Shown here: one piece after another, positions 1 through 64,000 of the stretch
How positions within the stretch are numbered: the first letter of the stretch is position 1
How the letters are laid out: each line of letters begins with the position of its first letter
Assembly (NCBI GenBank): GCA_963731795.1
Contig: CAVSWU010000003.1
Location: 1,222,216 to 1,286,215 of the forward strand
DNA length: 64,000 bases
Source of the DNA: an uncultured delta proteobacterium
GTDB taxonomy: Bacteria; Myxococcota; Myxococcia; Myxococcales; Myxococcaceae
Reading direction: 5' to 3'
The notes under the pieces: model-generated
Databases searched by the model: none
What the model was told of the DNA's origin: nothing
The model's input: only the letters and a program-made list of their open reading frames with translations
Made by a program: the position numbers and the translations under genes

Positions 1-320
1 TCTGGGGCTCGCCTGACCCGGGCTACCGGCTGCGTCTGGTGCAGTACCTCGAAGGAGGCATGCGCGGGGCGGCCTTCCCCCTGAAGGAGGGGGACAACCT
101 GCTGGGTCGGGAGCAGGGCGATATCAGCTTCCCGACCGACGGCTTCGTCTCCGGGCGCCACGCGATCCTCACGGTCCGCAAGGATCAGCTCATGGTGCGA
201 GACGTCGGCTCCTCCAACGGCACGTTCATCCGCCTGGCGGGCCCCACCTTCGTGGACAACGGCGACCACTTCCTCATTGGCCGCCAGCTGCTCCGCGTGG
301 AGATCCAGGCGCTGGCCTGA
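1..320 (+). CDS. FHA domain-containing protein (5' end probably outside window)
   Basis: Frame is open to the window start. Translation has an FHA signature (GR..D..FP.D.FVSGRHA.L......V.D.GSSNGTF.R). GTG at 39 and ATG at 60 are possible internal starts. Confidence 0.6.
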   Translation, partial: WGSPDPGYRLRLVQYLEGGMRGAAFPLKEGDNLLGREQGDISFPTDGFVSGRHAILTVRKDQLMVRDVGSSNGTFIRLAGPTFVDNGDHFLIGRQLLRVEIQALA

Positions 321-365
321 AGCCCGGGCCGCGAGGCTTCCCACGCGGCCCGGAGCCCCCGGAAC

Positions 366-728
366 TCAGCCGTAGGAGCGCTCTTTCTTCTCTTGCTCCT
401 CCTTGCAGCGGATGCAGAGCGTGGTGACCGGACGGGCCTCCAGGCGCTTGGGGGAGATGTCCTCCTCGCAGCGCTCGCAGATGCCGAACGAGCCATCCTC
501 GATGCGCTGAAGCGCCTTCTCGATCTTCTGGAGAAGGAACTTCTCACGGTCCCTCAGCCGGAACACCATCGACTGGGCGTACTCGGAGGAGGCCTGATCA
601 ATCTCGTCTGGGAGATCATCGGTGTCGAAGCTGGACTCCTCCACCAGGGTCTTTTTCGCGCTCTCGAGCAGCGCCGTCTTGCTGTCCTCGAGCATCTTCT
701 TGTACCGCTTGAGATCTTTCTGGTTCAC
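366..728 (-). CDS. dksA: DksA/TraR-family C4 zinc-finger transcription factor
   Basis: 120 aa with a coiled-coil N-terminus and a C-terminal CxxC-x17-CxxC (ICERCEEDI...TTLCIRCKEE), typical of DksA. Confidence 0.8.
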   Translation of the reverse strand: MNQKDLKRYKKMLEDSKTALLESAKKTLVEESSFDTDDLPDEIDQASSEYAQSMVFRLRDREKFLLQKIEKALQRIEDGSFGICERCEEDISPKRLEARPVTTLCIRCKEEQEKKERSYG

Positions 729-857
729 AGCCTTCGCTCCGATGGGCGAGAAAAACGACCCCGTCCCCCTAAAAAAAAGGCCCGAAAGCTTTATTCACAT
801 GGACCGTAGTGTCAAGGTGCCCATACGTCCTGCTTGCTGGGAGAGAGGAGAATCATC

Positions 858-1739
858 ATGAGCGAGAGTTCGAAGTTCGACCGGGAATTCCTGCGCTCGG
901 CCCTCTCCCTGGCGGCCCGGACTGAGGTGGATCACTTCCTGTATATCTGCGACGTGCCGATCGCGCCGGAGGATCTGCGGGGGCGGCCGGCCCGGAAAAA
1001 GCTGATCTACGCGGTCACCTCCGACAAGATCGCGCAGGAGTATATCACCCGAAAGCTCCGGGCCCTCGTGATTCCCGCGTATGACTACTCGCGCACGGAG
1101 CGCGTGAAGGTGGCCCTCGTCTCCGCGCTCTCCCAGGGAGCGTTCAAGGAGGGGGACCTGGTCCTCTGCATGACGGGAAAGGTGGGCCGGGCCCCGGACA
1201 CCCTGATGCAGATGCGCATCGGCGGCTCGCTGGACGACCGGGTGGCCATCGAGGGCGTGAAGCTGGGCGAGGAGTTCAACTCGCAGGTGGTGGATGCGCT
1301 CATCCAGCTGGCGCTGCAGATCGGCCAGGAGGGCTTCGAGGGTCACCCCATCGGAACGATCATCACGATCGGCGACCACACGAGCGTGCTGGAGAAGAGC
1401 CGGCAGCTCACGATCAACCCGTTCCAGGGGCTCTCCGAGGCCGAGCGCAACGTGCTGGATCCGAAGATCCGCGAGGCGATCAAGAACTTCTCCGTGCTGG
1501 ATGGAGCGTTCGTCATCCGCGAGGACGGCGTGGTGCTGGCCGCGGGCCGCTACCTGTCGGCCGGGGACGAGATGGTGAAGATTCCCCTGGGCCTGGGAGC
1601 CCGGCACGCGGCGGCGGCGGGGATCACCTCGACCACGCACTGCATCTCGCTGGTGGTGAGCCAGACGTCGGGCGCGGTACGGCTCTTCAAGGGCGGCAAC
1701 ATCGTCCTGGAGCTGCACCAGACCGCGCGCCGGACCTGA
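858..1739 (+). CDS. diadenylate cyclase (DAC/DisA_N) domain protein
   Basis: The C-terminal LGARHAAAAGITSTTHCISLVVSQTSGAVRLFKGG matches the DAC catalytic motif (GtRHRAA...vVSEEtG). GGAGAGGAGAA RBS precedes the ATG at 858; the ORF track starts at 834. Confidence 0.7.
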   Translation: MSESSKFDREFLRSALSLAARTEVDHFLYICDVPIAPEDLRGRPARKKLIYAVTSDKIAQEYITRKLRALVIPAYDYSRTERVKVALVSALSQGAFKEGDLVLCMTGKVGRAPDTLMQMRIGGSLDDRVAIEGVKLGEEFNSQVVDALIQLALQIGQEGFEGHPIGTIITIGDHTSVLEKSRQLTINPFQGLSEAERNVLDPKIREAIKNFSVLDGAFVIREDGVVLAAGRYLSAGDEMVKIPLGLGARHAAAAGITSTTHCISLVVSQTSGAVRLFKGGNIVLELHQTARRT

Positions 1740-1760
1740 GGCGGTGCTGGGAGAGGCCCC

Positions 1761-2321
1761 CTACTCCGCCTTCTCCCCGGCCCCTCGCTCCTCGCGGTAG
1801 ATCTCCGCGAGCTGGTGGGCTCGCTCGATCTCGTCACGGGCCGCATCCACCGCGAGCACCTTCTCGATGCGCTCCACCTGCTCGCGCATGGCGCCGCTGA
1901 CGAGGGTGCCCGCCACCAGCCGCGCCGAGGCGCTCTGGCGCTCGGTGCGCAGCTCCTGGACGCGTGTCCCCACGTCGTTGGCGGCCTCCAGCAGCAGCCG
2001 CGAGTCCGGCTCCACGCGATCCAGGGAGTCCTTCGTGGACTTGAGCAGGGCCTCCGTCTGCTCCCGATCCCGCTGGAGCACCTGCATGGCCTTCGTGTCT
2101 CCGCGGGACTCGGCCACCTTGGAGCGCTCGGCGATGTCCGCCAGCCGGCGCGCGTAGCGCTCCACCGAGCGCGTCAGCTCGCCCTTGAGCGCGAGCAGCG
2201 TGGCCGCGGACTTTCGGGCCTCGGCAGCCTGGCGTTCCAGGTCCTCAATGAGCTGATCGAAGGCCGCCAGCGGGTCCGCGGGCTGGGTCTCCTTCTTCTT
2301 TCGCCAGAAAAGGAAGGGCAT
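1761..2321 (-). CDS. PspA/IM30-like coiled-coil protein
   Basis: 186-aa all-helical protein whose heptad organisation resembles PspA/Vipp1. It lies immediately downstream of the vWA gene on the same strand. Confidence 0.4.
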   Translation of the reverse strand: MPFLFWRKKKETQPADPLAAFDQLIEDLERQAAEARKSAATLLALKGELTRSVERYARRLADIAERSKVAESRGDTKAMQVLQRDREQTEALLKSTKDSLDRVEPDSRLLLEAANDVGTRVQELRTERQSASARLVAGTLVSGAMREQVERIEKVLAVDAARDEIERAHQLAEIYREERGAGEKAE

Positions 2322-2335
2322 GTCCGGGCGCCAGC

Positions 2336-4636
2336 CTACCCGAATGGACGGCAGAGGAGGCGAACCCTCGCGAGGCTGTCCTGGAGAGACTTTCCTCCCA
2401 CGGCCAATGCCCCCAGGTACCGGGCGGGCGTCAACTGATAGATGCCCAGCAGGTGCTGGAGCAGCACCACGCTCTCGGTGGCCCGGCGGTCCGCGGGCGC
2501 CAGCGAGGCGGCCTCGGCGATGGCGTCCAGGATGTCCGTCACCCGTGCCAGCACGTCCTTGCCCACGGCCTCGCGGGTGGGAGCCTGGACCTGCTCGGGG
2601 AAGAGCGCGTCGAAGGAGGCCTCCACTGCCACCGTCGAGGTGACGGCGCCGCGCTTGGAGGCCACGGCCTCCAGCGCCTCCAGGTGCGGCCAGAGCGCCT
2701 CGAGGTTGTCCGGAGTCTCGGGCGCGTCATGCGGGAGCAGCGTGCGCCAGGGCGCATCGAACTCGGTGCGCGCCCACTGGATCTCCTCGTCGGAGAGGTG
2801 GTGGTAGAAGGCGCGGCCGCCCTGGGAGCGCTGCTCCTGCACCAGGGACTTGAGGTCCGTGTTCTCCTCGCCCAGCGAGATGAAGCTCAGCGCGATGGTC
2901 AGCGAGTCCATGGGCGCGCGGGTGCGGCGGACGAGCTCCATGTCCACCCGGTCCTCGCCGTCGGTGATGAGCACCACGGTGGCTCGGGCGAGGTACGGAT
3001 CCCTCCCCTGCGCCGCCCGGATGGAGTCGAACGCCGACATCAGCGCCAGGGTGATGTCCGTCTGGCCCTCGGCGGGCGAGTGCCGGAAGAGCTTCTCGAT
3101 CTGCCGGGTGGCCTCGGCGGCGGTGTCCACGCGGGACAGCTCCGTGGGCGAGTCGTTGAAGAAGGAGAAGTACAGCGGATCGAAGGGCAGCCCCTGGCGG
3201 GCCTTGGCGCGCAGGTTGTTGAGCTCGGCGATGATGATGGCATCGCGGAACCGGGCCCGGGCGCCGTGCATCGAGCCGGAGGCATCCAGCACGTAGACGC
3301 GCACGGCGGTGCGCTTCATCTTCTTGGGCTTGGGCGGCGGCTCCTCCTCCAGGTAGGCGCGCACCATCTGGCGGTTGGCGGCCAGATCGTAGACGAGCAG
3401 CCGCGGATCCGTGACGACGAAGTTGTGCACCTCGTGGAGGCTGCCCGTCGTCTCGAAGTTCATCATCTGCGTGGGGTACGGCACGCGCTTCGGGACGGGG
3501 CGCAGCGCCTGGGTGTCCACCTGGACGATGTCTTCGGAGAGCGAGTCCTCCACGTCGAAGTAGCGAGCGCAGCCCGCCGCCAGCTCGAAGGCCGCGAGCT
3601 GCTCGGGATCGAGCGAGAAGGCCAGGTCCGCCAGCAGCTCGTCCGCGCTGGACTTCTTCGGCGCATTCTCCTGGAGCCCCTCCTCCACCTCCCCTTCCTC
3701 CACGAGGGGCTTCTCGCCAAACCAGCGGGACAGCTCCTGACGCTCGGCCTGCTCCACCATGGCCCGCGTCTTCCCGTTGTTGGGCAACATCGGCTCCAGC
3801 GCGGAGCGGACCGCCGCGGCGAGCTGCGTGTCCCCTGCCTCCACCGCCCGCTCATAGAGCCCCTTGAGCGATTGGTAGGCCTCTCCCGGCGAGCGCCGGG
3901 CGGTGTTGCGGACGTGCTTCACCAGCTCGTGCAGCGAGCGCACGGTCGGACTGGCCCGGGTGCGCTCGCGCGCCTCGACCACCTCCCGGCGGAGCAGCAC
4001 GCCACGATCCCGATCGTGGTCCGAGCCCAGCCGCAGCAGCATCTCGTGGGCCAGATCCAGATCGCGCCGCTTCTGGAGCACGTCATCCACGTTCTCCCGC
4101 GCCCGCTCCGCGAGGAACTCGGCGATCGCCATGCGCGCGCTGGTGGGCGCTCGGCCCTGCCAGGCGTGGGCGCGGCGCGGGAGGATCTCGAACGGCGGAG
4201 GCTGGGCTCTCGGCGCGGCGGCGAATACGTCCGCCACCTTCACCACCCGCGCGAGCTGCACGAAGGCCCGCTCCAGCGACGTCCGCGCTCCTGGCGGCAT
4301 CTCCCCCGCTCGGCGCGCGCGCTCCACCTGACGCAGGCGCGTCTCGAACTCCTCCAGCGCCTCGTGGGCTCGGGCTCCCAGCGCCTCCGCGAGCTGGCCC
4401 GCCCTGCCCTTGCGCACGCCGAGTGAGCGCAGCAGGTGCGCGTCCGCCAGGGTGTGGACCCCCACCCGATTCAGCTCACGATCCAGCGCCGCGATGGTGG
4501 GGAACGAGAGCTCCACCTCCCCAGGCGCCATCAGCCCGAGCGCCCAGCCCACCATGCCCGAAGGGCGAGCGACATTCTGCTGGAGCACATCCAGCCGCGA
4601 GCGCAGCTCCGTGAGGCGGGGGGCCAGCATGCTCAA
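2336..4636 (-). CDS. large von Willebrand factor A (vWA) domain protein
   Basis: 766 aa. It has a clear vWA/MIDAS core (VYVLDASGSMHG ... LITDGED) and sits downstream of the AAA+ ATPase, like ViaA/NorD/CbbO-type partners. Confidence 0.8.
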   Translation of the reverse strand: MSMLAPRLTELRSRLDVLQQNVARPSGMVGWALGLMAPGEVELSFPTIAALDRELNRVGVHTLADAHLLRSLGVRKGRAGQLAEALGARAHEALEEFETRLRQVERARRAGEMPPGARTSLERAFVQLARVVKVADVFAAAPRAQPPPFEILPRRAHAWQGRAPTSARMAIAEFLAERARENVDDVLQKRRDLDLAHEMLLRLGSDHDRDRGVLLRREVVEARERTRASPTVRSLHELVKHVRNTARRSPGEAYQSLKGLYERAVEAGDTQLAAAVRSALEPMLPNNGKTRAMVEQAERQELSRWFGEKPLVEEGEVEEGLQENAPKKSSADELLADLAFSLDPEQLAAFELAAGCARYFDVEDSLSEDIVQVDTQALRPVPKRVPYPTQMMNFETTGSLHEVHNFVVTDPRLLVYDLAANRQMVRAYLEEEPPPKPKKMKRTAVRVYVLDASGSMHGARARFRDAIIIAELNNLRAKARQGLPFDPLYFSFFNDSPTELSRVDTAAEATRQIEKLFRHSPAEGQTDITLALMSAFDSIRAAQGRDPYLARATVVLITDGEDRVDMELVRRTRAPMDSLTIALSFISLGEENTDLKSLVQEQRSQGGRAFYHHLSDEEIQWARTEFDAPWRTLLPHDAPETPDNLEALWPHLEALEAVASKRGAVTSTVAVEASFDALFPEQVQAPTREAVGKDVLARVTDILDAIAEAASLAPADRRATESVVLLQHLLGIYQLTPARYLGALAVGGKSLQDSLARVRLLCRPFG

Positions 4637-4688
4637 GGCCTCCCGAGAGCCGCCTCACGCGGCACACCGAGCTGACAGTCCCAAGCAC

Positions 4689-7258
4689 TCACAGCGCCGA
4701 CCGCATCTCCAGCACGCGCTTGCTGAAGCGCCCGAAGTCCTCATCGATGCCACGCAGCTGGAGCGCCAGCTTGCGCGCGGCCTCACCCAGCTCACCCGGC
4801 ATCGCCCCGAGCGTGCCCAGCACGCCCCCGAGCCGCACCAGCTCACCTTCCTTGAGCGCGAGCAACGGGAACCGGCTCCGCACGAGCCGCTCGAAGGTGC
4901 GCCCCGCATCCGCCTTCCCCTTGAGGGCCTCGAGCTCCGGCGTCAGCGCGGTCAGCAACTGCGTGAGCCAGCTCCGCAGGTACTTGATGCGTGTGTGGGC
5001 GAAGACCAGCTCGGCCTGCGCTACTGCCTGACGGACGCCATCCGAGAGGAACGAGGCCGCCGACTGGGGCCGCGCGAAGGCGAGCTGGTTGTCCAGCCCG
5101 AGCAGCGCGGCGAGCTCCCCGTCCGGAGCGCGGACGGAGAAGCTGTTGCGGTAGAATGTGTAGGCGTCGCCGTTGATCACGGCGCTGGGGGCCGGAGGCG
5201 GGCTCGTCACCTCACGCGCCAGCGTGCGGGCGTGCTCGACGAGCCGCTGCTCGATGATGTCGCGGCACTCGGTGATGATGGCCTCGGGAGGCACACCCTC
5301 CTGCCGGAGGTTCTCCGCCACCATCTGCGCGGCACGTGCGTACTGCTCGATACGGTCGAAGGGCGTCGTGCCCAGGACCTGCTTGGCGTAGGCCAGCCCG
5401 AGCGGCTGGAGCAGCTCCTGCTTCAACCCAGGCTGCGACGGGTCCAGCGCCTGCAGCGACTTCTCCAGTTGGGTGAGGCGCCGCGAGTCCGTGGAGAGCG
5501 CCTCGAATGGATCGCGCTTGCCCGCGGGCCTCGGCGCCTGGAAGGCCGCCGCCGCGCGCCGCCGCAGCGAGGCCACCACCCGCCGGCGCACCGCCATATC
5601 CGCCACCCGGAGCCGCTCCATCGCCGCCGGAGCGCCCTCGGCCAGCAGGCCCGACAAGGCGGACACCTGGGAGATCTCCTCCTCCAGGTTGTCAGCCAGA
5701 GCGACCATCCCTTCGATCTTGAGCCCGTCCTCGAACTCCACGCCCTCGGCCGACAGGGCGATCATCTCCAGCATCTGCTCCAGCAGACGCGCGGAGGCCT
5801 CGCACAGCGGGCCGAAGTACGAGCGCAGCTCGGGGACGGACCGGGACAGCTCCAGCGCGTCCTTGAAGGACGTCAGGAGCTGGAGCCCACCGCGCCCCTC
5901 GGGCGTACTGGCGGCCCCGGCGGCGCCCGGCTCATTCTGCGAGCTCATCCCACGCGCCAGCCGCTGCTCCACCGCCGTGATGAGCCCGCGCGCCGCTCCC
6001 AGCAAGGGAGCCCGGTTGTCCTGGTGCCGCGGGCCCGGGACGAGCTTCACCAGCAGCCGCTGAGCGGTAATCGACGCCAGACCGGGCTGGAAGCTGCGCG
6101 CCAGCGCCTCGGCGGCCGACACATCCTCCGCGGCGGCCAGCGAGGTGGCCTCGCGCTCCACGCCGGAGACCAGCTCGTTGCGCACCTTGGCGAGTGTCTC
6201 GTCGAACGTCTTCTGCTCCAGCCGGACGATCTCGAGCTGGGCCCTCTCGCGCGGATCCACCGCCACCTTGAGGAGCGCCTCGGCCTCGGCGGCTGGCGGT
6301 CCCCCGAGCAGGAAGAACCAGCGCAGCGCCTCCAGATCCTCGATGGTCGCCTCGAGCTGCCGGTCCGGGTGCTGGTAGATCTGATCTCGCACCACCGCGG
6401 CCTTGAGCGCCCACAGCGCCTTCACCACCGAGCGCTGCGAGAAGTACTTGGTGGGCACGTAGTCGGGCAGCTTGGACACCTGCGCCGACAGCGAGCGCTC
6501 CAGCCCATCCGCCAGCAGCTCCACGCCCTCGAGCACCTGGCTGGAGACCTTCACCTTCTCCACCGCCTCCTGGAGCAGATCGAGCTGCTGCAGGGTGAGC
6601 ACGGCCGCGGAAGTCCGGCCGGGCGCCGTGCATGAAGCGGTGGAGCATCGCGGCGCGGCTGGCGCGCCGGGCGAACGACTTGGGCACGAAGGCGATGAAG
6701 CTGAGCCGGTCCGCGAAGGCCAGCAGCAGCTCCGGGCGAGCGCGCCAGTACCTCCGAGAGGTACCGGTTGCTCGTCATGATGGCGCACTCGGTGCGCCCG
6801 GTCGTCACCCGCCGGCCGTGCTTGAGCTCGCGCTCGTGCAGCACGTTGAGGATGGAGCGCAGCAGCATGTCGCGCCCGTCGAACACCTCGTCGAGGAACG
6901 CGTGGACGGCGCCGAGCATGCCGTCATCGGTGATGTACTCGGTGCGGCCCGTCTCGGTGAGCACCTTGAAGTCCACCGGGCCGATGAGGTCCGTCTGCAC
7001 GGTGGACTCGGCGATCTGCTTGGCGAAGAGCGAGGGGCCGCCCGTCTTCTCATCGAGGATGCGCCCGAGCACCGCGCTGGCGATGGCGCTCTTGGCCGTC
7101 CCGGGAGGGCCCACGACGAGCACGTGCTCCCGGCACAGCAGCGCCAGCTCGATCTGGGTGAAGAGCGTCTCTCGCTCGAGGTACGTCTCGCGCAGTTCTC
7201 CGAAGAACCGTCGGAAGGCCTGCGCGGCGTGGGGATAGGATGGCGTGGGGTGGGTCAC
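4689..7258 (-). CDS. MoxR-like AAA+ ATPase with ~690-aa helical C-terminal extension (two frameshifts at ~6600 and ~6770)
   Basis: N-terminal Walker A VVGPPGTAKS with sensor motifs (MoxR/RavA-like). The translation continues through three frames: ...RYLSEVLARSP | ELLLAFADRLSFIAFVPKSFARR...ARPDFRG | AVLTLQQLDLLQEAVEK... The junctions are +1 shifts at G/C runs. Confidence 0.6.
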
Positions 7259-7309
7259 GGGTAGACGGGCGAAAGCGGGAAAGGCGGCATGTTAGTCCCC
7301 ATCTCGCGC

Positions 7310-7717
7310 TTATTTGAAGTGCACCGCACAGGCCCCATCCGGGCACTCCCGCCCGGCGATGCGGAAACGGTAGCGGGCGACCACGCGGTACAGCACATCC
7401 ACGAGCTGCCGCAGCCCCGGGACATAGTAGACGTAGAGCAGCTTGCCCCACACCCTGCGCCCCAGCGCTCGGACGATGGCCTCCGCGCCCTCGACGACCC
7501 GGCCATCCGCCTGGACGAGCTGCAAGGCCTTCTCGCACCGCTCGTAGGAGATGCCCGGGAAGGCCGCGAGCCCGCCCTCCTCACGGAACGAGCGCAGCTC
7601 CGTGCCCCGGCTGCCCAGCAATCGCTCGAGCTTCCGGGCTGCCGCGCTGCAGAGCCGGCAGTGCCCGTCAAACAGGATCACGTCATGCCCCGGGGGCGTG
7701 GTCATCAGCGCCGTCAC
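7310..7717 (-). CDS. DCC-family thiol-disulfide oxidoreductase (DUF393)
   Basis: HDVILFDGHCRLCS motif (DGxCxLC) at the N-terminus; ~135 aa. Confidence 0.75.
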   Translation of the reverse strand: MTALMTTPPGHDVILFDGHCRLCSAAARKLERLLGSRGTELRSFREEGGLAAFPGISYERCEKALQLVQADGRVVEGAEAIVRALGRRVWGKLLYVYYVPGLRQLVDVLYRVVARYRFRIAGRECPDGACAVHFK

Positions 7718-7858
7718 GCGTCACCTCTTGGTCCCCAGGTATAACGCTTGGTTGCGCGCCCGTGGGTGAATTCTGGAGTCACTCCACTGCACTCCTACGC
7801 GTGAGGTAGGCTGCGCCGGGAAGATTGCAGCGGTTCCTCCTTCTCCCCCAGGCACGCC

Positions 7859-9238
7859 ATGGACAGCCCGTCCCCCCTCGCGCTTCATCCCGCGTTGCTT
7901 CCTCCCGGCACCGAGGTTGGGGCCTGGCGCGTGCAAGCCTGGGCTGGCGGCGGGGCCCACGGCGCCGTCTACCGCGCCGTGCCCCGGCAGCGCGAGCGTG
8001 CCTTGCCCGTGGCCCTGAAGGTGGCACTGCACCCGGAGGACCCTCGCTTCGCCCGCGAGGTGGTGCTGCTCTCCCGAAGCGAGCACCCCAGCATTCCTCA
8101 CCTGGTGGACCAGGGCTCCTGGCAGTCTCCCTCCGGCACGCTCCACCCTTTCCTTGTCCTGCAGTGGGTGGACGGCGAGCCCTTGTATGAGCAGGCCCAG
8201 CTTCACCCTCCAGCTCCCGCGCGGGTGCGGCTCTGGCTGGCGCAGTTGGCTCAGGCCCTGGCAGTCCTCCATGCACAGGGCGCTGTCCACCGAGACCTGA
8301 AGGGCGGCAACGTCCTGGTGCGCCGCTCCGACGGCCGCGCCATGCTCATGGATTTCGGCACCGGCCTCTACCCGGGCACCGCTGCTCTCACCCCGGTCAT
8401 GGGCTTTCCGGGCACCCCGCTCTACCGCTCCCCTCAGTCCTGGCTCTTCGAAATCCAATTCCACGGCAGCACCACCGCGCTCTACCGGCCCTCCGCAGCC
8501 GATGACCTCTACGCCCTGGGCGTCACCGCGTGCCGGCTGCTCACTGGCGAGTACCCGGAACTCTCCGAGCCCTTCCGGGATGAGCACGGCACCTGGCGCC
8601 TGAAAGGCGTGCGCCTGCCTCGCACGCTCCGGAACAACCTCGTCGTAGAGCCCTCTCTGCGCCCCTTCATTCTGCGCCTGCTCTCGCTGCACCCCGAGCA
8701 GCGCGGCACCGCGGCGCAGCTGGCGCAGGAATTGGAGCCCGTCTCACCCGTGAGAGCCTCCCGCTCCCACGTCAGGACTCGAGCGCATCGGAGACACGCA
8801 TGGCTCTGGTTGCCAGCAGCAGCGGCGGGGCTGGCCCTGGCCGTGTGGGCGGGGCGAACGGTTTCCCATGAGCCCGTGGAGCAGCCTTCCGTGGCACGCG
8901 CGGAGCCTGCGAGGCCCGACTCCGCGGATGCAGGGACCGCAGGGCTCGGTGACGCCGCCACGGTCGCGGCGCTGGACCCGCCGTCCTCTGGCTCCATGAA
9001 TGAAGGGATGATCGAGGACACCCTGCCCGAACCGCAGCCAGGACAGGTACGGCCCGATGAGAAGGGGCGTTGCCCAGGCAAGGGACTGGTTGCCCTCAAT
9101 GGAGCGTGCTGGGCCGAGTGGGAACCTGAGAAATGCGAGGAACTCGGCGGACAGATGTTCAAGGGCACCTGCTACGTGCCCTTCATCCATCCCGGCCGCA
9201 AGCGGCCCCCCACCTCCGGTCCTCCAAAGAATCCGTGA
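7859..9238 (+). CDS. eukaryotic-like Ser/Thr protein kinase, membrane-anchored
   Basis: G-loop WAGGGAHGAVY, VALKV, HRDLKGGNVLV, DFG. There is a TM segment after the kinase domain and a Cys-rich C-terminus. Confidence 0.85.
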   Translation: MDSPSPLALHPALLPPGTEVGAWRVQAWAGGGAHGAVYRAVPRQRERALPVALKVALHPEDPRFAREVVLLSRSEHPSIPHLVDQGSWQSPSGTLHPFLVLQWVDGEPLYEQAQLHPPAPARVRLWLAQLAQALAVLHAQGAVHRDLKGGNVLVRRSDGRAMLMDFGTGLYPGTAALTPVMGFPGTPLYRSPQSWLFEIQFHGSTTALYRPSAADDLYALGVTACRLLTGEYPELSEPFRDEHGTWRLKGVRLPRTLRNNLVVEPSLRPFILRLLSLHPEQRGTAAQLAQELEPVSPVRASRSHVRTRAHRRHAWLWLPAAAAGLALAVWAGRTVSHEPVEQPSVARAEPARPDSADAGTAGLGDAATVAALDPPSSGSMNEGMIEDTLPEPQPGQVRPDEKGRCPGKGLVALNGACWAEWEPEKCEELGGQMFKGTCYVPFIHPGRKRPPTSGPPKNP

Positions 9239-9397
9239 GGGCCTCACCCGGCACGTTGCTCCAGAGCAGCCCCTCCCTTGACCCGCCGCGCCTCTGTTGA
9301 ATGACAATGACATTCAGTTGGCCCCGAACCCGAGGATCGCCAATCTTCAGAAGGCGGCAGCGCTGCCCTGGAGAGATGAGGGGCGGTACGTGGTCCA

Positions 9398-9471
9398 AGA
9401 GGGGTCCATGCCCGACCGGTCGGGCATGCCCCGGCTGGAAGAGGGGGGTCCATGCCCGACTGGTCGGGCAT
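9398..9471. repeat. two tandem copies of a ~37-bp unit each containing a 22-bp perfect palindrome (CATGCCCGACCGGTCGGGCATG)
   Basis: Read directly in the convergent intergenic region between the kinase (ends 9238) and dnaK (ends 9685). Likely a bidirectional terminator or REP-like element. Confidence 0.6.
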
Positions 9472-9684
9472 GACAGAGGGAGCGCCGTACCCCACCTGCA
9501 GGGTTGGCCGCCCTGGCCGTTCAGCAGCCTGCCTCTGTCCAAGCACCCGTTTTCACTAGGATAACGCCACCTGGATCAGTTCTACAGTTGCGCGGCGGAC
9601 CGCTAAAACCCCCGCAGAAAAGAAGGGCCGGCACCCCCAGGGAGCACCGGCCCTTCTCACTTTCCTGGCCTCAGGCCGCGCCCG

Positions 9685-11598
<1,914 letters not shown>

Positions 11599-12032
11599 GG
11601 TATCCTCCGGAAACTACTGAGTTTTTCCTGCAAATCCCTGATGTATGCCCAACGTAACCACCCACCTGGGGGTGTCAATCGCTGCGGGGCTTTATCCGTA
11701 AAACCGGGCCCTTCCTGCGGCGCTCGGCGGCTCGGAATCAGGCAGGGGCTCGGAGGGCTCTGCCGGGCGCCCAGAGGACGACCGGCCGCGTCACACGTTC
11801 GCCACCGAGCAGTCAAAAGTGCGTAACGCGCTCTACACTGCCGTCACCGTTGGGTAGCGATCACTCCGCCTGGCAGAGGGGTATGCAGAGCCAACTATTT
11901 GAAATCACCTGGAATCTCTTCGGGCACTCCGAGCTGACGCCTCGCGTCAGGGGTTGGCGAGGAATGTGCAGTCATGGGCTGCCGGCGCTGCATCGCGCAA
12001 ACGACAGTTCCTCCCAAGGAGTCTGCCCCCCC

Positions 12033-13124
12033 ATGCTGGTACAGCCCCTGCGTTCTCCGGATCTCCGCCAGGTTCCCGCGACGACCGTCGCTCCGGAACC
12101 GAAGGTCGCCGTGCTGTTGAACGCCAACGCCCGCAAGGTGGATGCGCGGGTCGTGAAGTCCCTCTCGCATGTCGTCCCAGAGGAGGATCTCTTCCTCTCC
12201 CGCTCGCCGCTGGATGCGCGGCGCATCGCCCAGACGGTGCTCGAGCGGGGCTATCCGCTGGTCTTCACGGGCGGCGGTGACGGCACCTTCATGGGCTTCG
12301 TCAACGAGTTCCTCCGCCAGACCGAGCCCCGAGGCCGGTTCGCGGGCCACGCGCTGCCCCGCTTCGGCGTGCTGAAGCTGGGCACGGGCAACGGCCTGGC
12401 CAACTTCGTCAACGCCTCGAACCCCAGCGGCGACGGCCTGCTCCAGGACGTGGTGCGCGCCCTCTCCGGCGACGTGGCCGGCCTGCGCCGCATGAACATG
12501 GTGATGGTGGATGGGCAGCGCACGCCGTTCGCGGGCCTCGGCGTGGATGGCAAGCTGCTCAACGACTACATCTGGGTGAAGGAGAACCTGGGCAAGGGCT
12601 TCTTCAAGAAGGTGCTGACGGGCAGCGGCGGGTACTTCTCCGCGGTGGCCTTCAAGACGGTGCCGCACTACCTGACGCACTCCACGTGGGTGGAGTGCGA
12701 GGTCATCAACGGCGCCAGCGAGGCGTACCGGCTGGGCGCGGATGGCAGCCCGGTGGGCGCGCCGATCGCTCCGGGCGAGGCGCTCTTCCGCGGCAAGCTG
12801 ATGATGGCGGGCGCGGCGACGATGCCCTTCTACGGCTACGGCCTGCGCATGTTCCCCTTCGCCCACCAGCGCCGCGGGATGATGCACGTGCGGCTGGGCC
12901 AGGTGGCGGCCGCGCGCGTGCTCGCCAACCTGCCCAAGCTGTGGAACGGCCGCTGGTTCCCCGAGGGCATCCACGACTTCCACGCGAAGGACGTGACGAT
13001 CCGCTTCGCCCAACCCATGCCCCTGCAGATCGGCGGCGACGCGGCGGGCTACCGCGACGAGGTGAGGCTCTCCGTCGCTCCCGAGACCGTGGACCTGCTG
13101 GACTTCAACGGCGCGGTGAACTGA
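12033..13124 (+). CDS. diacylglycerol kinase catalytic-domain (DAGK_cat / YegS-like) lipid kinase
   Basis: GGDGT motif (FTGGGDGTF). The ORF is open from 11850; the ATG at 12033 (MLVQPL) is the best-placed start, but the start is uncertain. Confidence 0.55.
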   Translation: MLVQPLRSPDLRQVPATTVAPEPKVAVLLNANARKVDARVVKSLSHVVPEEDLFLSRSPLDARRIAQTVLERGYPLVFTGGGDGTFMGFVNEFLRQTEPRGRFAGHALPRFGVLKLGTGNGLANFVNASNPSGDGLLQDVVRALSGDVAGLRRMNMVMVDGQRTPFAGLGVDGKLLNDYIWVKENLGKGFFKKVLTGSGGYFSAVAFKTVPHYLTHSTWVECEVINGASEAYRLGADGSPVGAPIAPGEALFRGKLMMAGAATMPFYGYGLRMFPFAHQRRGMMHVRLGQVAAARVLANLPKLWNGRWFPEGIHDFHAKDVTIRFAQPMPLQIGGDAAGYRDEVRLSVAPETVDLLDFNGAVN

Positions 13125-13126
13125 GC

Positions 13127-13906
13127 CTAGCCGCGATCCCGCGAGGCCGGCGGCTTCTCTCCCGGCTCCTTGCGGCGGCCCACGAAGAAGGCGTAGCTCA
13201 CGCCCGCCTTGCCATTCTGTTCGCGGTGGAGGGCAATCTCCTGGCGCATCAGCTCGGCGTCCGCGGCTGGCGCCCCCTCCAGCCGCGACTCGACGTCACG
13301 GTAGAGGGCGTCCAGCTCCAGGTCCGTGAGCGTCTCCACGGACTCGGGCTCGTAGCCATGCGTCTCCAGCTCCCCGAGCAGCTCGCGGGGGAGCAGGGGC
13401 TGCATGCCGAGCCGCTTCTCCCAGAACTCCAGCGCTGACTTCGGTGTGTAGCGCCCGACGCGGGCCGGGAAGGTCAGGCCGATGCGCCCTCGCGCGGCCA
13501 GCACCCGGCGGAGCGTCGTGAGGCCCGCGCCCAGGGGAAAGAACACCCGGCCCTGGGCCAGGACGGCGTCGAACTCGCCCTCGGGGAACCCGAGCTTCTC
13601 CAGGTCCACTCGCCGTGTCTCCACGCGATCTCCGAGAGACAGCGCCCTCACCCGCTCGCGGACCAGGGTGAGCAGCGAGTCCTCGGTATCCACCGCCACG
13701 ACCGAGCAGCCGAGATCCCGCGCGAGCAGCACCGGGGCGCTGATCGGGCCGCAGCCGAGCACCAGGATGCGCGAGCCGGGCTCGAGCTGCGCTACCCGCG
13801 CGAAGCGGCGCGTGGCCTCCTCGGAGCCGAAGGCCCGGCGAGCGTCACCAGGGTAGTAGAGCGGGAAGGACCCGGCCGGACTCATGCAGCCTCGTCTTAT
13901 ACCCAC
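13127..13906 (-). CDS. class I SAM-dependent methyltransferase
   Basis: Motif I ILVLGCGPISAPVLLA followed by an acidic VVAVD. A start at 13885 is also possible. Confidence 0.65.
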   Translation of the reverse strand: MGIRRGCMSPAGSFPLYYPGDARRAFGSEEATRRFARVAQLEPGSRILVLGCGPISAPVLLARDLGCSVVAVDTEDSLLTLVRERVRALSLGDRVETRRVDLEKLGFPEGEFDAVLAQGRVFFPLGAGLTTLRRVLAARGRIGLTFPARVGRYTPKSALEFWEKRLGMQPLLPRELLGELETHGYEPESVETLTDLELDALYRDVESRLEGAPAADAELMRQEIALHREQNGKAGVSYAFFVGRRKEPGEKPPASRDRG

Positions 13907-13972
13907 CGTGGAGGGACTTCCAGTTGGAGGGCGAAACTCTTTCGTCCCGAGGGGGCTTGGGCGGCCAGGCCC

Positions 13973-14278
13973 TCACAGGTAGTAGATGACCCGCTTCTCC
14001 TGGTGAAGCTGGGCGTAGATGGAGCGGCGGTGCTCCTCGGACAGCAGGTACACCGAGACGCTCACGGAGACGTACTTACCCTTGCTGCTGGGCTGCTCGC
14101 GGATGGAGTCCGGGGAGATCTCCGTCCCCATCAGCCGCCGGAAGAGCTGGCGCACATACTCGGCGAAGCCGTGCTCCTGCACCCCCATCACCTTGAAGGT
14201 GTAGATGGCCGGGTACTCGATGAGCGGCTTCTTCTCCTCCGCGCTACCGGGGGGGGCTGAGGGAACTTCCTTCGTCAT
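13973..14278 (-). CDS. DUF493 (YbeD-like) small protein
   Basis: YPAIYTFKVMGVQEHGFAEYVRQLF...SSKGKYVSVSVSV matches the YbeD/UPF0250 pattern. Confidence 0.6.
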   Translation of the reverse strand: MTKEVPSAPPGSAEEKKPLIEYPAIYTFKVMGVQEHGFAEYVRQLFRRLMGTEISPDSIREQPSSKGKYVSVSVSVYLLSEEHRRSIYAQLHQEKRVIYYL

Positions 14279-14307
14279 GACACGTCTCGTCGTCTGGCGC
14301 GCAGCAC

Positions 14308-15630
14308 TCAGAGGAGGTTGGCCGCGAGCTCGGCCAGGGCGCTGCGCTCGCCCTTGGCCATGGTGATGTGGCCCGCGATCTTCTCGTTCTTGAAGCGGTT
14401 GACCACGTGCACGAGGCCGTTGTTGGTCGCGTCCACGTAGGGGTTGTCGATCTGGAAGGGATCGCCGGTGAGGACGATCTTCGTGTTGTCCCCCACGCGG
14501 GTGATGATGGTCTTCACCTCGTGGGGCGTGAGGTTCTGCGCCTCGTCCACGATGATGAACTGGTTGGGGATGCTGCGGCCGCGGATGTAGGTCAGCGGCT
14601 CGATCTCGATCAGCCCCAGGTCGACCAGCTCGTGGTAGCCGCGGCCCGCCTTCTTGTCGGCGCGGCTGAGGTTCATCAGGAACTCCACGTTGTCGAAGAT
14701 GGGCTGCATCCAGGGGTTGAGCTTCTCCTCCACGCTGCCCGGCAGGTAGCCGATGTCGCGGCCGAGCGGGAAGATGGGCCGGCTCACCAGGAGCTTCTGG
14801 TACAGGCTCTCCTCCGTCATCTTCTGGAGCCCCGCGGCGATGGCCAGCAGCGTCTTGCCCGTGCCCGCCTTGCCCACGATGGTGACCAGCTTGATGTCGT
14901 CGTTGAGCAGCAGGTCCAGCGCGAAGGTCTGCTCCATGTTGCGCGGCCGCACGCCCCAGATGCCCTCCTTGATCGTCCGCAGCAGGGGGACGATCCGGCC
15001 CTTGGCGGCGTTGTAGCGCCCCATGGCCGTGTGGCGAGGGGTTGGTCTCGTCCTTGAGCAGCACGCACTGGTTGGGGAAGAGCTTGTCCGGCTCGGGCAG
15101 CTCCACCTCCACGCCGGGCTTGTACATCTGGTCCACCGACTCGCGCGGGACGAGCAGCTCGGTGAAGCCGGTGTACAGCTCGGTGATCTCGACGCGCTCG
15201 GTGTCGTAGTCCTCGGCGATGAGGCCCAGCGCGTCCGCGCGGATGCGCAGGTTGGTGTCCTTGGTGATGAAGACGGCCTCGGTGTCCGGCTCCTTCTTCA
15301 TCAGATCGATGGCCACCCGCGAGGATGCGGTTGTCCATCAGGTTGCCGTCCGCCAGCGGCGGGGGCAGCTCGTGCTCGGCGAAGCGCCACCCGGAGGAAG
15401 CCGCCGTGTGGCAGGGGGACGCCCTCCCGGAGCGAGCCCTCGGCGCGGAACGAGTCCAGGTAGCGGGCGACCAGGCGTGCGTTGCGGCCCAGCTCGGAGA
15501 GATCCCGCTTGAACTGGTCGATCTCCTCGATCACGTAGATCGGGATGATGACGTTGTTGTCCTTGAAGCCGTAGATGCTGCGCGGATCGTGGAGGAGGAC
15601 GTTGGTGTCGAGGATGAAGTTCTTCGGCAT
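14308..15630 (-). CDS. PhoH-like ATPase with N-terminal PIN domain (YlaK-like); two frameshifts (~15040 and ~15330)
   Basis: PIN N-terminus (ILDTNVLLHDP, 15630 frame). The middle part (NRILA|VAIDLMKKE...LFPNQCVLLKDE) is in a second frame. The PhoH core (GKAGTGKT...VDEAQN) is back in the first frame. The second junction (~15040) was traced to an indel in a short GG/CC run; the first (~15330) was not traced. Confidence 0.7.
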
Positions 15631-15933
15631 CGTGGTGGTTGCGACCTCGAAGAGGGGTGCGACCGCGTGGACGCTGCTGGGATGGAGGACCTGCCAGGAG
15701 CGAATATAGACACCCCCCTGCGGGGAAACAGCCGCTTTGCTACCGGGCTACACCTCTTGCGAGGCGCAAGCCCCTACCCGCCCGGTTGCGGAACCCAGCC
15801 CCGATGGTTCCAAACGCCTCTGGGGCCGAGGGTGTCCACTGGTAAACCGCTGATCGGCGGGCTCAAGTCCCTGCCTCCCTCAGGGGTAGGCGCCCATGGC
15901 TGCCGGGGATCGCCAGGCCGCTCGCCTCCCGGC

Positions 15934-16875
15934 TCAGGCTGGCGCCAGCGGATCATAGGAGAGCACCTCCGCCACGGGATCGGGCGGCGAACCGGGGGGC
16001 ATGCGCTCCCACGGAAAACGGTCCTGGAGCGCCTCGAAGTCGAGCGTGAGCGGAACCTGGGAGTGCTCCTTCGCCGCGCTGCGCCACGCCTTGTCCTCGA
16101 AGTGGCGCTCGAAGCGCCGCGTGAAGGACGCGAGCATGGGAGAGGGAGCGAAGCGCACCGGATCGCCACCGGGGCCGCGAACGCACTCCAGCTCCACGGC
16201 CCAGGACAGCAGCCACCGAGGCCACTGCCGCCCTGCCCTCCGCAGAGCCGCGAAGCGCCCCTGGGCGGCGCCGTCCACGAAGTGGAAGTGGCGGGTGTAG
16301 ACCCACGCGGCGGCGAAGGTGGAGGGGACGAGCGCCATGCCCTCGGCGCCCACGCGGCGGGCCATGAGCAGCATCCATTCGAGGAACTCGGCCGAGAGCG
16401 CCAGCCCCGGGTGGAGCTGGCCGGGCATCGGCGGGCGGTTCCAGTCAAAGGAGCGGCCTGGGTGCTGGAGGACGAGCGAGTCGATGAAGAGCAGCGGGAC
16501 CGCCTCCAGCGGAGGAGGCATCCCCACCTCGGCGCCCGCCGTCTTGCGCAGGGCGATGTCCCCCACCGGCGCGTGATAGCGCTGGCTCCAGAGGATGATG
16601 CGGGGCCGGAACGCGTCCTCGAAGCTCAGACGGACCTCGAGCGGCCCCACTCCCCGCTCCTGCAGGCGCCGGATCAGCCCGTACTCGCGCAGGACGTTCT
16701 CCAGCCCCTGGCGGCTGTAGATGCCGAAGGCGAGCGCCTCGCGTCCCCGCCGTGACTCCAGCCCCAGGTCCTCGAGGCTCAGCGCCTCATCCTGTTCGGC
16801 CGCGGACAGCTCCGCCGTGCTCAGGCGCTGGTAGATGCGACGGAAGCGCGAGGCAGGCTGCTGCGTCCGTGCCAC
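15934..16875 (-). CDS. conserved hypothetical protein
   Basis: 313-aa ORF with a GC-rich codon pattern consistent with coding. No motif I can name. Confidence 0.45.
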   Translation of the reverse strand: MARTQQPASRFRRIYQRLSTAELSAAEQDEALSLEDLGLESRRGREALAFGIYSRQGLENVLREYGLIRRLQERGVGPLEVRLSFEDAFRPRIILWSQRYHAPVGDIALRKTAGAEVGMPPPLEAVPLLFIDSLVLQHPGRSFDWNRPPMPGQLHPGLALSAEFLEWMLLMARRVGAEGMALVPSTFAAAWVYTRHFHFVDGAAQGRFAALRRAGRQWPRWLLSWAVELECVRGPGGDPVRFAPSPMLASFTRRFERHFEDKAWRSAAKEHSQVPLTLDFEALQDRFPWERMPPGSPPDPVAEVLSYDPLAPA

Positions 16876-16887
16876 CTGAGGCCCCTC

Positions 16888-17451
16888 CTACACGTACTTG
16901 ATGGAGACGAGGGTGAGCTCGATCTCGCCGCGAGGCCGCATGACCTCGACCGAGTCCCCGACCGCCTTGCGCAGCAGGGCCTTGCCGATGGGGGACTCCA
17001 CGCTGATGCGCCCGCCCTGAGTGTCGATCTCGTCCGAGCCGACGATCTGGTAGGTGGTCTTCGCACCCTCCTCGTCCTCGAGGGTGACGGTGGCGCCGAA
17101 GTAGACGCGGCGCTGGTCGGTCTGCTCGGCCGGGTTGACGATGGTGGCGGTGTCCAGACGCTTCTGGAGGAAGCGGATGCGGCGGTCGATCTCGCGCAGG
17201 CGCTTCTTGCCGTAGATGTACTCGGCGTTCTCCGAGCGATCTCCCTGGGCGGCGGCGGCGGAGACCTCGGCGGTGACCTTGGGGCGCTCCTCGTTGAGGA
17301 GGCGGAGCAGCTCGCGGTGCATCCGCTCGGCGCCGGCGCGGGTGAGATAGCGGCGGTGGGCGCCTGCTGCCTCCTCGGCCTCCTCGTCCTGTTCCTCATG
17401 CTGTGGGGGTACGTCCTGACGCATGCCTCCTGTATAGCGCCCCCCGCCCAC
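16888..17451 (-). CDS. greA: GreA/GreB-family transcription elongation factor
   Basis: SENAEY coiled-coil N-terminus and a C-terminal FKBP-like domain (VTLEDEEGAKTTYQIVGSDEID...ISVESPIGKALLRK). Confidence 0.8.
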   Translation of the reverse strand: MGGGRYTGGMRQDVPPQHEEQDEEAEEAAGAHRRYLTRAGAERMHRELLRLLNEERPKVTAEVSAAAAQGDRSENAEYIYGKKRLREIDRRIRFLQKRLDTATIVNPAEQTDQRRVYFGATVTLEDEEGAKTTYQIVGSDEIDTQGGRISVESPIGKALLRKAVGDSVEVMRPRGEIELTLVSIKYV

Positions 17452-17604
17452 GCTGTGGGGTGGGAGACCGGGGAGACGTTCACCGGCGGGCGTGCCGGGG
17501 CTGTCAGGAACTCCGGAAAGTGCGCGCCAGTGGAAGTCGACAGGGACTGCTGGTAGAGAGCGCAGCAGTCGTTGGCCGTGACCCGGTGCAAAAAAGAATA
17601 GTGC

Positions 17605-17677
<73 letters not shown>

Positions 17678-17682
17678 TAGCC

Positions 17683-17755
17683 GTCCCCGTCGTCTAGAGG
17701 CCCAGGACGCTGGCCTTTCAAGCCGGTAACACGGGTTCGAATCCCGTCGGGGACA
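17683..17755 (+). tRNA. tRNA-Glu (anticodon TTC); its 3' 42 bp is the attachment site of the downstream island
   Basis: Acceptor GTCCCCG/CGGGGAC, anticodon loop CTTTCAA, T-arm ACGGGTTCGAATCCCGT. Confidence 0.85.
17714..17755 (+). repeat. attL: 42-bp direct repeat (3' end of tRNA-Glu)
   Basis: CCTTTCAAGCCGGTAACACGGGTTCGAATCCCGTCGGGGACA, identical to 35168-35209. Confidence 0.85.
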
Positions 17756-18079
17756 TAGAAGTTCTCAGGAGTTTCGAGAACTTAGGTGCGCACAGCCGTG
17801 CAGAGATGTGCGGCTGTGCGCACCGCGACGGCGCCAAGTTGGCGCCAAAAACCGGCGCTCTCTCCTCCCCCGTTACCGCGCGCCCCACCGCACGCTGCGG
17901 CCACACCCGACGCTTCGTAGATGGTTCCCAGCGCGCCGGTCAGCGCTCCGCAACAGGGCCCTCACCCATCCATATGCTCGTGAGTAGCCCAGGCTTAGAC
18001 CCGGCAGTGTCAGGCCAGAGGTATGCTTGGACCCTCAAATCGCCGAATAGGCGAGCATGGGCCTGGAGGGGCTTGCACT

Positions 18080-19363
18080 ATGGGCTTTCGCTTTAGCCGC
18101 AGGGTGAAACTGCTCCCCGGCATCCGCGTCAACATGGGGCTGCGAGGAGCATCCCTCAGCGTGGGAGGCCGCGGAGCAACCCTCAACCTTTCAAAACGCG
18201 GTGTACGTACGACCCTTGGAGTCCCCGGAACAGGGCTGTCGTGGACCAGCAGTTCCGCAAGCCGCAGTCACCAAACGCCTGCAGTTAGATCCGGAACGGC
18301 CAGGAGCACAGCGGCTGCGGAGCGGGCCCTTCGAGAGGCGGAGGCGCGAGCCTCCGTCGAAGCGGCAGAGTCGGAACGCGAGGCGCAAGTCAACGCATGG
18401 CGAGCCATGCCCGTCGTTCCTCCGGAGGCGGGCTACCTGCGCGCTACCCATGCAGAGCCATGGCCGCACGCTACTCCGACACGACCCGAGGAGGCACCTG
18501 CCCGTGCGGCCTTTCAAGTCGAATGCGAGCAGCGTGCGAAAATAAAGGAGACGGTATCCGTCCCGCGAGTCGTGATAGGGGTCCTGGCGCTTGCCGGCTC
18601 GCTCTCGCTCGGCATCAGCATGGGAAGTCTTTGCACAGGCATTACAGGATTCGTCATCGCGCTCGCGCTCCTAGTGCCTGAACTCAGCAAACTAGGCCGC
18701 CGACGTCCCTTGGCACAGACGTACTTCACCCAAGAGTGGCCCTTGCACTGGATGGAACTCCAGGCCAACTGGGCTGCATACGAGGCATGGCCCGAGCAAG
18801 AACGGGAGCGGGCGGCATTCGCCGCCAGACTGCTCCAAGGCGACCTCGCTGCCTTGACTGAGTCGCTGGAAGACTCCCTCGCCGACCTCGACTTCCCATT
18901 CGAGGCGTCATGCAGAATTGCGGTTCCCGAGCCACACGAAACCTTCGTGCTGCTCGACCTGCCTGAAATCGAGGACGCCATTTCGGAGGAGAAACTGCGC
19001 GCCCTGAAGTCGGGCGAGGTGAAGGAAGTACGCCGCACGCAAAAGGAGCGCCAAGCGGAGTACGCACGTCTAGCGACAGGCTTGGCGTTGTGGGTGGCAC
19101 GAACTGCCTTCGCTGCAGGGCCAACCCTCCAGCGCGTGCACGTAGCTGCCTATACGCAGCGTCGACGCACAGGTACGGGGGAACTCGTCGATGACTACGT
19201 GTATGAGGCGTGTTTTGAACGCGAGGTAGCCTCGCAATGGCGTCCGGACGAAGTTGACCCGATCGAGGTACTGCGCAGCGTGCCCAGCAGGATCGATCTA
19301 CGTGCAGATGGTCAGCTCAAAGCCATCCGAGCGCCAGAATGGGAGCACGTCGCGAGCGCGTAA
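18080..19363 (+). CDS. DUF4236 domain-containing membrane protein
   Basis: N-terminal MGFRFSRRVKLLPGIRVNMGLRGASLSVGGRGATLNLSKRG...LGVPGTGLSW matches DUF4236, followed by a hydrophobic segment. The ORF track starts at 18023. Confidence 0.55.
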   Translation: MGFRFSRRVKLLPGIRVNMGLRGASLSVGGRGATLNLSKRGVRTTLGVPGTGLSWTSSSASRSHQTPAVRSGTARSTAAAERALREAEARASVEAAESEREAQVNAWRAMPVVPPEAGYLRATHAEPWPHATPTRPEEAPARAAFQVECEQRAKIKETVSVPRVVIGVLALAGSLSLGISMGSLCTGITGFVIALALLVPELSKLGRRRPLAQTYFTQEWPLHWMELQANWAAYEAWPEQERERAAFAARLLQGDLAALTESLEDSLADLDFPFEASCRIAVPEPHETFVLLDLPEIEDAISEEKLRALKSGEVKEVRRTQKERQAEYARLATGLALWVARTAFAAGPTLQRVHVAAYTQRRRTGTGELVDDYVYEACFEREVASQWRPDEVDPIEVLRSVPSRIDLRADGQLKAIRAPEWEHVASA

Positions 19364-19450
19364 GACCGGCAGTCGGCTCGGCCTTGAACGCGCCGCCTCA
19401 CTTGTGCCCAATGGAGCGCGCCAGGACAGGGGCCCAGCAACCCCTGCCCT

Positions 19451-19966
19451 TCACTGCCCCGGGAGAAGAAAGGCGGCCAGGCGCACCAGTGCCTTGATCC
19501 TCGGACTGTCGAGGCGAGCGAGGAGGCGCAGCAGGCGCCGTTTCTCGGGCGTGTCGTTCAGGCCGGGCGGCACCGTGCCTGCCCCGGATGCCTCCTGCCA
19601 CGGAGCCACCGGAGAGAACCCCATCAGCTCATGGGGCCCGGATCCGAGAATCAGGCATAGGCGCAGCAGCGTGGAAACGCTCGGGAGCGCTCCCCCCCGC
19701 TCCATGCGCCCGTACACCTCGACGACGCTGCCGATACCTTCGGCAACTTCTGCCTGAGTCATGCCCGCGCGCTGGCGTGCCTGTTTCAACGCCGCTCCAA
19801 GGGTGGCCGGTAGCCTGTTCTGTCGGATCTCGACGTGCCGGGGCAGAGACGACCGCTTGCGGCGCGTCGTGGAGGGCCTGGAGCGTCCAGCGGCGGGAGT
19901 GTTCGCGGGGGTCTTCTCCATGTGGAACCTGCGGCTTTGCCCTGTCGGACGAGTTGAGGCCCCCAA
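19451..19966 (-). CDS. XRE-family helix-turn-helix transcriptional regulator
   Basis: LKQARQRAGMTQAEVAEGIGSVVEVYGRMERGGALPSVSTLLRLCLILG is a canonical HTH_XRE. The start may be the internal ATG at 19921. Confidence 0.6.
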   Translation of the reverse strand: MGASTRPTGQSRRFHMEKTPANTPAAGRSRPSTTRRKRSSLPRHVEIRQNRLPATLGAALKQARQRAGMTQAEVAEGIGSVVEVYGRMERGGALPSVSTLLRLCLILGSGPHELMGFSPVAPWQEASGAGTVPPGLNDTPEKRRLLRLLARLDSPRIKALVRLAAFLLPGQ

Positions 19967-20004
19967 GGGAGCCGGCGGCAGACGGTCACGGTCAGAGAGG
20001 GGGG

Positions 20005-21243
20005 CTAGTCGGTCCCGCCCGGCTCGGTGATGATGTCCTCTTCCGGCAGCATGGCAGGGGGCAACCCCTCCTCGTTGGTCGGCCCGAGAACGCGCCGACT
20101 CATGCTGGCCCCTGCCAGCGCGCTAAAGACCTCCTCGATCGCCTCCGCAGCTCCGTAGGGGGCGCCCAGCGAGGCGAGGCCCTCCCGTAGATCCGCCTCC
20201 AGGGCAGCCGCGGACGGATAGCGATCCTCCGGCTTCCGTTGGAGCAACTTGCGGATGATTGAGCGGAGCGGATGCGCGAGAGGTTCGGTGATCTCGTCCA
20301 CGTCGCGCGGGGTGAACGTGGCCGCCCGCAGGATGCAGTCGTCCGCGTGATCCGGTAGGTCCGCCTCCATGGCCGTGATGGCGGCGTCTAGAACCTTCCC
20401 CTTGACCTTCTCCGTTAGCGCCTCCTCCAAGTCGTCGGGCCGCACGTCGTCCATGCTGTAGAGGTGGTGCCACGTGGCCATTTCCAGCAGCACCAGCCCC
20501 AGCGAGAACAGATCCGAGCGCGGATCCGTCTCCTCGCCTAGCAGCGCTTCGGGCGAGCAATAGAACAAGTCCCCCTGAGGGCGCGGGAGCGTCGTTGCCA
20601 CCCGGCCCGGGAGCAGGGAGCGTGCGCGAGCAAAGTCCGTTAGGATGACCTCGCCCTCTGGCCTCAGGTAGATGCGGGCGGGGTTCACGTCCCGGTGAAC
20701 GATGCCCAGCGGGGCGCCGCTGTCGTCCTTGCAGGTGTGCGCGTAGTGCAGGGCACTGGCAACCTCTGCGCCTACGTACAGGCAGAGCGCGGGGGACATG
20801 GACGCTTGGCGCATGAGCGAGTAGCTGATCAGAGTATTGATCGACGTGCCCTCCACATTCTCGGACACGACATACAGAACGCCCTGGACCTCACAGCGCC
20901 CGATGATCCGGGCGATCCTCGGGTGTTGCAGGTAGGTGGCCAAGCGCGCCTCTTCACTGAGCCGCGCGCGCATCCTGACGAGTGCTTCCGGGTCGTTCGA
21001 CGTAGGCGGCAAGCTGCGGACGATGACTTGCCGCAGGCGCTTCTCTTTCGTGCGCTCCCAGGCAAGGACAGCCCTCTCCCCTACCCTCGATTCCGGCAAC
21101 TCCTCGACCATCCGATGCGACAGATCCACCTCATACGAGAGATCACCGAGAGAGAAGAGAATTACCCCCGGGACGTTGAAGGGTTGCCGAGACGTAGCCA
21201 TGTCGGATCGACTCCTCGCAGCGCGCACAGGGGCGCCGCGCAA
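20005..21243 (-). CDS. protein kinase-like protein with canonical C-lobe but unrecognisable N-lobe motifs
   Basis: HRDVNPARIYL, DFA, SPE and DLFSLG motifs are present. No Gly-rich loop or VAIK lysine could be found. Confidence 0.6.
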   Translation of the reverse strand: MRGAPVRAARSRSDMATSRQPFNVPGVILFSLGDLSYEVDLSHRMVEELPESRVGERAVLAWERTKEKRLRQVIVRSLPPTSNDPEALVRMRARLSEEARLATYLQHPRIARIIGRCEVQGVLYVVSENVEGTSINTLISYSLMRQASMSPALCLYVGAEVASALHYAHTCKDDSGAPLGIVHRDVNPARIYLRPEGEVILTDFARARSLLPGRVATTLPRPQGDLFYCSPEALLGEETDPRSDLFSLGLVLLEMATWHHLYSMDDVRPDDLEEALTEKVKGKVLDAAITAMEADLPDHADDCILRAATFTPRDVDEITEPLAHPLRSIIRKLLQRKPEDRYPSAAALEADLREGLASLGAPYGAAEAIEEVFSALAGASMSRRVLGPTNEEGLPPAMLPEEDIITEPGGTD

Positions 21244-21468
21244 TGGAGCGAAACACTACCCGGCATGTGCTAGCGGGATGAACGACGCCGGGGGTTGGGA
21301 GCGGCGCGACACTGCACTACAGCGTCAGCGGAACGCCCTAGCGGGCCAGCATGAGCGCAGCACGCCACACCGGCAGCAGCGCGGGATCCTCCGGGGGCTC
21401 CAGACTGATCGGGATCTTGATCATCTGAGGCACTCTTCACGTTTTCGGGAGTCTGCCTGAGAGAAGCC

Positions 21469-21903
21469 TTACCCGGCTAGGTTGCCCTCTATTAACTTCT
21501 TGAACTCATCAAACCCTATCGCTTTGCAGCTGACAGCGTATGCTTTCATCCTCTTGCCGCACCTTGTGTCTTCGGTCACCAGATAGTCTGCGGCGGCTTG
21601 AGCAGCGTCGGCGATAAGAGCGTCATTGAACTGCTTTGAGTTGCCACGATGAGCGACGTAGAGGCGCCCGGAACCAACCCGGTCTCCTACGCGACCGCCA
21701 GCCAACGCAACGCTCTCTCCAATGTGAGTCACTGGCAGCGACTTGGCCAAGTCTTCGTGCGGCGATTTCACGATCTCCGACCAAAGGGTCCGGGTGACGA
21801 GCACTGAGAGTGATGAGCGTGCGACGAGTTGACGGATGCGAACCGTAAGCGCTACGTCCGCCGCCAGTCTGTCGTAGATGTTACAGTCGAAGATGACTTT
21901 CAT
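21469..21903 (-). CDS. PIN-like domain protein (low-GC, probably horizontally acquired)
   Basis: MKVIFDCNIY N-terminus, E43, and a C-terminal LVTEDT pattern follow the PIN acidic-residue layout. This ~435-bp stretch is visibly lower in GC (~52%) than its neighbours. Confidence 0.45.
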   Translation of the reverse strand: MKVIFDCNIYDRLAADVALTVRIRQLVARSSLSVLVTRTLWSEIVKSPHEDLAKSLPVTHIGESVALAGGRVGDRVGSGRLYVAHRGNSKQFNDALIADAAQAAADYLVTEDTRCGKRMKAYAVSCKAIGFDEFKKLIEGNLAG

Positions 21904-22067
21904 CGTGCGAGTTACTCGAAAGGTACGAAGGGCTCAGAGCATGGGCAAAATTGAGAACTCATTGGAAGCAGCGGGATGGAACAAACCGGCCCCATACCGG
22001 TAGCCCCAGGGCTGGGCATCGCTGCGGATATCCAGCGGACGCGCTCCACGGGCACAGCAGGCCCGGC

Positions 22068-23963
22068 TCACCTCCACCGCTCCACCGCAACACCGGAGGC
22101 CACCTTCTTCCCCACAGCATGGCCGGGCTGGGAGCCCTCTTGCTTATCCATTCCCAGGACGCCCCCGCTCTTGAGCTCAACGCAGATCGGCACGGTGCGC
22201 CCGCCCGGAAGGTGAGCACGGAGATAGCGGCCATAGATGCGATCTCCCGTCGTCCACAGGTGCCCATCCAGCCGCGTCCCCGCTGGGGCCTTTCCTTCTG
22301 CCTCGATCAGCGCACCCGTGACAGGTCCATCCTTCCATACGGTCAACGGATCCTCGCGCGCCTCCTCTCGGGTTCCTTTGGTTACGTCAACGAGGATGAA
22401 GGGCTGTGACCCATGCCCAGGATAGGTGGACCACCCTAGCTCTTTCATCGCCCTAACGGCTTCCTCGGGGCAATCCTCGGGATCCGGGCGCGTCTGCACG
22501 CCGGGGCAGCCCGCTTGAAACCATGCGACGGAGGCCACGAGGAGCGCGCACCTCTCGGCTTTGGAGAGCACGCGCCGGGGACTGGCCTTCGGCGGGTTGG
22601 GTAGGCCGCTGGTGAGCGTTGGGGAGTTGTCGGGTTGTTTCACGGAAGGGCTCGCCTCCTCTTGGGTAGGGAGGGGTGAGGCTAACTGAGCGGGGCGGCT
22701 TGTCGGCTTTTCGGCCAGGGGGGTCGCGGGTCGGGGTTGATCCGCTGGGGCGCCTATGGCCACGGGGGGCGGCCCCGGGTGAGCTGGCCTGTACAGCACG
22801 AAGGCGGCGACGGCTGCCGCGAGCACTACCAGCGCCAGCGGCGCGGCCAGGGGCATACGGAGCCGCGCCGCTCGTGGACTGTGCACCGCTTCCCCCGGAG
22901 CTGCCAGCGGGGGCGGTGCCTCCGAGGGTATGGGCGGCATCTGTACGGCGGACGGGTGGACGGGGATCGGCACCTGCGGCGCCTCAACTGGCACGGGCAC
23001 CACTGCGGCGGGCTCTGGCGGGAGCTGCGCGGCGACCGGGTGAACGCGGGTGTTGCGCCACTCGGTGCCCTCGAGCTGCGCGAACTCATCCAGCGGGCCC
23101 CGTGCATCCCTCGCGGTCGCGTACCGGTCCTCGGGTTTGGGGCTGATCAGCTTCATCGCGTAGGCGCTCAACTCCTGCGGAACGCGTCCCTTGGTTGCAC
23201 TGAAGGGGGAAGGCGGCGCCATGACTTCGCTACCGAGCGGGGGCCTCTTCTGTCCTCGCGTCGGCATGGGGTCCGTCAACACGTCGTAGAGGTCCGCCCC
23301 GAGTGCGAAAATATCGTCCGTCGCTCGGAACGTGTAACGGGCCTCGGGGTTGAGCCGGTTCTCGTTCCAGAAGTGCACCGCCTCCGGGCTGCGGTTGCGC
23401 GGCGTGCCTGGGGGGAGCGGCCCATCCGTCAATTCCTCGGCTGAAGCGAAATCCGCCGCTCCAAAGTCGATGATCACCGGCTCGCCGCCCTTGGTGACCA
23501 TGATGTTCCGTAGGCTCAAGTCCCGATGGAACACGTCCCGCCCGTGCATGTGCTCCAGGGCATCAAAGAGCTTGAGGAACAGGACGACAACTTGATGCGG
23601 GGTCGGGTGGGTCTGCTCCACCCACCGCGCGAGCGTGTAGCCGTCCACGAAGTCTAGAACGATGTAGAGGAAGCCTGAGCGCGGATCCGGCCAACGGCCA
23701 TGCGCGAACATCCGGACAATGTGGGAGTGGTTGAGTTGCTGGAGGCAGGCCACCTCGCGCCGCGCGCGTGCGTCAACCTGCTTCGGGTCGTTGCTGCGCT
23801 CCGTCTGACAGGCCACCTTGAGCGCGAAGCGCTGGCCGTCCTTCTCCACCTCGTAAACGACGGCATACCCGCCGCTCCCGATGCGTCGGACGATGCGCCA
23901 GCCGTCCACCATCTGGCCGGGCGTGAGGTTCAACGGATCCACGTGAGCCAGCATGCCGCGCAC
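22068..23963 (-). CDS. eukaryotic-like Ser/Thr protein kinase with TM segment and C-terminal extracytoplasmic domain
   Basis: IGSGGYAVVY, ALKV, HRDLSLRNIMV, DFG. The linker is Pro-rich and a TM helix is PLALVVLAAAVAAFVL. Confidence 0.85.
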   Translation of the reverse strand: MRGMLAHVDPLNLTPGQMVDGWRIVRRIGSGGYAVVYEVEKDGQRFALKVACQTERSNDPKQVDARARREVACLQQLNHSHIVRMFAHGRWPDPRSGFLYIVLDFVDGYTLARWVEQTHPTPHQVVVLFLKLFDALEHMHGRDVFHRDLSLRNIMVTKGGEPVIIDFGAADFASAEELTDGPLPPGTPRNRSPEAVHFWNENRLNPEARYTFRATDDIFALGADLYDVLTDPMPTRGQKRPPLGSEVMAPPSPFSATKGRVPQELSAYAMKLISPKPEDRYATARDARGPLDEFAQLEGTEWRNTRVHPVAAQLPPEPAAVVPVPVEAPQVPIPVHPSAVQMPPIPSEAPPPLAAPGEAVHSPRAARLRMPLAAPLALVVLAAAVAAFVLYRPAHPGPPPVAIGAPADQPRPATPLAEKPTSRPAQLASPLPTQEEASPSVKQPDNSPTLTSGLPNPPKASPRRVLSKAERCALLVASVAWFQAGCPGVQTRPDPEDCPEEAVRAMKELGWSTYPGHGSQPFILVDVTKGTREEAREDPLTVWKDGPVTGALIEAEGKAPAGTRLDGHLWTTGDRIYGRYLRAHLPGGRTVPICVELKSGGVLGMDKQEGSQPGHAVGKKVASGVAVERWR

Positions 23964-23976
23964 CTCTCGCCTGTTA

Positions 23977-24891
23977 CTACAGCCGAACCTCGGGAACGGA
24001 CAGACAGCGGCTCCCGTCTGCGTTGCACACCCGTAGCGCGTGCAGCGCGCTCAACCATTCTCCCGGCTCCCTCGCGGGCATCTCCACCTCCACGGCCACG
24101 CTCACCGCGCCCCCTGGGGGGATGGTTGCTTGCCCAGAGAGCACCGCGCGAGCGCGGCGCGGCTCCCCTCCCGCTGCGGGTGTCACCTCGGCCCACGCGG
24201 GCGCCCATGGTTCCGCTCCGGTGTTGCTCACTTCGAGCACCACCACGCTCCACGTTGACGCCCCGAGTCCTCTGCACTCTACGGGGCGAAGTTCGCCGCG
24301 CACGGCCTCGCACGCCTCCCGGAAATCCTGAGCCGTCATCCCCTTGTCGTCCACCAGCCCCGCGAGCGCTACCGCTGCCGGGCTCACCGCTGGAGGCCGT
24401 GCCTTCAATTCCTCCAGTTCCTTGGCTTGTGCCTCGCACCGCTCGCGCGTGGCGGCCAGTTCCACGCGGCACGCCTCCACCGTCTGCGGCGGGCGGCTCA
24501 CGTTGACCACGGTATCCGCCTTGCCCGGCTCCCCTGTGAGCAGGAACACAACGCTAGAGGGGAACCCCTCGCGGTAGGAGAACCGGAGCGCCAGCCGTTC
24601 GCCGGGCCCGAGCGCCACGGACGGCGCGAGCGTGACGCCTGCATCACCCACCTCGAACACAGGGAAGCGGGCGCGGCCCTCCACCTGGACAGACTCCCGC
24701 AGGATCGGAGCGCCCAGCAGGATCACCGTAACGGTGCCAAGTGCCACGTAGATCACCGGAGACTCGCCAGCCTTCCCTGTGAGCACAACGGAGCGCCCAG
24801 CAGGCGCGGCCTGTGCCGTAGCGGCAAGGCCCACCAGCAGGGAGGCGAGCGCGAAAGGCGGGACGAAGGGTCGGAGCTGAATGGAGGGACC
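23977..24891 (-). CDS. secreted hypothetical protein, kinase-associated (TIGR02268-like Myxococcus paralogous family?)
   Basis: Signal-peptide-like LASLLVGLAATAQA begins the convincing part. It lies immediately upstream of the kinase on the same strand. No ATG/GTG start was found near the GGAGGT RBS. Confidence 0.4.
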   Translation of the reverse strand, partial: GPSIQLRPFVPPFALASLLVGLAATAQAAPAGRSVVLTGKAGESPVIYVALGTVTVILLGAPILRESVQVEGRARFPVFEVGDAGVTLAPSVALGPGERLALRFSYREGFPSSVVFLLTGEPGKADTVVNVSRPPQTVEACRVELAATRERCEAQAKELEELKARPPAVSPAAVALAGLVDDKGMTAQDFREACEAVRGELRPVECRGLGASTWSVVVLEVSNTGAEPWAPAWAEVTPAAGGEPRRARAVLSGQATIPPGGAVSVAVEVEMPAREPGEWLSALHALRVCNADGSRCLSVPEVRL

Positions 24892-25261
24892 TCCCAGGTA
24901 GGCCCACAGCCTAGCAGGTGATCGAGGGCGCCCGCGTCGAAGTGTGCCCCTGCCGGTTCTCGCAGCCGTTCCAGTGGGCGCCGCCCTGCCTCGACGCGGG
25001 AGCGCCCTACGGGCCGGGGCTCCCCCCGTCCGACACGCGAGCGCTCCACGGGCCCAGCGGGGGCGAGCCCCGCCGCGCGAGCGCTCCACCGGGCCGAGCT
25101 GGACGCGGCGACGATGGCCGCCGTCCTGGCGCGCGCCACTGGCCAGCGCTGGCGCTGTCGGACGCGCGCTCCTCCATCGGCTCTCGCTGTTGGGGCGTGC
25201 TGATATGCTCCAGCGGAGAACCGGAGCCTTGACCCGCAGCACCTCGCTTGATTGAAAGGAC

Positions 25262-26185
25262 GTGGCCATGCGTGCGCGAACTTGCAGCGCCCCCCTGATC
25301 CTGTTCCTGCTCTCAGCCTGCGCCACGATGGATCCGAGCCCGGGAGCGCTGGAGGACCCGAGTCCCCCGAGTCCGAGATTCGCCAACCTCCAGCGGGCGG
25401 CGCTGTACCCCTGGACGGATGATGGGCAGTGCGTCGTGCGAGAAGCATCCAACGAATGGCCTATCCTTGCGGAGCGGTGCTTTCACGCGCTCGATCGCGA
25501 CAGGGTTAGATTTCAGGATGTCACCAAACGATGCGCCGTTGCCTACGCGGATGCCGCCGCTCCCGCAGTCGTGGCCCTCTGTGTCTTTGCGGCACCCGAG
25601 ATCGTCGTCGGTGCAGTGATTGTTGTTGGCGCGGTGGTGGTTGCAGCCGCCATCCAAGAGGGGATTGATGCTTACCAACGGAACGCATCCCGCGAGCGTG
25701 CGAAGCCCAAGACTCAAACGCAACCGGCTAAGGAACCGTTAGCGAACCGAGCGCCTAAGCCAAAGGGGTCGAGCACCGGAGACATCTTCCCACCACCGCC
25801 AGAAACCAAGCCGCGCAGTCCGTCGTGCGAGCCCATCCCGGTACGACACGCGGGCGAAGATGTCCCGCATAATGAGTGCGCCGATAAGTTTCCGCCCAAC
25901 CGTTATCCCGGCATGGACGTATTCGTGGGCGGTGAGCGCTTCGATGCGCTGCAAGTCGGCGTGCGTGTGCTGTGGGAAATCAAGACCCATCAATTCGACA
26001 CGTACAATGACTTTATCCAAGACCGCGAGATTGAGAAAGAAATCGAGCAGTTGGATAAAGAACGAAGAGCTGCGGTGGCGTGCGGATATGATTTTGTCAT
26101 TGGGGTGAGCACCCAAGCGCACAAAGCCGCGCTGCTGCGACGGGATCAGACCCTCCATATCGTCGTCACGGGGTGCAAGCGATGA
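25262..26185 (+). CDS. lipoprotein, putative polymorphic toxin with C-terminal PD-(D/E)xK-like nuclease motif (copy 1)
   Basis: Lipobox LLSAC, an internal hydrophobic segment and an Ala/Pro/Lys linker. The C-terminal PGMDVFVGG...LWEIKTH resembles PD...ExK. It is a paralog of 39642-40544. Confidence 0.55.
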   Translation: MAMRARTCSAPLILFLLSACATMDPSPGALEDPSPPSPRFANLQRAALYPWTDDGQCVVREASNEWPILAERCFHALDRDRVRFQDVTKRCAVAYADAAAPAVVALCVFAAPEIVVGAVIVVGAVVVAAAIQEGIDAYQRNASRERAKPKTQTQPAKEPLANRAPKPKGSSTGDIFPPPPETKPRSPSCEPIPVRHAGEDVPHNECADKFPPNRYPGMDVFVGGERFDALQVGVRVLWEIKTHQFDTYNDFIQDREIEKEIEQLDKERRAAVACGYDFVIGVSTQAHKAALLRRDQTLHIVVTGCKR

Positions 26186-26940
26186 CTAAGCGAAAAAGAC
26201 TCGGCATCATCGTCTACGCGCCTGCGCTCGTGGGCAACGAACGCCGCGTGCTCGATAGCGTCCATGGAATGGAAAAGGCGCTCCCCGGCCTGCGCCTGGA
26301 GTGGCGTCTCTCCAAAGGCGGGCGCCCCATCGCATTGCCGCAGCGCGACGCGTGGCTCGTAGAAAAGATTGAGGACGGGGGCTTCCCTCTTGTGTGCAAC
26401 GGGGACGCGAGTTACGCCGTGACGGTCTGGGGAAGGGAAAGATCAGGACTCTTCAGCTCTGGCGGTCAAGCCCAGTTTGAGGTGCATGCAAGACTGCCTC
26501 TGGACGAGCCCGTGATCGCGTCAGCGGCAGCTGTGCTTGAGGGCGTGGCGGAGGGGGCGGGTGCGCTGTGGGGGCGTGCGACGCCAGAGGACGCTGAGCT
26601 GGACATCGCGTATCAGACAGCGCCCACGCAGGAAGGGCCGCCGTCCCCACGCCGGGGGCTGCCCGCCCTGAAGCTCTTCGAGCACATCCGCTCGCCCGAG
26701 ATTCCCTATTACCTCGGATGGCTGAACTACTGGTCTGCCGCTGCCGCGAAAGAGATCGGGTTCCCGGACCCGGCCCGCGACACCGAGCTGCTCACTCGGG
26801 CGCGGCGCACTCCGTCGGGCGGGTGGGTCGTGCAGCTCACCGATGCGCCGCTCGATCTCGACAACCCCGCCCACCTGGACGCACTCAAGCGGACCTACGA
26901 GCGCTTCCCGGAGATTGGCGGGCGCGACTCTCCACGCTGA
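26182..26940 (+). CDS. putative cognate immunity protein (copy 1)
   Basis: ATGA start/stop overlap with the upstream toxin-like gene. About 85% aa identical to 38890-39645, which follows the second toxin copy. Confidence 0.5.
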   Translation: MTKRKRLGIIVYAPALVGNERRVLDSVHGMEKALPGLRLEWRLSKGGRPIALPQRDAWLVEKIEDGGFPLVCNGDASYAVTVWGRERSGLFSSGGQAQFEVHARLPLDEPVIASAAAVLEGVAEGAGALWGRATPEDAELDIAYQTAPTQEGPPSPRRGLPALKLFEHIRSPEIPYYLGWLNYWSAAAAKEIGFPDPARDTELLTRARRTPSGGWVVQLTDAPLDLDNPAHLDALKRTYERFPEIGGRDSPR

Positions 26941-27135
26941 AGGAGGCTGCTGCGCGTCTCCTAGCACACTCCACCGGGGCCGAGCTGGCGCTATCTGACG
27001 CGCGCGAGCGCTCCACGGGGCCAGCAGGCACGCATCGACGCGCGAGCTCTGCCATATGCGCCCCAGATCCGCCAGGAACCACGCGGGCGCCGGGGCTGAT
27101 TCGCGGGGGGCAGAACACGCCAAAATCACCCCGGT

Positions 27136-27699
27136 TCAAACCTGACCGGCGGCCAGGTCCTCGAGCGACTCGCGGATCAGGTCCTCGAACTTCGCGATCT
27201 GCGCCGTCGTCAGCTCTGGCATCGCCTGCTTGGCTCGCGACGGGACACCCAAGAGCTTCGTCCGGCACTTCCTGAAGACGTCTTCCAGCTCAGCGCGGAC
27301 GCCGGCCGCCGGCACGACTTCGCCGGCCGCCTTCAGATATTCCAGCTTCGCCGTCTTCGCCTGCCAGACCGCTTTGATCGCGTTGGCCTCCGACAAGGAC
27401 ATCCCCTCATACGGCTCGGGAACCTCGCCAGAGAGGGAGGGCGCGGCGCCTGACGACGCCCGTTGTCGGTTGTCGGGGGGCGTGTCACCTACTGAGCCAG
27501 CCGCGACCACGGACGCGGGCGCCTTGCTCAAGTCCGTGTTGGCCACCCATTCGCGGTCAGCCCGGTCAGGGTCGATCATGCCGTTCGGCTCCAGGTGAAT
27601 ACGGCCCTTCGCCAGTGCGCGCTGCACGGCCTGAAGGGAGCCCCCGGGGAGGCCCCTGTCCTTCCGATGCTCAGCGTATTTGCGCCGCGACAGCCCCAT
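27136..27699 (-). CDS. phage-type DNA-binding protein (terminase small subunit-like N-terminus)
   Basis: N-terminal MGLSRRKYAEHRKDRGLPGGSLQAVQRALAKGRI resembles the HTH of phage terminase small subunits; the C-terminus is helical. Confidence 0.4.
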   Translation of the reverse strand: MGLSRRKYAEHRKDRGLPGGSLQAVQRALAKGRIHLEPNGMIDPDRADREWVANTDLSKAPASVVAAGSVGDTPPDNRQRASSGAAPSLSGEVPEPYEGMSLSEANAIKAVWQAKTAKLEYLKAAGEVVPAAGVRAELEDVFRKCRTKLLGVPSRAKQAMPELTTAQIAKFEDLIRESLEDLAAGQV

Positions 27700-27941
27700 G
27701 TGACTCCCTTCCTAATCAGTGTACTGACAACACCTACACGCCGGGTTCACTGCCGCAGGACTGCGGATCTACGCTCCCGCAGCGGGTGGGACGCCGGAAG
27801 GACCCAAGCCTATGGGGGGGTGGAACCGTCACGGCTCGACGGCCTCGATCCGGCCACCTGCGAGGAAGGGGCGACGCTCATTTATCTGACCCCTTCCCGA
27901 TGGTGTGTTCTTCCGGGCCCTTCCCATTTCGCTTCCCACCC

Positions 27942-29144
27942 TTAGGGTGTGGGAAGCGCGGAAGGGGTGCTTCCGGCGCTTCCCGGGAAGCGTGGGAAGG
28001 GATGTGCCACCGTTGCCCGATCTTCATGATCATCCCCTCCAGTCTCCAGCTCCTTGCACGCTTGCAGCACGGCTTGAGTCCGGCGACTCAGACGGAGAGC
28101 TAACCCCGAGCCGCTGTCCGGTTTCTCCGCGAGCGCAGCCTGGATGTCCGCGCCGAGTTCCTCGGCTGCGGGCGCGGCCTTGGCCCTGACCTCGCGGCTG
28201 TACGTCCAGAGCGCCCACGTGGCCTCGCCGTTAGCGTCGTCCCTGATGTTCAAGGTGAGCTCGAACAGTCCCGCCGCACGCCCTGTCTTGGTCTCCACGA
28301 GCACAGAATCGGTCAAGGTGCTCTCCGTATGGGCCTTGAGCGCCATGTAGAAACCGCCGTCCACCGCGCCGTGGATGGCGGAGCTTCCGCGCATCATCTG
28401 GCCCGCGCGCCGTGAGGACTTGTCGGGGCTGCTCTTCGCGCTGTGGTGGACGAACAGCACAGTGCAATCCAAGAGGTCGCGGATCGCACGAAGCTGGGCC
28501 ATCACGTGCGCCATGGCGCCGCTGTCGTTCTCCTCGGCGCCGTGGATATCGCGCAGCGGGTCCAGCGCAACCAGCTTGGGCGCGCGCGGGAGCATCCGCA
28601 CAGCGGCGATGACGGCACACACGTCTGCGTCGTCCTGCAGGTCGATGTGCCCCCGGCACTGGATGTGGATGCGCCCTGTGGCCTTCTGAGGATCGAGCCC
28701 CTTGCCCACCGCGAGCGCCGCAAGCCGCGTGCGCATGGACTGTTCGCTGTCCTCGGCCATGAATAGGGCCACCTCTCCGGCCTCGCTCACCTGGAACTCG
28801 CCGAACGCCGGGACCGCATTTGCAACCGCCAGCGCTATCTCGATCTCCGCCCAAGTCTTGGCGGCCTTGGGTTCGGCTGAGATGGAGAAGACGCTCTTTT
28901 CCGGGATGATCCCGCTGATGGTCCACTGCATCGGTTTCGCAGGGCGCGAGAGGATGTCAGCGGCGCACTCGAACAGGACCTTGCGCTGGCCGCCAACGCT
29001 CCGGCCACGGTGCTGATCAAGCTCCAACCAAGCCCGGTGGAGCTGCCATTCGTAGGTCCCCGGCGCGGCGTCGGGGTCCGTGACGAAGTTGCTGCGGGCC
29101 TCTTTCACGGCGATGAGTTCCGCAACGCCCTCCGGCAGGCTCAA
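27942..29144 (-). CDS. RecA-like / AAA_25 family ATPase (RepA/primase-associated helicase-like)
   Basis: Walker A-like GIIPEKSVFSISAEPKAAKT and a Walker B-like acidic patch. TTG start. A TGA at 29211-29213 closes the upstream prim-pol frame, and no ATG/GTG lies between that stop and the ATPase's TTG start. Confidence 0.6.
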   Translation of the reverse strand: MSLPEGVAELIAVKEARSNFVTDPDAAPGTYEWQLHRAWLELDQHRGRSVGGQRKVLFECAADILSRPAKPMQWTISGIIPEKSVFSISAEPKAAKTWAEIEIALAVANAVPAFGEFQVSEAGEVALFMAEDSEQSMRTRLAALAVGKGLDPQKATGRIHIQCRGHIDLQDDADVCAVIAAVRMLPRAPKLVALDPLRDIHGAEENDSGAMAHVMAQLRAIRDLLDCTVLFVHHSAKSSPDKSSRRAGQMMRGSSAIHGAVDGGFYMALKAHTESTLTDSVLVETKTGRAAGLFELTLNIRDDANGEATWALWTYSREVRAKAAPAAEELGADIQAALAEKPDSGSGLALRLSRRTQAVLQACKELETGGDDHEDRATVAHPFPRFPGSAGSTPSALPTP

Positions 29145-29254
29145 GACCGGCTCCGGCGCAGTTTTCTCGCCTCGCGCCCGCCTATGCTGGATGCGATCTT
29201 GTCCACCTGCTCACTCGAAAGCGGCGGCTTGCACCGCGCCTCGTTGGTGACGTG

Positions 29255-29262
29255 GAGCAACT
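29255..29262. repeat. IS66 target-site duplication, left copy (GAGCAACT)
   Basis: Identical 8-mer at 31734-31741, directly abutting the imperfect terminal inverted repeats. Confidence 0.75.
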
Positions 29263-29340
29263 GTATCTGTTCGCCGTGCCCCGTCGTGACGAGGAGGCCG
29301 CCGCCGTGACACCACCAGGGCTCCACATGAGGAGGAGTCC

Positions 29341-29760
29341 ATGGAGAAGGAGTTGGAGCAGTTCCGGCAGGAGGTAGAGCGACTGAGGGCCGGGCGGCAG
29401 AAAGGCTCGTTGCCCTACCCGGAGACGCTGAGAGCGTTTGCGGTGCGCTACGTGGAGCATGCCCTGGAGGCGGGCGGGACGTTTGAGGCAGCAGCGACGG
29501 CGCTGGGGGTGTCGAAGCCGACGCTGCAAGCGTGGAGGAAGGGCAAGCCTGCGGCGCATCGTCGAGCCAAGGCGGGAGCAGAGGGGCGTGGGCTGGTGCC
29601 GGTGGTGGTGTCCGAGCCAAGGAAGCCGGGACGGCCGGCGATGGCGCAACCAGCCGTGGGGCAGGCAGGGCCCTTGACGGTGGTGGCCCCCGGGGGCTTT
29701 CGGGTGGAGGGGTTGAGCCTGGAGGGCGCAGCGCAGTTGCTGCGGAAACTGGGATGCTGA
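29341..29760 (+). CDS. tnpA: IS66 TnpA (orf1)
   Basis: 139 aa, first ORF of the IS66 unit with a helix-turn-helix region. Confidence 0.7.
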   Translation: MEKELEQFRQEVERLRAGRQKGSLPYPETLRAFAVRYVEHALEAGGTFEAAATALGVSKPTLQAWRKGKPAAHRRAKAGAEGRGLVPVVVSEPRKPGRPAMAQPAVGQAGPLTVVAPGGFRVEGLSLEGAAQLLRKLGC

Positions 29761-30134
29761 CGCTCACCCGAGCGGTGCGAGTGTTTGCCTATGCGGCGGC
29801 AGTGGACATGCGCAAGGGGTTCGATGGGCTGGGGGCCCTGGTGGAGCAGCAGCTGGGCGGGCAGTTGCTCAAGGGGGATGTGTTCCTGTTTGTGGGCCGA
29901 AGCCGCCGCCGCGCCAAGGTGCTGTACTTCGATGGGACGGGGCTGGTGTTGTTGACCAAGCGCTTGTTCCAAGGACGCTTCGCGCGGCCCTGGCCCGAGA
30001 AGGGCGCTGCCTCGGTGGAGTTGACGGTGGCCGAGCTGTCGCTGTTCCTGGAGGGCTGCGAGCTGGCGGGCCGCTGGAGGCTGTCGCCGCCTGCCTTCGA
30101 GGAAAAAACCCTTGCGGTAGGCTCTGCGTCCTAG
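29754..30134 (+). CDS. tnpB: IS66 TnpB (Orf2)
   Basis: VDMRKGFDGLGALV...GDVFLFVGRSRRRAKVLYFDGTGLVLLTKRL is the IS66 Orf2 signature. The ATG overlaps the tnpA stop. Confidence 0.8.
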   Translation: MLTLTRAVRVFAYAAAVDMRKGFDGLGALVEQQLGGQLLKGDVFLFVGRSRRRAKVLYFDGTGLVLLTKRLFQGRFARPWPEKGAASVELTVAELSLFLEGCELAGRWRLSPPAFEEKTLAVGSAS

Positions 30135-30149
30135 CACCTCTCAGGTAGG

Positions 30150-31667
30150 ATGGTGAAACTGGAGCAGGTGACAGACTTGGAGACGGCCAGGCAGGTGATA
30201 CGGCTGCTGGAGGCGGAGAATGAAAGGCTGCATCAGCGACTGCAGCACCTGGTGGCGGAGCTGGCCCGGCTCAAGGGGCAGGACGCCTCGGCGCAGTTGC
30301 AGCGCGAGCTGACAAAGCTCCAAGAGCAGCTGGCCTTACTCCAGCAGCGCCAGTTTGGCCCCTCCAGCGAGAAGCGCCCGCTGGCCTCACCGGTGGAGCG
30401 GCCACAGCGCACCCAGCCGCCTCAGGGCCACGGTCCCCGCGCCCAGCCAGAGCTGCCCGTACAAGAGGTGCTGCTGCCGTTGGATGAGGCCGACCAGGTG
30501 TGTGCCCTGTGCGGCGCTACGCTGCATGAGTGGGACGGGCAGACGGAGGACAGCGAAGAAATCACCGTCGTGGAGCGCCAGTTCGTGCTGCGCAAGGTGC
30601 GGCGCCAGAAGTACCGCTGCCCCCAGGGCTGTGCGCCGGTGACGGCGCCTGCACCCCCGCGCCTGGTAGAGGGCGGCCGCTACTCGGTGGAGTTCGCGGT
30701 GCACGTAGCCTTGCAGAAGTACGCCTACCACCTGCCGCTGGCCCGCCAGGAGCGCATGTTCCGGCGTGAGGGCCTGGTAGTCGAGCGCCAGACGCTCTGG
30801 GATCAGCTGGAGGCATTGGCCGACCACCTGCGCCCCAGCTACGAGGCGCTGCCCTCGGAGGCTTTCACCTCGCCGCTCATTCACGCCGATGAGACGCACT
30901 GGTACCTGTTGGACAAGGGGCCGGCCAAGAAGTGGTACGCGTGGACGGTGGCCTCGCCCGACACGGTGTACCACCGAATCCTGCCCAGCCGCTCGGGAGC
31001 CACGGCCAAAACCGTGCTTGGAGACTACGCGGGCGTCGTCGTGGTGGATGGGTATGCGGCCTACCAGACGGCGACGAAGTCCGGCGCGGACGGGCCCGCC
31101 CCTGCCACGCTGGCCTTCTGTTGGGCGCACGTGCGGCGCAAGTTCGTGGAGGCGCTCAAGTTCGAGCCGGCCTGCCAGCAGGTGGTGGAGCTCATCGGCC
31201 AGCTGTACGCCATCGAGGAGGACCTGCCTGACTGGCACGCGTTGGAAGGACAGGCGCAACAGGACGCGCTGGCCCATCGGCTCACCGTGCGACAGCAGCA
31301 GTCGGCCCCCCTCGTCGAGCGCATCAAGGCGTGGGCGCTTTCTCAGAAGGCGCTGCCCGACAGCACCTTTCGCAAGGCCCTCGAGTACATGCTGGAGCTG
31401 TGGAACGGGCTGACGCTCTTCCTGCACAACCCCCGGGTGCCGTTGGATAACAACCACGTCGAGCGACAACTGCGAGACATGGTGCTGGGCCGCAAGAACC
31501 ACTACGGCAGCAAGTCCCAGCGAGGCACCGAGGTGGCTGCTCTCTTCTACTCGCTCATCGAGACGGCCAAACTGCGTGGTGAGGATCCGGGCGACTACCT
31601 GCTGCGCGCAGCCCTCGCCGCCATCGAGAAGCCGGGCACCGTCACACTTCCCTCAGGCGTCGACTGA
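30150..31667 (+). CDS. tnpC: IS66-family transposase TnpC
   Basis: 505 aa with a leucine zipper, a CxxC zinc finger, DETHWYLL, and HYGSKSQRG...LIETAKLRGEDP. Confidence 0.9.
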   Translation: MVKLEQVTDLETARQVIRLLEAENERLHQRLQHLVAELARLKGQDASAQLQRELTKLQEQLALLQQRQFGPSSEKRPLASPVERPQRTQPPQGHGPRAQPELPVQEVLLPLDEADQVCALCGATLHEWDGQTEDSEEITVVERQFVLRKVRRQKYRCPQGCAPVTAPAPPRLVEGGRYSVEFAVHVALQKYAYHLPLARQERMFRREGLVVERQTLWDQLEALADHLRPSYEALPSEAFTSPLIHADETHWYLLDKGPAKKWYAWTVASPDTVYHRILPSRSGATAKTVLGDYAGVVVVDGYAAYQTATKSGADGPAPATLAFCWAHVRRKFVEALKFEPACQQVVELIGQLYAIEEDLPDWHALEGQAQQDALAHRLTVRQQQSAPLVERIKAWALSQKALPDSTFRKALEYMLELWNGLTLFLHNPRVPLDNNHVERQLRDMVLGRKNHYGSKSQRGTEVAALFYSLIETAKLRGEDPGDYLLRAALAAIEKPGTVTLPSGVD

Positions 31668-31733
31668 CAGCTGCTCGCCCTGCGAGCAGCCCTGTGTGAT
31701 CCCAGGGCCCCACGGGGTACGGCGAACTGATAC

Positions 31734-31741
31734 GAGCAACT
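31734..31741. repeat. IS66 target-site duplication, right copy (GAGCAACT)
   Basis: See 29255-29262. Confidence 0.75.
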
Positions 31742-32490
31742 GGTACGCGAGCATAGGGTCCAGTTTCCGGAAGAGCACCCCGGCGATTTCGGTCATCCCC
31801 ACGTCGCGCCGGCCCTCGCCGAGGTTCGCCAGGAGCGCGGCCCACTCGCCGCCAGATCGCCGCAGCGGCTTCACAGCGGGCGCGGCCGGTTCGGAATCGG
31901 GAATCTGGACACCCCGCCAGCGCTTCGTCCACGTCGAGCGGAGGGCCGTCCTGGGCCAGCACGGGAGCCACAGGTAGTCCGGCCGGGATGGACCGGGCGA
32001 ACCACAGGCGCGCGCAGTCCGCCGCGTCCGGGTCCGCTGGGATGGCGAACCGATTGACGAGCACGGATCGGAGGGGCCCCCACTCGCGCGGCTGCACTTC
32101 CCGGGAGGGCCGCACCACCAGCCGCACAGAGCGCCGGGCGGAGCGATCCGAGTGCGTAGGGACGATCGCGCTCGCGATCCTGGCCGCCTCGAGACGCCGC
32201 ATGCATGCGACGAGCACCGGCCTCTCGACGCAGTCCACGTCGAACACGAGGACCTGGAGCCCGACGACGTCCTCGTTCCGGCGCCGGCCCCCGGTCCTGA
32301 AGCGTGCGCCAGACCAGCCGGGGCCGAGTCGCGACGGGCATCCATGTCCGATGCAGGAGGTGCCGCAGTCCGCGAACCGGGGGCGGCCGATCCGGCGGAC
32401 GAACGCATCCCAGGTCAGGCGTGCAGGCTTCGGGATCGTGTCGTTCACCGCGCTGAAGAACGCGACCTCGATGAACTCGTTTGTCTGAGT
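31742..32490 (-). CDS. primase-polymerase (prim-pol/AEP-like) domain protein; its last ~15 codons are displaced by the IS66 insertion
   Basis: MATQTNEF...VVGLQVLVFDVDCVERP is a DxD acidic motif. Removing the IS and one TSD rejoins the frame, which then runs to a TGA at 29211-29213. Confidence 0.45.
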
Positions 32491-32498
32491 CGCCATGT

Positions 32499-32849
32499 TC
32501 ACGCTGGCTCCGTGCTCTGGACTCGGGAATTGGAGCGGGCGGGCGGACGGGGCCGCCGCTTCTTCCACTCCGAGCGTTGCCGTTCGGCCAGCTCGGCCAG
32601 CTCCGCTTTGAACGACTTGGGCGCGCGGCGCTTCGCCGTGGGCCGCTGCTCGGGCTGCCGCGTGTGGCACTCCGCCGCGAGCGCGGCAGCGACGGACTCT
32701 GCGGTGATCACGGTCTTTCGGCCGTACTTCGGCCCCCGGACAAGCGTGTTGTCGGCGAGCAGTTCGAACACCCGGCGCCGCTTGCAATGGAGCTCGGCGG
32801 CTGCCTCATCGACGGTCAGCAGCGCGCTCACGGCTGCCCCCGGTCGCAC
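32499..32849 (-). CDS. excisionase/AlpA-like helix-turn-helix DNA-binding protein
   Basis: LLTVDEAAAELHCKRRRVFELLADNTLV is an HTH_17/Xis-like motif. Confidence 0.5.
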   Translation of the reverse strand: MRPGAAVSALLTVDEAAAELHCKRRRVFELLADNTLVRGPKYGRKTVITAESVAAALAAECHTRQPEQRPTAKRRAPKSFKAELAELAERQRSEWKKRRPRPPARSNSRVQSTEPA

Positions 32850-33034
32850 TCGGGAATCGGCTGGCGAGCACGCTCAAGGAGCAGTCGCTCCACAAGATCC
32901 GGGTCGAAAAGGAACCGGTCGCCCGCACGAACACACGGCAGGCGCCCCGCTGCGGCCTCAGCCCGCAGCCATACGACGGAGACGCGCAACCTGCGCGCCA
33001 TCGCAGAATCGGGAATGGGTTTCGGCGTCGTCAT
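32828..33034 (-). CDS. excisionase/AlpA-like helix-turn-helix DNA-binding protein
   Basis: MARRLRVSVVWLRAEAAAGRLPCVRAGDRFLFDPDLVERLL is an Xis/AlpA-type HTH; 68 aa. Confidence 0.5.
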   Translation of the reverse strand: MTTPKPIPDSAMARRLRVSVVWLRAEAAAGRLPCVRAGDRFLFDPDLVERLLLERARQPIPECDRGQP

Positions 33035-33093
33035 TGGCCCAATTTTCGGGCCGACTTCGGACGCGTCGGATCAAGTTGGGATCTAGTTCGGAT

Positions 33094-33825
33094 CTACTTG
33101 GGCTCGTTCGCAAGCCTCGTTCCACGCGAGGTGACAGCGTACCCTTTCTTCGGCCCGCCTGGACGGTGAACGAGGCCGGCCTCAGAGAGTTCAGCCAGCG
33201 CCTTGCCCACCGTGCCGCGTGAGAACCCGTCCGGGTTGTTCTCCTCGATATCTCTCTGGCCCTGCCGGGCTCCGCCTACGCACGTAGCAAGGTACTTCAG
33301 GATCTTGAATGCGTTCTTGCTCAACTGTGGAGCGCCCTCAACCTCGTCGGCCCTTTCGGGTGGTGGGACTTCCTTCACAAGCGCGAGGTCGCTCTCAGCT
33401 TCTGCAGCGAGTTGCTCAATGACCCGCCGTACTTCGACCACGTCCTGCGGAGGCGCCCACTCCCAGACCGCCGGCAGCCCTAGAACGTGGGACTCGCGCG
33501 CAAGGGGCAGGAAGTCGCGCAGCCATTGCCTGAAGTGAGGGAAGTCCTCGATGGATTCCTTTCCACTGCGGACGCGCTCCTCTATCGCGATGAGGCCGGG
33601 AAGTGAGCGCCTTGCGTTCTGCCGAAGGCAATAGAGGCGCTCTTGAAGCGACGTCCCGGTTGGCCTGCTCGCATAGAGCCACGGCACGTCCTTCGAAATA
33701 TACGAGCCGTCATCGAGGGAAGCCGCGCCTGCTTTGACTGCGGCGGCTAGCTTCTGCGCCAGTACCTCTCGGCGTTTGCCTTCGACCCATGCTTTATGCT
33801 CAGCCTTCTTGCGGTCGATGCTCAC
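33094..33825 (-). CDS. hypothetical protein with C-terminal winged-helix DNA-binding domain
   Basis: C-terminal FKILKYLATC...GTVGKALAELSEAGLVHRPGG is a wHTH. It lies between the integrase and the Xis genes. Confidence 0.4.
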   Translation of the reverse strand: MSIDRKKAEHKAWVEGKRREVLAQKLAAAVKAGAASLDDGSYISKDVPWLYASRPTGTSLQERLYCLRQNARRSLPGLIAIEERVRSGKESIEDFPHFRQWLRDFLPLARESHVLGLPAVWEWAPPQDVVEVRRVIEQLAAEAESDLALVKEVPPPERADEVEGAPQLSKNAFKILKYLATCVGGARQGQRDIEENNPDGFSRGTVGKALAELSEAGLVHRPGGPKKGYAVTSRGTRLANEPK

Positions 33826-35087
33826 TTGTCACCCCTCGTCCGCGCCGGGAACTTCGGATCGTCCATGTGGGCGAGGCACAGTGGAAGCGCAATCATGGGG
33901 GGCACTTCGTTCCCCTCGTAGAAGACTTTCGTCGTACGCGCGCTCGTGTGGCCCATGACCGCCGCGACTTCGTCGAGCGGCACGCCGCCGTCGCTCGGAC
34001 GAACAAGCTTCCCCATGCCGCGCGCCCAGGTGGCGAAGCTGTGCCGAAGTTCGGAGGGCCGGATAATGGGAGGTCGCGCCGTGCATTCGTCAGCCTTCGC
34101 GAAGTCTGCGCCGCAGGTGCAGGCATCCCCCGCTAGCCGCCTATGCGCGCGCTTGAGCATGAGCAGCGCCGGGGCACGCGTCAGAGGAGAACCACGGGCC
34201 GCGAGCCGTCTTGCCGCTGCGAGGCCGGCAGCGTCGAGGCTCACGACGTGGATCTTCCCGGCCTTCAGGTGGCGGAAGGTGATGGTGCCCGCGATGCCGC
34301 AGGGGTCGTTCACCTCGCGGATCTCGGCGTCGCCGTCCGCAACCCTGGCGATCTCGGTATCGTGCATACCAGTGGTCGCGCGCAGGCGGATCACGTCGCG
34401 CAGGGCCTGGCTCGTCAGCGCCGCATACGTGTGCTCGACGTCCGCAATGGCGTATCCCTTCGCACGCACGCTCTTCTCTGCTCGCGGCTGCGGCACGGGA
34501 AGATCGAGCGTAGGATCGTCCTTCCGCTCGAGCTTGCCCGTCTTCCGCGCCCACGCGGTGAACGCCCGGAGGGCAACGATCCGCTTGTGGCGTGCCCTCC
34601 TCCAGTTCCCCAGAATGGCGTTCAGATCTCCGAGCGTGACCTTGCACAGTTCCTTCCCGCCCAGTGCTTCGGCCCATGCCTTGAGGTACGGCTGTAGGGT
34701 GTGCCGGACGTAGCCCTCGGAGAGTTCCCCCTGTTCCACCTTGGCGCGCGCGTCCGAGGAGAACTCCGCGAGCGTCGCCGCGTCGAGTCGCAGGCCGGCG
34801 GGCGCGCGAGCCTGCTCCTGGTTCTGCTGCTTCCTCGTCCGGTACGCGAGCGGGTCACGGTCGAATAGGGCGAGTTCAGCGAGCGCCTCCCGTTCGGTAC
34901 GCACGCCGAGAGCGATCTTGTAGCGCCTGCCTCCGGCCCACTTCTCGATCACGAAGACCTCGCGCCCCCGCGCGAGCCGGACGAGTCCGCCGTCCCAGCG
35001 ACGAAGCGAGCGTTGCGAGGGGTACTGAGGTGGCTCCGCAGGGGGCGCCGTGGGCGCATCAGAGGAAGCCAGTTGGACGGTGGGCAT
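33822..35087 (-). CDS. int: tyrosine-type site-specific integrase
   Basis: C-terminal catalytic region SELRHSFATWA...GHTSARTTKVFYEG (R..H..R..Y). Adjacent to attR. Confidence 0.9.
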   Translation of the reverse strand: MPTVQLASSDAPTAPPAEPPQYPSQRSLRRWDGGLVRLARGREVFVIEKWAGGRRYKIALGVRTEREALAELALFDRDPLAYRTRKQQNQEQARAPAGLRLDAATLAEFSSDARAKVEQGELSEGYVRHTLQPYLKAWAEALGGKELCKVTLGDLNAILGNWRRARHKRIVALRAFTAWARKTGKLERKDDPTLDLPVPQPRAEKSVRAKGYAIADVEHTYAALTSQALRDVIRLRATTGMHDTEIARVADGDAEIREVNDPCGIAGTITFRHLKAGKIHVVSLDAAGLAAARRLAARGSPLTRAPALLMLKRAHRRLAGDACTCGADFAKADECTARPPIIRPSELRHSFATWARGMGKLVRPSDGGVPLDEVAAVMGHTSARTTKVFYEGNEVPPMIALPLCLAHMDDPKFPARTRGDK

Positions 35088-35167
35088 GGGCGCCTCTCAA
35101 GAGGAACGGCGCCAAGTCGGCGCCAAGTGCCACCATACACCGCCCGTCTCCCTCTGGGAAACACTCC

Positions 35168-35209
35168 CCTTTCAAGCCGGTAACACGGGTTCGAATCCCG
35201 TCGGGGACA
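35168..35209 (+). repeat. attR: 42-bp direct repeat of tRNA-Glu 3' end
   Basis: Identical to 17714-17755. Confidence 0.85.
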
Positions 35210-35238
35210 CTGAATCGGGGCCGGAAGCTGCTGAACAC

Positions 35239-35577
35239 TCAGCGGTTTCCGGCCCCGGTGCTTTCTGGGTCCTTCTCGTCTCCAGAATGTCTCCACGCCG
35301 AGGAGTCGCCCCGCCCCTCCTCCAGCATCTGGATGGCGCGGTGCTTCTCCCCCTTCCCCAGGTGCATGTACCGCATCGTGGTGCGGAGGCTGCGGTGGCC
35401 TGCCAGTTCCTTGATCGATAGCGGTGGGACGCCTCGCATGGCGAGGTGGCTACAGAACGTGTGGCGGAGAATGTGGAGCGCCCCTGTCACCTTGAGCCCG
35501 GCCCGCTTCTGCGCTGCGGACATCCAGCTCCGCACCGTCTGCTGGGACACTGGCGTCCCATCCTCGCGGTAGAGCAC
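35239..35577 (-). pseudogene. tyrosine integrase 3' fragment (remnant of an older element)
   Basis: Only the C-terminal catalytic ~110 aa are present (ILRHTFCSHLAMRG...GHRSLRTTMRYMHL). No N-terminal domains. It lies right after attR. Confidence 0.7.
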
Positions 35578-35603
35578 CCGCTCGCCCCGCAGGTGGCGGG
35601 CAC

Positions 35604-35888
35604 GTGCGAGAGCCGAGGATGGCCCGGATGGTGAAGGGGGCCCTCGCTGTGAAGTTGGCTGAGGAGAAAGCCGTCCTTAGGTCGCTGCGTAAACGGCTCG
35701 CCGCCGAGGTGCTGCTGCTGGAGGACCCGGACCTCCGGAAGCTGGAGCGGCACCGGCGGCTGCTGGAGAACTCCATGCAGCGCCAGCTCGATCTACTCGG
35801 ACAGGTGCGCTCCCAGGTGGCCTCCGCTCGGCCCGAGCACCAAGCCGAGGCCAAGGAGCTGCGCGTGAAACTCCGGCTGATGGGGTGA
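35604..35888 (+). CDS. small coiled-coil hypothetical protein, translationally coupled to the next gene
   Basis: 94 aa, charged and helical. Its stop overlaps the GTG start of 35885 (GTGA). Confidence 0.35.
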   Translation: MREPRMARMVKGALAVKLAEEKAVLRSLRKRLAAEVLLLEDPDLRKLERHRRLLENSMQRQLDLLGQVRSQVASARPEHQAEAKELRVKLRLMG

Positions 35889-36685
35889 TTCACGTTGCGG
35901 CTTGCCATGAGGAATTTGGCTCTTATGTTGCGAGTACCATGGCATCTGCGCGCCCCGTCAGGATCCCGAAGAATCCCTCCGTTCTGGTGCTGGAACTCAA
36001 CACGGAGCAGCTCTCCCGGGAAAATCTCTCGCTCGCTAAACAGGTAGAGGCGGAAGTCCAGCGGCTCGGCCTGACCGTGCAGGTTGTCCAGACGACGACC
36101 CAGGATGAGCTGGGAGGGGCATTGACGAGGCTCGCAGAAGCGCGGCGCACCTTCCACGTTGTCGTGGTTATCGCGCATAGCAATGAGGAGGGTATCCAGA
36201 TCGCCTGTGACCCGATGAATCAGGGAGACGGGTTCGTTTCCTGGAGAGCGTTCACCTCGTATCTCAACCTCTTCAGTACTCAGCGGTTGTTACTAGTGGC
36301 CTGTGAGGCAGGGCGCTCGACACCGGCCCGTGCGCTTTTCGAGGGGCTGCCCCGGCTGAGCCGCGCCTATGCCAGCCCCGTTCCCATGACCAAGGCGCAA
36401 GCGAAGCTGGTGCTTGACGCGGTTCCGGTTCTCCTCGGGGTGAACCCGCCGTCAAGCGAGGATCTGCGGTGGCAGCAGTTCTTGCTGGGCGTGCGCGCGG
36501 GCGGACAGCTCTTCGAGTGGACTCCGAAGGATATGGAACAGCCCGAGAGCGATGGCTTCCTCGACTGGTGTGCGGATGCGGCCAAAGGCCCCCTGGCGAG
36601 TTTGCCGGTGGCCTTCAACAAGAACGAGTCCCTGCGAGAGCTGACTGGACTGGTTGAGACGGTCCGCGACCTCTTCCGGAAGTAA
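35885..36685 (+). CDS. caspase-like (CHAT/C14-like His-Cys dyad) hypothetical protein, lower GC
   Basis: His98 (in HVVVVIAHSN, after a β-strand-like segment) and Cys140 (in LLLVACEAGRS) are 42 aa apart, as in caspase/CHAT catalytic dyads. GC is ~58%, below the ~70% background. Confidence 0.35.
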   Translation: MIHVAACHEEFGSYVASTMASARPVRIPKNPSVLVLELNTEQLSRENLSLAKQVEAEVQRLGLTVQVVQTTTQDELGGALTRLAEARRTFHVVVVIAHSNEEGIQIACDPMNQGDGFVSWRAFTSYLNLFSTQRLLLVACEAGRSTPARALFEGLPRLSRAYASPVPMTKAQAKLVLDAVPVLLGVNPPSSEDLRWQQFLLGVRAGGQLFEWTPKDMEQPESDGFLDWCADAAKGPLASLPVAFNKNESLRELTGLVETVRDLFRK

Positions 36686-37036
36686 ATTCCGCAATTGGTC
36701 CGGTTCGGGTTCGTTCTGACGGCCCTTCCTGAGCTTTTGGACTCCTCGCCTATTATTGGTAGGGCTATCGGATCCGGACAAGGCCTCCCACCCCCAGGGG
36801 GACAGGGGTTCCCTTGCCGCAGGTTCATTTTTCAGGGTCTCTTGCAGGATCCGTGGGTCTCGAACCCCGGACTGAGGAATCCACGGCGGGAGACGGTGGA
36901 GGGGCCTCGCCCCGCCCCGACAGGAGGTGCTCCGAGGGAAACGAGCAGCGCCTGAGGTTGGCAGGCGGGTTGCAGAGCCCCTCGGCCGCGACGTTGGCGG
37001 AAGCGGAGCTGCCAGGCGGGCTGGAGGAGACAGGCG

Positions 37037-37570
37037 GTGGGCTGGGTGGGCGTGGGCGAGCTGCTGCGGCGGCTGCTCGGGGTGAAGGGGCTGGTGGTGC
37101 GCGGAGCGCGCCTGGAGGAGCGGGAGTGGTGGTGGCGGTGCGCCCTCGCCAACGTCGCCTGCGGTGCGGGGTGTGCGGGCGGCCCGGCCCGCACTACGAC
37201 ACGAGCCAGGAGCGCGTGTGGCGGCACCTGTCGCTGGGGCGCACGGTGTTCTGGCTGAGCTATGCGCCGCGCCGCACCCTGTGCCGTGAGCACGGGGCGA
37301 GAGTGGAGAGAGTGCCCTGGGCCGCGCATGACTCGGACTTCACCTTCGAGTTCGAGGAGATGACGGCGTGGCTGGCGCAGCAGCTGAGCAAGACAGCCAC
37401 GAAGAAGCTGATGGGAATCAACTGGCGCACGGTGGACGCCATCATCGAGCGCGTGGTGAAGGCGCGATTGGACCCGGAGCGGCTGGAGGACTTGTACGTC
37501 ATCGGCGTGGACGAGCTGTCCTTCCGCCGCCACCACGAGTACGTGACGGTGGTGGTGGACCACCAAGGGT
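37037..37570 (+). pseudogene. ISL3-family transposase remnant (frameshifted, 3'-truncated)
   Basis: The N-terminal ISL3 zinc-finger/HTH region (RRLRCGVCGRP...WRHLSLGRTVFWL...VPWAAHDSDFTFEFEEMTAWLAQQ...INWRTVD) is split over two frames. It stops after ~180 aa without the DDE core. Confidence 0.6.
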
Positions 37571-37691
37571 GGCTGGCAGCTCACGCAGCCTGCCCCGTCC
37601 GAGGCCCCGCCCAGCGGTCACGACGGGCCGCGGTGAGGCAAAGACCCGCGAACGGGGCCACTGGCGAGAGTCGGTGGCCCCGTCCGCGTTC

Positions 37692-38537
37692 CTACTCCTT
37701 CGACTCTGCGTAGAGTACGAACCCGTCAACGGGCAGTGGTGCGTGGGGGATTAGCGTCTGCACCATGAAGAGGTTGTCGCAGTGCTCGGCGTTCGGACCG
37801 CCGAAAACAGTCTTGAAGGCCGGTTCCACACACCAATCCGGATCAAGGAATAGGCCGGTGTCGCCTGCCTCCGCGAACTTGCGGATGACGTGTGCGGGAT
37901 GAAATGTCCACACGTCATAGTGGCCGGGCCGACCTTCCGTGGGGTCAACCTCGGCGCCAATATCGCGGAGCCACCGCGCCAGCTCGGGGTCCTCCGTCTG
38001 AAGGTTCCCCTTGGAGGAATCCATCACTTTCACCCGTGCCTTTGGCATGGTTGCCTCGGCCCATGCAGCCACGTCCGAGGGATCGATGATGCGAAAGCGC
38101 GGCTCTACGCGATCCATCGGCGGGTCTCCGTTCCAGTATTCTCTCGGCTCGTGCGACACGTACCCTGAAAGCTCCACGCGCCCACTCGCGTCCGCCTCCA
38201 TCAATAATCCTGAGCTGCTGTCGTGGATGTTGTACTGGAAAGCAGGGGCGCCCACCCGTTCGGCGAGGCGTGCGAGAAGCGGCGGGCTTCCCTGCATCAA
38301 CAATTCAAAGGGGGCGGTGCGGATGGCAGTCCATCCCGGGGCGCCACGGAAACCGGCGATCCCCCAACGGCGAACCTCGTCACCCTTTCCGTATTGCATG
38401 GGATCGCGATGGTCAGTCTTGCGCTGTCTCGAGGTCACGAGTCGCCGCCTCTTTTCCACCACCAGGCGGGCAAGTTCTCTCTCAACCCGGTCCACATCCC
38501 CACACTGAATAAAGGCCGCGTTCATCCAAGTTCCCAT
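37692..38537 (-). CDS. hypothetical protein
   Basis: 281-aa ORF with normal codon usage and no recognisable motif. Confidence 0.4.
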   Translation of the reverse strand: MGTWMNAAFIQCGDVDRVERELARLVVEKRRRLVTSRQRKTDHRDPMQYGKGDEVRRWGIAGFRGAPGWTAIRTAPFELLMQGSPPLLARLAERVGAPAFQYNIHDSSSGLLMEADASGRVELSGYVSHEPREYWNGDPPMDRVEPRFRIIDPSDVAAWAEATMPKARVKVMDSSKGNLQTEDPELARWLRDIGAEVDPTEGRPGHYDVWTFHPAHVIRKFAEAGDTGLFLDPDWCVEPAFKTVFGGPNAEHCDNLFMVQTLIPHAPLPVDGFVLYAESKE

Positions 38538-38619
38538 GAGGCAGGAACCTACTCCAGAGGTCGCCCGGGTGTCTCCGGCGGTGTTAGATTGGGTCGAGAG
38601 GAATCGCCGGAGGAAGCCA

Positions 38620-38879
38620 TGCCGTCAGCGCCGATGAAGGTTCACGAAACGAGCGGCCGGGAGGTTCCGGGCACCCGGACGATCTGCGCCGAGTGTCAAG
38701 GTGACGTGTTCCGGTTCTATGACCTGGACGGGCACAACCACATGGAGTGCGTAGCCTGTGGCGCCCGGTACTGCGAGCGGGCGAAGACGAAGACCTGCCC
38801 CGGCTACGTCCTTCCACCGCCGCCCCCTCTGCTCTGGGTTCTGCTCAGGGGCCTCTGGCACACGAGCCAGCAGGGCTAG
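38620..38879 (+). CDS. small Cys-rich (zinc-ribbon-like) hypothetical protein
   Basis: CAECQ...CVACGARYC...C pattern. Speculative. Confidence 0.2.
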
Positions 38880-38889
38880 AGCTGATCGG

Positions 38890-39645
38890 TCAGGGTGAGT
38901 CGCGCCCGCCGATCTGGGGGAAGCGTTCGTAGGCCCGCTTGAGCGCGTCCAGGTGGGCGGGGTTGTCGAGATCGAGCGGCGTATCCGTGAGCTGCACGAC
39001 CCATCCGCCCGACAGCGTGCGCCGCGCTCGCGTGAGCAGCTCGGCGTCGCGAGCAGGATCCGGGAACCCAATGGCCTGCGCGGCAGCGGCAGACCAGTAG
39101 TTCAGCCACCCAAGGTAATAGGGAATCTCTGGCGAGCGGATGTGCTTGAAGAGCTTCAGGGCGGGCAGCCCCCGGCGTGGAGACGGTGGCCCTTCCAGCG
39201 TGGGTGCTGTCTGATACGCGATGTCCAGCGCAGCACCATCCGGCGTCGCACGCCCCCAGAACGCGCGTGCGCCCTCCGCTACGCCCTCAAGCACAGCCGC
39301 CGCTGACGCGATCACGGGCTCGTCCAGTGGCAGTTCTGCATACACTTCAGACAGGGGCTGACCGCCTGGGCTGAGGAGTCCCGATTTTCCCCTCCCGTTA
39401 ACCGTCACGGGGTAACTCTCGTCCCCGTTGCACAGAAGAGGGAATCTCCCGTCCTGCGTCCTTTCCACGAGCCACGCATCGCGCTGCGGCAATGCGATGG
39501 GGCGCCCTCCTTTGCCTACTTCCCACTCCAGGCGCAGGCCGGGGAGCGCCTTTTCCATCCCATGGACGCTATCGATTGTGCGGCGGTCTTTGCCCGCAAG
39601 CGCAGGCGCGTAGACAACAACGACAAGTCTTTTTCGCGTAGTCAT
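38890..39645 (-). CDS. putative immunity protein (copy 2)
   Basis: Paralog of 26182-26940 (~85% aa identity). It follows the toxin-like gene with a 4-bp overlap. Confidence 0.5.
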   Translation of the reverse strand: MTTRKRLVVVVYAPALAGKDRRTIDSVHGMEKALPGLRLEWEVGKGGRPIALPQRDAWLVERTQDGRFPLLCNGDESYPVTVNGRGKSGLLSPGGQPLSEVYAELPLDEPVIASAAAVLEGVAEGARAFWGRATPDGAALDIAYQTAPTLEGPPSPRRGLPALKLFKHIRSPEIPYYLGWLNYWSAAAAQAIGFPDPARDAELLTRARRTLSGGWVVQLTDTPLDLDNPAHLDALKRAYERFPQIGGRDSP

Positions 39646-40544
39646 CGCTTACACCCTGTGACGACAACATTCAGGGACTGATCCGCTTGCAGCAGCGCTT
39701 CTTTGTGCGCTTGGGTGCTCACCCCAATGATGAAGTCATATCCACATGCCTCCGCAGCTCTTCGCTCCTTTTCAATTTGCTCCAACTCCTTCTCAATCTC
39801 CCGCCTCCGGATGAAGTCAGGATACGTGTCAAATCGATGGGTCTTGATCTCCCACAGCACGCGCACGCCGACTTGCAGCGCATCGAAGCGCTCACCGCCC
39901 ACGAATACATCCATGCCGGGATAACGGTTGGGCGGAAACTTATCGGCGCACTCGTTATGCGGGACATCTTCGCCCGCGTGCCGCACCGGGATGGGCTCGC
40001 ACGACGGACGGCGCGGCTTGGTTTCTGGCGGTGGGGGGAAGATGTCTCCGGTGCTCGACCCCTTTGGCTTAGGGGCTCGGTTCGCTAACGGTTCCTTTGC
40101 GGGCTGCGTTTGAGTCTTGGGCTTCGCGCGCTCGCGGGATGCGTTCCGTTGATAGGCATCGATCCCCTCTTGAATCGCGGCTGCCACCACCACCGCGCCA
40201 ACAACAATCACTGCACCGACGACGATCTCGGGGGCCGCAAAGACACAGAGGGCCACGACTGCGGGAGCGGCTGCATCCGCGTAGGCGACAGCGCATCTTT
40301 TGTTGACATCCCGGAACCTGACCCTGTCGCGGTCGAGCGCGTGAAAGCACCGCTCCGCCAGGATCGGCCATTCGTTAGAGGCTTCTCGCACCACGCACTG
40401 CCCGTCATCCGTCCAGGGGTACAGCGCCGCACGTTGAAGATTGGCGAGCCTCGGACTCGGGGCTTCCGGCTCTCCCGGGCTCGGATCCATCGTTGCGCAG
40501 GCTGAGAGCAGGAACAGGAGTGCGATGAACGTTCGGTGAGGCAT
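39642..40544 (-). CDS. lipoprotein, putative polymorphic toxin with PD-(D/E)xK-like C-terminal motif (copy 2)
   Basis: Paralog of 25262-26185. The central region is nearly identical at nucleotide level and the C-terminal ~70 aa diverge. Lipobox LLSAC. Confidence 0.55.
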   Translation of the reverse strand: MPHRTFIALLFLLSACATMDPSPGEPEAPSPRLANLQRAALYPWTDDGQCVVREASNEWPILAERCFHALDRDRVRFRDVNKRCAVAYADAAAPAVVALCVFAAPEIVVGAVIVVGAVVVAAAIQEGIDAYQRNASRERAKPKTQTQPAKEPLANRAPKPKGSSTGDIFPPPPETKPRRPSCEPIPVRHAGEDVPHNECADKFPPNRYPGMDVFVGGERFDALQVGVRVLWEIKTHRFDTYPDFIRRREIEKELEQIEKERRAAEACGYDFIIGVSTQAHKEALLQADQSLNVVVTGCKR

Positions 40545-40716
40545 GGCCGCGTCCGTTCAATCAAGCGGGAGGCTGCGGGTCAAGGCTCGCCCCCCTGGCG
40601 TATGCCCGCCACCTCTGGCGGCTAGGGTGCTCGGCACGTGCCGAAGTGCGACAGCTCGGCGCGTAGAGCACCAACGGCGCGAAGCTTGGGCGCGGTGGGG
40701 CACACGAGGGGATGCC

Positions 40717-41160
40717 TCAGAGATCCACCTCGTCGGGCAGCTCGTTCACATCGCGGGGACCGGCGGACGGGAAGTGCTCGGCGAGCCGCTCGCCGATCTC
40801 GCGGATGCCTTCCACCAGCCCGGCGGTGAAATCTCCAGCCTGGAAGTGCCTGGCGAGGGTTCCCGCCACATGCTCCCAGAAGTCCTGTCCCACCCTGGCG
40901 TGGATGCCCTCGTCCCCGAGCACAGCGAACCGGCGCCGCGCTGGGACGACGAAGATCAGCACGCCGCTGCGCTCACGCGTGGCCGTCATCCCCAGCCGCT
41001 GAAAGGCGCGCTCGGCCGCGCGCCTCACGCTTCCCCAGAAGAGGGGCGCGAGCGAGACACGGATCTCCCCCGAGCTCCGCCGCTCGGCGGCCCGCAACGC
41101 CTCCTCCACCCGCGGGACATCGATCCGCTGGAGGATCTGCCTTCGTGTCATCGGTCCCAT
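40717..41160 (-). CDS. TPM-domain (DUF477-like) protein
   Basis: GVLIFVVPARRRFAVLGDEGI...FWE pattern. Third gene of the lemA-TPM-TPM arrangement. Confidence 0.55.
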   Translation of the reverse strand: MGPMTRRQILQRIDVPRVEEALRAAERRSSGEIRVSLAPLFWGSVRRAAERAFQRLGMTATRERSGVLIFVVPARRRFAVLGDEGIHARVGQDFWEHVAGTLARHFQAGDFTAGLVEGIREIGERLAEHFPSAGPRDVNELPDEVDL

Positions 41161-41175
41161 ACGCCTCGCCTCCTC

Positions 41176-41916
41176 TCACCAGGAACCGCTCGCGCCTCCA
41201 CCTCCCGAGCGCCCGCCTCCCCCACGGAAGCCGCCGCCCCCGCCTCCACGCCGCCCCCCGGCTCCACCGCCCCCGCTCAGCATCTGGAAGAGCAGGAAGA
41301 GCGCCAGGCGCGGGTGGGTGACGACGAACGCGAGCACCAGCAGCCCCACCACCACCAGCACGATGAGCTGCCCCGTCCCGAGGTGAGGCACGGCAGGACG
41401 AACGGTGGGCGCGCCTGACGGTGGAGAGGTCTCTCCTCCAAGCGCCTTCAGCAATGCGCCGACGGTGGCGCTCACCGCCCCGTCCGGATCCCCAGCCCGA
41501 AGCCGGGGGAGCGCCTCCTCCTGGACGATCCGCGAGGCGACTGCATCGGGCACCACCGGCTCCAGACCGTAGCCGACCTCGATCCGGAGCCGGCGATCCT
41601 TCGCGAACACGAAGACCGCGGCGCCATCATCGCGCCCCTTCTTGCCAATGCCCCAGGCCTCGAACGTCCGAGCGGCCCACTCCTCGAGCGGAACGCCCCC
41701 CGTGCTCTCGCCGATCCAGACGATCACCTGGCGGCCCGTGTCCCGCTCGTACTGCTCGAGCCGTGTGTCCAGGGCGCGCCGCGCTGGCTCCGAGAGGAAC
41801 CCCGCTGTGTCGGTGACCCACCGCGTAGGTGCCGGAGGCGGCTGGAACGAGGCCGCGAGCGCCGCGAAGCCCAACAGCACGGCGGCCCATCCCGCCCCTG
41901 TTGCCTTCCCGCGCAC
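41176..41916 (-). CDS. TPM-domain membrane protein (YgcG-like) with Gly-rich C-terminus
   Basis: Signal peptide, TPM core (QVIVWIGESTGGVPLEEWAARTFEAWGIGKKGRDDGAAVFVFAKDRRLRIEVGYGLE), a TM helix and a GGGGRGGGG tail. Confidence 0.65.
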   Translation of the reverse strand: MRGKATGAGWAAVLLGFAALAASFQPPPAPTRWVTDTAGFLSEPARRALDTRLEQYERDTGRQVIVWIGESTGGVPLEEWAARTFEAWGIGKKGRDDGAAVFVFAKDRRLRIEVGYGLEPVVPDAVASRIVQEEALPRLRAGDPDGAVSATVGALLKALGGETSPPSGAPTVRPAVPHLGTGQLIVLVVVGLLVLAFVVTHPRLALFLLFQMLSGGGGAGGRRGGGGGGFRGGGGRSGGGGASGSW

Positions 41917-41919
41917 GGC

Positions 41920-42519
41920 CTAGAACTGCACCTGGGGGGCTGTCTTTGCCCCCTGCTCTGCCTGGAAGTACGGCCGCTCGGCGAACCGCTGGCCGAAGAA
42001 CCCGGCGAAGAGGACCGTGGGGAAGCTGTTGCGCCGGGTGTTGAACGCCTGCGCTGCCTCGTTGAAGCGCATCCGCTCCACCGCGATGCGGTTCTCCGTC
42101 CCCTCCAGCTGCGCTTGCAGATCGCGGAAGTTCTGCGTCGCGCGCAGCTCGGGGTAACGCTCCACCGTCACCAGCAGCCGCGAGAGCGCGCCCGAGAGGT
42201 TCTGCTGCGCCTGCTGGAACTGCTGGAAGGCCGCGGGATCCTCGAGGATGTCCTTGCCCGCCGTGGCGGTCACCTGGGTGGCCTTGGCCCGCGCCTCGGT
42301 CACCTGGGTCAACGTCTGCTGCTCGAAGCGAGCGGCGCCCTTCACCGTCTCCACGAGGTTGGGCACCAGGTCCAGCCGGCGCTGGTAGACGTTCTCCACC
42401 TGGCCCCACTGCGCGCTCACCGCCTGATCGAGCCGCACCAGCGAGTTGTACGAACCCACCGCGCCCAGCCCGAGCAGCACCAGCAGCGCCAAGAGCCCCA
42501 GCCCCAGCCACTTGCCCAC
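41920..42519 (-). CDS. lemA: LemA family protein
   Basis: N-terminal TM followed by SYNSLVRLDQAVSAQWGQVENVYQRRLDLVPNLVETVKG, the canonical LemA signature. Confidence 0.8.
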   Translation of the reverse strand: MGKWLGLGLLALLVLLGLGAVGSYNSLVRLDQAVSAQWGQVENVYQRRLDLVPNLVETVKGAARFEQQTLTQVTEARAKATQVTATAGKDILEDPAAFQQFQQAQQNLSGALSRLLVTVERYPELRATQNFRDLQAQLEGTENRIAVERMRFNEAAQAFNTRRNSFPTVLFAGFFGQRFAERPYFQAEQGAKTAPQVQF

Positions 42520-42793
42520 GTGTCACCCCCTGCCTGATAGCCAGGCAGTGATGCTCCTCGGAGAAGGTAGTCACCGCCGTGGCCAGCGACCGTCGCCAAG
42601 AGCGAATGGGCACCATCCCCGCCATCTTCCCGAGCAGCCCTCTGGATACCTGCCCCGAGACCTGGCGAGCGAGCAGGCCCTCTCCAAGCCGGTGCCGGGC
42701 TGCCCGAAAGTCCAGCCCCCGTTCCCATTGCGCGGCGCTCGACTAGCATCGGTCCACGCACGAGACGTCTCGTTCCCATTTGGAGGACTTCGC

Positions 42794-43549
42794 ATGCTCC
42801 CTGCCTGCTCCCGCTCCTTCTCTTGGAGCTTGCTTGCCCTCGCGCTGTCCCTGGTCGCCGCGCCGGCCCTCGCGGGAGAGCCGATCTTCTGTGGCGAGGA
42901 CCCCATCCCCCATGATCAGGGCCTCTCCATCGGCCGCGCCTCCAACGGGCAGCTCCTCGGCGCCCAAGCGCTCATTCCTGACGAGACCATCCGCATCCTG
43001 CCGCTGCGCCACGTGCGCCGCTGCCTCAACTGGGGCACCCCCCGCCTCGTCGCCGCCCTGCAGCACGCGGCGGAGGCCGTCCGCCAGCTCTCGCCCGAGG
43101 CGCCTCCGCTCGGAGTGGGAGACATGTCCAAGGCGCGCGGCGGCCCCATCCGGCCCTACTCCCGCTCGCACCAGTCCGGGCGGGACGCGGACCTCGCCTT
43201 CTACCAGTTGGACGAGCAAGGCCAGCCCGTCCCCGCCGAGGATCTGCTCTCGTTCGACGCCCGAGGCTACGCCGACAACGGCCGGCGCCGCTTCGATGTC
43301 CGGCGCAACTGGCTGCTGGTGCGCGCGCTGCTCGAGGACAATGAGGTGGATGTGCAGTGGATGTTCATCAGCGAGCCGCTGCGACGGGCGCTGCTGGATG
43401 AGGCGCGCAAACTGAACGAGCCCGCCACCCTGCTCCAGCGCGCCGCGAGCGTGCTGCACCAGCCCACCGACTCACGCCCCCACGACGACCACTTCCACGT
43501 GCGCATCCGCTGCACCGCGGAGGAGCGAGCCGCCGGCTGCGTCGGCTGA
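42794..43549 (+). CDS. mepA: penicillin-insensitive murein endopeptidase MepA (peptidase M74)
   Basis: Signal peptide and a C-terminal HDDHFHVR zinc-binding motif. The ORF is open from 42446 but the signal peptide starts at 42794. Confidence 0.75.
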   Translation: MLPACSRSFSWSLLALALSLVAAPALAGEPIFCGEDPIPHDQGLSIGRASNGQLLGAQALIPDETIRILPLRHVRRCLNWGTPRLVAALQHAAEAVRQLSPEAPPLGVGDMSKARGGPIRPYSRSHQSGRDADLAFYQLDEQGQPVPAEDLLSFDARGYADNGRRRFDVRRNWLLVRALLEDNEVDVQWMFISEPLRRALLDEARKLNEPATLLQRAASVLHQPTDSRPHDDHFHVRIRCTAEERAAGCVG

Positions 43550-43569
43550 GGTGCAACCCGAGCGCGCGC

Positions 43570-44790
43570 TCACGGCACGGAGCTGACCTCGGGCGCCGAC
43601 GCCAGAGCGAGCACGCCAGGCTTCGCGGCCTCCACCTCCACCCAAAGCGACTCCGTGCCCGGGAGGACCCGATACGAGTGCCAGCCCGAGGGCAGGGCCG
43701 GTGTCGCCCAGGCGAAGAGCCAGCGCGCGTCAGGCAGCGAGAGGTTCACGCACCCGTGCGTCACCGCCACCCCGAACTTCGAGTGCCAGAAGGCGCCGTG
43801 CAGCGCCTCTCCTGCGTGGAAATACTGGGTATAGGGGACCTCCTCCACGAAGTACTCGTTCTCCTCGGCCATCAGCTCGTGCAGCGTCTTGCTCCACACG
43901 CGAAACAGGCCGCTGTGCGTGATCGTGTCCCGATTCCCCGGCATCCCCGTGGAGACGAGCGTCGCGTACACCCAGGTGTCCCCCTCGTACGCGGTGAGCA
44001 CCTGCTCGGTGAGATCCACGTGGACCCACTTCGCTCCGGGTGGCACCGAGGAAGGACGCGGCCGGGGGAAGGCCAGCCGCACCGCGCCACGCGGGAGGGC
44101 TCCCCCCGGGACGCGCACCGTGCTCCGCGTCACCTCCAGGAGCGGGAAGCGAGAGAACTTGGGCAGCGGCTCGGGCGCCACATCCGGGGCGAGCCTCGCG
44201 GGCTTCCAGAGGAAGGCGAGCGGTCCGCTGGGGCGCTCCTCCCCGCGAAAGCTCGAAGGCTCGTCGAGCCGGACCTGCTGAGCGCTCACGAAGCCGCCCC
44301 CCGGGCGCACCAGCCATCCCCTCGCGAGCAGCTCCTCGTCCCGGGTGAACGCCAGCACCCGGCCCGCCGGCACGCGCTTCATGCGCCGCGCCCGGGCGTC
44401 CGGCTCCGCGCGCACGTCCGCGCCCGCGCGTAGCACCTTCCCGTAGAGGAACTCGGGAAGCTGCTCCAGGGCCGGCGTGTCCGGATCCGCCACCTTCAGC
44501 AGCGACAGCCGGATGGCGCCCTGATCGCCGAGCAGCGCCCAGGCCCTGGGCGCCTCACACGAGGGAGTGCAGCCCGTCACCCGGAAGCGGCTGTTGCGCC
44601 TGAGCAGCCCCACGATCGGAGCCTGGTTGTCCGGGCGCTGGTGCACATAGGCGGCATCCACCTGGAGCTCGGCATCCAAGGGAGGTGCCCAGAGAGGCGT
44701 GGTGCCAGGCTCGGGCGAACGTGGAGCCGCCAGCGCCTGTGAAGCCCCCAGGGCAAGCGCCATCAGAAGGCTCACCAACATCTCGTTCAT
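43570..44790 (-). CDS. L,D-transpeptidase (YkuD) domain protein
   Basis: C-terminal catalytic HSGLFRV...HGCVNLSLPDARWLF (His/Cys YkuD motif). Signal peptide at MNEMLVSLLMALALGASQALA. Confidence 0.7.
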   Translation of the reverse strand: MNEMLVSLLMALALGASQALAAPRSPEPGTTPLWAPPLDAELQVDAAYVHQRPDNQAPIVGLLRRNSRFRVTGCTPSCEAPRAWALLGDQGAIRLSLLKVADPDTPALEQLPEFLYGKVLRAGADVRAEPDARARRMKRVPAGRVLAFTRDEELLARGWLVRPGGGFVSAQQVRLDEPSSFRGEERPSGPLAFLWKPARLAPDVAPEPLPKFSRFPLLEVTRSTVRVPGGALPRGAVRLAFPRPRPSSVPPGAKWVHVDLTEQVLTAYEGDTWVYATLVSTGMPGNRDTITHSGLFRVWSKTLHELMAEENEYFVEEVPYTQYFHAGEALHGAFWHSKFGVAVTHGCVNLSLPDARWLFAWATPALPSGWHSYRVLPGTESLWVEVEAAKPGVLALASAPEVSSVP

Positions 44791-44940
44791 GGAGTCACCA
44801 GCCGTTGCCAGGGTGGCCTCCATGTAATGCGATGCACGTGCCAGCCTTGATGGATTCCTGGCGAACCGCATTGGGACGCAAAACCTGCGCGCGAGCCAGA
44901 CGGCCCCGCAGCCCCTGCAGGCCCATGGGGAGTGTCCGCG

Positions 44941-46450
44941 CTAGGCCGGCAGCACCTCCAGCATGGAGAACAGCCGCTGGATATCAATGGGCTTGTCCAT
45001 GCAGGGGTTGCGCGCCGTGCTCAAGAACGTGCGCGACTCTTCCGTGAAGGCCCCACCCGTCATGAAGATGACGCGCTGGGCCTGCTCTGGCGCCAACCGC
45101 TCCAGCTGTTGATGGAACTGGGGCCCGCTCATCTCCGGCATCATCAGATCGCAGAGGATGGCGTCGAAGCGGCGGCCGGCGGTGATGTGCTCCAGCGCGT
45201 CCTGGGCGCGGTGGAAGGTGGTGACCTGGTGCCGCGCGCTCAGCAGTCGCCGGAGGGCCTTGCCCACGGCCACCTCGTCATCGAGCACGAGCACTCCCAA
45301 GCCCTGGCTGGCGGCCCTGGACTTCGCCTCCCGTGTGTCCTCCGCCTCTCGAGCCACACGCAGGTGGACCCAGAACATGCTGCCCCGGCCTGGCCCACTC
45401 TCCACTCCGATGCCGCCCTCCAGCTCGGTGACGAGGCGGCGGCAGATGGACAGCCCGAGCCCGGTGCCCACCCCCACTGGCTTCGTGGTGAAGAAGGGCT
45501 CGAAGATTCGCTCGTGCAGCTCCGGTGGAATGCCCGCGCCGGTGTCGTGGATCTCCACCCGCACCGCGTCGCCTTCGCGGCGGGTCACCACGCGGATCTC
45601 ATGCTCATGGCTGTGCCCCTCGGGAATGGCCTGGGCCGCGTTGATGATCAGGTTGAGGAAGACCTGCCCCAGCCGCGCCTCGCTGCCATGGACCCAGGGA
45701 ATATCCCGGTAGTCCTTGACGAGCCGGGCGCGGTGGAAGAGGTGGTTCTGCGCCATCCGCAGGGCCGAGTCCAACACCCGGTGCACGTCCGTCGGGCCAA
45801 AGCTCTGCCCCTCCGGACGGGAGAAGATCTTGATATCCCGGATGATGTCCCGGATGAGCTGGGAGCACGCGAACGCATCCCCCAGCGCCAGCCGATGCTC
45901 TCTTTCCCCCCACTTCTCCGGGGAGGCGCCCAGGGTGAACTCCAGGTTCATCATCAGTGAGGCGAGCGGATTATTGAGCTCATGGGCCACGCTGGCGGCG
46001 AGCATGCCCAGCGAGGCCAGCCGGTCCGACAGCAGCAACTGCTCCTGCATCCTGCGGCGCTCGATCCGGAAGCTCGGCCTCGCGCAGCTCGCGGGCCACG
46101 GCCGGCCCCAGCCGCCCCAGCCGATCCTTGAGCACGAAGTCGTGAACGCCCGCCTTCATCGCGGCCACTGCCACGTCCTCGCCGATCTTCCCCGACACGA
46201 TGAGGAAGGGCACATCCAATCCCCGCTGCCGCACCACGGAGAACGCACTCAGGCCGTCGAAGCGCGGCAGCGCATAGTCGGTGATGATGACATCCCAGGG
46301 GCCCACGTTCAGCGCGCGCTCGAGCTCCTCGCGCGTCTCGACCCGGGTATGAGAGACGGTGTAGCCACTGCGATTCAGCTCGCGTAGCAGCAGCGCGGCA
46401 TCATCCTCGGAATCCTCGATGAGGAGCAGCCGCAGAACCTGGGCACTCAT
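44941..46450 (-). CDS. hybrid sensor histidine kinase (REC-HisKA-HATPase_c-REC); frameshift near 46050-46080
   Basis: N-terminal receiver (LLLIEDSEDD...D) in one frame. H-box SVAHELNNPL, N/G boxes and a C-terminal receiver are in the adjacent frame. Confidence 0.7.
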
Positions 46451-46914
46451 CCCGCACCTCTCATCGCACGAGGCGACGGCTCATTGAGGACGAGCCAGTA
46501 CATGCCGAGCTGCCGCACCGCCTCGAAGAAGTCGGTGACGCCCACTGGCTTGCGTACATAGCTGTTGACGCCCAGCTCGTAGCTGCCGTCCAGATCCCGT
46601 TCCTCGTTGGAGGAGGTGAGCATCACCACGGGGAGCAGCCGCGTGCGCTCGTCCTCCCGGATGCGGCGCAGCACCGCCAGCCCGTCCATCTTGGGCAGGT
46701 GGATGTCGAGCAGCACCACCTGGAGCTGGATGTTCGGATCGCGTCCGGCGTGCACTCCCTGGACGAAGATGTAGTCGATCGCCTCGGCCCCATCCCGTAC
46801 GACGACGATGGGGTTGCGGATGTTGCTCTTGCGCAAGGCCCGCAAGGTCAACACCTCATCGTCCGGGTTGTCCTCCACGAGAAGAATGACACGCTGATTG
46901 ACGAACTCATTCAT
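46447..46914 (-). CDS. single-domain response regulator (receiver)
   Basis: ILLVEDNPDDEVL...LLDIHLPKMDGL...KP. Its stop overlaps the hybrid kinase start (ATGA). Confidence 0.7.
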   Translation of the reverse strand: MNEFVNQRVILLVEDNPDDEVLTLRALRKSNIRNPIVVVRDGAEAIDYIFVQGVHAGRDPNIQLQVVLLDIHLPKMDGLAVLRRIREDERTRLLPVVMLTSSNEERDLDGSYELGVNSYVRKPVGVTDFFEAVRQLGMYWLVLNEPSPRAMRGAG

Positions 46915-48541
46915 GGGCTTGCTTTCCAGGCACGATGGGTGTGGTTCCAGGGGGAAGAGGCATTTCATTGAGGGTGAAAATGAAACAGGCACCCCGGCCT
47001 GGTTGGCCCTCACCCCAGACGCGACCGCCGTGGCGGCGGATGATGCGCTGCACGGTGGCCAGGCCCACGCCGTTGCCCTCGAACTCCGACTGTGTGTGCA
47101 GTCGCTGGAAGACGCCGAACAACTTGTCCCGATACGCCATGTCGAAACCGGCGCCGTTATCCCTCACAAAGTAGTTGCGAATCCCTTGCACCTCCTTCGC
47201 GCCAAACTCGATCTCAGCCAGCGGGCGCTCACGCGTGAACTTCCAGGCGTTGCCTAGCAGGTTCTCCAGCACGGAGCGCAAGAGCTGCGGGTCACCCTGC
47301 ACCACCAGCCCCTCCTGGAGGGTGAAGCGCGCGTTGCGCTCGGGCTGGAGGAGTTGGAGCTGCTCGGCGATGGCACGCGCCATGGCCGACAGATCACACC
47401 GGCTGGTCGCCAGCGCCGTGCGATTGACCCGCGAGAGGGACAGGATCCCATCGATCAGCTCGGACATGCGGTGAGCGCCGTTGCGGATGCGCCTCAGGTA
47501 GTCCAGTCCCGTCTCATCCAGGCAGGGTGCGCAGTCCTCCGTGAGTGCGTCGCTGAAGCTGGCGATGCTTCGCAGCGGGGCGCGCAGATCGTGGGCCACG
47601 GAATAGGCAAAGGCCTCCAGCTCGCGATTGGAGAACTCGAGCTGGGAGGTGCGCTCCGCGATGCGGCGCTCGAGCTCGGCGTTGAGCTTGCGCACCTCCT
47701 CCTCGGCACTGCGGCGCGCGGTGATGTCGGTGATGGTGGCCAGCGATCCCGTATAGCGGCCCTGCTCGTCGATCATGGGCGAGGAGGACATGTTGGCCCA
47801 GATGGACGAGCCGTCCTTGCGCCGGAACCTGAAGTCCATGACTTCGGCGCGCCCCTGGCGGCGGCGCTCGATGTTCTCCTCCGCGAGCCGTTGTCCCTCC
47901 TCGTCCATGAACGAGAAGATGGACTTGCCCATCATCTCGTCCACGCGGTAGCCGAGCATCTCGGCCATGAAGCGGTTGACGTAGGTCGTGCGGCTCTGGG
48001 GGTCGATGGTCCAGATGCCTTCCCGGGCGGTCTCCACCAGGAGTTGGAAGCGCTGCTCGGTGCGGCGCTTCTCCTCTTCGTTCCGGCGCGCCGTGTCCAT
48101 GTCCTTGATGAGCGCCATGCCCCCGATGATCTGGCCCTGCTCGTCGCGCAGAGGGACGCAATGGCAGCGGACGTGCCGGCCCTGCGGCACGTTCGCGTTG
48201 CGGACGAACATGTCCACATCCCGGATTTCCTCTCCCCTCAAGGCGCGCCAGATGGGCATCTGATCGACTGTGAAGGGTGTCCGCTCGTCAGCGTGGAAGA
48301 TCCCGACCTCATTCCACTCCGCGGGAGAGGCATGCCTGGCGCCGTTGCCAAACAGCCAATCGGCGTAGGGGCTGGTGTAGACGAAGGTCCCCGTGGCATC
48401 GGCGATGGAAATGCCTTCGGAGATATTGTTCAGGATGGCCCGGAGGAGGTGCCGATGCTGGCCCTGGAAGAGCGCCTCATCCAGCGTGTCCAGAGGGACA
48501 GCCGGCGGAGTGACGGCAGTCATGGCCTCCTCCATGAGCAT
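46907..48541 (-). CDS. PAS-domain sensor histidine kinase
   Basis: Two PAS/PAC-like segments, H-box SVAHDLRAPL and HATPase_c (NLLGNAWKF...GLGL). Confidence 0.8.
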   Translation of the reverse strand: MLMEEAMTAVTPPAVPLDTLDEALFQGQHRHLLRAILNNISEGISIADATGTFVYTSPYADWLFGNGARHASPAEWNEVGIFHADERTPFTVDQMPIWRALRGEEIRDVDMFVRNANVPQGRHVRCHCVPLRDEQGQIIGGMALIKDMDTARRNEEEKRRTEQRFQLLVETAREGIWTIDPQSRTTYVNRFMAEMLGYRVDEMMGKSIFSFMDEEGQRLAEENIERRRQGRAEVMDFRFRRKDGSSIWANMSSSPMIDEQGRYTGSLATITDITARRSAEEEVRKLNAELERRIAERTSQLEFSNRELEAFAYSVAHDLRAPLRSIASFSDALTEDCAPCLDETGLDYLRRIRNGAHRMSELIDGILSLSRVNRTALATSRCDLSAMARAIAEQLQLLQPERNARFTLQEGLVVQGDPQLLRSVLENLLGNAWKFTRERPLAEIEFGAKEVQGIRNYFVRDNGAGFDMAYRDKLFGVFQRLHTQSEFEGNGVGLATVQRIIRRHGGRVWGEGQPGRGACFIFTLNEMPLPPGTTPIVPGKQAHE

Positions 48542-48781
48542 GAGGCGGCCACGAGCGCGGCACCCGTCGAGTGCACGGAAAGACTTGGACAGACGAATGC
48601 CCCCAACACCTGTCTGAGTTGTGACATAGCCCCCCAGGCGCGAGGATGCGCCCGTTCAATTCTATAAAGCACTTCACATATGACCGTCATGAGAACGACA
48701 GACAATTGCCGCCCCTTCTTCAAGAAGTCGACACTTGCGCCTGGGGCGTCTGGGTATGTGGCTCCATTGTACCCCTCCCTG

Positions 48782-48801
48782 CGCTAGCACTTTCGTGCTA
48801 G
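48782..48801 (+). promoter_or_regulatory. perfect 8-bp inverted repeat GCTAGCAC-N4-GTGCTAGC immediately upstream of the rluA-like start
   Basis: Read directly. It sits in the ~270-bp intergenic region that also holds an AT-richer promoter-like stretch (48660-48710). Confidence 0.3.
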
Positions 48802-48810
48802 CGGAGAGCC

Positions 48811-50490
48811 GTGGAGACGTGGGTCACACCCTTTGAGAGGCAGCCAGCCCCTTGCGATGTCGCCGAGGCCTTCCCGAGCCCCTTTGACGAGCTCGGTCCG
48901 CACAGGCTCGCACGGCAGGCCGCGGAGCTGCTGCAGGCGGAGCTCCGGGCCGGCCTCATCGCCCCGGCCCTTCCCACCGCGATACTTGATGGCCCCGAGG
49001 GCGGGAAGATGTTCGGCGTGCTGGTCGTGCAGGAGCCCGATGGACGAGCCGGCTTCCTCCGGTCCTTCTCCGGCATGCTCGATGGGCGATGGGAGCTTCC
49101 AGGCTTCGTCCCGCCGCTCTTCGACCGCGAGGCACGAGCGCAGGTGGAGCCCGCGGGCGAGGCGGTGGTCAAAGCGTTGCTCGCGCGCGCCGAGGCTCTT
49201 CGCACCTCGCCGGAGCTCATCGCACTCCGAACCGCCCACGAAGCGCAGCAGGCACGCCACGCCCAGGAACGAGACGCGCTCCGGGCCTTGCACGAGGAGA
49301 GCAGGAGGCGACGCCACGCGCGGCGGGCCGAGCTCTCGGCGTCGAAGGCGCTGACAGAAGCCGAGAGGCGTGGGGCCCTCCATGCGCTCGATCAGGAGAG
49401 CCGGGGCGACAAGGCGGAGCGGCGCCGGCTGGAGGCGGCCCAGGAAGAGGAGCGGCGAGCGCTCGAGCCGAAGAGGGCGAGGCTCGAACGGCGTCTCCGG
49501 GCGCTCGAGCGCTTGCGGCGAATTGTCTGTCGCGCGCTCATGAAGCGGATCCATGACACCTACGTGGTCCCGAATGCGCGGGGCGAGCGCCGTCCCCTCC
49601 GGGCCCTGTTCTCCGGTGGAGAGCCTCCCTCGGGCACCGCCGACTGCGCGGCTCCGAAGCTCCTGGCCCATGCCTTCACACATGGGTTGCGTCCGCTGGC
49701 GCTGGCCGAGTTCTGGTGGGGTGCTCCGCCGCCCGCGGGGGGACGCATCGCCGGCGCGTTCTATCCCGCCTGCCGTGACAAGTGCGGGCCCCTCCTCCCC
49801 TTCCTGCTCGAAGGCCTGCGTGTCGAGCCCGCGAGAGCCTTCTCGCCCCCAGCGGCCGTGGCCGAGGAGCTGTCCATCGTCTTCGAGGACGCGTGGATCG
49901 TCGTGCTCGACAAGCCCCATGGCCTGCTCTCCGTCCCCAGCCGGGACACCTCGGTGACGGACTCGGTGCTCGCCCGGCTGCGTGCGCGATATTCGCAGGC
50001 GACGGGCCCGCTCCTCGTGCACCGGCTCGACCTGGACACCTCGGGCCTGCTCGTCGCGGCGCTGGACCCGCGGACCCACGCGGACCTGCAGCGGCAGTTC
50101 ACCCAGCGGGAGGTCCAGAAGCGATACGTGGCCTGGCTCGAGGGCACCGTCCGTGGCGAGCGAGGCACCATCGACTTCCCGATGCGCGTCGACCTCGATG
50201 ACCGGCCCCGGCAGATCTACGATCCCGTGCACGGCAAGCCCGCCGTGACCGAGTGGCACGTGCTGGAGCGAAGCGGAGAGCGAACCCGCGTGGCCTTCTT
50301 CCCTCGCACCGGGAGGACCCACCAGTTGCGCGTCCACGCGGCGCATCCCCTGGGCCTTGGCGCGCCCATCGTCGGGGATCGCCTCTACGGGCATGAGGCG
50401 GGCCGGCTGCACCTGCACGCCGAGTCCCTCTCGTTCCGGCACCCGCGGACGGGACAGCACGTCGCCTTCGAGCGGCCCGCGCCGTTCTGA
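48811..50490 (+). CDS. RluA-family pseudouridine synthase with long N-terminal extension
   Basis: HRLDLDTSGLLVAA catalytic motif; the C-terminal half is an RluA fold. Confidence 0.7.
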   Translation: METWVTPFERQPAPCDVAEAFPSPFDELGPHRLARQAAELLQAELRAGLIAPALPTAILDGPEGGKMFGVLVVQEPDGRAGFLRSFSGMLDGRWELPGFVPPLFDREARAQVEPAGEAVVKALLARAEALRTSPELIALRTAHEAQQARHAQERDALRALHEESRRRRHARRAELSASKALTEAERRGALHALDQESRGDKAERRRLEAAQEEERRALEPKRARLERRLRALERLRRIVCRALMKRIHDTYVVPNARGERRPLRALFSGGEPPSGTADCAAPKLLAHAFTHGLRPLALAEFWWGAPPPAGGRIAGAFYPACRDKCGPLLPFLLEGLRVEPARAFSPPAAVAEELSIVFEDAWIVVLDKPHGLLSVPSRDTSVTDSVLARLRARYSQATGPLLVHRLDLDTSGLLVAALDPRTHADLQRQFTQREVQKRYVAWLEGTVRGERGTIDFPMRVDLDDRPRQIYDPVHGKPAVTEWHVLERSGERTRVAFFPRTGRTHQLRVHAAHPLGLGAPIVGDRLYGHEAGRLHLHAESLSFRHPRTGQHVAFERPAPF

Positions 50491-50554
50491 GCGCGCCTTC
50501 CCCATGTGCTGAGAAGGAAGACACCCGGAGCGCGCTGAAGTATGCGGGAGAGCG

Positions 50555-51493
50555 ATGAGCGCTCCCCTCCAGCTGGATGACTGGGGTGGCACCGGACCGG
50601 TGCTGCACCTCGCCCACGCCAACGGCTTCCCTCCGGGCAGCTACCGCAAGCTCATCGAGCTCCTCAAGCCGCGCTACCACGTCTTCACCCTTCGGAGCCG
50701 CTCTCTGGTACCGGGGACGAATCCGCTGACGATGCGGACCTGGGATGAGATGGCCGACGACCTGGCCCATGCCCTCCGGGCCCAGGGGCTGGAGGGCGTG
50801 GTCGGCGTGGGGCACAGCATGGGCGGAGTGGCCACCCTGCTCGCCTCCGCGAACCACCCGGGACTCTTCCGGACCGTGGTGGCGCTGGATCCGGTGCTGA
50901 TCACGGGCACGCGCCTCCTCATGCTTCAGGCGCTCACCCTGCTCAGGATGCGGAGCCGGATTCCTCCCGCGAGCCTCGCCCGGCGCCGCCGCGAGTCCTG
51001 GGGCTCTCGCGAGGAGGCCGCCGCGAGCTATCGCAAGAAGGCCCTCTTCCAGCGGTTCGACCCCGAGTGCTTCCAGGACTACATCACCCACGGGCTCACC
51101 GAGGTATCCGGCGAGGGCTTCCGTCTCACCATCCCCACGGCCTGGGAGGCCCGCATCTTCGAGACGTCACCGCGCGCCACCTGGAGCAGGCTGCGCTCGG
51201 TGGAGGAGCCGACGCTCGTGATTCGCGGGGGCGACTCGGACACGCTCACCCCGGCGGCCCTGGAGCGCGTGCGCCGCACCCTGCCCGGGGTCCGCACCGA
51301 GGAGCTCCCTGGCACCACCCACCTCTTCCCGCTGGAACAGCCGGAAGCGTGCGCGCGGCGCATCCTGGCGTTCCTCGACACGGTGGACGAGGAGCAGCCC
51401 CAGGGAGTTCAGTCGAGTGAGCGCTGGAGCCCTCACCGCGCCGACGGGCGCAGCTCACTTCGGCCAGAGCGTCACGGCCCGAGCGGTCTCTGA
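50555..51493 (+). CDS. alpha/beta-fold hydrolase
   Basis: Nucleophile elbow GVGHSMGG, HG oxyanion motif and a C-terminal His region. Confidence 0.7.
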   Translation: MSAPLQLDDWGGTGPVLHLAHANGFPPGSYRKLIELLKPRYHVFTLRSRSLVPGTNPLTMRTWDEMADDLAHALRAQGLEGVVGVGHSMGGVATLLASANHPGLFRTVVALDPVLITGTRLLMLQALTLLRMRSRIPPASLARRRRESWGSREEAAASYRKKALFQRFDPECFQDYITHGLTEVSGEGFRLTIPTAWEARIFETSPRATWSRLRSVEEPTLVIRGGDSDTLTPAALERVRRTLPGVRTEELPGTTHLFPLEQPEACARRILAFLDTVDEEQPQGVQSSERWSPHRADGRSSLRPERHGPSGL

Positions 51494-52547
51494 GCTCCAG
51501 ACGAGCTTCCGGCCTCGGTACACCCGCGGATGCGCGCCGGAGTCGGCCAACGAGACGAGCAGGTACGGTCCGCGCGTCCGCAGGCTGATCATGTCGTTCG
51601 GCCGGTAGGGGTACGAAGGGAGGGCCACCACCTTCCCGTTCTCCACGCGGCGGATGAGTCCGGTCGCCAGCGTGTCGTTGCCGAAGGGCGTGCCCCAGAC
51701 GGCCAGCGTGTAGGCCCCGCTCTTGAGCTCAGCCCACTGTCCCTCGGGCTGCTCGGGCGAGAGCTCGTACAGTGAGTCCAGGAGGGCGTCGTCCTCGAGC
51801 TCGCGGGCCTCGATGCGCGGATCGAGCGCGCGGATCGAGCGCTCGCCCAGCTCCTTACGCAGCTCCAGGGCGGCCGTGCCCAGCCCGTCAGTGGAGTCCT
51901 TCGACTCCATCCGGAGCCACTTTCCGCCCAGGAAGGCGAAGCCATGGGCCTTCAGCCGCGCGCCGCCTCCTCCACCGATCGTGGACTGGCGTCCTGCCCC
52001 ATCCAACTCCACCGCATGAGCGCCCTCCTGGGCCGGAGCGGCTCCCTCGAGCGAGAGCCCCACCAGCCTGCCCCCAGGATCGAAGCCGTACTCGATGAGC
52101 TCGCCTTCCGGGGGCAGCGGCAGCTCCTCGACGCCGCCCGTGACGAGATCCACGAGGAACAGCCGATCCCGGAACGCGTGCGAGGGAAACGGCTCGGGGA
52201 AGGTGGGCTTGCCCACGATGGGCATGCTGACCGCGCCGCGCCAGAACCGCACCGCACCGCGCTTGCCGTCTCGACTCAACGCCGTGCTGCCCCCTTGGCA
52301 GTCCACCGCGAGGCGCGCGAGCACCCGCCGCTTCGACGTGAGGGGATCCCACTTCACCCACTCGCACTGCTTCCCAGCGGGCTCGAGCAATGAGACCGTG
52401 CTCTCGGTCGTGGGGAAGTCCGGAGCCACCGGCGGTGCTGCTGGCTCGGTTCGGGCGGGGTGTTCTTCCTCGGGGCCCGCCGCGCGTCCCGGGACAATGG
52501 GGGCAAGCAGGAGCGCGGCGAGCAGGACCAGGCGAAGTGTCTTCAAG
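51455..52547 (-). CDS. secreted hypothetical protein
   Basis: TTG start at 52547 followed by a signal peptide KTLRLVLLAALLLAPIVPGRAAG. The rest of the ORF track extension is antisense to 52640-52972. Confidence 0.4.
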
Positions 52548-52639
52548 GTGCGGCCATTGTTCCACAAGCCCTCGCGCCTGCGGGAGTGGACGCGGGCGCC
52601 AAGACACGCCACTCTCCAGGGCTGGAGGCTGTATCGCCG

Positions 52640-52972
52640 ATGCCGGATTCCCCCCCCCAAGAGAGTCGCTTCTACACCGAGGTTCTCAAGCTGCTGTTGC
52701 AGGTCATCACGAGCGACGCGGAGCTCGCTCCCGAGGAGCTCCAGGAGTTCTCCGAGGTGGCCAGGAAGTGGCCGGTGCCTTCCTCGGAGGTGGCGACGCT
52801 CCTCGGGTACCTGCGGGAAGGCAAGCCGCTGCCGGCTCCCGACATGGGCCTGCTGCGCTCCCGTCCGAAGGACGTCATCGAGGCGGCGCGGATCATCGCC
52901 GCCAGCGATCAGCACATCGACAGCGGCGAGGTCGGCATGCTCATGCAGATCCGCGAGATGCTGGGCATCTGA
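52640..52972 (+). CDS. small TerB-like/DjlA-N-like hypothetical protein
   Basis: 110-aa helical protein with acidic repeats. Weak call. Confidence 0.35.
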   Translation: MPDSPPQESRFYTEVLKLLLQVITSDAELAPEELQEFSEVARKWPVPSSEVATLLGYLREGKPLPAPDMGLLRSRPKDVIEAARIIAASDQHIDSGEVGMLMQIREMLGI

Positions 52973-53044
52973 GCGCTCCCAAGAGGAGGGGCGCTCCATG
53001 ATCGATTCCTCCTCTTCGATGGTCTAGCCTGCCCGGAACACCTC

Positions 53045-53677
53045 ATGGCCTCTGCCCAGATCGTCCCGAAAGTCCTCGCCCGCTTGCGCCAGGCCTACCC
53101 GGATGCGCGCTACGAGCTCAACTGGTCGACGCCCTACGAGCTGCTCGTCGCCACCATCCTGGCCGCCCAGTGCACGGACGAGCGCGTCAACCGGGTGACC
53201 GCCACCCTCTTCCAGAAGTATCAGGGCCCTCAGGCCTTCGCGCAGGCGAACACCGCCGAGCTCGAGGAGGATCTCAAACCCACGGGCTTCTACAAACAGA
53301 AGGCGAAGTCGGTGCAGAGCATGAGCCGGGAGCTGCTCGCGAAGTTCGGCGGCGAGGTGCCCCGCACGATCGATGAGCTCATCACGCTGCCCGGCGTGGC
53401 GAGGAAGACGGCGAACGTGGTCCTCAACACCGCCTTCAACCTCCCCTCGGGCATCATCGTCGACACCCACGTGGCGCGGGTCAGCAAGCGCCTGGGGCTC
53501 ACGAAGAAAGAGAAGCCCGAGGAGATCGAGCGGGATCTGATGAAGCTCGTGCCCCAGGACCAGTGGACCTTCTTCGGCCCCGCGCTCGTTCTCCACGGCC
53601 GGTACACCTGCACGGCGCGCAAGCCGAAGTGTGAGGCCTGCCCCTTGAACGATATCTGCCCGAAGATCGGGGTGTAG
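53045..53677 (+). CDS. nth: endonuclease III
   Basis: HhH-GPD (LPGVARKTANVVL) and a [4Fe-4S] cluster loop C-x6-C-x2-C-x5-C at the C-terminus. Confidence 0.85.
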   Translation: MASAQIVPKVLARLRQAYPDARYELNWSTPYELLVATILAAQCTDERVNRVTATLFQKYQGPQAFAQANTAELEEDLKPTGFYKQKAKSVQSMSRELLAKFGGEVPRTIDELITLPGVARKTANVVLNTAFNLPSGIIVDTHVARVSKRLGLTKKEKPEEIERDLMKLVPQDQWTFFGPALVLHGRYTCTARKPKCEACPLNDICPKIGV

Positions 53678-53680
53678 TGG

Positions 53681-54481
53681 ATGAATGGCGTGGAGGGAGG
53701 CACCCAGGCCACCTGCGCGGTCCACCCCGAGCGCGTGGCGCTGCAGACCTGCAGCCGCTGTGGCTCCTTCGCCTGCGAGCAGTGCCTCGGCGACTCACCA
53801 CCGGGAGAGACGCTCTGCGCCGCGTGCGTGGCGCGTGAGGGAACCCACCCGCTCCCGTGGGACGAGCGCCAGGAGCTGGGCATCCTCCGAGCCTGGTTCA
53901 AGTCGGTGATCCCCATCATGCTGCGGCCGCGAGTGACTTTCTCGGCGGCCTCGCGGCGTGGGGGAGACGTCGGGGGCTCGATGCTGTTCGCCGCTATCGC
54001 GAACTTCGTCGGCTACTTCACCACCTGCCTGCTGTTCGCCGTCACCATGGCGTTCATACCGCTCCCCGTGGAGCAGACCCAGGGTGCGCTCCCGTATCGC
54101 GCCATCATGGTGGGCACCTATGGCGCCTTCATCCTGCTGGCGCCGATCCTCGGGTTGGCGGCAACCGTGCTCATGGCCGCCATCGATCACCTCATCATGC
54201 GGATCATCGGCAAGCCCCGGCAGTTCGAGATCACCCTGCGAGCCGCCTCGCTCGCCCAGGCCCCGCTCGTCCTCGGGGTGATCCCCTTCTGCAGCCTCTA
54301 CATCGCCCCGTTCTGGGTGCTGGTGGCGAAGGTCTTCGCCTATAAGGGGATGCACCGCACGAGCACCGGGGTGGCCGCGGCGGGCGCGCTCCTGGCTCCC
54401 GTGCTGGCCACCGTGCTGTTCTGCGGCGCCTACGCGATCCTGATCGCCGCCGTGATGGCGATGAACCCCGTCACGAAGTAG
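53681..54481 (+). CDS. Yip1-like multi-pass membrane protein with N-terminal zinc ribbon
   Basis: CxxC...CxxC N-terminus followed by five hydrophobic helices. Confidence 0.5.
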   Translation: MNGVEGGTQATCAVHPERVALQTCSRCGSFACEQCLGDSPPGETLCAACVAREGTHPLPWDERQELGILRAWFKSVIPIMLRPRVTFSAASRRGGDVGGSMLFAAIANFVGYFTTCLLFAVTMAFIPLPVEQTQGALPYRAIMVGTYGAFILLAPILGLAATVLMAAIDHLIMRIIGKPRQFEITLRAASLAQAPLVLGVIPFCSLYIAPFWVLVAKVFAYKGMHRTSTGVAAAGALLAPVLATVLFCGAYAILIAAVMAMNPVTK

Positions 54482-54499
54482 GGCCTGCGCGGTCTCGCC

Positions 54500-55327
54500 T
54501 CAGTCCCGCGAGGCCGCCAGCCGCTTGTCCTCTCGCGTGAGCTCGCCCAGCTCGTGCGTGAGCTCCTCCAGCTCGCGCCCGCCCGCCATGCGCTGGATGA
54601 GCTCCTCGCGCGAGATCTGGTCCTTCGAGAAGGTCCCCTGGCTCCGCCCTCGGTTGAGGATCGTGAAGCGATCGCCGATGAGCCACGCGTGGTGCGGGTT
54701 GTGCGTGACGAGGATCACCCCACAACCCCGGGAGCGGGCCTGGGCCACGTAGCGCAGCACGATGCCGGCCTGCTTCACACCAAGCGCCGAGGTCGGCTCG
54801 TCGAGGATGAGCACCCGGGCGCCGAAGTAGACGGCTCGCGCGATGGCGATGGACTGGCGCTCCCCACCCGAGAGCGTCCCCACGGGCTCCGACGTGTCTC
54901 GCACGTGGATGCCCATCTTCTCCAGCTCGGCACGCACGATGGCGTCCGCCGCCCGGAGATCGAAGCGCCGGAAGGGACCGAAGCCCTTCATCGGCTCGGC
55001 GCCCATGAAGAAGTTGCGCACGATGGAGAGCATCGGAACCATCGCGAGATCCTGGTAGACGGTCGCGATGCCATGGCTCCGCGCGTCTCGCGGGGATCGC
55101 AGGCGCACCTCCCGGCCGGAGATGATCATCCGCCCTCGATCCGGCAGGTGCACACCGGAGAGCGTCTTGATCAGCGTGGACTTGCCGGCGCCGTTGTCGC
55201 CGAGCACGCACATGACCTCGCCCGCGCGCACGCTCATCGAGATGTCCTCGATGGCCGACACCCTGCCGAAGGATCGGGTCAGCCCCTCCACCTCGAGCAG
55301 CGGCGGCCCCGCGCCCTCCCCGCTCAT
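54500..55327 (-). CDS. sugar ABC transporter ATP-binding protein
   Basis: Walker [17 protein letters not shown] signature and Walker [10 protein letters not shown]. The ATG overlaps the permease stop. Confidence 0.8.
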
Positions 55328-56307
55328 CGCCGGGCCTCCACCATCCTGCCGCGGACGTAGGTGTTGACGAGCACCGCGACGATCAACATCACCCCGAGGA
55401 ACACCTTGTACCAATCGGAGTCCACGCCCGCGAACACGATGCCCTGCTGCACCATGCCGAAGAGCAGCGCCCCGAACGCCGCGCCGATGATCGACCCGTG
55501 GCCGCCCGTGAGCAGCGTGCCGCCGAGCACCGCGGCCAGGATCGCCTCCAGTTCCTTGCCCGTGCCGCGCAGCACGTCCGCGCCCGTGAACTTGACGACC
55601 TGGAACGTCGCGATGAGGCACGCGCAGAGCGAGGTCGTCATGAAGAGCGAGATCTTCACCCGGCGGACCGGGACGCCCAGGTTGCGCGCGGCATCGGGAG
55701 CACCTCCCGCGCCGAAGATCCAGTTGCCGAAGCGCGTGCGCAGCAACACCCAGGTCGCCACCGCGGTGATGCCCACCCACCAGAAGATGGAGACGGAGAA
55801 GCCCCCGATCCGGCTGGCGAAGACCGCCTGCGCCGAGCCGTAGTGGAGCGCCTCCTGCAGCCCGCCCACCTGGGTGCGGCCGGTGATCAGGCGCGTCATG
55901 CCAATGGTGCCGCCGCTCAGGATGAACAGCGAGCCGAGCGTGACGATGAACGACGGCAGCCCCGTGCGGACGACCACGAGGCCATTGGCGAAGCCCACCG
56001 CGAGCGACAGCACCATGGCCACCGCGATCCCGGCCCAGATGGACCAGCCCAGCCGCTCGCACAGCAGCGAGATCGTCATGCCGCTGGCGGCGATCATCGA
56101 GCCGACCGAGAGATCGAACTCGCCAGCGATCATGAGCAGCGAGACGGCGGCGGCCAGGATCCCAAGCTCCGAGGCGATCTCGAGGTACGTCGCGGAGCCG
56201 GCCCAGGACAGGAAGCCGGATCCGCCCGCGTAGAGCGAGAAGAAGAGCCAGATGGCGATGACGCCACAGGCTGCGCCGAACTCGGGGCGGTGGAGGATTC
56301 TGCGCAT
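55324..56307 (-). CDS. sugar ABC transporter permease (ribose/xylose type)
   Basis: 327 aa with ~9 hydrophobic helices, between the substrate-binding protein gene and the ATPase gene. Confidence 0.8.
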
Positions 56308-56314
56308 GTACTCG

Positions 56315-57319
56315 CTACCGGATACCCTGCTTGCTGAGCTCGATGACCTGAGCCGCGTTCTCCTTGGTCACGAACCCAGGGCCCGTGGGCAGGATGCCAC
56401 CCGCGGGCAGCACGCCATACTGCTTGTACTGAGCCAGGAGCACGATCGGCAGGTAGCCCTGCAGGTACTGCTGCTGGTCGATGGCGAACTCGAGCTCCCC
56501 GGCCTTGATGGCGGTGAGCACGTCCGGCGTCAGATCGAAGGTCCCCAGCTTCACCTTGCCCAGGTTGCCTCCCTGCTTGAGCGCCGCGAGCGCCGCCCGC
56601 GAGCCCAGGGGCCCCAGCGTCATGATGCCGTCGGCACCTTCACCCAGCGCGGCGGTGACCTTCTGCTGAGAGTCCGTGGGATCGGCCGCGTTCACCGCGA
56701 GCACCTTGCCCGTGCCGCCCGCCTTGGTGATGGCGTCCAGGAAGCCCTTGCAGCGCAGATCGAGCGAGGCGTTGCCCACCTCGTGGTTGACGCAGAGCGC
56801 GTGCTTCACGCCCGAGGCGGCCATCTTCTCGCCGCCGCCGAAGCCGGCCTCGTACTCGGTCTGCCCCACGTGCATCAGCACGCCCAGCTGCTTGTAGGCG
56901 TCGCTGCCCGAGTTGATGGAGATGACCGGGATGCCCGCCGCCACCGCGGCCTTGATCGACTGCCCGAGGGCGTTGGCGTCGGGGATGGAGACCACGAGGC
57001 CATCCGGCTTCTTGGCGACCTCGGCGTCGATCAGGCGGCTCATGGCCACCATGTCGAAGGTCTGCGGCGAGTTGTAGGTGACGGAGACCCCCAGATCCTT
57101 GGAGGCGTTCTCGACGCCGTTCTTCACCACGGACCAGAACGTGTCAGACGCCTGCCCATGCGTGACGACGGCGATCTTGATCTCCTTGTGCGCCGCGCTC
57201 GGGGCCTGGGCCATGCCCTCCTGTGCCGCCGGCTTGGGCGCCTCGCCCTTGCTGCACGCGGCGGCAAGGAGGATGGCCATCGAACCGATCAGTGCCCGCA
57301 GGCTCTGGTGAATACGCAT
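56315..57319 (-). CDS. sugar ABC transporter periplasmic substrate-binding lipoprotein
   Basis: Lipobox LAAACS and a periplasmic binding protein type I fold pattern. Confidence 0.8.
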
Positions 57320-57534
57320 GTCTGTCCCTCTTCTCCTGGGCCGTGGTTCCCTTCTGGGTTCCCCTCGCCAGGCCCACCTGGTTGGTCAAGCGGTGCGCAA
57401 TCTAGCCCGGCCATGGCCCCGCCGTGGATCCCTGATTTTCGTCCCGGGCGCCCACACTCCCGGTGCTGGCGGCTCGCCCCGAGAGCACCCCTGCCGCTCG
57501 ACGCCGAAGGGGGATTTCGCGTACCTAGGGGGCG

Positions 57535-58383
57535 ATGACTCCCCTTCCCGAGCTGCTCATCGTCGGCCATGTGACCCGCGATTTCATCCGAGGCGAGATC
57601 CGCCTGGGTGGCGCCGCTTCCTTCTCCGCGCGGGTCGCGGCGGCGCTGGGCATCCAGACGGCGCTCGTCACGTCGGCGCCCGCCGACTTCTCGCTGATGG
57701 CGCCCCTGCGAGTGCTCCCGCGGCTGTCGATCCACGTCGTGCCGAGCCCGGAGGCGACGACCTTCGAGCTGGACTACAGCGGGCCGCGCCGGCGCGTCAT
57801 CCTGCGCTCGGTGGCCCAGCCCCTCCGCGCTGAGGACATTCCACCCGAGTGGCGCAACATCCCGGTGGCTTACGTGGCGCCAGTGGCGGGCGAGTGCGAC
57901 CGCGCGCTCGTCGAGGGCCTGAGCTCGCGGCTGATCTGCGCGGGGCTCCAGGGCTGGCTGCGGCGGCCGGGCCCGGGGGGCGTCGTGGAGCCGACCATCG
58001 CCAGCGAGGCCTCTCAGCCGCCGCGCGGGCTGGGCGTGGCCGTCTTCTCCGAGGAGGACCACCCCGAGGCCGAGCGCCTGGCCGAGCAGCTCGCCCGCCA
58101 GAACCTCACCGTGGCCCTGACGCGCGGCCGGCGCGGCTCCACCGTGCAGCAGGGCGCGCGGCGCTGGGACATCCCCGCGGCCCCCGCCAACGAGGTGGAT
58201 CCCACGGGGGCCGGGGACGTGTTCGGCATCTCCATCACGCTGGCGCTCGCGCGCGGGGCCTCGGCTCCGGAGGCAGCTACGGCGGCCGCGGCGATTGCCG
58301 CCCGCGTGGTCGAGGGCCCGGAGATGGGCAACCTCTCGTCGGCGGATGTCCGGCACCTGCCTCCGCCGAACCCGAGGCCCTGA
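57535..58383 (+). CDS. PfkB-family carbohydrate kinase
   Basis: C-terminal DPTGAGDVFG motif. Confidence 0.7.
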   Translation: MTPLPELLIVGHVTRDFIRGEIRLGGAASFSARVAAALGIQTALVTSAPADFSLMAPLRVLPRLSIHVVPSPEATTFELDYSGPRRRVILRSVAQPLRAEDIPPEWRNIPVAYVAPVAGECDRALVEGLSSRLICAGLQGWLRRPGPGGVVEPTIASEASQPPRGLGVAVFSEEDHPEAERLAEQLARQNLTVALTRGRRGSTVQQGARRWDIPAAPANEVDPTGAGDVFGISITLALARGASAPEAATAAAAIAARVVEGPEMGNLSSADVRHLPPPNPRP

Positions 58384-58392
58384 GCCTTCCGG

Positions 58393-59280
58393 TCAGGGCT
58401 TGTCCAGGCCGGCCCGCTGCGCCGCCAGCGCTCCGAGCGCCGCCCAGTCCTTGTCCCCCATGCCGCGCGCCACTCCTTCCAGGTAGTGGTCTCGAAGGAG
58501 GCTGGCCAGGGGCATGGGGACCCCGGTGCTCCCCGCCGCCTGCAGAGCCAGCCCTATGTCCTTGAGCCCCAGCCGCAACGCGAACCCCGCGGGCTCGTAC
58601 TTCCCGGAGGCGATCAGCATCGCGTAGCGCTCGAAGATGGGGGACTTCGCGAGGACGGACTGGAACACCTCCAGGAACGTCTGGGGCTCGATGCCCGCCT
58701 TGCGCGTCAGGGCGAACGCCTCCGAGAGCCCCTCCATCATCGAGGCGATCAGGAAGTTGCCCGACAGCTTCACCACGTTCGCCGCGGAGGGCTTCTCTCC
58801 CAGGACGGAGAGTCCCCGCCCCACGGCCTCCAGCAGCGGCCGGCAACGCTCCACGTGGGCCTTGGCGCCCGCCGCCAGCACCCAGAGCTGCTTCGCCTCC
58901 GCCGCATCGGGCCTGCCGAAGACGGGCGCGGACACGTACCCCTGCCCCGCCCGGGCGTGCGCCTCGGCGAGGCGCTCCGAGAGCGCCACCGAGATGGTGC
59001 TCGATGAGACGTGGATCGCTCCCTTCTCCAGCCCGGCGAGCAGGCCCTTCTCTCCGAAGACCACGTCCTCCACCGCGTGATCGTCCGCGAGCATGGTGAA
59101 GAGGACCTCCGCCCCTCGCGCCGCCTCCCGAGGCGTCTCCGCGACCTTCGCTCCTTGCGGTTGAAGAGACTCGGCCTTGGCCTTGGTGCGGTTGTAGACC
59201 GCCAGCTCGTGCCCGGCCTTCAGCAGGTTCTTCGCCATCGCATGGCCCATGTTCCCCAGGCCGACGAAACCGATCTTCAT
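58393..59280 (-). CDS. NAD(P)-dependent oxidoreductase, 3-hydroxyisobutyrate dehydrogenase family
   Basis: MKIGFVGLGNMGHAMAKNL Rossmann N-terminus and HIBADH-type catalytic region. Confidence 0.75.
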   Translation of the reverse strand: MKIGFVGLGNMGHAMAKNLLKAGHELAVYNRTKAKAESLQPQGAKVAETPREAARGAEVLFTMLADDHAVEDVVFGEKGLLAGLEKGAIHVSSSTISVALSERLAEAHARAGQGYVSAPVFGRPDAAEAKQLWVLAAGAKAHVERCRPLLEAVGRGLSVLGEKPSAANVVKLSGNFLIASMMEGLSEAFALTRKAGIEPQTFLEVFQSVLAKSPIFERYAMLIASGKYEPAGFALRLGLKDIGLALQAAGSTGVPMPLASLLRDHYLEGVARGMGDKDWAALGALAAQRAGLDKP

Positions 59281-59321
59281 CTGGCGCTCCCTCCGAAAAG
59301 AGAGCCTCCCTCTAGCAGCGC

Positions 59322-60375
59322 TCAGCCTTCCGTGCCGTCGGAATTCCGGGAGAGCTGGAGAAGAGTGCGAAAGAAGACCTTGGCCTCCTTTTCGAGTCCA
59401 AGCTCGGAGCCCCAGCCACGCCGCTCTTTCAGGAGCGACTCCTCGCGAGCCGGATCGCTCCCCTTCCCTTCGCGGGCCTCGGCGCGAGCCGCGCGCTGGG
59501 CGAGCTGGGTCCGTCGAGCCAGCAGCGCCATCATCTCCCGGTCGATCTCGTCGAGGTGCGCCCGGTACTGGGCCAGCTCCGTCGAGCCGGTCTCCGTGGC
59601 TGGAATCGCCATGCGCTTCGCTTCCCGCGAGCTGACCTCGGGAGGCAGGTGTTCGAGCTGCTCGTGGATCTCTCCGAGCGCCTTGAGCAACTGGCTCCGA
59701 GCCTCCGACGCGAAGGGGTTCTCCCGCTGGATGGCGGCGAAGAGGTGCCCGGCGTCGGAGCGGACGGTCTCGATCGTGCGCGCCAGGGCCTTGAAGCTGG
59801 CGGGGGCGAACGGCACATCGAGCCCCGTGCCCGCGTCGATCATCCCCTTGGCCACGAAGAACGTGAGCGCATGGGTGTGGGCCATCACGCGATCATGGCT
59901 CTCGGGTGTCTGCTCGACGATCTCGCAGCCGAGGCGCTCATAGAAGAGGCGCGCCCGCCCCGCCGCGTCCGGATGCATCGGGTTGGGGCAGATGACGACG
60001 CGCAGCGGCCGCTCGGCCATGGCCAGGCTGAGCGGCCCGAAGAGAGGATGCGTGCCCACCCACGGAATCTGGGAGCCGAGCACCTCGGCGAGCGCCTCGA
60101 CGGGCTTCACCTTCACGCTGCCCACATCCATCACGAGCTGCGAGGGCCGCAGGTGCGGGCGCAGATCCTGGAGCACGGAGCGCATCTGCGGCACGGGGAC
60201 CGCCACCACCACGAACTCGGCTCCGGTAACCAGCTCCGGCAGCGAGGTGGCTCGATGGGATTCCGGAACCCCGCCCTGGGGATCCAGTGCCCGGAAGCCC
60301 ACGCCTGCCTCCCCCAGCAACGAGCCGAGTGCCCGACCGAACCGCCCGTAGCCCACCAGAGCAACCTGCGTCATG
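59322..60375 (-). CDS. tyrA: prephenate dehydrogenase with C-terminal chorismate-mutase-like domain
   Basis: VALVGYGRFG NAD-binding site and a TyrA core. The C-terminal LAQYRAHLDEIDREMMALLARR resembles CM type II. Confidence 0.6.
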
Positions 60376-60426
60376 CGAGAACCTTCTCCACGAGGGCCAG
60401 TCAACGGTACCGGGAGGATCGCTCCT

Positions 60427-63036
60427 TCAGCGAGGCACGGCAACCGGTGGGCTGAGCACCTTCATGGTGCCTTTCGTCACCCCGAACTGCTCGTGCACGG
60501 CGGCGCGACGGATGGCCTCGGCCGGAGCCAGGCGCCCCGCGAGCAGCTCCTGGTAGGCCCCCAGCACCCGGGCGGCCTCCTCCTGGGACTCGCGCACGAA
60601 CTCGACCCGGAAGCGGCGCACGCCACGTTCCAGGAGCTGGGGCACCAGGGACGCGGCGCTCTGAGCCTGAGCATTGAACACCGTGTTGCGGCAGCCCACG
60701 TCGACGATGACGGGGTGGTCCAGCCCCAGCCGGTCCCGGAGCGAGATCTGATGCTTCTCGCAGGGACGCCCGCAGGTGCGGAAGTCCCGCCCGTTGGAGA
60801 GCGTGTGCGAGTACACGCAGTGCTCGGTGTGGAACGTGGCGATGTGGTGATGCAGCGCCACCGTGAAGCGGTGGGCGGGCGCGTGCTCCAGCAGCGAGAA
60901 GAGCTGGACCGTGTCCAGATCGTGCGAGCACGTCAGCGTGTCCAGCCCGAGCCCCAGCAGGTACGAGGCGGTCACCGAGTTGGTGACGTTGAGCGAGAAG
61001 TCCCCGTGCAGCACCGGGCGTGGCTGGCCGGCGGGGCGCTCGAGGAAGTGCATCATCGCGCCCCAGTGGCGCACCAGCACGGCGTCCGGGCGCAGCCGGT
61101 CGATGCGCTGATCGTAGCCCTCCTCGCCCGGCTTCTGGACCCGGACCGTGGCGATCGTGACGCGCAGCCCCGCGGCGCGGGCCCGCTCCACGGCTCGCTG
61201 CAGGCCCACCATCTCCATCCAATCCAGCTCCACCTCGCGCAGCCCCGCGGCGATGACGGCCTCGAGCTGCGCCTCGTTGCGGCACAGCGGGAGCAGGCGC
61301 GCGGTCTCCTCGGCGGGGACGGCGGGCACGCGCTCCATGAACGAGGCGCGCAGCGTGTCGAGCACCGGTGTCTCCACGACGGTTCGCCGGTATCCCTTCT
61401 CCACCGCGGCCGTGAGCTCGGCCACGAGCTGGCGGCGGAGCGCCTTGAGCTCGGAGACGGGCAGGTGCAGCCCCGGAGCCAGAGCGGAGCAGTCCAGGCG
61501 TGACAGGTGGAAGGGCGTGCCTCCGAAGGCGCCGAGCTTGTCCCGGAGCAGCGCCTCATCCAGTCCTCCGCCGCGCGCCGAGGCGAGCGGGACCGGGCTG
61601 GCGGAGGAGGACTCATGCCCCCACGCGCTGGCCTGGATGCGGAGCGGGCTCCCCTCCGAGCCCGAGACCTTCACCTCGAGGGAAATTCGGCCCTCCGGCT
61701 CTCCCTGGGCGAGCAGGCTCTCGACGCGACGCCCCATGGCGGGATCGCTGTTGAGCCACACGCGCTGGCCCGTGGCCACGCGCCCCAGGTCCGGCCCCGG
61801 ATGACCAAAGCCCAGCACCCAGCCTTCGCCGCGGCGCTCGACGCGGAAGATGGGGCCACCGGGCTCGTTCTTGTCCTCGGGCCGGCCCGCATCGAACACG
61901 ACGCCCATCCCCGGGCGCGGATCGACGGCATCCGGCGCGGGCTCACCCTTCAACGGCGAGGCCACCTGTCCGGCGGGGCTCTCCGGACGCTCCTCCCCCA
62001 GCCCGAGCCCGCCCGTCCACGGGCGCTCATCGGGGACGACCAGCACCTCCTTGCCGGAGATGGACCGGACGCGCCCGAGGTACACGCCTCGGTGCTTGGG
62101 GAAGCGCCCCTCCACGAGCGTCTGGTGGTCCGAGCCCGCGAGGAAGCCATGCGAGAACCCTCGGCTGTACGCGAGGGCCATGTCCGCCAGATCGCGCTTG
62201 AGCCGGGCCTCATCGGGCGCGCCCGCGAGGATGCTCTCGACCCAGCGCCGATAGCCCTGCACCGTGGAGGAGACGTACGCCGGCCCCTTGAGCCGGCCCT
62301 CGATCTTGAGGCCATGCACGCCGATCTCGATCAGCTCCGGCACGGCGCGCACGCCAGCGAGATCCTTGGGGCTGAGCAGGTACTTCACGTCCCCGAGCTC
62401 CCGCGTCTCGGAGTCAACGACGAGCTCGTACGGCAGGCGGCAGGACTGCGCGCACTGGCCGCGGTTGGCGGAGCGGCCTCCCCAGGCCTCGCTCGTGAGG
62501 CACTGGCCGCTCCAGGACATGCACAGCGCGCCGTGGATGAAGACCTCCAGCTCCACGTCCGTCCGCCCGGCCAGCTTGCGGATCTCGGCGACGGAGAGCT
62601 CGCGCGGGACGACGACCCGGCAGACGCCCAGCCCCTGGGCGAAGCGCACGCCCTCGGCGCTGGAGATCGTCATCTGCGTGGAGGCATGCAGCTCGAGCTG
62701 GGGGCACAGGGCCCGGGCCAGCAGCGCCACGGCGGGATCCTGGAGGATCAGGGCATCGACGCCCGCGGCGGCCGCCCCACGGACGAGGTGCTCGACGATG
62801 GGCAGCTCGGGCTCGAAGACGAGCGTGTTCAGCGTGAGGTAGGCGCGAGCCCCCGCGCGATGGATGAGGGCCACCGTCTCGGGCAGGCGTGCGAGCGAGA
62901 AGTTCTCCGCGCGGGCTCGGGCATTGAAGCCCTCGTCGAGCCCGAAGTAGACGGCATCCGCTCCACTGGCGAGCGCGGCCTGAAGGGAGTCGAGATCCCC
63001 CGCGGGAGCAAGGATTTCGGGGCGGCGGACAGGCAT
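60427..63036 (-). CDS. peptidase U32 family protein (U32 + DUF3656-type C-terminus)
   Basis: N-terminal U32 signature (ELEVFIHGALCMSWSGQCLTS). Confidence 0.8.
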   Translation of the reverse strand: MPVRRPEILAPAGDLDSLQAALASGADAVYFGLDEGFNARARAENFSLARLPETVALIHRAGARAYLTLNTLVFEPELPIVEHLVRGAAAAGVDALILQDPAVALLARALCPQLELHASTQMTISSAEGVRFAQGLGVCRVVVPRELSVAEIRKLAGRTDVELEVFIHGALCMSWSGQCLTSEAWGGRSANRGQCAQSCRLPYELVVDSETRELGDVKYLLSPKDLAGVRAVPELIEIGVHGLKIEGRLKGPAYVSSTVQGYRRWVESILAGAPDEARLKRDLADMALAYSRGFSHGFLAGSDHQTLVEGRFPKHRGVYLGRVRSISGKEVLVVPDERPWTGGLGLGEERPESPAGQVASPLKGEPAPDAVDPRPGMGVVFDAGRPEDKNEPGGPIFRVERRGEGWVLGFGHPGPDLGRVATGQRVWLNSDPAMGRRVESLLAQGEPEGRISLEVKVSGSEGSPLRIQASAWGHESSSASPVPLASARGGGLDEALLRDKLGAFGGTPFHLSRLDCSALAPGLHLPVSELKALRRQLVAELTAAVEKGYRRTVVETPVLDTLRASFMERVPAVPAEETARLLPLCRNEAQLEAVIAAGLREVELDWMEMVGLQRAVERARAAGLRVTIATVRVQKPGEEGYDQRIDRLRPDAVLVRHWGAMMHFLERPAGQPRPVLHGDFSLNVTNSVTASYLLGLGLDTLTCSHDLDTVQLFSLLEHAPAHRFTVALHHHIATFHTEHCVYSHTLSNGRDFRTCGRPCEKHQISLRDRLGLDHPVIVDVGCRNTVFNAQAQSAASLVPQLLERGVRRFRVEFVRESQEEAARVLGAYQELLAGRLAPAEAIRRAAVHEQFGVTKGTMKVLSPPVAVPR

Positions 63037-63126
63037 GGCCCTTCCTTAACACGCCAGGAGCGCAAAACCTGAGCGCGGGAGCCCGGATGCAAGTCATGCT
63101 GTCGCCCACCCGCCAAGGAGAAGACG

Positions 63127-63576
63127 ATGCCACGCACCAAGAGCTGGACCTACGAGACAAACCTGCGCTGGGGCCAGGAGCTGGAGGGCGAGCTCGCCTC
63201 GGCCGGCCTGCCGGGGCTGGGCTTCGGCGCTCCTCCGGAGTTCGGGGGAAAAGCAGGGCGCTGGGGACCCGAGACGCTCCTGCTGGGCGCCACCGAGGCG
63301 TGCACGCTGCTCACCTTCCTCGCCCTGGCCCGCCGCAAGGGCGTGCCGTTCTCCGGCTATCGCAGCAGCGCCGTCGGCCTCCTCGCCGCGGATGCGGAGG
63401 GGGTGATCCGCTTCACCGAGATCACCCTCCGCCCGGTGGTGCAGGTGAAGAGCGAGGCGGAGGCCGAGGCCATCCGGGCGCTCTTCCAGGACGTGCCCAA
63501 GCGCTGCTTCGTCAGCTGCTCCCTCAAGGCCGAGCCTCGCATCGAGCTGACCGTGGAGGTCGCCAGCGCCCCCTGA
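63127..63576 (+). CDS. OsmC/Ohr-family peroxiredoxin-like protein
   Basis: 149 aa with OsmC-type conserved Cys motifs (EACTLLTF...CFVSCS). Confidence 0.7.
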   Translation: MPRTKSWTYETNLRWGQELEGELASAGLPGLGFGAPPEFGGKAGRWGPETLLLGATEACTLLTFLALARRKGVPFSGYRSSAVGLLAADAEGVIRFTEITLRPVVQVKSEAEAEAIRALFQDVPKRCFVSCSLKAEPRIELTVEVASAP

Positions 63577-63834
63577 GCCCCTGCCTCTATTGCGCGACGC
63601 GGCATGACTGGAGATAAACTTCGTCCCTGACCCTCTGGGCAGCACCGTCTCTCCCCAACCCTCCGCAAGAGAGTGGTCAAACAAGTCAAGCTCGGATTTC
63701 CCGTGGATTCCAACCCGACCTCCGGCAAGATCCGGAGCCATGGGGAGTGTTGGACATCCATCAATGGTGTGAAGGGGAGCCCCGTTGGCGCCGCCAGGTC
63801 CACCCATCCGATTCCTGACCTACCCCTTATTGGG

Positions 63835-64000
63835 GGTGGTGAAGGAACACGTCCGAGCGGAGTTCTTCGCCCGCGTCCTCTCCGAGCGAGTGGGCCGCCC
63901 CGTGATCATGGAGCAGGCCCGCTCGTATGAGAGCGTGGAGCGCGAAGTGGCCGCGGGCCGCGTGGACATGGCGCTGGCCACCGCCGAGCAGTGCAACCTC
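63835..64000 (+). CDS. partial substrate-binding-protein-like ORF (3' end outside window)
   Basis: GTG start. The VDMALATAEQ pattern is reminiscent of PhnD/SsuA-type binding proteins. Very short. Confidence 0.25.

Follow-up and report, generated by a model that had tools for sequence, protein, structure and literature searches.

The window analysed here is a 64-kb stretch of DNA in which a tRNA operon consists of tRNA-Lys(UUU) (17605..17677, +) as the upstream partner and an intact tRNA-Glu(UUC) (17683..17755, +), both identified by ARAGORN and Rfam. The 3' part of tRNA-Glu is supplied by attL, a 42-bp core that forms the 3' end of the tRNA gene (17714..17755, +), and an exact, displaced copy of these 42 bp forms attR (35168..35209, +). 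Within the window this 42-mer is present in just two copies, on the same strand and with 0 mismatches, where 0 occurrences are expected from shuffled sequences, and no third copy, even a degenerate one, was found in the 64 kb. Alignment of the flanks of attL and attR showed that identity ends at both edges of the 42 bp, so the repeat is not part of a longer duplication, which a preliminary description of this DNA had named as the finding that would speak against an insertion. Directly after attR lies the hairpin that natively terminates the tRNA operon and was displaced by the insertion, a 20-pair stem with a T-rich tail (35215..35258, +), which is conserved in the related locus L003 and recurs there with a 26-bp partial att. 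The interval 17714-35209 is thus a site-specific integrative element in the 3' end of tRNA-Glu(UUC), as first described. It measures 17,496 bp when both repeats are counted, 17,454 bp when only one is, and 14,975 bp without the IS66 copy described below.

The identical 42 bp adjoin the integrase gene in L002, L003, L004 and L008. In the sister genome (L008), the same perfect repeats flank a variant of 12.27 kb (12,265 bp) in the same tRNA-Glu at the syntenic locus, on the GreA side. As first described, the insertion is a discrete element bounded by attL and attR, with an integrase of its own, and not a prophage. That perfect repeats indicate recent integration, as had been proposed, was not established, since the L008 variant is diverged and still has 42/42 repeats, while the 200-bp stretches adjoining the att copies are only 67-94% identical between the two loci. 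One copy, moreover, is the tRNA itself, under selection. The core must thus be kept constant or rebuilt, and cannot serve as a clock.

The tyrosine integrase (421 aa; 33822..35087, -), apparently intact, adjoins attR as previously noted (phrog_1, 9.6e-16; a weak Pfam match, 9.6e-5). It has the same length as its homologue P0093, with 97% identity, and its family is distributed across Myxococcaceae and Archangiaceae. Next to it, a 243-aa protein with a C-terminal winged-HTH (33094..33825, -; weak HTH matches) is a candidate master regulator, with a 242-aa homologue at the equivalent position in L003, L004 and L008 at about 92% DNA identity. It is followed by a 68-aa excisionase/regulator-like ORF (32828..33034, -; phrog_66, 1.4e-4), for which an equivalent gene is called in L004, and by a 116-aa AlpA/excisionase-like protein (32499..32849, -) whose HTH_17 score of 8.7e-5 is below the Pfam cutoff and which also matches the excisionase family phrog_1840 (2.7e-4). 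With matches of 8.7e-5 and 1.4e-4, below curated thresholds, the data point weakly to the two Xis/AlpA-like HTH proteins of the preliminary description.

The replication module comprises an AAA_25 (RepA/DnaB-like) replicative helicase (27942..29144, -; AAA_25 1.9e-29 and PHROG primase/helicase families), which is the RecA-like ATPase gene recognised before, and a split primase gene. The 5' part of the primase gene (31742..32496, -) is separated from a 3' fragment that carries the end of the PriCT_1 domain (29141..29262, -) by an IS66-family insertion sequence of 2,471 bp (29263..31733, +). This is bounded by 22-nt terminal inverted repeats, and the 8-bp target sequence GAGCAACT is duplicated at 29255-29262 and 31734-31741. 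Its tnpA (29341-29760), tnpB (about 29757-30134) and tnpC (30150-31667, with DDE_Tnp_IS66), like its inverted repeats and 8-bp duplication, match the norm of the IS66 family with nothing unusual, and the copy is a secondary invader of the island. A protein identical to its TnpC is recorded on a second (4.79-Mb) contig besides the 4.25-Mb one. A 1-bp insertion in the 5' part, one additional G near 31918, also disrupts the reading frame and is visible as a switch in GC3 phase; apart from this one base, the 5' part is about 97-98% identical in DNA to the intact gene of L013 over most of its length. Two homologues that are intact, P0150 and P0151, align colinearly through both the IS66 insertion site and the frameshift, and the 3' fragment is colinear with them as well. 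The primase of this copy has been inactivated by IS66, and possibly also by the frameshift; both lesions had been overlooked in the preliminary description. Of the "prim-pol" gene reported there, which is split, only PriCT_1 and a helicase-primase match in PHROG can be demonstrated. Autonomous replication of this copy has probably been lost, and its excision is probably still possible because the integrase, the Xis-like genes and the att sites are intact. L013, which has a primase of the same type, breaks off within the first part of a capsid-protease-like gene, so that relatives of the replication module may in some cases belong to capsid-encoding elements or prophages.

Beyond the helicase lies an orphan small terminase gene, terS, of the Nu1/DUF1441 type (27136..27699, -; phrog_57 1.4e-21, PF07278), in line with the terminase-small-subunit-like protein noted earlier. 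The region that follows contains an iterated motif of about 24 nt, CGACGCGCGAGCGCTCCACGGGCC, with three copies about 40 bp apart (24991..25095) and two more on the terS side (26998..27052). This array is divided into two by a 1.7-kb cassette encoding a DUF6310 lipoprotein with the lipobox LLSAC (25262..26185, +; 5.9e-58) and a DUF5953 protein (26173..26940, +; 5.2e-117), the start of the second gene overlapping the end of the first. A comparable repeat array is present between terS and DUF2381 in L010, and the cassette is absent from this position in L008 and L010; the pair is a later insertion into a cargo slot. The domains of the previously proposed toxin/immunity pair are confirmed, with DUF6310 as the candidate toxin and DUF5953 as the candidate immunity partner.

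The pair comes closest to a cassette of a lipoprotein toxin with its immunity gene. Like the Mx-alpha units and SitA/SitI toxin cassettes of Myxococcus xanthus, it lies on myxobacterial mobile DNA and consists of a putative lipoprotein toxin with the immunity gene directly downstream, and its lipobox likewise lacks Lys at +2 and Ala at +7 (PMC5562445). The sitA loci outside Mx-alpha are typically beside mobile elements (PMC5562445). However, an Mx-alpha unit comprises about 100 kb of prophage-like DNA, against 12-17 kb for the islands, DUF6310 has an internal hydrophobic segment, and the island has no sitB.

On the other side of the repeats, four genes form a block that is conserved among relatives. 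The DUF2381 protein (23977..24880, -; about 300 aa) matches its domain (6.3e-47) at residues 205-488 of a long ORF whose extension to 25452 is probably an over-extended call, as the homologues in L008, L010 and L094 are of 289-300 aa. A 631-aa Ser/Thr kinase (22068..23963, -; Pkinase 5.4e-30), with a hydrophobic segment and a C-terminal extension seen by eye, has 83% DNA identity to L010 and 74% amino-acid identity to L094, and the DUF2381-kinase block is 83% identical in DNA between the window and Hyalangium. A 412-aa Ser/Thr-kinase-like protein (20005..21243, -; Pkinase 1.1e-24; PD-T4-6 models 1e-38) is 80% identical in DNA to its counterpart in the element of Hyalangium (L010), and an HTH_3 (Cro/C1-type) regulator (19451..19966, -; Pfam 4.2e-11) is 91% identical in DNA to L008 and 80-87% to L010. 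Both eukaryotic-like kinases of the preliminary description are therefore present, but not as free cargo, since DUF2381, the two kinases and HTH_3 recur in relatives as a family backbone. Two further genes are variable. One, between the kinase genes, encodes 144 aa (21469..21903, -) in a stretch of low GC (0.594 in 21001-22000); in L008 no gene occupies this slot, and in L010 another one does. Its low GC had been correctly noted, whereas its PIN-like assignment depends on a match of 8.2e-3, below the Pfam cutoff. The other is the attL-proximal DUF4236 gene (18023..19363, +; Pfam 6.6e-17, phrog_38135 4.9e-34), also named before, whose true start is probably near 18080 and which is missing from L008.

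Gene-context comparison places the element in a modular family of Myxococcota islands whose genes keep a fixed order: integrase, regulator and excisionase-like HTH, primase/helicase, terS, repeat region and cargo slot, DUF2381, kinase, second cargo slot, kinase, and HTH_3. This order recurs in L008/L004, L010 and L094, and is common to the window, the sister genome, Hyalangium gracile and one other assembly. The element of H. gracile (L010) spans 15.5 kb between 26-nt tRNA-like repeats. Among the members, integrases of three types and at least three replication modules have been exchanged, and the cargo differs, such as FHA and Pol-beta nucleotidyltransferase genes in L094 and AAA_21/DUF4435 in L010. 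Among members otherwise swapped throughout, terS is the most conserved non-integrase gene, with 65-89% protein identity.

The terS gene is found without terL only in these islands. In IMG/VR, Nu1/DUF1441 terS lies directly upstream of a GpA-type terL in all 80 loci, with a portal gene next in 66 of them, and none of the 80 contains the island replication, integrase, DUF2381 or kinase genes. The island TerS is 57% identical to the product of the first gene of a module of terS, GpA terL, portal, capsid-protease and sheath on L011, a phage-like contig of 47.7 kb. Its predicted structure is a confident model (pLDDT 82), with no match in a PDB search. The reported absence of capsid and tail genes was confirmed and extended to lysis, terL and portal genes: tblastn found no remnants of terL, portal, capsid or sheath in the window, L004, L008 or L010, and Pfam and PHROG scans found no structural, lysis or conjugation genes in the element.

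Taken with the gene order, these results make it probable that the islands are a family of PICI-like phage satellites in Myxococcota, of which this copy has an inactivated primase. The island entered by its own tyrosine integrase, regenerating the tRNA at attL and displacing a 42-bp copy and the native terminator at attR. Excision and replication would be triggered by a helper phage whose packaging machinery is of the GpA/Nu1 type (lambda-like, cos); the island TerS would then bind island DNA, possibly at the iterated repeats, and recruit the large terminase of the helper, so that the island, of about 12-15 kb, could be packaged in particles made by the helper. The role of the repeats is a guess, and their position downstream of terS counts against a satellite, as in lambda cosB precedes Nu1. 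Known satellites also lack a counterpart of the kinase/DUF2381 module, the element has no recognised capsid-size-redirection gene, and neither a helper phage nor an excised circle or packaged form was observed, the att-left end junction being absent from the viral contigs scanned.

The element had been described as possibly mobilisable, and a plain island that excises by Int/Xis and moves by conjugative mobilisation or transformation, with terS as a DNA-binding accessory protein or regulator, would account for the integrase, Xis-like genes, att sites and replication module; dependence on a helper is an inference. We regard it as unlikely, because no relaxase, coupling protein, oriT-associated gene, FtsK/Tra-type translocase or other conjugation gene was detected (Pfam/PHROG scans), and because the terS family elsewhere is strictly a packaging one, beside terL in every viral locus, and is retained here while all else is swapped. 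The orphan Nu1-type terS architecture argues for phage-mediated transfer as a satellite rather than conjugative mobilisation. A decayed prophage, stripped of terL and of the genes for head, tail and lysis, is less probable still. The similarity of terS to that of a complete phage-like contig, the decay elsewhere at the locus (IS66, an ISL3 fragment and an integrase fragment) and the capsid-protease-like gene start beside the same primase type in L013 would suit such a remnant, but the compact order recurs, at 12-15.5 kb and without structural remnants, in four or more independent elements that come from separate genomes and genera and differ in integrase and att site. Convergence on one architecture is not expected from random decay, and fragments of terL, portal and capsid were not found by tblastn.

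It is also doubtful, to about the same degree as the plain island, that the element is an integrative defence or competition island in which terS is a decoy sabotaging the packaging of Nu1/GpA phages, the kinases and toxin pair serve abortive infection and kin competition, and no phage-mediated transfer of its own occurs. Both kinases match PD-T4-6 single-kinase defence models (1e-38 to 3e-43), and the two variable slots hold toxin-like or defence-like genes in the window, L094 and L010; the PD-T4-6 matches, however, span the generic kinase domain only, and a dedicated replication module argues for a life cycle after excision. Helper interference and self-transfer normally coexist in satellites (PMC6092414), so defence is more a sub-function than an alternative to the satellite.

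The gene order fits published PICI criteria and four of the five functional components of SatelliteFinder (PMC6092414, PMC10085698). With PICIs (SaPIs, EcCICFT073, PmCI172; the SatelliteFinder "PICI" model), the islands share a specific att site, the order of integrase, regulator/AlpA-like gene, primase-replicase, terS and accessory genes, the absence of structural and lysis genes, accessory or defence-like cargo after terS, and size, 12-15 kb being about one third of the 47.7-kb candidate helper-type contig. They differ in their host phylum, Myxococcota, in a terS of the Nu1/DUF1441 type, tied in phages to GpA (cos-type) terminases, in lacking a recognised capsid-morphogenesis gene and a known helper, in the conserved module of DUF2381, two kinases and HTH_3, and in three interchangeable integrase types. 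The SatelliteFinder paper assigns more than 99.9% of PICIs to Proteobacteria or Firmicutes, and myxobacteria do not appear in its main text (PMC10085698). No report of a PICI-like satellite family in Myxococcota was found in the literature searched.

P4-like satellites share tRNA-type integration, an AlpA-like HTH, a primase/helicase, a size of about 10-15 kb and cargo hotspots, and P4-type integrases with an Arm-DNA-bind_3 domain occur in L010 and L013; the integrase of the window is not of this type, and Psu, Sid and Delta homologues were not detected in PHROG or Pfam scans. P4 has a cos site and is not known to carry terS. Islander-type tRNA-gene islands share a tyrosine integrase, integration in the tDNA 3' end, a regenerated tRNA with a displaced fragment at the ends, and tandem accretion at one tDNA (PMC4383910), but they are a generic class that leaves the orphan terS and the conserved architecture unexplained.

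Just past attR lies a decayed older island, missed in the preliminary description. No distal att of it is left in the window. Its remnant (35578..40600) has lower GC3 than the core genes resuming at 40717, and contains an ISL3 transposase fragment (36814-37713), genes without recognised function, and second copies of the DUF5953 (38890-39645, -) and DUF6310 (39642-40544, -) genes. At its start is the 112-aa C-terminal fragment of a different tyrosine integrase (35239..35577, -; Phage_integrase 5e-15, profile positions 98-169 only), which L003/L008 share at 94% DNA identity.

Two tRNA genes were predicted in the window by both ARAGORN and Rfam, tRNA-Lys(UUU) at 17605-17677 and tRNA-Glu(UUC) at 17683-17755, and Rfam returned nothing else there. 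The 42-mer CCTTTCAAGCCGGTAACACGGGTTCGAATCCCGTCGGGGACA was present in exactly two copies in the 64-kb window, at 17714-17755 and 35168-35209, on the same strand and with 0 mismatches, when none is expected by chance. No additional copy was found in the window at up to three mismatches, alignment of the 300 bp around each copy showed that the identity ends at the 42 bp, and a local-alignment sweep of the window with the whole tRNA as query recovered no third, degenerate att copy. The preliminary description, which had proposed perfect 42-bp att repeats at tRNA-Glu, was therefore correct to the base. The element so bounded measures 17,496 bp with both repeats, 17,454 bp with the repeat counted once, and 14,975 bp without an IS66 insertion. 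The window has a GC content of about 68%, with GC3 above 0.85 in core genes and visibly lower across 17.7-40.7 kb. The same att adjoins the integrase gene in four related loci, and a related integrase in locus L095 has a different integration site. In the very small sample of occupants seen at this tRNA-Glu site (the window, the sister-genome locus L008 and an older remnant), all were islands. No empty attB was found by exact-protein look-ups with the integrase and P0024, which gave no match, by a look-up of flanking genes, which gave short contigs only, by one genome-collection scan, which gave one distant helicase relative, or by a metagenome scan, which gave three short loci; the attP/attL junction of an excised form was not found among the viral contigs scanned. 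At the attL-proximal end (17756-17800), new hairpins directly follow the regenerated tRNA-Glu (GTTCTC...GAGAAC and GGTGCGCACAGCCG...CGGCTGTGCGCACC) and may replace a displaced terminator.

The genes nearest attR are all on the minus strand. The tyrosine integrase that had been placed next to attR was confirmed there as a 421-aa protein (33822-35087; Pfam 9.6e-5, phrog_1 9.6e-16). Next come a 243-aa protein that has a winged HTH at its C-terminus and the position of a master regulator (33094-33825), a 68-aa excisionase-like ORF (32828-33034; phrog_66 1.4e-4), a 116-aa HTH_17 protein (32499-32849; HTH_17 8.7e-5, below the Pfam cutoff, and a PHROG excisionase family at 2.7e-4), a PriCT_1 primase gene split by the IS66 insertion, an AAA_25 helicase (27942-29144; 1.9e-29), and a 187-aa small terminase, terS (27136-27699; phrog_57 'terminase small subunit' 1.4e-21). 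Past terS lie DUF5953 and DUF6310 genes on the plus strand, and then a DUF2381 gene, a 631-aa kinase, a low-GC 144-aa gene with a sub-threshold PIN match, a 412-aa kinase-like gene, an HTH_3 regulator and a DUF4236 gene. Pfam and PHROG scans gave no match to capsid, portal, tail, lysis, large-terminase, relaxase or secretion families among the element ORFs, which bears out the earlier statement that capsid and tail genes are absent.

In canonical tyrosine recombinases the first catalytic Arg lies in TGxRxxE at Box I. The Box-I-like motif of the present integrase family is TGMH(D/G)TEI with a near-invariant His (integrase-family alignment A3, by eye). Judged against the catalytic set R...H-x-x-R...H/W...Y, LRHSF (R348, H349), GH (H380) and Y390 were conserved by eye across 11 family members. 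The Pfam alignment reaches profile positions 58-166 only, and the atypical His may be the cause of the weak Pfam score. The two kinase proteins also have atypical catalytic loops by eye, HRDVNPAR in the 412-aa protein (20005-21243), possibly a pseudokinase, and HRDLSLRN in the 631-aa kinase (22068-23963), which recalls the HRDLAARN of Tyr kinases. Both matched PD-T4-6 defence-kinase models in PADLOC, and we did not accept this membership because the matches were confined to the generic kinase domain.

The primase gene is interrupted by an IS66-family element at 29263-31733, which has the helicase on one side and the upstream portion of the primase gene on the other. It carries tnpA (29341-29760), tnpB (TnpB_IS66 2.3e-27) and a DDE tnpC (DDE_Tnp_IS66 7.5e-77), has 22-nt terminal inverted repeats of 91% identity (29263-29284 and 31712-31733), and is flanked by a perfect 8-bp target duplication, GAGCAACT (29255-29262 and 31734-31741), so that it has every feature expected of an IS66 element. 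The 4.25-Mb contig shares an identical transposase protein with a second contig, of 4.79 Mb, which would make the IS multi-copy in a genome of roughly 9 Mb, provided that the two contigs come from one assembly. In-silico excision of the IS with one duplication copy rejoined the PriCT_1 domain, and the IS66 lesion of the primase gene is certain. After this removal the GC3 phase still changes frame near 31.9-32.0 kb. Intact homologues, P0150 (297 aa, 90% identical) and P0151 (298 aa, 61%), are colinear with the reconstructed primase through both junctions, and comparison with the intact gene of locus L013 (DNA about 97-98% identical over most of its length) revealed one extra G at about 31918. 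This single base in the homologue comparisons ruled out a 7-bp tandem duplication at 31893-31905 as the cause of the frameshift. The 1-bp insertion, which falls within a run of G and C, may reflect misassembly.

The gene had previously been called a prim-pol. That label was borne out in part, by PriCT_1 and by a PHROG 'replicative helicase-primase' match (3.9e-6). The Prim-Pol fold is unproven, since the AlphaFold model of the intact homologue P0150 was unusable (pLDDT 43), an hhalign comparison with PF09250 Prim-Pol domains from sister elements reached a probability of 0.2% with the DxD motif alone aligned, and a PDB sequence search with the primase returned nothing meaningful; PF09250 itself had no match in the window primase. 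A JGI protein, P0153 (261 aa), is an intragenic mosaic in which the N-terminal domain is a PF09250 Prim-Pol and the C-terminal PriCT_1 tail of about 47 residues is identical to the C-terminus of the window primase.

Comparative analyses showed that this gene order recurs with different integration and replication modules. The integrase family was found in Myxococcus, Corallococcus, Pyxidicoccus, Archangium and Cystobacter at 40-57% identity, and P0093, a 97% identical integrase, led to the JGI metagenome loci L003, L004, L008 and L009. The tRNA-side flank of L008 (GreA, a 312-aa gene and PhoH) is syntenic with that of the window, and the 12,265-bp element of this locus lies at its own tRNA-Glu, bounded by the same perfect 42-bp repeats. 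There the order is integrase, 242-aa protein, HTH_17, Prim-Pol (172 aa), AAA_25 (482 aa), terS, DUF2381, kinase and kinase, without IS66 and without DUF6310/DUF5953. The DNA identity between the window and L008 was a mosaic: 92% in the block of integrase, regulator and Xis, 89% in terS, 91% in HTH_3, about 63-69% in the kinase block, and not alignable in the replication module. The element of Hyalangium gracile (L010) has a P4-type integrase and a fused 823-aa Prim-Pol/helicase ahead of the same downstream module, with 83% identity to the window in the DUF2381-kinase block, 80% in the kinase-HTH_3 block, and 65% in the TerS protein; its 26-nt tRNA-like direct repeats are 15.5 kb apart. In the MAG GCA_034680565 (L094), which has an integrase of a third type and a Prim-Pol/D5 helicase, the order is kept, terS is 86% identical, and FHA and Pol-beta nucleotidyltransferase genes occupy the slot ahead of DUF2381. 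In M. fulvus (L002), a 57%-identical integrase lies beside the same 42 bp, followed by a DUF6310/DUF5953 pair. These gene orders support that DUF2381, the two kinases and HTH_3 form the family backbone, and that the terS-DUF2381 gap and the gap between the two kinases are variable cargo slots. L013 has the window-type primase (90% identical) behind a P4-type integrase. The last stretch of this 6.5-kb contig (6404-6496) covers the opening 31 codons of a capsid-protease-like gene, with neither terS nor terL ahead of it; the contig may represent a relative that encodes its capsid, or a prophage with the replication module in common.

The small terminase had no Pfam match in a direct scan; PF07278/DUF1441 was precomputed for all of its homologues, several of which carry the JGI name 'terminase Nu1 subunit'. 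P0113, 57% identical to the island TerS, is the first gene of L011 (JGI 3300068074, contig Ga0613806_000432, 47,709 bp, 68% GC), a contig that starts 85 bp upstream of terS and continues with a GpA-type terL, a lambda-type portal, a fused capsid-protease (phrog_4523, 5e-182), head-completion genes and a tail sheath. L011 is a candidate for the helper type, and L014 and several other IMG/VR loci are similar. An alignment search of terS against IMG/VR yielded 196 relatives, from which 80 loci were fetched. GpA-type terL lay directly downstream of terS in 80/80 and portal was present in 66/80, and island-type helicase, integrase, DUF2381 or kinase genes were present in 0/80. The terL, portal, capsid and sheath of L011 gave no tblastn match in the window, L004, L008 or L010. 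A packaging-specificity subunit without its motor, in a compact integrating and replicating island, is a hallmark of terS-bearing phage-inducible chromosomal islands (PICIs; PMC6092414, PMC10085698). The terS resembles sequenced phages weakly, with no myxophage among the matches, the integrase had no match among sequenced phages, and every match of the L011-type terL was below 47% identity, none being a close cultured relative. The TerS structure model was confident, yet Foldseek matched it to no PDB entry and to just two unnamed viral proteins, and a PDB profile search returned nothing.

An approximately 24-nt motif, CGACGCGCGAGCGCTCCACGGGCC, has three copies at 24991-25095 and two at 26998-27052 (3 matches found vs 0.06 expected), in the terS-DUF2381 spacer and on both sides of the DUF6310/DUF5953 cassette, which therefore seems to have been inserted within an iterated array. 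Four to five 20-25-nt repeats occupy the equivalent terS-DUF2381 spacer of H. gracile (L010 10640-10909). Such an array would be a candidate TerS-binding (cosB-like) site or origin.

The DUF6310/DUF5953 cassette of the element (25224-26933) has an inverted paralogue in the older remnant beyond attR (38894-40588), with 87.5% DNA identity over 1.7 kb. The two DUF6310 proteins are 91% identical and differ mostly in the last ~60 residues. Both start with a lipobox (LLSAC-ATMDPS), the C-terminal domain shows by eye a D...E-I-K pattern (D...E-x-K-like), and the start of the DUF5953 gene overlaps the end of the DUF6310 gene. SitA proteins follow an outer-membrane rule of a lipobox with no Lys at +2 and no Ala at +7, and SitA/SitI-type cassettes are usually found beside mobile elements (PMC5562445). 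The DUF6310 lipoprotein signal agrees with this +2/+7 rule (PMC5562445), and by this analogy the pair resembles a SitA/SitI-type toxin/immunity cassette, a putative assignment. A SitA/SitI pair would be expected to combine a C-terminal toxin domain, usually a nuclease, with its immunity gene just downstream, in a host encoding TraAB; the present pair had no PADLOC or PHROG matches, and traAB is not encoded in the window. In the searched literature DUF6310 and DUF5953 were not mentioned, and DUF2381 was mentioned once, incidentally. The position of this putative lipoprotein toxin/immunity pair in a cargo slot suggests a route for the spread of kin-discrimination loci.

On the computational evidence, the element is most like a PICI-type phage satellite. 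It has an integrase at one end with a specific att, a primase-replicase module (PriCT_1 primase and AAA_25 helicase, the primase interrupted and frameshifted in this copy), and a terS homologue (phrog_57 1.4e-21, PF07278, 57% identity to a phage-context terS), that is, 3/5 of the SatelliteFinder functional components. For the regulation module of PICIs (alpA, stl, merR-type), weak HTH_17 and PHROG excisionase matches were seen. PICI att sites are expected never to host prophages, and the occupants seen at this tRNA-Glu, a very small sample, were islands. No Pfam or PHROG match to a gene for capsid morphogenesis or size redirection was found in the element, and this component is also missing from many accepted PICIs of 'Type B' (PMC10085698). 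The genes that PICIs should not carry (tail, holin, portal, terL) were absent from PHROG, Pfam and tblastn comparisons, the last with L011 genes. The size agrees with the 12-15 kb of PICIs, at 14,975 bp without IS66, 12,265 bp in L008 and ~15.5 kb in L010, and the islands are about one third of the 47.7-kb L011 contig. P4-like satellites differ, since the capsid-redirection operon of Psu, Delta and Sid, the alpha primase and epsilon had no match among all ORFs of the element in PHROG and Pfam.

The element had also been described as possibly mobilisable. Pfam and PHROG detected no relaxase, oriT-linked, coupling-protein or type IV secretion genes among its ORFs, so that this suggestion was not sustained and the element is not an integrative mobilisable or conjugative element. 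Descent of the island from a decayed prophage is unlikely, because the architecture is convergent in at least four independent elements.

A wider reading, possible but rather doubtful at present, would be that these islands form a phylum-specific Myxococcota satellite family parasitising Nu1/GpA-type (cos) myxophages, in which a module of DUF2381, membrane kinase, second kinase and HTH_3 would sense the helper or abort infection and the slots would ferry toxin/immunity cassettes of the outer-membrane-exchange type. If true, it would link phage parasitism to myxobacterial kin discrimination. The combination of 'Myxococcota' and 'PICI' was absent from the searched literature, and the main text of the SatelliteFinder survey does not mention myxobacteria; should the islands prove to be satellites, that literature contains no earlier description of any from Myxococcota, and they would point to an uncultured Nu1/GpA-type phage group as helpers. 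It is unusual for a satellite backbone to include a kinase module, which could point to a new mode of phage sensing or blocking. The integrase family is present in M. xanthus, M. fulvus, M. stipitatus, Corallococcus, Archangium and Cystobacter, and the idea is thus testable in genetically tractable strains. For the window itself the message is more modest: a real tRNA-Glu island, stacked on an older remnant, with its replication gene knocked out by IS66. As a tDNA insertion it is ordinary, and it is more interesting at the family level, as a possible myxobacterial satellite whose Nu1-type terS is an orphan and whose kinase module is conserved.

With its integrase, its Xis-like genes and its two att copies all intact, the element could plausibly excise. 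Because its primase is dead, this copy is unlikely to go through a full satellite cycle unless complemented. The perfect repeats had been taken as a sign of recent integration, an argument that did not hold. Between the window and L008, the 200-bp stretches beside each att were 67-94% identical and the cores were 42/42, so the repeats are no clock; at the 8.4% divergence of the neighbouring integrase block, the probability of 42 unchanged bases is about 0.025. Invariant cores amid diverged flanks indicate that the core is constrained or is regenerated through excision and reintegration. The chromosomal flanks of the two loci were 83-91% identical, a divergence about as in the shared element modules, which fits either a long stay accompanied by exchange of modules or replacement on repeated occasions.

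The tRNA operon's own terminator has been displaced to just beyond attR, where it forms a hairpin of 20 pairs followed by a T-rich tail (35215-35258). The hairpin runs into the 3' end of a gene encoding a C-terminal fragment (112 aa) of another tyrosine integrase (35239-35577; Phage_integrase 5e-15, matching profile positions 98-169 only). The fragment belongs to an older decayed island (35210-40600) that also contains genes for 94-aa, 266-aa and 281-aa proteins of no assigned family, an ISL3 transposase fragment (36814-37713) and the second DUF5953/DUF6310 pair (38890-40544). Core genes with high GC3 (TPM, LemA) restart at 40717. The older island has no distal att left in the window; that repeat is preserved in the sister locus L003 alone, where a 26-bp partial att and the same hairpin occur again ~5.5 kb farther out. 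The L003 copies enclose the integrase fragment, a DUF8303 gene and a reverse transcriptase, the latter two lying between the partial att/hairpin and the integrase fragment. This arrangement, with repeats of ~85 bp, is the signature of the older island; it shows that the tRNA-Glu site was struck at least twice, the 17.45-kb element being the newer, tRNA-proximal insertion. The reverse transcriptase of L003, next to the DUF8303 gene in the older remnant, is a 652-aa RVT_1 protein encoded at 5440-7398 (L008 619-2577).

Follow-up and report, generated by a model that had tools for sequence, protein, structure and literature searches.

The window, by which we mean the whole stretch of 64,000 nucleotides analysed here, carries an integrated island whose features bearing on this work are the following:

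17683-17755, plus strand: tRNA-Glu(UUC), found by ARAGORN and Rfam (listed together with attL as 17683..17760)
17707-17760: attL, the 3' part of tRNA-Glu, a direct repeat of attR
18080-19363, plus strand: DUF4236 membrane protein (Pfam E 6.6e-17; the ORF opens at 18023)
19451-19921, minus strand: XRE-family HTH regulator, 156 aa (HTH_3 E 4e-11), optional fourth cassette gene
20005-21201, minus strand: predicted cytoplasmic pseudokinase, 398 aa (Pkinase E 1e-24; Hanks kinase fold)
21202-21345, minus strand: conserved promoter-like leader of ~140 nt, directly upstream of the pseudokinase ATG
21346-22030, minus strand: locus-specific low-GC insertion of ~690 nt in the kinase-to-pseudokinase spacer (alignment and GC profile)
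21469-21903, minus strand: PIN-like gene (predicted fold), carried by the insertion 21346-22030
22036-22061, minus strand: copy of a repeated intergenic motif (repeat family D3; alignment)
22068-23963, minus strand: single-pass membrane Ser/Thr kinase, 631 aa (Pkinase E 5e-30; hydropathy; synteny)
23977-~24900, minus strand: DUF2381/TIGR02268 protein, first cassette gene (Pfam DUF2381 E 6e-47; TIGR02268 E 7e-36)
33822-35214, minus strand: right island end, with a tyrosine integrase at 33822-35087 (Phage_integrase E 1e-4, below the Pfam cutoff) and attR
35161-35214: attR, a direct repeat of attL

The two attachment sites match at 91% over 54 nt, with an exact core of 42 nt, and the island integrated in tRNA-Glu measures 17.5 kb, or ~15 kb without its IS66 element. 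Because the repeat is located at tRNA-Glu, attL falls just left of the four-gene stretch (18023-21903) singled out in a first-pass annotation, and the repeat, ORF and Pfam evidence bears out its account of an adjoining attL, a DUF4236 gene on the plus strand and XRE, kinase-like and PIN-like genes on the minus strand. The observations support this stretch being cargo at the left end of the integrated element. The remaining island content is an HTH_17 excisionase-like gene, AAA_25, a terS-like gene and the IS66 element. With an integrase, an HTH_17 excisionase/AlpA-like gene, an AAA_25 replication protein and a small-terminase-like gene, no structural genes, and accessory genes at one end, the island resembles phage-inducible chromosomal islands and satellites, a likeness of gene content alone in which both the integrase and the HTH_17 matches are below Pfam cutoffs. 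The literature searched describes no phage satellite in myxobacteria.

However, the four genes are not the single module they had been taken for. The interval holds three unrelated things, namely part of a conserved cassette, a PIN insertion and a DUF4236 neighbour, and the conserved unit was missed because two of its genes (22068-23963 and 23977-~24900) lie beyond the right boundary of the annotated stretch. This unit consists of a DUF2381 gene, a membrane Ser/Thr kinase gene and the pseudokinase gene, in that order and with the XRE gene optional, and in the window it reads along the minus strand from 24900 down to 19451. The three-gene order is present in 10/10 loci with sufficient upstream flank (the window, L001, L002, L004, L007, L009, L010, L011, L016 and L018), and also in L019/L020. 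The membrane kinase has a transmembrane segment at ~aa 370-393, a Pro-rich linker and a conserved Cys-containing C-terminal ectodomain, and its catalytic set is intact (Gly loop, Lys, Glu, HRDLSLRN, DFG and SPE, in 9/9 orthologues). The DUF2381 protein, whose start codon is uncertain since the open frame extends to 25452, has a signal-like N-terminal segment by hydropathy and is predicted from it to be secreted. Genomes carry several diverged copies of the cassette: the contig of the window has two or more, and Hyalangium versicolor has three or more. Specific to myxobacteria, the cassette is nearly always carried by mobile DNA: in the window, L002, L004, L006, L011, L016, L018 and L019 there is an integrase, an HTH_17 excisionase-like gene or both within ~7 kb of it, and in L004, L011 and L018 the integrase is 1-2 kb upstream of DUF2381. 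For the copies in L007 and L009 no integrase was found within the available flank.

The kinase-like ORF spans 20005-21243, and the actual product, identical to P0001, starts at 21201. The motifs quoted in the first-pass annotation are all there (HRDVNPARI at aa 169-177, DFA at 189-191, SPE at 216-218 and DLFSLG at 230-235), but the C-lobe is not the textbook one it described: it has Asn for the catalytic-loop Lys, Arg for the Mg-binding Asn and Ala for the DFG Gly. The annotation was right that a Gly-rich loop and a VAIK lysine are missing. The Pkinase match starts at profile position 43, GxGxxG is absent from a degenerate Gly loop, and VAIK is replaced by VIVR, which places Arg62 at the beta3 position. 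A frameshift does not explain the missing lysine and loop. The AF2 model (pLDDT 78.7, pTM 0.81), for which Foldseek returns CDK2, PknB and Stk1 as best matches, has both lobes of the kinase fold in full; the N-lobe is thus not missing but catalytically degenerate, and lacks the ATP-binding Lys.

This degeneracy is itself conserved. A homologue search gave 973 matches, more than 100 of them close, and among 104 close relatives 96 have Arg and 8 have Lys at beta3, 100 have Arg in place of the catalytic-loop Asn, and 95 have DFA for DFG; the only glycine kept in the Gly loop is the last one. These relatives do keep the alphaC Glu, HRD and [S/A]PE, and nowhere in the family is there an invariant N-lobe lysine. 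Some 35 more distant full-length relatives have lost different catalytic residues in different lineages (HRA/HRN/HRG/HRE; GFG/NFG/HFD/KFV; beta3 R/Q/S/T/A/D), so that the entire clade looks non-catalytic. Since Asp171 (HRD) and Asp189 (DFx) are kept, the subfamily may still have some residual or unusual catalysis, and the beta3 Arg, together with the Arg replacing the Mg-binding Asn, could be permissive for metal-independent nucleotide binding.

The leader upstream of the pseudokinase has two boxes, TTCCGCTGACGCTGTAG and GGGTAGTGTTTCGCTCC, as well as an AGGAG ribosome-binding site, with a mean identity of 80% over 10 loci from several genera; neither an Rfam match nor covariation was found for it. 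Because its own upstream region is so strongly conserved, the pseudokinase is probably regulated separately from the kinase. Between this leader and the kinase gene lies a repeat-rich spacer that behaves like an insertion hot spot. The motif at 22036-22061 has further copies at 25036-25061 and 27003-27028 and forms tandem arrays in the same spacer of other loci (by TRF, 77 nt x 4.4 in L016 and 96 nt x 1.9 in L011), and in L021 the spacer contains Type I methyltransferase and specificity genes.

In the window the same spacer carries the PIN-like gene. The low GC reported for it holds against a background of ~67%, although the ORF value is 56% (49-61% in 150-nt windows), not ~52%. Its sequence score of 17 bits is below the Pfam cutoffs of 23.6 and 27, and its PIN identity is confirmed by the predicted fold only. 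The gene differs from VapC/PIN-domain toxins (Pfam PIN, PIN_3; TIGR00305) in scoring below both Pfam and NCBIfam cutoffs, in having a family-specific invariant Gly-rich insert (GESVxxAGGxVGDRxGSG), and in belonging to a very rare family of 7 homologues, all low in GC and sharing no common neighbour. As noted previously, it has no antitoxin partner that we could find. It is a nuclease gene that has no partner and was acquired horizontally, independently of the cassette, to which it is foreign.

At the other end of the stretch, the XRE ORF reaches a TTG at 19966, with M16 at 19921 as the likely start, in agreement with P0128. The protein has a basic N-terminal tail, the HTH and a conserved C-terminal region, and a family consensus was derived; 83 homologues were found. 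The HTH-kinase gene order asked about in the first-pass annotation recurs in only half of the 14 places with downstream sequence (the window, L005, L006, L016, L018, L019/L020 and L021), always with the HTH gene downstream of the kinase-like gene, at a distance of 83 nt in the window and ~200 nt elsewhere; it was not found downstream in L001, L002, L004, L007, L008, L009 and L011. The constant arrangement is instead DUF2381, kinase and pseudokinase. The DUF4236 gene, convergent with the HTH gene, lies outside the cassette: it was not found at any of 18 related loci checked. It encodes a phage-associated membrane protein (likely start 18080, two hydrophobic segments at ~aa 161-203) that matches PHROG families of unknown function, e.g., phrog_38135 at 4e-34.

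Comparable clusters have been reported in Myxococcus xanthus, consisting of a Ser/Thr kinase, a 'PKc-like' kinase-like protein and HTH-Xre, some with DUF2381/TIGR02268 (e.g., MXAN_1233/1234, 3182/3183, 4371-4374 and 4479-4481; Dziewanowska et al. 2014, PMC3986340). In kinds and order of genes they resemble the cassette: a membrane Ser/Thr kinase gene, optionally preceded by a paralogous gene, is followed directly by a kinase-like gene, Xre genes lie close by, and there are several paralogous copies per genome, although the kinase-like proteins have 596-597 aa compared with 398 aa in the window. In tan variants the kinase-like genes downstream of Ser/Thr kinases shift 35- to 46-fold while the upstream kinase is unchanged, and kinase/Xre clusters shift ~10- to 300-fold (PMC3986340). 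The kinase-like gene is regulated apart from the kinase, in agreement with the conserved region upstream of the window pseudokinase. Insertions in kinase/DUF2381 cluster genes change spore representation (bioRxiv 10.64898/2026.08.28.747804). The published evidence is transcriptomic (phase variation) and transposon-based only, and the reports propose no mechanism and describe neither pseudokinase status nor carriage by mobile elements.

With moderate confidence we read the genes at 19451-24900 as a mobile receptor-kinase/pseudokinase cassette for transmembrane phospho-signalling, to which the PIN insert and DUF4236 are unrelated. We infer that an extracytoplasmic cue would be picked up by the DUF2381 protein together with the kinase ectodomain, and that the active membrane kinase would act via the pseudokinase as a non-catalytic partner, be it a substrate, a scaffold or an allosteric regulator. 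Where present, in about half of the loci, the XRE protein may provide the transcriptional output, which cannot be an obligatory one given that the gene is missing from the other half. Of the possibilities raised in the first-pass annotation, a pseudokinase scaffold fits best. Kinase/pseudokinase pairs are familiar in eukaryotes (LKB1-STRAD, HER2-HER3, JAK JH1-JH2, and plant tandem kinase-pseudokinase resistance proteins). There too the partner of an active Hanks kinase keeps the fold but lacks catalytic residues, and the same scaffold, allosteric or decoy role is proposed for it, whereas the cassette has separate genes in a bacterial operon-like arrangement, plus the putatively secreted DUF2381 protein and the optional XRE; the analogy would be one of mechanism, with homology limited to the common kinase superfamily.

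It is possible, if rather unlikely, that the cassette is instead an island-borne anti-phage, superinfection-exclusion or kin-recognition immune system, with the pseudokinase as decoy or sensor, the kinase as effector trigger and the PIN-like nuclease as extra defence cargo. The neighbourhood speaks for this: the mobile DNA with integrase or HTH_17 genes nearby, the satellite-like gene set of the window island (integrase, excisionase, AAA_25, terS), the PIN-like gene in the window, the methyltransferase and specificity genes inside the L021 spacer, a PDC-S59 candidate (E 7.5e-75) and an HNH gene directly after the HTH in L018, and ThsB-TIR, Nmad2 and MazG_C genes near L001. On a carrier that is mobile in its own right, however, such guilt by association is weak. 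Known defence systems include Ser/Thr kinases (Stk2, PD-T4-6, Mad6, PglW), and all four models match kinase domains here, but the matches are generic to the domain and far below family cutoffs (e.g., Mad6 at 122 vs 460 bits). DUF2381 has no PADLOC match, several diverged copies occur per genome, and the sole functional data, from M. xanthus, concern phase variation and sporulation, not phage.

We think it improbable that the cassette serves as a circuit controlling the island itself, with XRE as the element repressor and the kinase and pseudokinase relaying an envelope or helper-phage signal to excision or replication. The cassette does make up about half of the compact L019/L020 element (the rest being small HTH genes, AAA_25, HTH_17 and integrase), the integrase can lie as close to DUF2381 as in L004, L011 and L018, and the XRE protein matches phage repressor and CII-like PHROGs. 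However, half of the loci lack the XRE gene, that of the window is at the island end farthest from the integrase, the L007 and L009 copies show no integrase in the available flank, and a second small HTH gene beside the L019 replication genes is a better repressor candidate.

The first-pass idea of a kinase-like toxin with an XRE antitoxin, as a HipBA-like type II toxin-antitoxin or abortive-infection pair, is very unlikely on present evidence. Adjacency on the same strand at the seven places with XRE, and weak HTH similarity to the antitoxin models HipB, Y4mF and MqsA (each scoring far under its cutoff), recall HipBA, where a kinase-type protein likewise adjoins an XRE-family HTH protein. The hipB gene precedes and overlaps hipA, whereas here the HTH gene follows after a gap and is often absent, a presence in only 7/14 places that leaves the toxin-antitoxin reading unsupported. 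HipA moreover belongs to another kinase family, and no HipA domain was found; the kinase-like protein has neither the beta3 Lys nor the Gly loop nor the Mg-binding Asn, further catalytic residues are lost in its wider clade, and the constant neighbours of its gene are the kinase and DUF2381 genes. Nor does the PIN gene complete a kinase-based toxin-antitoxin pair, as it is a separate foreign insertion. Least credible of all is a functionless, decaying duplicate of the adjacent kinase, which the several degenerate motifs might suggest but which is at odds with an intact 398-aa frame, more than 100 homologues at 50-84% identity, ~60 invariant positions that include non-catalytic C-terminal helices, Arg62, Arg176 and Ala191 substitutions fixed across genera, a conserved upstream region and a confidently predicted fold.

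A defence role for the cassette is suggested only by its neighbourhood, and on integrase-borne islands amid defence-type genes an immunity role for this myxobacterial signalling cassette would fit at least as well as host signalling.

The kinase-like gene of the first-pass annotation is part of a cassette in which a DUF2381 gene, a membrane Ser/Thr kinase and a pseudokinase follow one another on a single strand, running from 24900 down to 20005 in the window. The genes at this end of the island are listed below.

Genes of the cassette and its left-hand neighbours.
18080-19363, plus strand: DUF4236 gene, two hydrophobic segments
19451-19921, minus strand: XRE HTH gene, 156 aa
20005-21201, minus strand: kinase-like (pseudokinase) gene, 398 aa, identical to database protein P0001
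21469-21903, minus strand: PIN-like gene, 144 aa
22068-23963, minus strand: partner-kinase gene, encoding a 631-aa Ser/Thr kinase
23977-~24900, minus strand: DUF2381 gene

The first four had been described as a cargo module, and all four are indeed present at the positions given, but the fixed partners of the kinase-like gene lie outside that interval: the partner kinase directly upstream on the same strand, and the DUF2381 gene upstream of the kinase. The same three-gene order recurs in the related loci L001, L002, L004, L007, L009, L010, L011, L016, L018 and L019/L020, and is found in 100% of the loci with sufficient upstream sequence. Its hosts are Stigmatella aurantiaca (2 copies), Corallococcus exercitus, Hyalangium versicolor (3 copies), Stigmatella sp. 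ncwal1, a Hyalangium MAG and a number of contigs from metagenomes. The window itself, at ~68% GC, has a myxobacterial look: one gene is in the 'Myxococcus xanthus paralogous family' TIGR02268/DUF2381, and named homologues are nearest in Hyalangium, Stigmatella and Corallococcus. By contrast with this fixed trio, the XRE gene is variable: it comes after the pseudokinase in the window, L005, L006, L016, L018, L019/L020 and L021 and is missing in L001, L002, L004, L007, L008, L009 and L011, that is, in 7/14 of the places that have downstream sequence. The DUF4236 gene, convergent with the XRE gene, is absent from all related loci examined, and its matches are restricted to phage protein families of unknown function.

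The kinase-like protein matches Pkinase (PF00069) with E 1.1e-24 and 87.7 bits against a cutoff of 31.7, which places it in the Hanks-type superfamily. An AF2 model built from a 31-sequence alignment (pLDDT 78.7, pTM 0.81) contains the five-strand N-lobe, alphaC and the C-lobe; only the Gly-loop segment is disordered, with low pLDDT at residues 30-37. The model superposes on ordinary kinases, with Foldseek probability 1.0 against CDK2, PknB and Stk1, and PknB is also the closest match in a PDB sequence search. Among 5.8 billion proteins searched there were 973 matches, including more than 100 full-length homologues of 50-84% identity, with several paralogues per genome. A census of motifs over 104 homologues gave the following picture.

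Catalytic landmarks of the kinase-like protein and their state in 104 homologues.
Gly-rich loop GxGxxG: absent; L-P-E-S-R-V-G in the window protein, the last Gly being the sole invariant one
beta3 (VAIK) lysine: Arg62 in the window protein; Arg in 96/104, Lys in 8/104
alphaC Glu: retained in 102/104
HRD aspartate: D171, present in 104/104
catalytic-loop Lys: lost; Asn or Ser in the family, Asn in the window (HRDVNPAR)
Mg-binding Asn: lost; Arg in 100/104 and in the window (HRDVNPAR)
DFG aspartate: D189, present in 102/104
DFG motif: DFA in 95/104
[S/A]PE motif: retained in 104/104

The missing Gly-rich loop and VAIK lysine were thus correctly spotted from the sequence, as were the C-lobe motifs quoted with them. 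However, that C-lobe is not the textbook one that it had been called, since in HRDVNPAR the catalytic-loop Lys is replaced by Asn and the Mg-binding Asn by Arg, and DFA lacks the DFG glycine. Nor does the N-lobe hold the ATP-binding Lys for which a structure prediction had been proposed: beta3 carries Arg62, and no Lys is invariant anywhere in the N-lobe among the homologues, so that a WNK-style compensating lysine is rejected. The eight Lys-bearing homologues also have the DFG glycine, and lack the Gly loop and the Mg-binding Asn. A frameshift, whose correction might have restored a canonical N-lobe, is ruled out as well, because the 398-aa frame is intact, equals the database protein and is common to all homologues.

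Searching 1.84 billion cluster representatives with a profile added ~35 full-length relatives of 360-430 aa, in which the catalytic residues lost vary by lineage: HRD is replaced by HRA, HRN, HRG or HRE, DFG by GFG, NFG, HFD or KFV, and the beta3 residue is R, Q, S, T, A or D. The HRD aspartate and the DFG aspartate are each gone in various of these distant relatives. If a pseudokinase is defined from sequence as a kinase-like protein without at least one of the VAIK Lys, HRD Asp and DFG Asp, then this family qualifies: a canonical catalytic residue is lost, and the kinase fold is conserved and intact. Judged by sequence, the protein is a conserved predicted pseudokinase and not a damaged gene. 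Because the catalytic residues decay independently in a fold that persists together with its non-catalytic landmarks, the function of the family appears to be independent of catalysis. In this search, stand-alone kinase-like proteins (database proteins P0212-P0357, 360-430 aa) make up a large clade with lineage-specific loss of the HRD Asp, DFG Asp or beta3 Lys, possibly a sizeable uncharacterised family of bacterial pseudokinases.

The partner kinase retains its Gly loop, Lys, alphaC Glu, DFG and SPE in 9/9 orthologues. In seven of the nine its catalytic loop reads HRDLSLRN, with Ser for the usual Lys and Arg before the Asn. Since this recalls HRDLAARN, the catalytic-loop signature of tyrosine kinases, its substrate specificity may not be Ser/Thr. 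One transmembrane helix and a variable Pro-rich linker precede a conserved, Cys-containing C-terminal domain, which would lie outside the cytoplasm. The DUF2381 protein has a signal-like N-terminus. At the start position used by its homologues (24830-24900, minus strand) we find no ATG, GTG or TTG; a strong GGGAGG ribosome-binding site is instead followed 7 nt on by ATT (24879), suggesting a non-canonical start, or an N-terminus unlike that of its relatives.

A non-coding leader of ~140 nt precedes the pseudokinase ATG (21202-21345, minus strand) and is conserved at 80% identity over ten loci (the window, L001, L004, L006, L007, L009, L010, L011, L016 and L018), with the invariant blocks TTCCGCTGACGCTGTAG and GGGTAGTGTTTCGCTCC. 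A structured RNA was considered and rejected: no Rfam family matches the leader, and the RNAalifold covariation term is -0.03. For these reasons the leader more probably acts at the DNA level, for instance as promoter or operator. No sigma-70 consensus site appeared in a scan of 19300-25600. By eye, GGGTAGTGTTTCGC shows the GG-N10-GC spacing of a sigma-54-like promoter, a candidate only. The sigma-54-like spacing falls in the block GGGTAGTGTTTCGCTCC, and the GCUCC of that block could also pair with an AGGAG ribosome-binding site.

In tan variants of M. xanthus, kinase-like genes downstream of Ser/Thr kinases drop 35- to 46-fold, the upstream kinase stays unchanged, and other kinase/Xre clusters go up ~10- to 300-fold (PMC3986340). 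A separate promoter for the pseudokinase would agree with these data, although the M. xanthus MXAN clusters are likened to our cassette by the descriptions in that paper only, and none of the 8 loci returned by our genome-collection scan is from M. xanthus. Among spores, over-representation is reported for insertions in MXAN_4374 and MXAN_3182 (bioRxiv 10.64898/2026.08.28.747804); the latter encodes a Ser/Thr kinase of the inner membrane (PMC3222651).

From the observed anatomy of the cassette we infer a flow of information, and on balance we favour, with moderate confidence, a transmembrane signalling cassette. The DUF2381 protein and the ectodomain of the partner kinase would together respond to a cue from outside the cytoplasm, the active kinase would pass the signal on through the pseudokinase, its substrate or non-catalytic partner, and the XRE protein would be an optional output. 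The suggestion, made when the sequence was first read, that the kinase-like protein might be a pseudokinase scaffold fits the data.

The interval between the partner-kinase and pseudokinase genes, here called the spacer, measures 867 nt in the window compared with 160-230 nt, without a gene, in six other loci. In the alignment the difference appears as a low-GC insertion of ~690 nt (~21346-22030), bounded by a repeated motif just past the kinase stop and by the conserved leader ahead of the pseudokinase. This insertion carries the PIN-like gene, whose ORF has 56% GC, higher than the ~52% first estimated, with local minima of 49-53%. The protein has a predicted PIN fold with conserved acidic residues; its matches lie under the curated thresholds (PIN 17.2 bits vs 23.6, PIN_3 17.1 vs 27, TIGR00305 13.5 vs 29.15). 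Across the whole protein collection it has only seven homologues, of 57-64% identity; their sources are a Nitrospirales MAG, metagenomes and a prophage-like stretch in Corallococcus coralloides. All have 46-51% GC irrespective of host, and they share no common neighbour. That the gene stands without an antitoxin partner, as had been proposed, is borne out: no conserved antitoxin-like ORF precedes it, so it does not form a VapBC pair. The 165 nt upstream hold only unconserved 47-aa frames (21912-22055 and 21934-22077), which we reject as antitoxins because they are Pro/Cys-rich, run over the repeated intergenic motif and lack counterparts in four homologue loci; those loci (L012-L015), with upstream gaps of 120-540 nt, have no upstream ORF in common. 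The most fitting reading is that of a lone nuclease gene, of the 'moron' type, gained by horizontal transfer.

Other loci fill the same interval differently. L021 has genes there for a Type I methyltransferase (PADLOC E 7e-233) and for a specificity subunit (1425-4733). The spacers of L016 and L011 are made up of tandem repeats (77 nt x 4.4 at 5128-5468, and 96 nt x 1.9 at 7614-7821). The spacer thus appears to be a variable hot spot for insertions. A GC-rich motif (…GCCTGCTGGGCCCGTGGAGC…CGCGTC…) lies between gene modules of the island at 22036-22061, 25036-25061 and 27003-27028, and is arrayed in tandem within the spacers of L016 and L011; it may serve as terminator, operator or recombination site. 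Together, a hot-spot spacer and a rare, partner-less PIN family are of minor interest for defence-gene discovery.

The main rival to the signalling reading is that the cassette is an immune or recognition system, which we regard as possible but doubtful. It gains from the integrase or excisionase gene found near the cassette in the window and seven other loci (L002, L004, L006, L011, L016, L018 and L019), and from defence-type genes in or around it: the PIN-like gene here, the Type I restriction-modification genes of L021, a PDC-S59 protein (a PADLOC candidate) whose gene overlaps the HTH stop and is followed by that of an HNH endonuclease in L018 (7471-9915), and ThsB-TIR, Nmad2 and MazG_C genes in L001 (14584-16765). 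However, no known defence kinase is matched at family level. PADLOC matches are limited to the generic kinase domain, and NCBIfam scores are 83 and 122 bits for Mad6 (cutoff 460) and 12 and 64 bits for PglW (cutoff 990). Assignment to a known anti-phage kinase system was rejected on these sub-cutoff, generic matches, and the partner genes of the Mad6/MADS, PglW/BREX, Stk2 and PD-T4-6 systems are all absent from the window. The functional hints, moreover, concern phase variation alone. A literature search gave nothing relevant on pseudokinases in anti-phage defence. In a bolder form, to which we give rather little weight, DUF2381, receptor kinase and pseudokinase (with or without XRE) would make up a mobile immune or self/non-self module, in which the extracytoplasmic DUF2381-ectodomain pair detects contact with a phage or foreign cell, the pseudokinase is a decoy or scaffold arming the active kinase, and the spacer is a landing pad for further defence genes, the PIN-like nuclease here and Type I restriction-modification genes elsewhere being examples. 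If true, this would be a bacterial counterpart of the tandem kinase-pseudokinase resistance proteins of plants.

It is somewhat less probable still that the cassette is a control circuit of the island that carries it.

At the left end of this island stand a tRNA-Lys and a tRNA-Glu (17605-17755). Positions 17707-17760, the 3' part of the tRNA-Glu, recur at 35161-35214 around an exact core of 42 nt, and the 17.5 kb between the repeats have a lower third-position GC than the flanks. The placement of the module as left-end cargo beside attL is upheld by these repeats and by the integrase-bearing island between them.

Other genes of the island.
26173-26940: DUF5953 gene
27136-27699: small-terminase-like gene (terS phrog_57, E 1.4e-21)
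27942-29144: AAA_25 replication-type protein (E 2e-29)
29341-31667: IS66 element, inserted in the island
32499-32849: HTH_17 excisionase-like gene (E 9e-5, under the Pfam cutoff)
33822-35087: tyrosine integrase (E 1e-4, under the Pfam cutoff)

A 243-aa winged-helix protein is also encoded in this part (25300-35214), and no virion genes were found in the island. The gene content of the carrier recalls that of a phage satellite or of some small integrative island; the literature searched gave no description of phage satellites in myxobacteria. Beyond attR (35239-40505) lies the remnant of a second element, which suggests tandem or successive integrations at the tRNA-Glu. Among its parts are the C-terminus of a truncated integrase (35239-35577), a further DUF5953 gene (38899-39648) on the opposite strand and 83% identical to the island copy, and an inverted copy (40110-40505) of the segment 25313-25723. 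A near-identical palindrome, ACGGCGCCAAGT(T/C)GGCGCCAA, stands at 17828-17848 and 35106-35126, ~70 nt inside attL and ~55 nt inside attR, and may be an arm site for a recombinase or an excisionase. Outside the island, a PIN-PhoH (PhoH2-like) gene at 14308-15630 (minus strand) appears split over three frames (15630-15301, 15316-~15030 and 15024-14308), owing either to two frameshifts (a pseudogene) or to sequence errors.

A pair of kinase-like toxin and XRE antitoxin, the arrangement that the first-pass annotation had put forward, is very improbable. The HTH-kinase order that it proposed to look for in homologues is kept in the half of the places where the XRE gene follows and is lost in the other half. 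A HipBA-like antitoxin would be upstream, tightly coupled and always co-occurring; the XRE gene is only ever downstream, at a gap of 83 nt in the window and ~200 nt in L005, L006, L016 and L018, and it is dispensable. Neither Pfam nor NCBIfam matches reveal a HipA-family kinase domain. With the catalytic residues and the HipA domain lacking in the supposed toxin, the HTH gene downstream, loosely spaced and dispensable, and the invariably linked partners being a second kinase and a secreted protein, the toxin-antitoxin reading fails. That the kinase-like gene is a decaying pseudogene is scarcely credible, given its intact frame and conserved fold.

Myxobacteria have the largest bacterial kinomes, and lists of the M. 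xanthus kinases class about 1/10 as pseudokinases; to our knowledge, a partner or role is known for almost none of these. This kind of cassette was already visible in annotation (the TIGR02268 'paralogous family') and in M. xanthus transcriptomics but is not known to have been dissected. What is added here is the three-gene architecture, the diagnosis of a pseudokinase with lineage-specific decay, carriage on integrase-borne islands, the conserved leader, and the hot-spot spacer with its PIN insert. Current understanding is not overturned; the value lies in a correct delimitation and a testable model. In this locus and its relatives a conserved pseudokinase is genetically fixed to an active receptor-type kinase and to a secreted protein of the DUF2381 family, the differing catalytic losses across pseudokinase lineages are a signature of a non-catalytic function, and the spread of the cassette on integrase-borne islands would link the poorly understood yellow-tan kinase/Xre clusters to mobile DNA. 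Because of this fixed pairing, the lineage-specific losses and the spread on islands, whether the kinase phosphorylates or binds its pseudokinase becomes a specific and cheap question.

Follow-up and report, generated by a model that had tools for sequence, protein, structure and literature searches.

In bacterial immunity, a picture is forming of caspase-like and CHAT proteases as executioners and relays of signals, as seen in Craspase, in the relay from SAVED-CHAT to PCaspase, and in the activation of gasdermins. To our knowledge, all characterised caspase-like or CHAT proteases of immune systems carry or bind a sensor. SAVED-CHAT, which activates PCaspase, comes from a type III-B CRISPR locus of Haliangium ochraceum, and its residues H375 and C422 lie 3.8 Å apart (PDB 8tl0). 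[quoted passage not shown] A further point of comparison is the 6A-MBL anti-phage system, represented by two NCBIfam component models (NF058523 and NF058524), neither of which matches a CHAT-like protein.

The locus described here lies in the window, the whole 64,000-nucleotide stretch that was analysed, and centers on an intact, stand-alone gene for a CHAT-like (clan CD) cysteine protease of 248 aa (35939..36685, forward strand). In contrast to SAVED-CHAT and the TPR-CHAT protease Csx29 of Craspase, the predicted protein has neither a SAVED nor a TPR domain, and no sensor or scaffold of any other kind. SAVED-CHAT is its top fold match, and the spacing of the putative catalytic His and Cys is similar (42 residues, compared to 47 between H375 and C422). 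The protein nevertheless departs from the CHAT proteases in motifs of its own (GHSN, ACxAGR, IYASP, and TGG..W.R) and in a distinct C-terminal helical extension. Unlike the orthocaspases, PCaspase, and the gasdermin-activating proteases, it is not matched by the Peptidase_C14 HMM, and unlike Tce1 and Tce2, its family shows no association with Hcp or the T6SS, matches DUF4347 only below the Pfam threshold, and has nothing suggesting export. Relatives of the protease lie between a regulator/DUF1883 cassette and 6A-MBL genes at two loci (L016 and L017), whereas at two others (L018 and L023) that cassette is combined with the protease and an effector of another kind; the window contains none of the genes of 6A-MBL or of the HTH-M78 operons of the CapH/CapP type. 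In fold and in its probable role, the protein is akin to the CHAT and caspase proteases of prokaryotic immune systems. The sequence models of CHAT, C14, and DUF4347 fail to claim it, and it is best placed as a minimal stand-alone variant.

The explanation that accounts best for the data, to which a probability of about 0.6 is assigned, is a stand-alone CHAT-like protease that served as a component of a conflict system and is now stranded in the remnant of an integrative element.

Anatomy of the Integrated Element

An intact tRNA-Glu(TTC) gene was located at 17683..17755 on the forward strand by ARAGORN and repeat analysis. Its 3' part (17714-17755) recurs as an exact 42-bp copy at 35168..35209, also on the forward strand, where no exact repeat of this length is expected by chance. 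The Rfam scan of region 35100-35270 returned no RNA family, and only this tRNA-Glu 3' fragment was found there. The two copies of the repeat therefore delimit a 17.5-kb island (17756-35209, with an integrase gene at 33822-35087) that separates the tRNA gene from the locus. The copy at 35168..35209 is thus an att repeat shared by two elements, as the right end of the island and the left end of an older remnant. No right repeat of the remnant element was found within the window.

The intact counterpart of this element is present in metagenomic relatives, among them three contigs (L001-L003), which encode a homologue 71% identical to the window protease. A tyrosine integrase, an HTH_17 excisionase, and a 271-aa gene occupy one strand, and a 291-aa gene, a 313-aa gene, and the 248-aa protease gene occupy the other. 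On L001 the element spans ~8.6 kb and is bounded by a 27-bp version of the repeat at ~2987 and ~11563, with the integrase, the excisionase, and the cargo all between the repeats. Whereas L001 preserves a tRNA-integrating element in full, the window retains its left repeat and the 3' fragment of its integrase gene. Two colinear blastn blocks relate the sequences: window positions 35183-35618 correspond to L001 2987-3423 (91.5% identity) and 35619-36823 to L001 7678-8879 (73.7% identity). Between the blocks lies an exact 4,254-bp deletion relative to L001, which took out the integrase N-terminus, the excisionase, both the 271-aa and the 291-aa gene, and the first ~224 codons of the 313-aa gene.

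The flanks of the protease gene are truncated on both sides. To the left, a C-terminal integrase fragment of 112 codons (35239..35577, reverse strand) matches Phage_integrase at 5e-15 over profile positions 98-169 only, and shows 92% identity to the integrase ORF of L001 over residues 323-434 of the latter. To the right, the last stretch colinear with the intact element (36686..36823, forward strand) ends where homology stops, at 36823, and a truncated ORF for an ISL3-family transposase (36814..37713, forward strand) follows. This ORF matches HTH_Tnp_ISL3 (2.1e-7) and Zn_ribbon_ISL3 (3e-5), and its DDE domain is matched at only profile positions 1-21 of 240. The older element is thus reduced to the att repeat, the 3' end of the integrase gene, a remnant of the 313-aa gene, the intact protease gene, and 138 bp, beyond which the ISL3 remnant begins.

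Based on the repeats and alignments, the window holds tandem integrations at tRNA-Glu. Of the ~8.6-kb element that integrates at this tRNA, now decayed, the protease gene alone is left intact. Besides the loss through the internal deletion, an ISL3 element took away the right side; the 17.5-kb island entered the same tRNA later. The initial annotation had noted an integrase fragment to the left and an ISL3 remnant to the right and had regarded the intervening genes as foreign cargo. Both flanks are borne out by the profile matches, and the status of the protease gene as cargo of a tRNA-integrating element is supported by the repeats and the alignment to L001. Its compositional argument was overstated: in place of a GC content of ~58% against a background of ~70%, the two ORFs together measure 63.2% (protease gene, 62.4%; upstream ORF, 67.7%) against 67.9% for the window, and ~6% of equal-sized windows are lower in GC than the pair.

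The Upstream ORF and the Protease Gene

Two overlapping ORFs occupy the locus on the forward strand, as the initial annotation had described. The first (35604-35888) starts at a GTG and encodes 94 aa; the second (35885-36685) encodes 266 aa from a GTG inside the GTGA that closes the first. They had been interpreted as a small coiled-coil gene translationally coupled to a caspase-like protease gene. The protease gene stands, but its supposed partner proved to be a deletion remnant. From 35619 onward, the sequence is colinear with L001 in blastn, and 35619..35888 (forward strand) represents the 3' remnant of the 313-aa gene (89 codons plus the stop). The preceding five codons, including the GTG (35604..35618, forward strand), derive from antisense sequence of that integrase fragment. 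The junction of the deletion, 35618|35619, can be read directly in the aligned sequences. At the protein level, residues 5-93 of the 94-aa ORF correspond to 224-312 of the 313-aa protein encoded on L001 (62% identity, E 9e-33), and identity to the L011 orthologue of that protein reaches 80%. Because the ORF consists of the last 89 codons of the 313-aa gene and five codons of antisense integrase, it is not a partner gene; judged by these alignments, it is a chimeric leftover of the deletion. The remnant region is indeed helical and charged, and in the closest relatives the 313-aa gene lies directly upstream of the protease gene. The 313-aa family accompanies the protease only in these closest relatives, however, and is absent beside all more distant members, so that the expected co-occurrence of two genes does not extend across the family. 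Scans of both ORFs against Pfam, NCBIfam, PADLOC, and PHROGs gave nothing usable.

The comparison with homologues also relocates the start of the protease gene. A word-indexed search with the 266-aa ORF recovered four homologues only, all of which start at the internal ATG at 35939. This codon is the called start in all homologues and lies 50 nt past the stop of the 94-aa ORF and 54 nt downstream of the overlap GTG. The upstream gene ends in TAA in L001 and in TAG in L011, and the GTG is absent there in both; the GTGA overlap is specific to the window copy. The spacer before the protease ATG measures 50-53 nt and carries indels of 4, 2, and 3 nt, not all of which are multiples of three. Because of these indels, the missing GTG, and the annotation of the homologues from the ATG, the in-frame 18-codon extension (35885..35938, forward strand) is most likely a non-coding spacer outside the protease gene.

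Within this spacer, a consensus scan identified a promoter-like box, TTGCCA-16 nt-TATGTT (35902..35929, forward strand), which ends 9 nt before the ATG. Both hexamers are kept in L001 and L011 in the form TTGCCA-16-TA(T/C)GTT, that is, in three elements. The box suggests that the protease gene would have its own promoter, with a leader that is very short or absent.

The ORF shows the properties of a real gene under constraint, an assessment that rests on its codon-position GC (0.67/0.44/0.76, with a GC3 of 0.76), on dN/dS values of 0.20-0.28, and on 275 homologous clusters. The dN/dS of the window gene is 0.27 against L001 and 0.20 against L011; between the L001 and L011 genes it is 0.28. Two antisense ORFs (35450-36178 and 36367-36828) were ruled out as genes by their codon-position GC. 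In the window protease, neither a transmembrane segment nor any signal-like region could be detected.

Fold and Family of the Protease

The structure of the protease was predicted with AF2. With an alignment of 100 sequences, the model reached a pLDDT of 90.4 and a pTM of 0.87; with four sequences, the pLDDT was 65.5, and the resulting fold ranking was the same. In the model, strands at residues 14-19, 46-51, 74-78, 116-120, 142-145, and 192-194 form an alpha/beta/alpha sandwich with the caspase strand order, followed by the helical C-terminal extension. His80 (VVVIAH80) follows strand 74-78 and Cys122 (LLLVAC122) follows strand 116-120, which places them at the clan CD positions, with a conserved His and then a conserved Cys directly after the hydrophobic strands beta3 and beta4. 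Their codons are at 36176-36178 and 36302-36304 on the forward strand. In the 266-aa numbering used initially, these residues are His98 and Cys140. The motifs from which the fold had been proposed (SVLVLELN, HVVVVIAHSN, and LLLVACEAGRS) are all present, with the two residues 42 positions apart.

In the fold search, SAVED-CHAT (8tl0_A) scored highest (14.7), ahead of C11 (12.4), Tce1/DUF4347 (11.9), gingipain (11.0), and the caspases and metacaspases (~10.7). Legumain, Raptor, MALT1, GPI8, separase, DdvA-CHAT, and Craspase ranked lower, and the first match outside clan CD appeared at rank 38. Foldseek likewise retrieved 8tl0 (E 2.4e-7, TM 0.55). A caspase-hemoglobinase fold had been suggested from the letters of the sequence; the prediction and these searches agree with it. 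The remnant anatomy and the clan CD, CHAT-like fold can be considered together as very probably correct. The extension after the core is specific to this protease family, and a sensor domain is lacking.

HMMER, run exhaustively against 1.84 billion cluster representatives, yielded 275 matches at E <= 1e-3, 223 of them at E <= 1e-10. Nearly all members are stand-alone proteins of 200-250 aa, and they come from myxobacteria, a Verrucomicrobiota MAG, and many metagenomes. When 100 members with 21-76% identity to the window protein were aligned, His80 and Cys122 were the sole invariant columns, as would be expected for the dyad that had been proposed. The consensus motifs are LLI(I/L)ECD, (V/I)GHSNxxG, W, PFxPxxLxLxACxAGR, LFxxxPxLxxIYASP, and TGGxxxxWxR. 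The residue that closes beta1 is Asp in 84% of the family and Asn in the window copy, so that most members would be predicted to prefer a basic P1. Based on the model and this conservation, the protein is likely an active protease with His80 and Cys122 as its candidate dyad. A reading of CEAGRS as the signature of a C-X5-R phosphatase or rhodanese was discarded, given a spacing of C-X3-R and a fold search that points to clan CD.

Sequence models, by contrast with the fold, provide few links to known families. No model in Pfam, NCBIfam, PADLOC, or PHROGs detects the window protease. The Pfam CHAT model (PF12770) gave no match to it at E <= 0.1 and matched one of the 100 members (E 1.7e-5). No Pfam or NCBIfam match to Peptidase_C14 was obtained; an hhalign comparison with the C14 domain encoded at L018 was insignificant (E 0.23), although it placed His80 on the His of GHG and Cys122 on the Cys of DCC. 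DUF4347 did not match the window protein and matched three of the 100 members, at best with E 0.0016 and 18.6 bits, below the 24.6-bit cut-off, and Peptidase_C25 produced one sub-threshold match among them. Altogether, sub-threshold links at the sequence level to CHAT, C14, or DUF4347 were found for five of the 100 members. In PADLOC-DB v2 no system component was matched, and the PtuB match at E 0.034 was regarded as noise. No protease was retrieved when the PDB was searched at the sequence level with the window protein by itself, with two profiles, or with a divergent member. Collections of plasmids, phages, and viral contigs contained no family member, a result that is neutral on a role in defence. 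The family thus appears to be undescribed and uncharacterised, with no database model and no entry in the defence catalogues queried.

Genomic Contexts of the Homologues

The neighbourhoods of homologues were compared across ~17 contexts. Profile scans for related loci contributed four genome loci and three short metagenome loci. An all-versus-all BLASTP of the neighbours, at 9 and then at 17 loci, detected no universal partner and no family-wide neighbour; the upstream proteins at L006, L007, L009, and L012, for example, are mutually unrelated. Defence and mobile genes surround the homologues in nearly every context that was recovered, in qualitative agreement with the association that had been anticipated.

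The protease is carried by tRNA-Glu integrative elements in the window, L001-L003, and L011. Elsewhere, neighbours include an N6_N4 methyltransferase and PhdYeFM (L006), Mrr_cat in Polyangium (L007), a sacsin-like protein and a 1,889-aa STAND-kinase in Sorangium (L008), an AEP-like primase (contig P0154), XhoI with a methyltransferase and an AAA_12 helicase (L020), and IS66 (L022). One relative, at L010, is frameshifted. The operon proteins of L001 have no match in PADLOC. CRISPR and CD-NTase genes were found in none of the contexts recovered.

One arrangement recurs. An HTH_3-Peptidase_M78 regulator is transcribed divergently from the genes for a 78-aa zinc-ribbon/glycine-zipper protein and a DUF1883 protein. 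At L016 and L017, this cassette is followed by the CHAT-like gene, whose products are relatives at 38% identity, and then by two 6A-MBL anti-phage genes, whose components exceed their cut-offs clearly (NF058524, 396.8 bits versus 220; NF058523, 656.9 versus 320). At L018, L019, and L023, the cassette is followed by a fusion of Peptidase_C14 with a HamB-like helicase and then by the CHAT-like gene; at L018 and L019, the arrangement sits between QatB/TatD and a cNMP-TIR gene. At L021, a deletion fuses residues 1-61 of DUF1883 to the CHAT-like domain.

Proposed Model and Alternatives

A simple model would describe the window protein as a cytoplasmic, single-domain clan CD protease of 248 aa, nearest to CHAT domains and dependent on the His80/Cys122 dyad. 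Because it lacks a sensor domain, control would act mainly on its expression, or through co-encoded proteins. Expression could be driven in the window by the promoter-like box, whereas in relatives the gene would stand behind the divergent HTH-M78 regulator, which resembles CapH/CapP. [quoted passage not shown] The protease is probably a component of a conflict system; a role specifically in defence or abortive infection is a tentative assignment that falls somewhat short of even odds.

A bolder proposal, which we consider rather unlikely, is that the protein acts as a minimal, sensor-less "initiator" CHAT protease within an undescribed plug-in cassette with swappable effectors that are activated by proteolysis. 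The cassette would consist of the divergent HTH-M78 regulator, the 78-aa zinc-ribbon membrane protein, DUF1883, and the mini-CHAT protease, and the effector would be the ubiquitin-like 6A-MBL system or the caspase-helicase fusion, giving a transcriptionally triggered protease cascade. The copy in the tRNA-Glu element would then represent an independent deployment of the protease with other partners, the 291-aa and 313-aa proteins.

Among the alternatives to a stranded conflict-system protease, the one that fares best holds that the gene is a functionless relic in its source genome, intact by chance and awaiting decay after the loss of its operon. Its surroundings consist of truncated pieces (the integrase fragment, what is left of the 313-aa gene, and the ISL3 remnant), the L010 relative shows that members can be frameshifted, and the window gene may indeed be inert or heading to decay, its operon partners having been deleted in this genome. 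Even so, the ORF is full length and keeps all family-conserved residues as well as the promoter-like box, and its dN/dS values of 0.20 and 0.27 are no higher than the 0.28 between copies in intact elements, although such pairwise values are blind to recent relaxation. A relic is judged unlikely.

Somewhat less credit is given to a protease that serves the element itself, either by cleaving a repressor or host factor in the manner of ImmA/ImmR for excision and transfer, or as an anti-defence factor that destroys immune proteins. Its gene does lie in the cargo/regulatory arm opposite the integrase and excisionase genes in the intact elements (L001-L003 and L011), has its own conserved promoter-like box, and encodes a protein without a sensor domain. 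Distant members, however, are found outside recognisable integrative elements and in host defence-type operons with HTH-M78 regulators and 6A-MBL or caspase-helicase genes, and no cognate repressor gene is conserved beside the protease.

A secreted or contact-delivered interbacterial toxin, comparable to the DUF4347 T6SS effectors Tce1 and Tce2 or to the polymorphic toxins of myxobacteria, is improbable: the protein has no detected signal peptide or transmembrane segment, its best structural match is CHAT rather than C80/DUF4347, and no Hcp, VgrG, PAAR, T6SS, or immunity-like conserved neighbour was found in the ~17 contexts. Finally, a two-gene system in which the 94-aa coiled-coil protein is coupled through GTGA to a 266-aa caspase-like protease has next to nothing left in its favour, for although both ORFs and the overlap are physically present, the remnant is helical and charged, and its parent gene lies directly upstream in the closest relatives, the small ORF is a chimera of 89 and five codons, the overlap GTG is absent from L001 and L011, the homologues start 54 nt downstream, and the 313-aa family is missing beside all more distant members.

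For the window itself, the practical lesson is a negative one: a deletion has created the appearance of a pair, and the locus itself is what remains of a decayed island. CHAT and caspase proteases of immune systems are already known; new here is a minimal stand-alone CHAT-like protease. The family consists of a bare catalytic domain of ~220-250 aa with an absolutely conserved dyad, recurrently found beside validated or candidate defence genes, and it is a reasonable candidate for experimental study, with the caveat that the window copy has lost its operon. If the protease is active, the family would pose the question of how a caspase-like protease without a sensor is held in check and what it cuts, and it would add a protease component to loci with ubiquitin-like systems of the 6A-MBL type.

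Tandem Elements at the tRNA-Glu Gene and Possible Mosaicism of the Older Remnant

A 17.5-kb island (window positions 17756–35209) is integrated into the tRNA-Glu gene, in tandem with the decayed older element that retains the protease gene. Identical 42-bp direct repeats (17714–17755 and 35168–35209) mark the ends of the island. Its cargo comprises two Ser/Thr kinases, DUF4236, DUF2381, and DUF6310 (25262–26185) proteins, and an AAA_25 protein, together with an IS66 transposase, an HTH protein, an HTH_17 excisionase, and a 421-aa integrase. Immediately beyond the att repeat, where the integrase fragment has its 3′ end, lies a hairpin (35215–35258) whose 20-bp stem contains 13 G–C pairs; it is terminator-like, although its T-run is weak. 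The start of this sequence is likewise present behind the att copy of L001, one of the loci with an intact relative of the older element.

Over its C-terminal half (35740–35885), the remnant of the 313-aa gene encodes a protein sequence almost identical to that of L011, another such locus. Relative to L011, dS is 0.35 across the whole remnant versus 0.74 in the adjacent protease gene, a pattern suggestive of mosaic recombination between element variants. The intact operon of L001 begins with a 291-aa gene (6134–7009) that shares 4 bp with the start of the operon's 313-aa gene. Its product matched nothing in any library scanned; an HNH-like motif, VIHHQRGDKLD...SHARAHN, was seen by eye.

To the right of the ISL3 remnant, the minus strand carries a 281-aa ORF (37692–38537) that had no match in Pfam, NCBIfam, PADLOC, or PHROGs. 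It is followed by a DUF5953 gene (38890–39645) and a DUF6310 gene (39642–40544), which overlap by 4 bp and, speculatively, could form a toxin/immunity-like pair.

A Fused and a Split Family Member and a Shared Cassette

In L021, a 275-aa protein (763–1590) joins DUF1883 residues 1–61 directly to a CHAT-like domain missing its first ~27 residues, an arrangement that apparently arose by deletion between adjacent genes. The member of the CHAT-like family in L010 (7551–8889), from a proteobacterial MAG, is split across two overlapping frames and so is a frameshifted pseudogene or the product of misassembly.

DUF1883 appears among the domains of TIR-containing proteins in a review figure (PMC9153377). 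We found no description of the cassette in which it occurs here, composed of a divergent HTH_3–Peptidase_M78 regulator, a 78-aa protein with CxxC...CPxC and a hydrophobic, glycine-zipper-like core, and an 88-aa DUF1883 protein (60–88% identical between loci). The cassette (L016, 29–1824; L017, 6152–7951; L018, 3082–4913; L021, 514–950) is conserved and is common to loci whose effectors differ.
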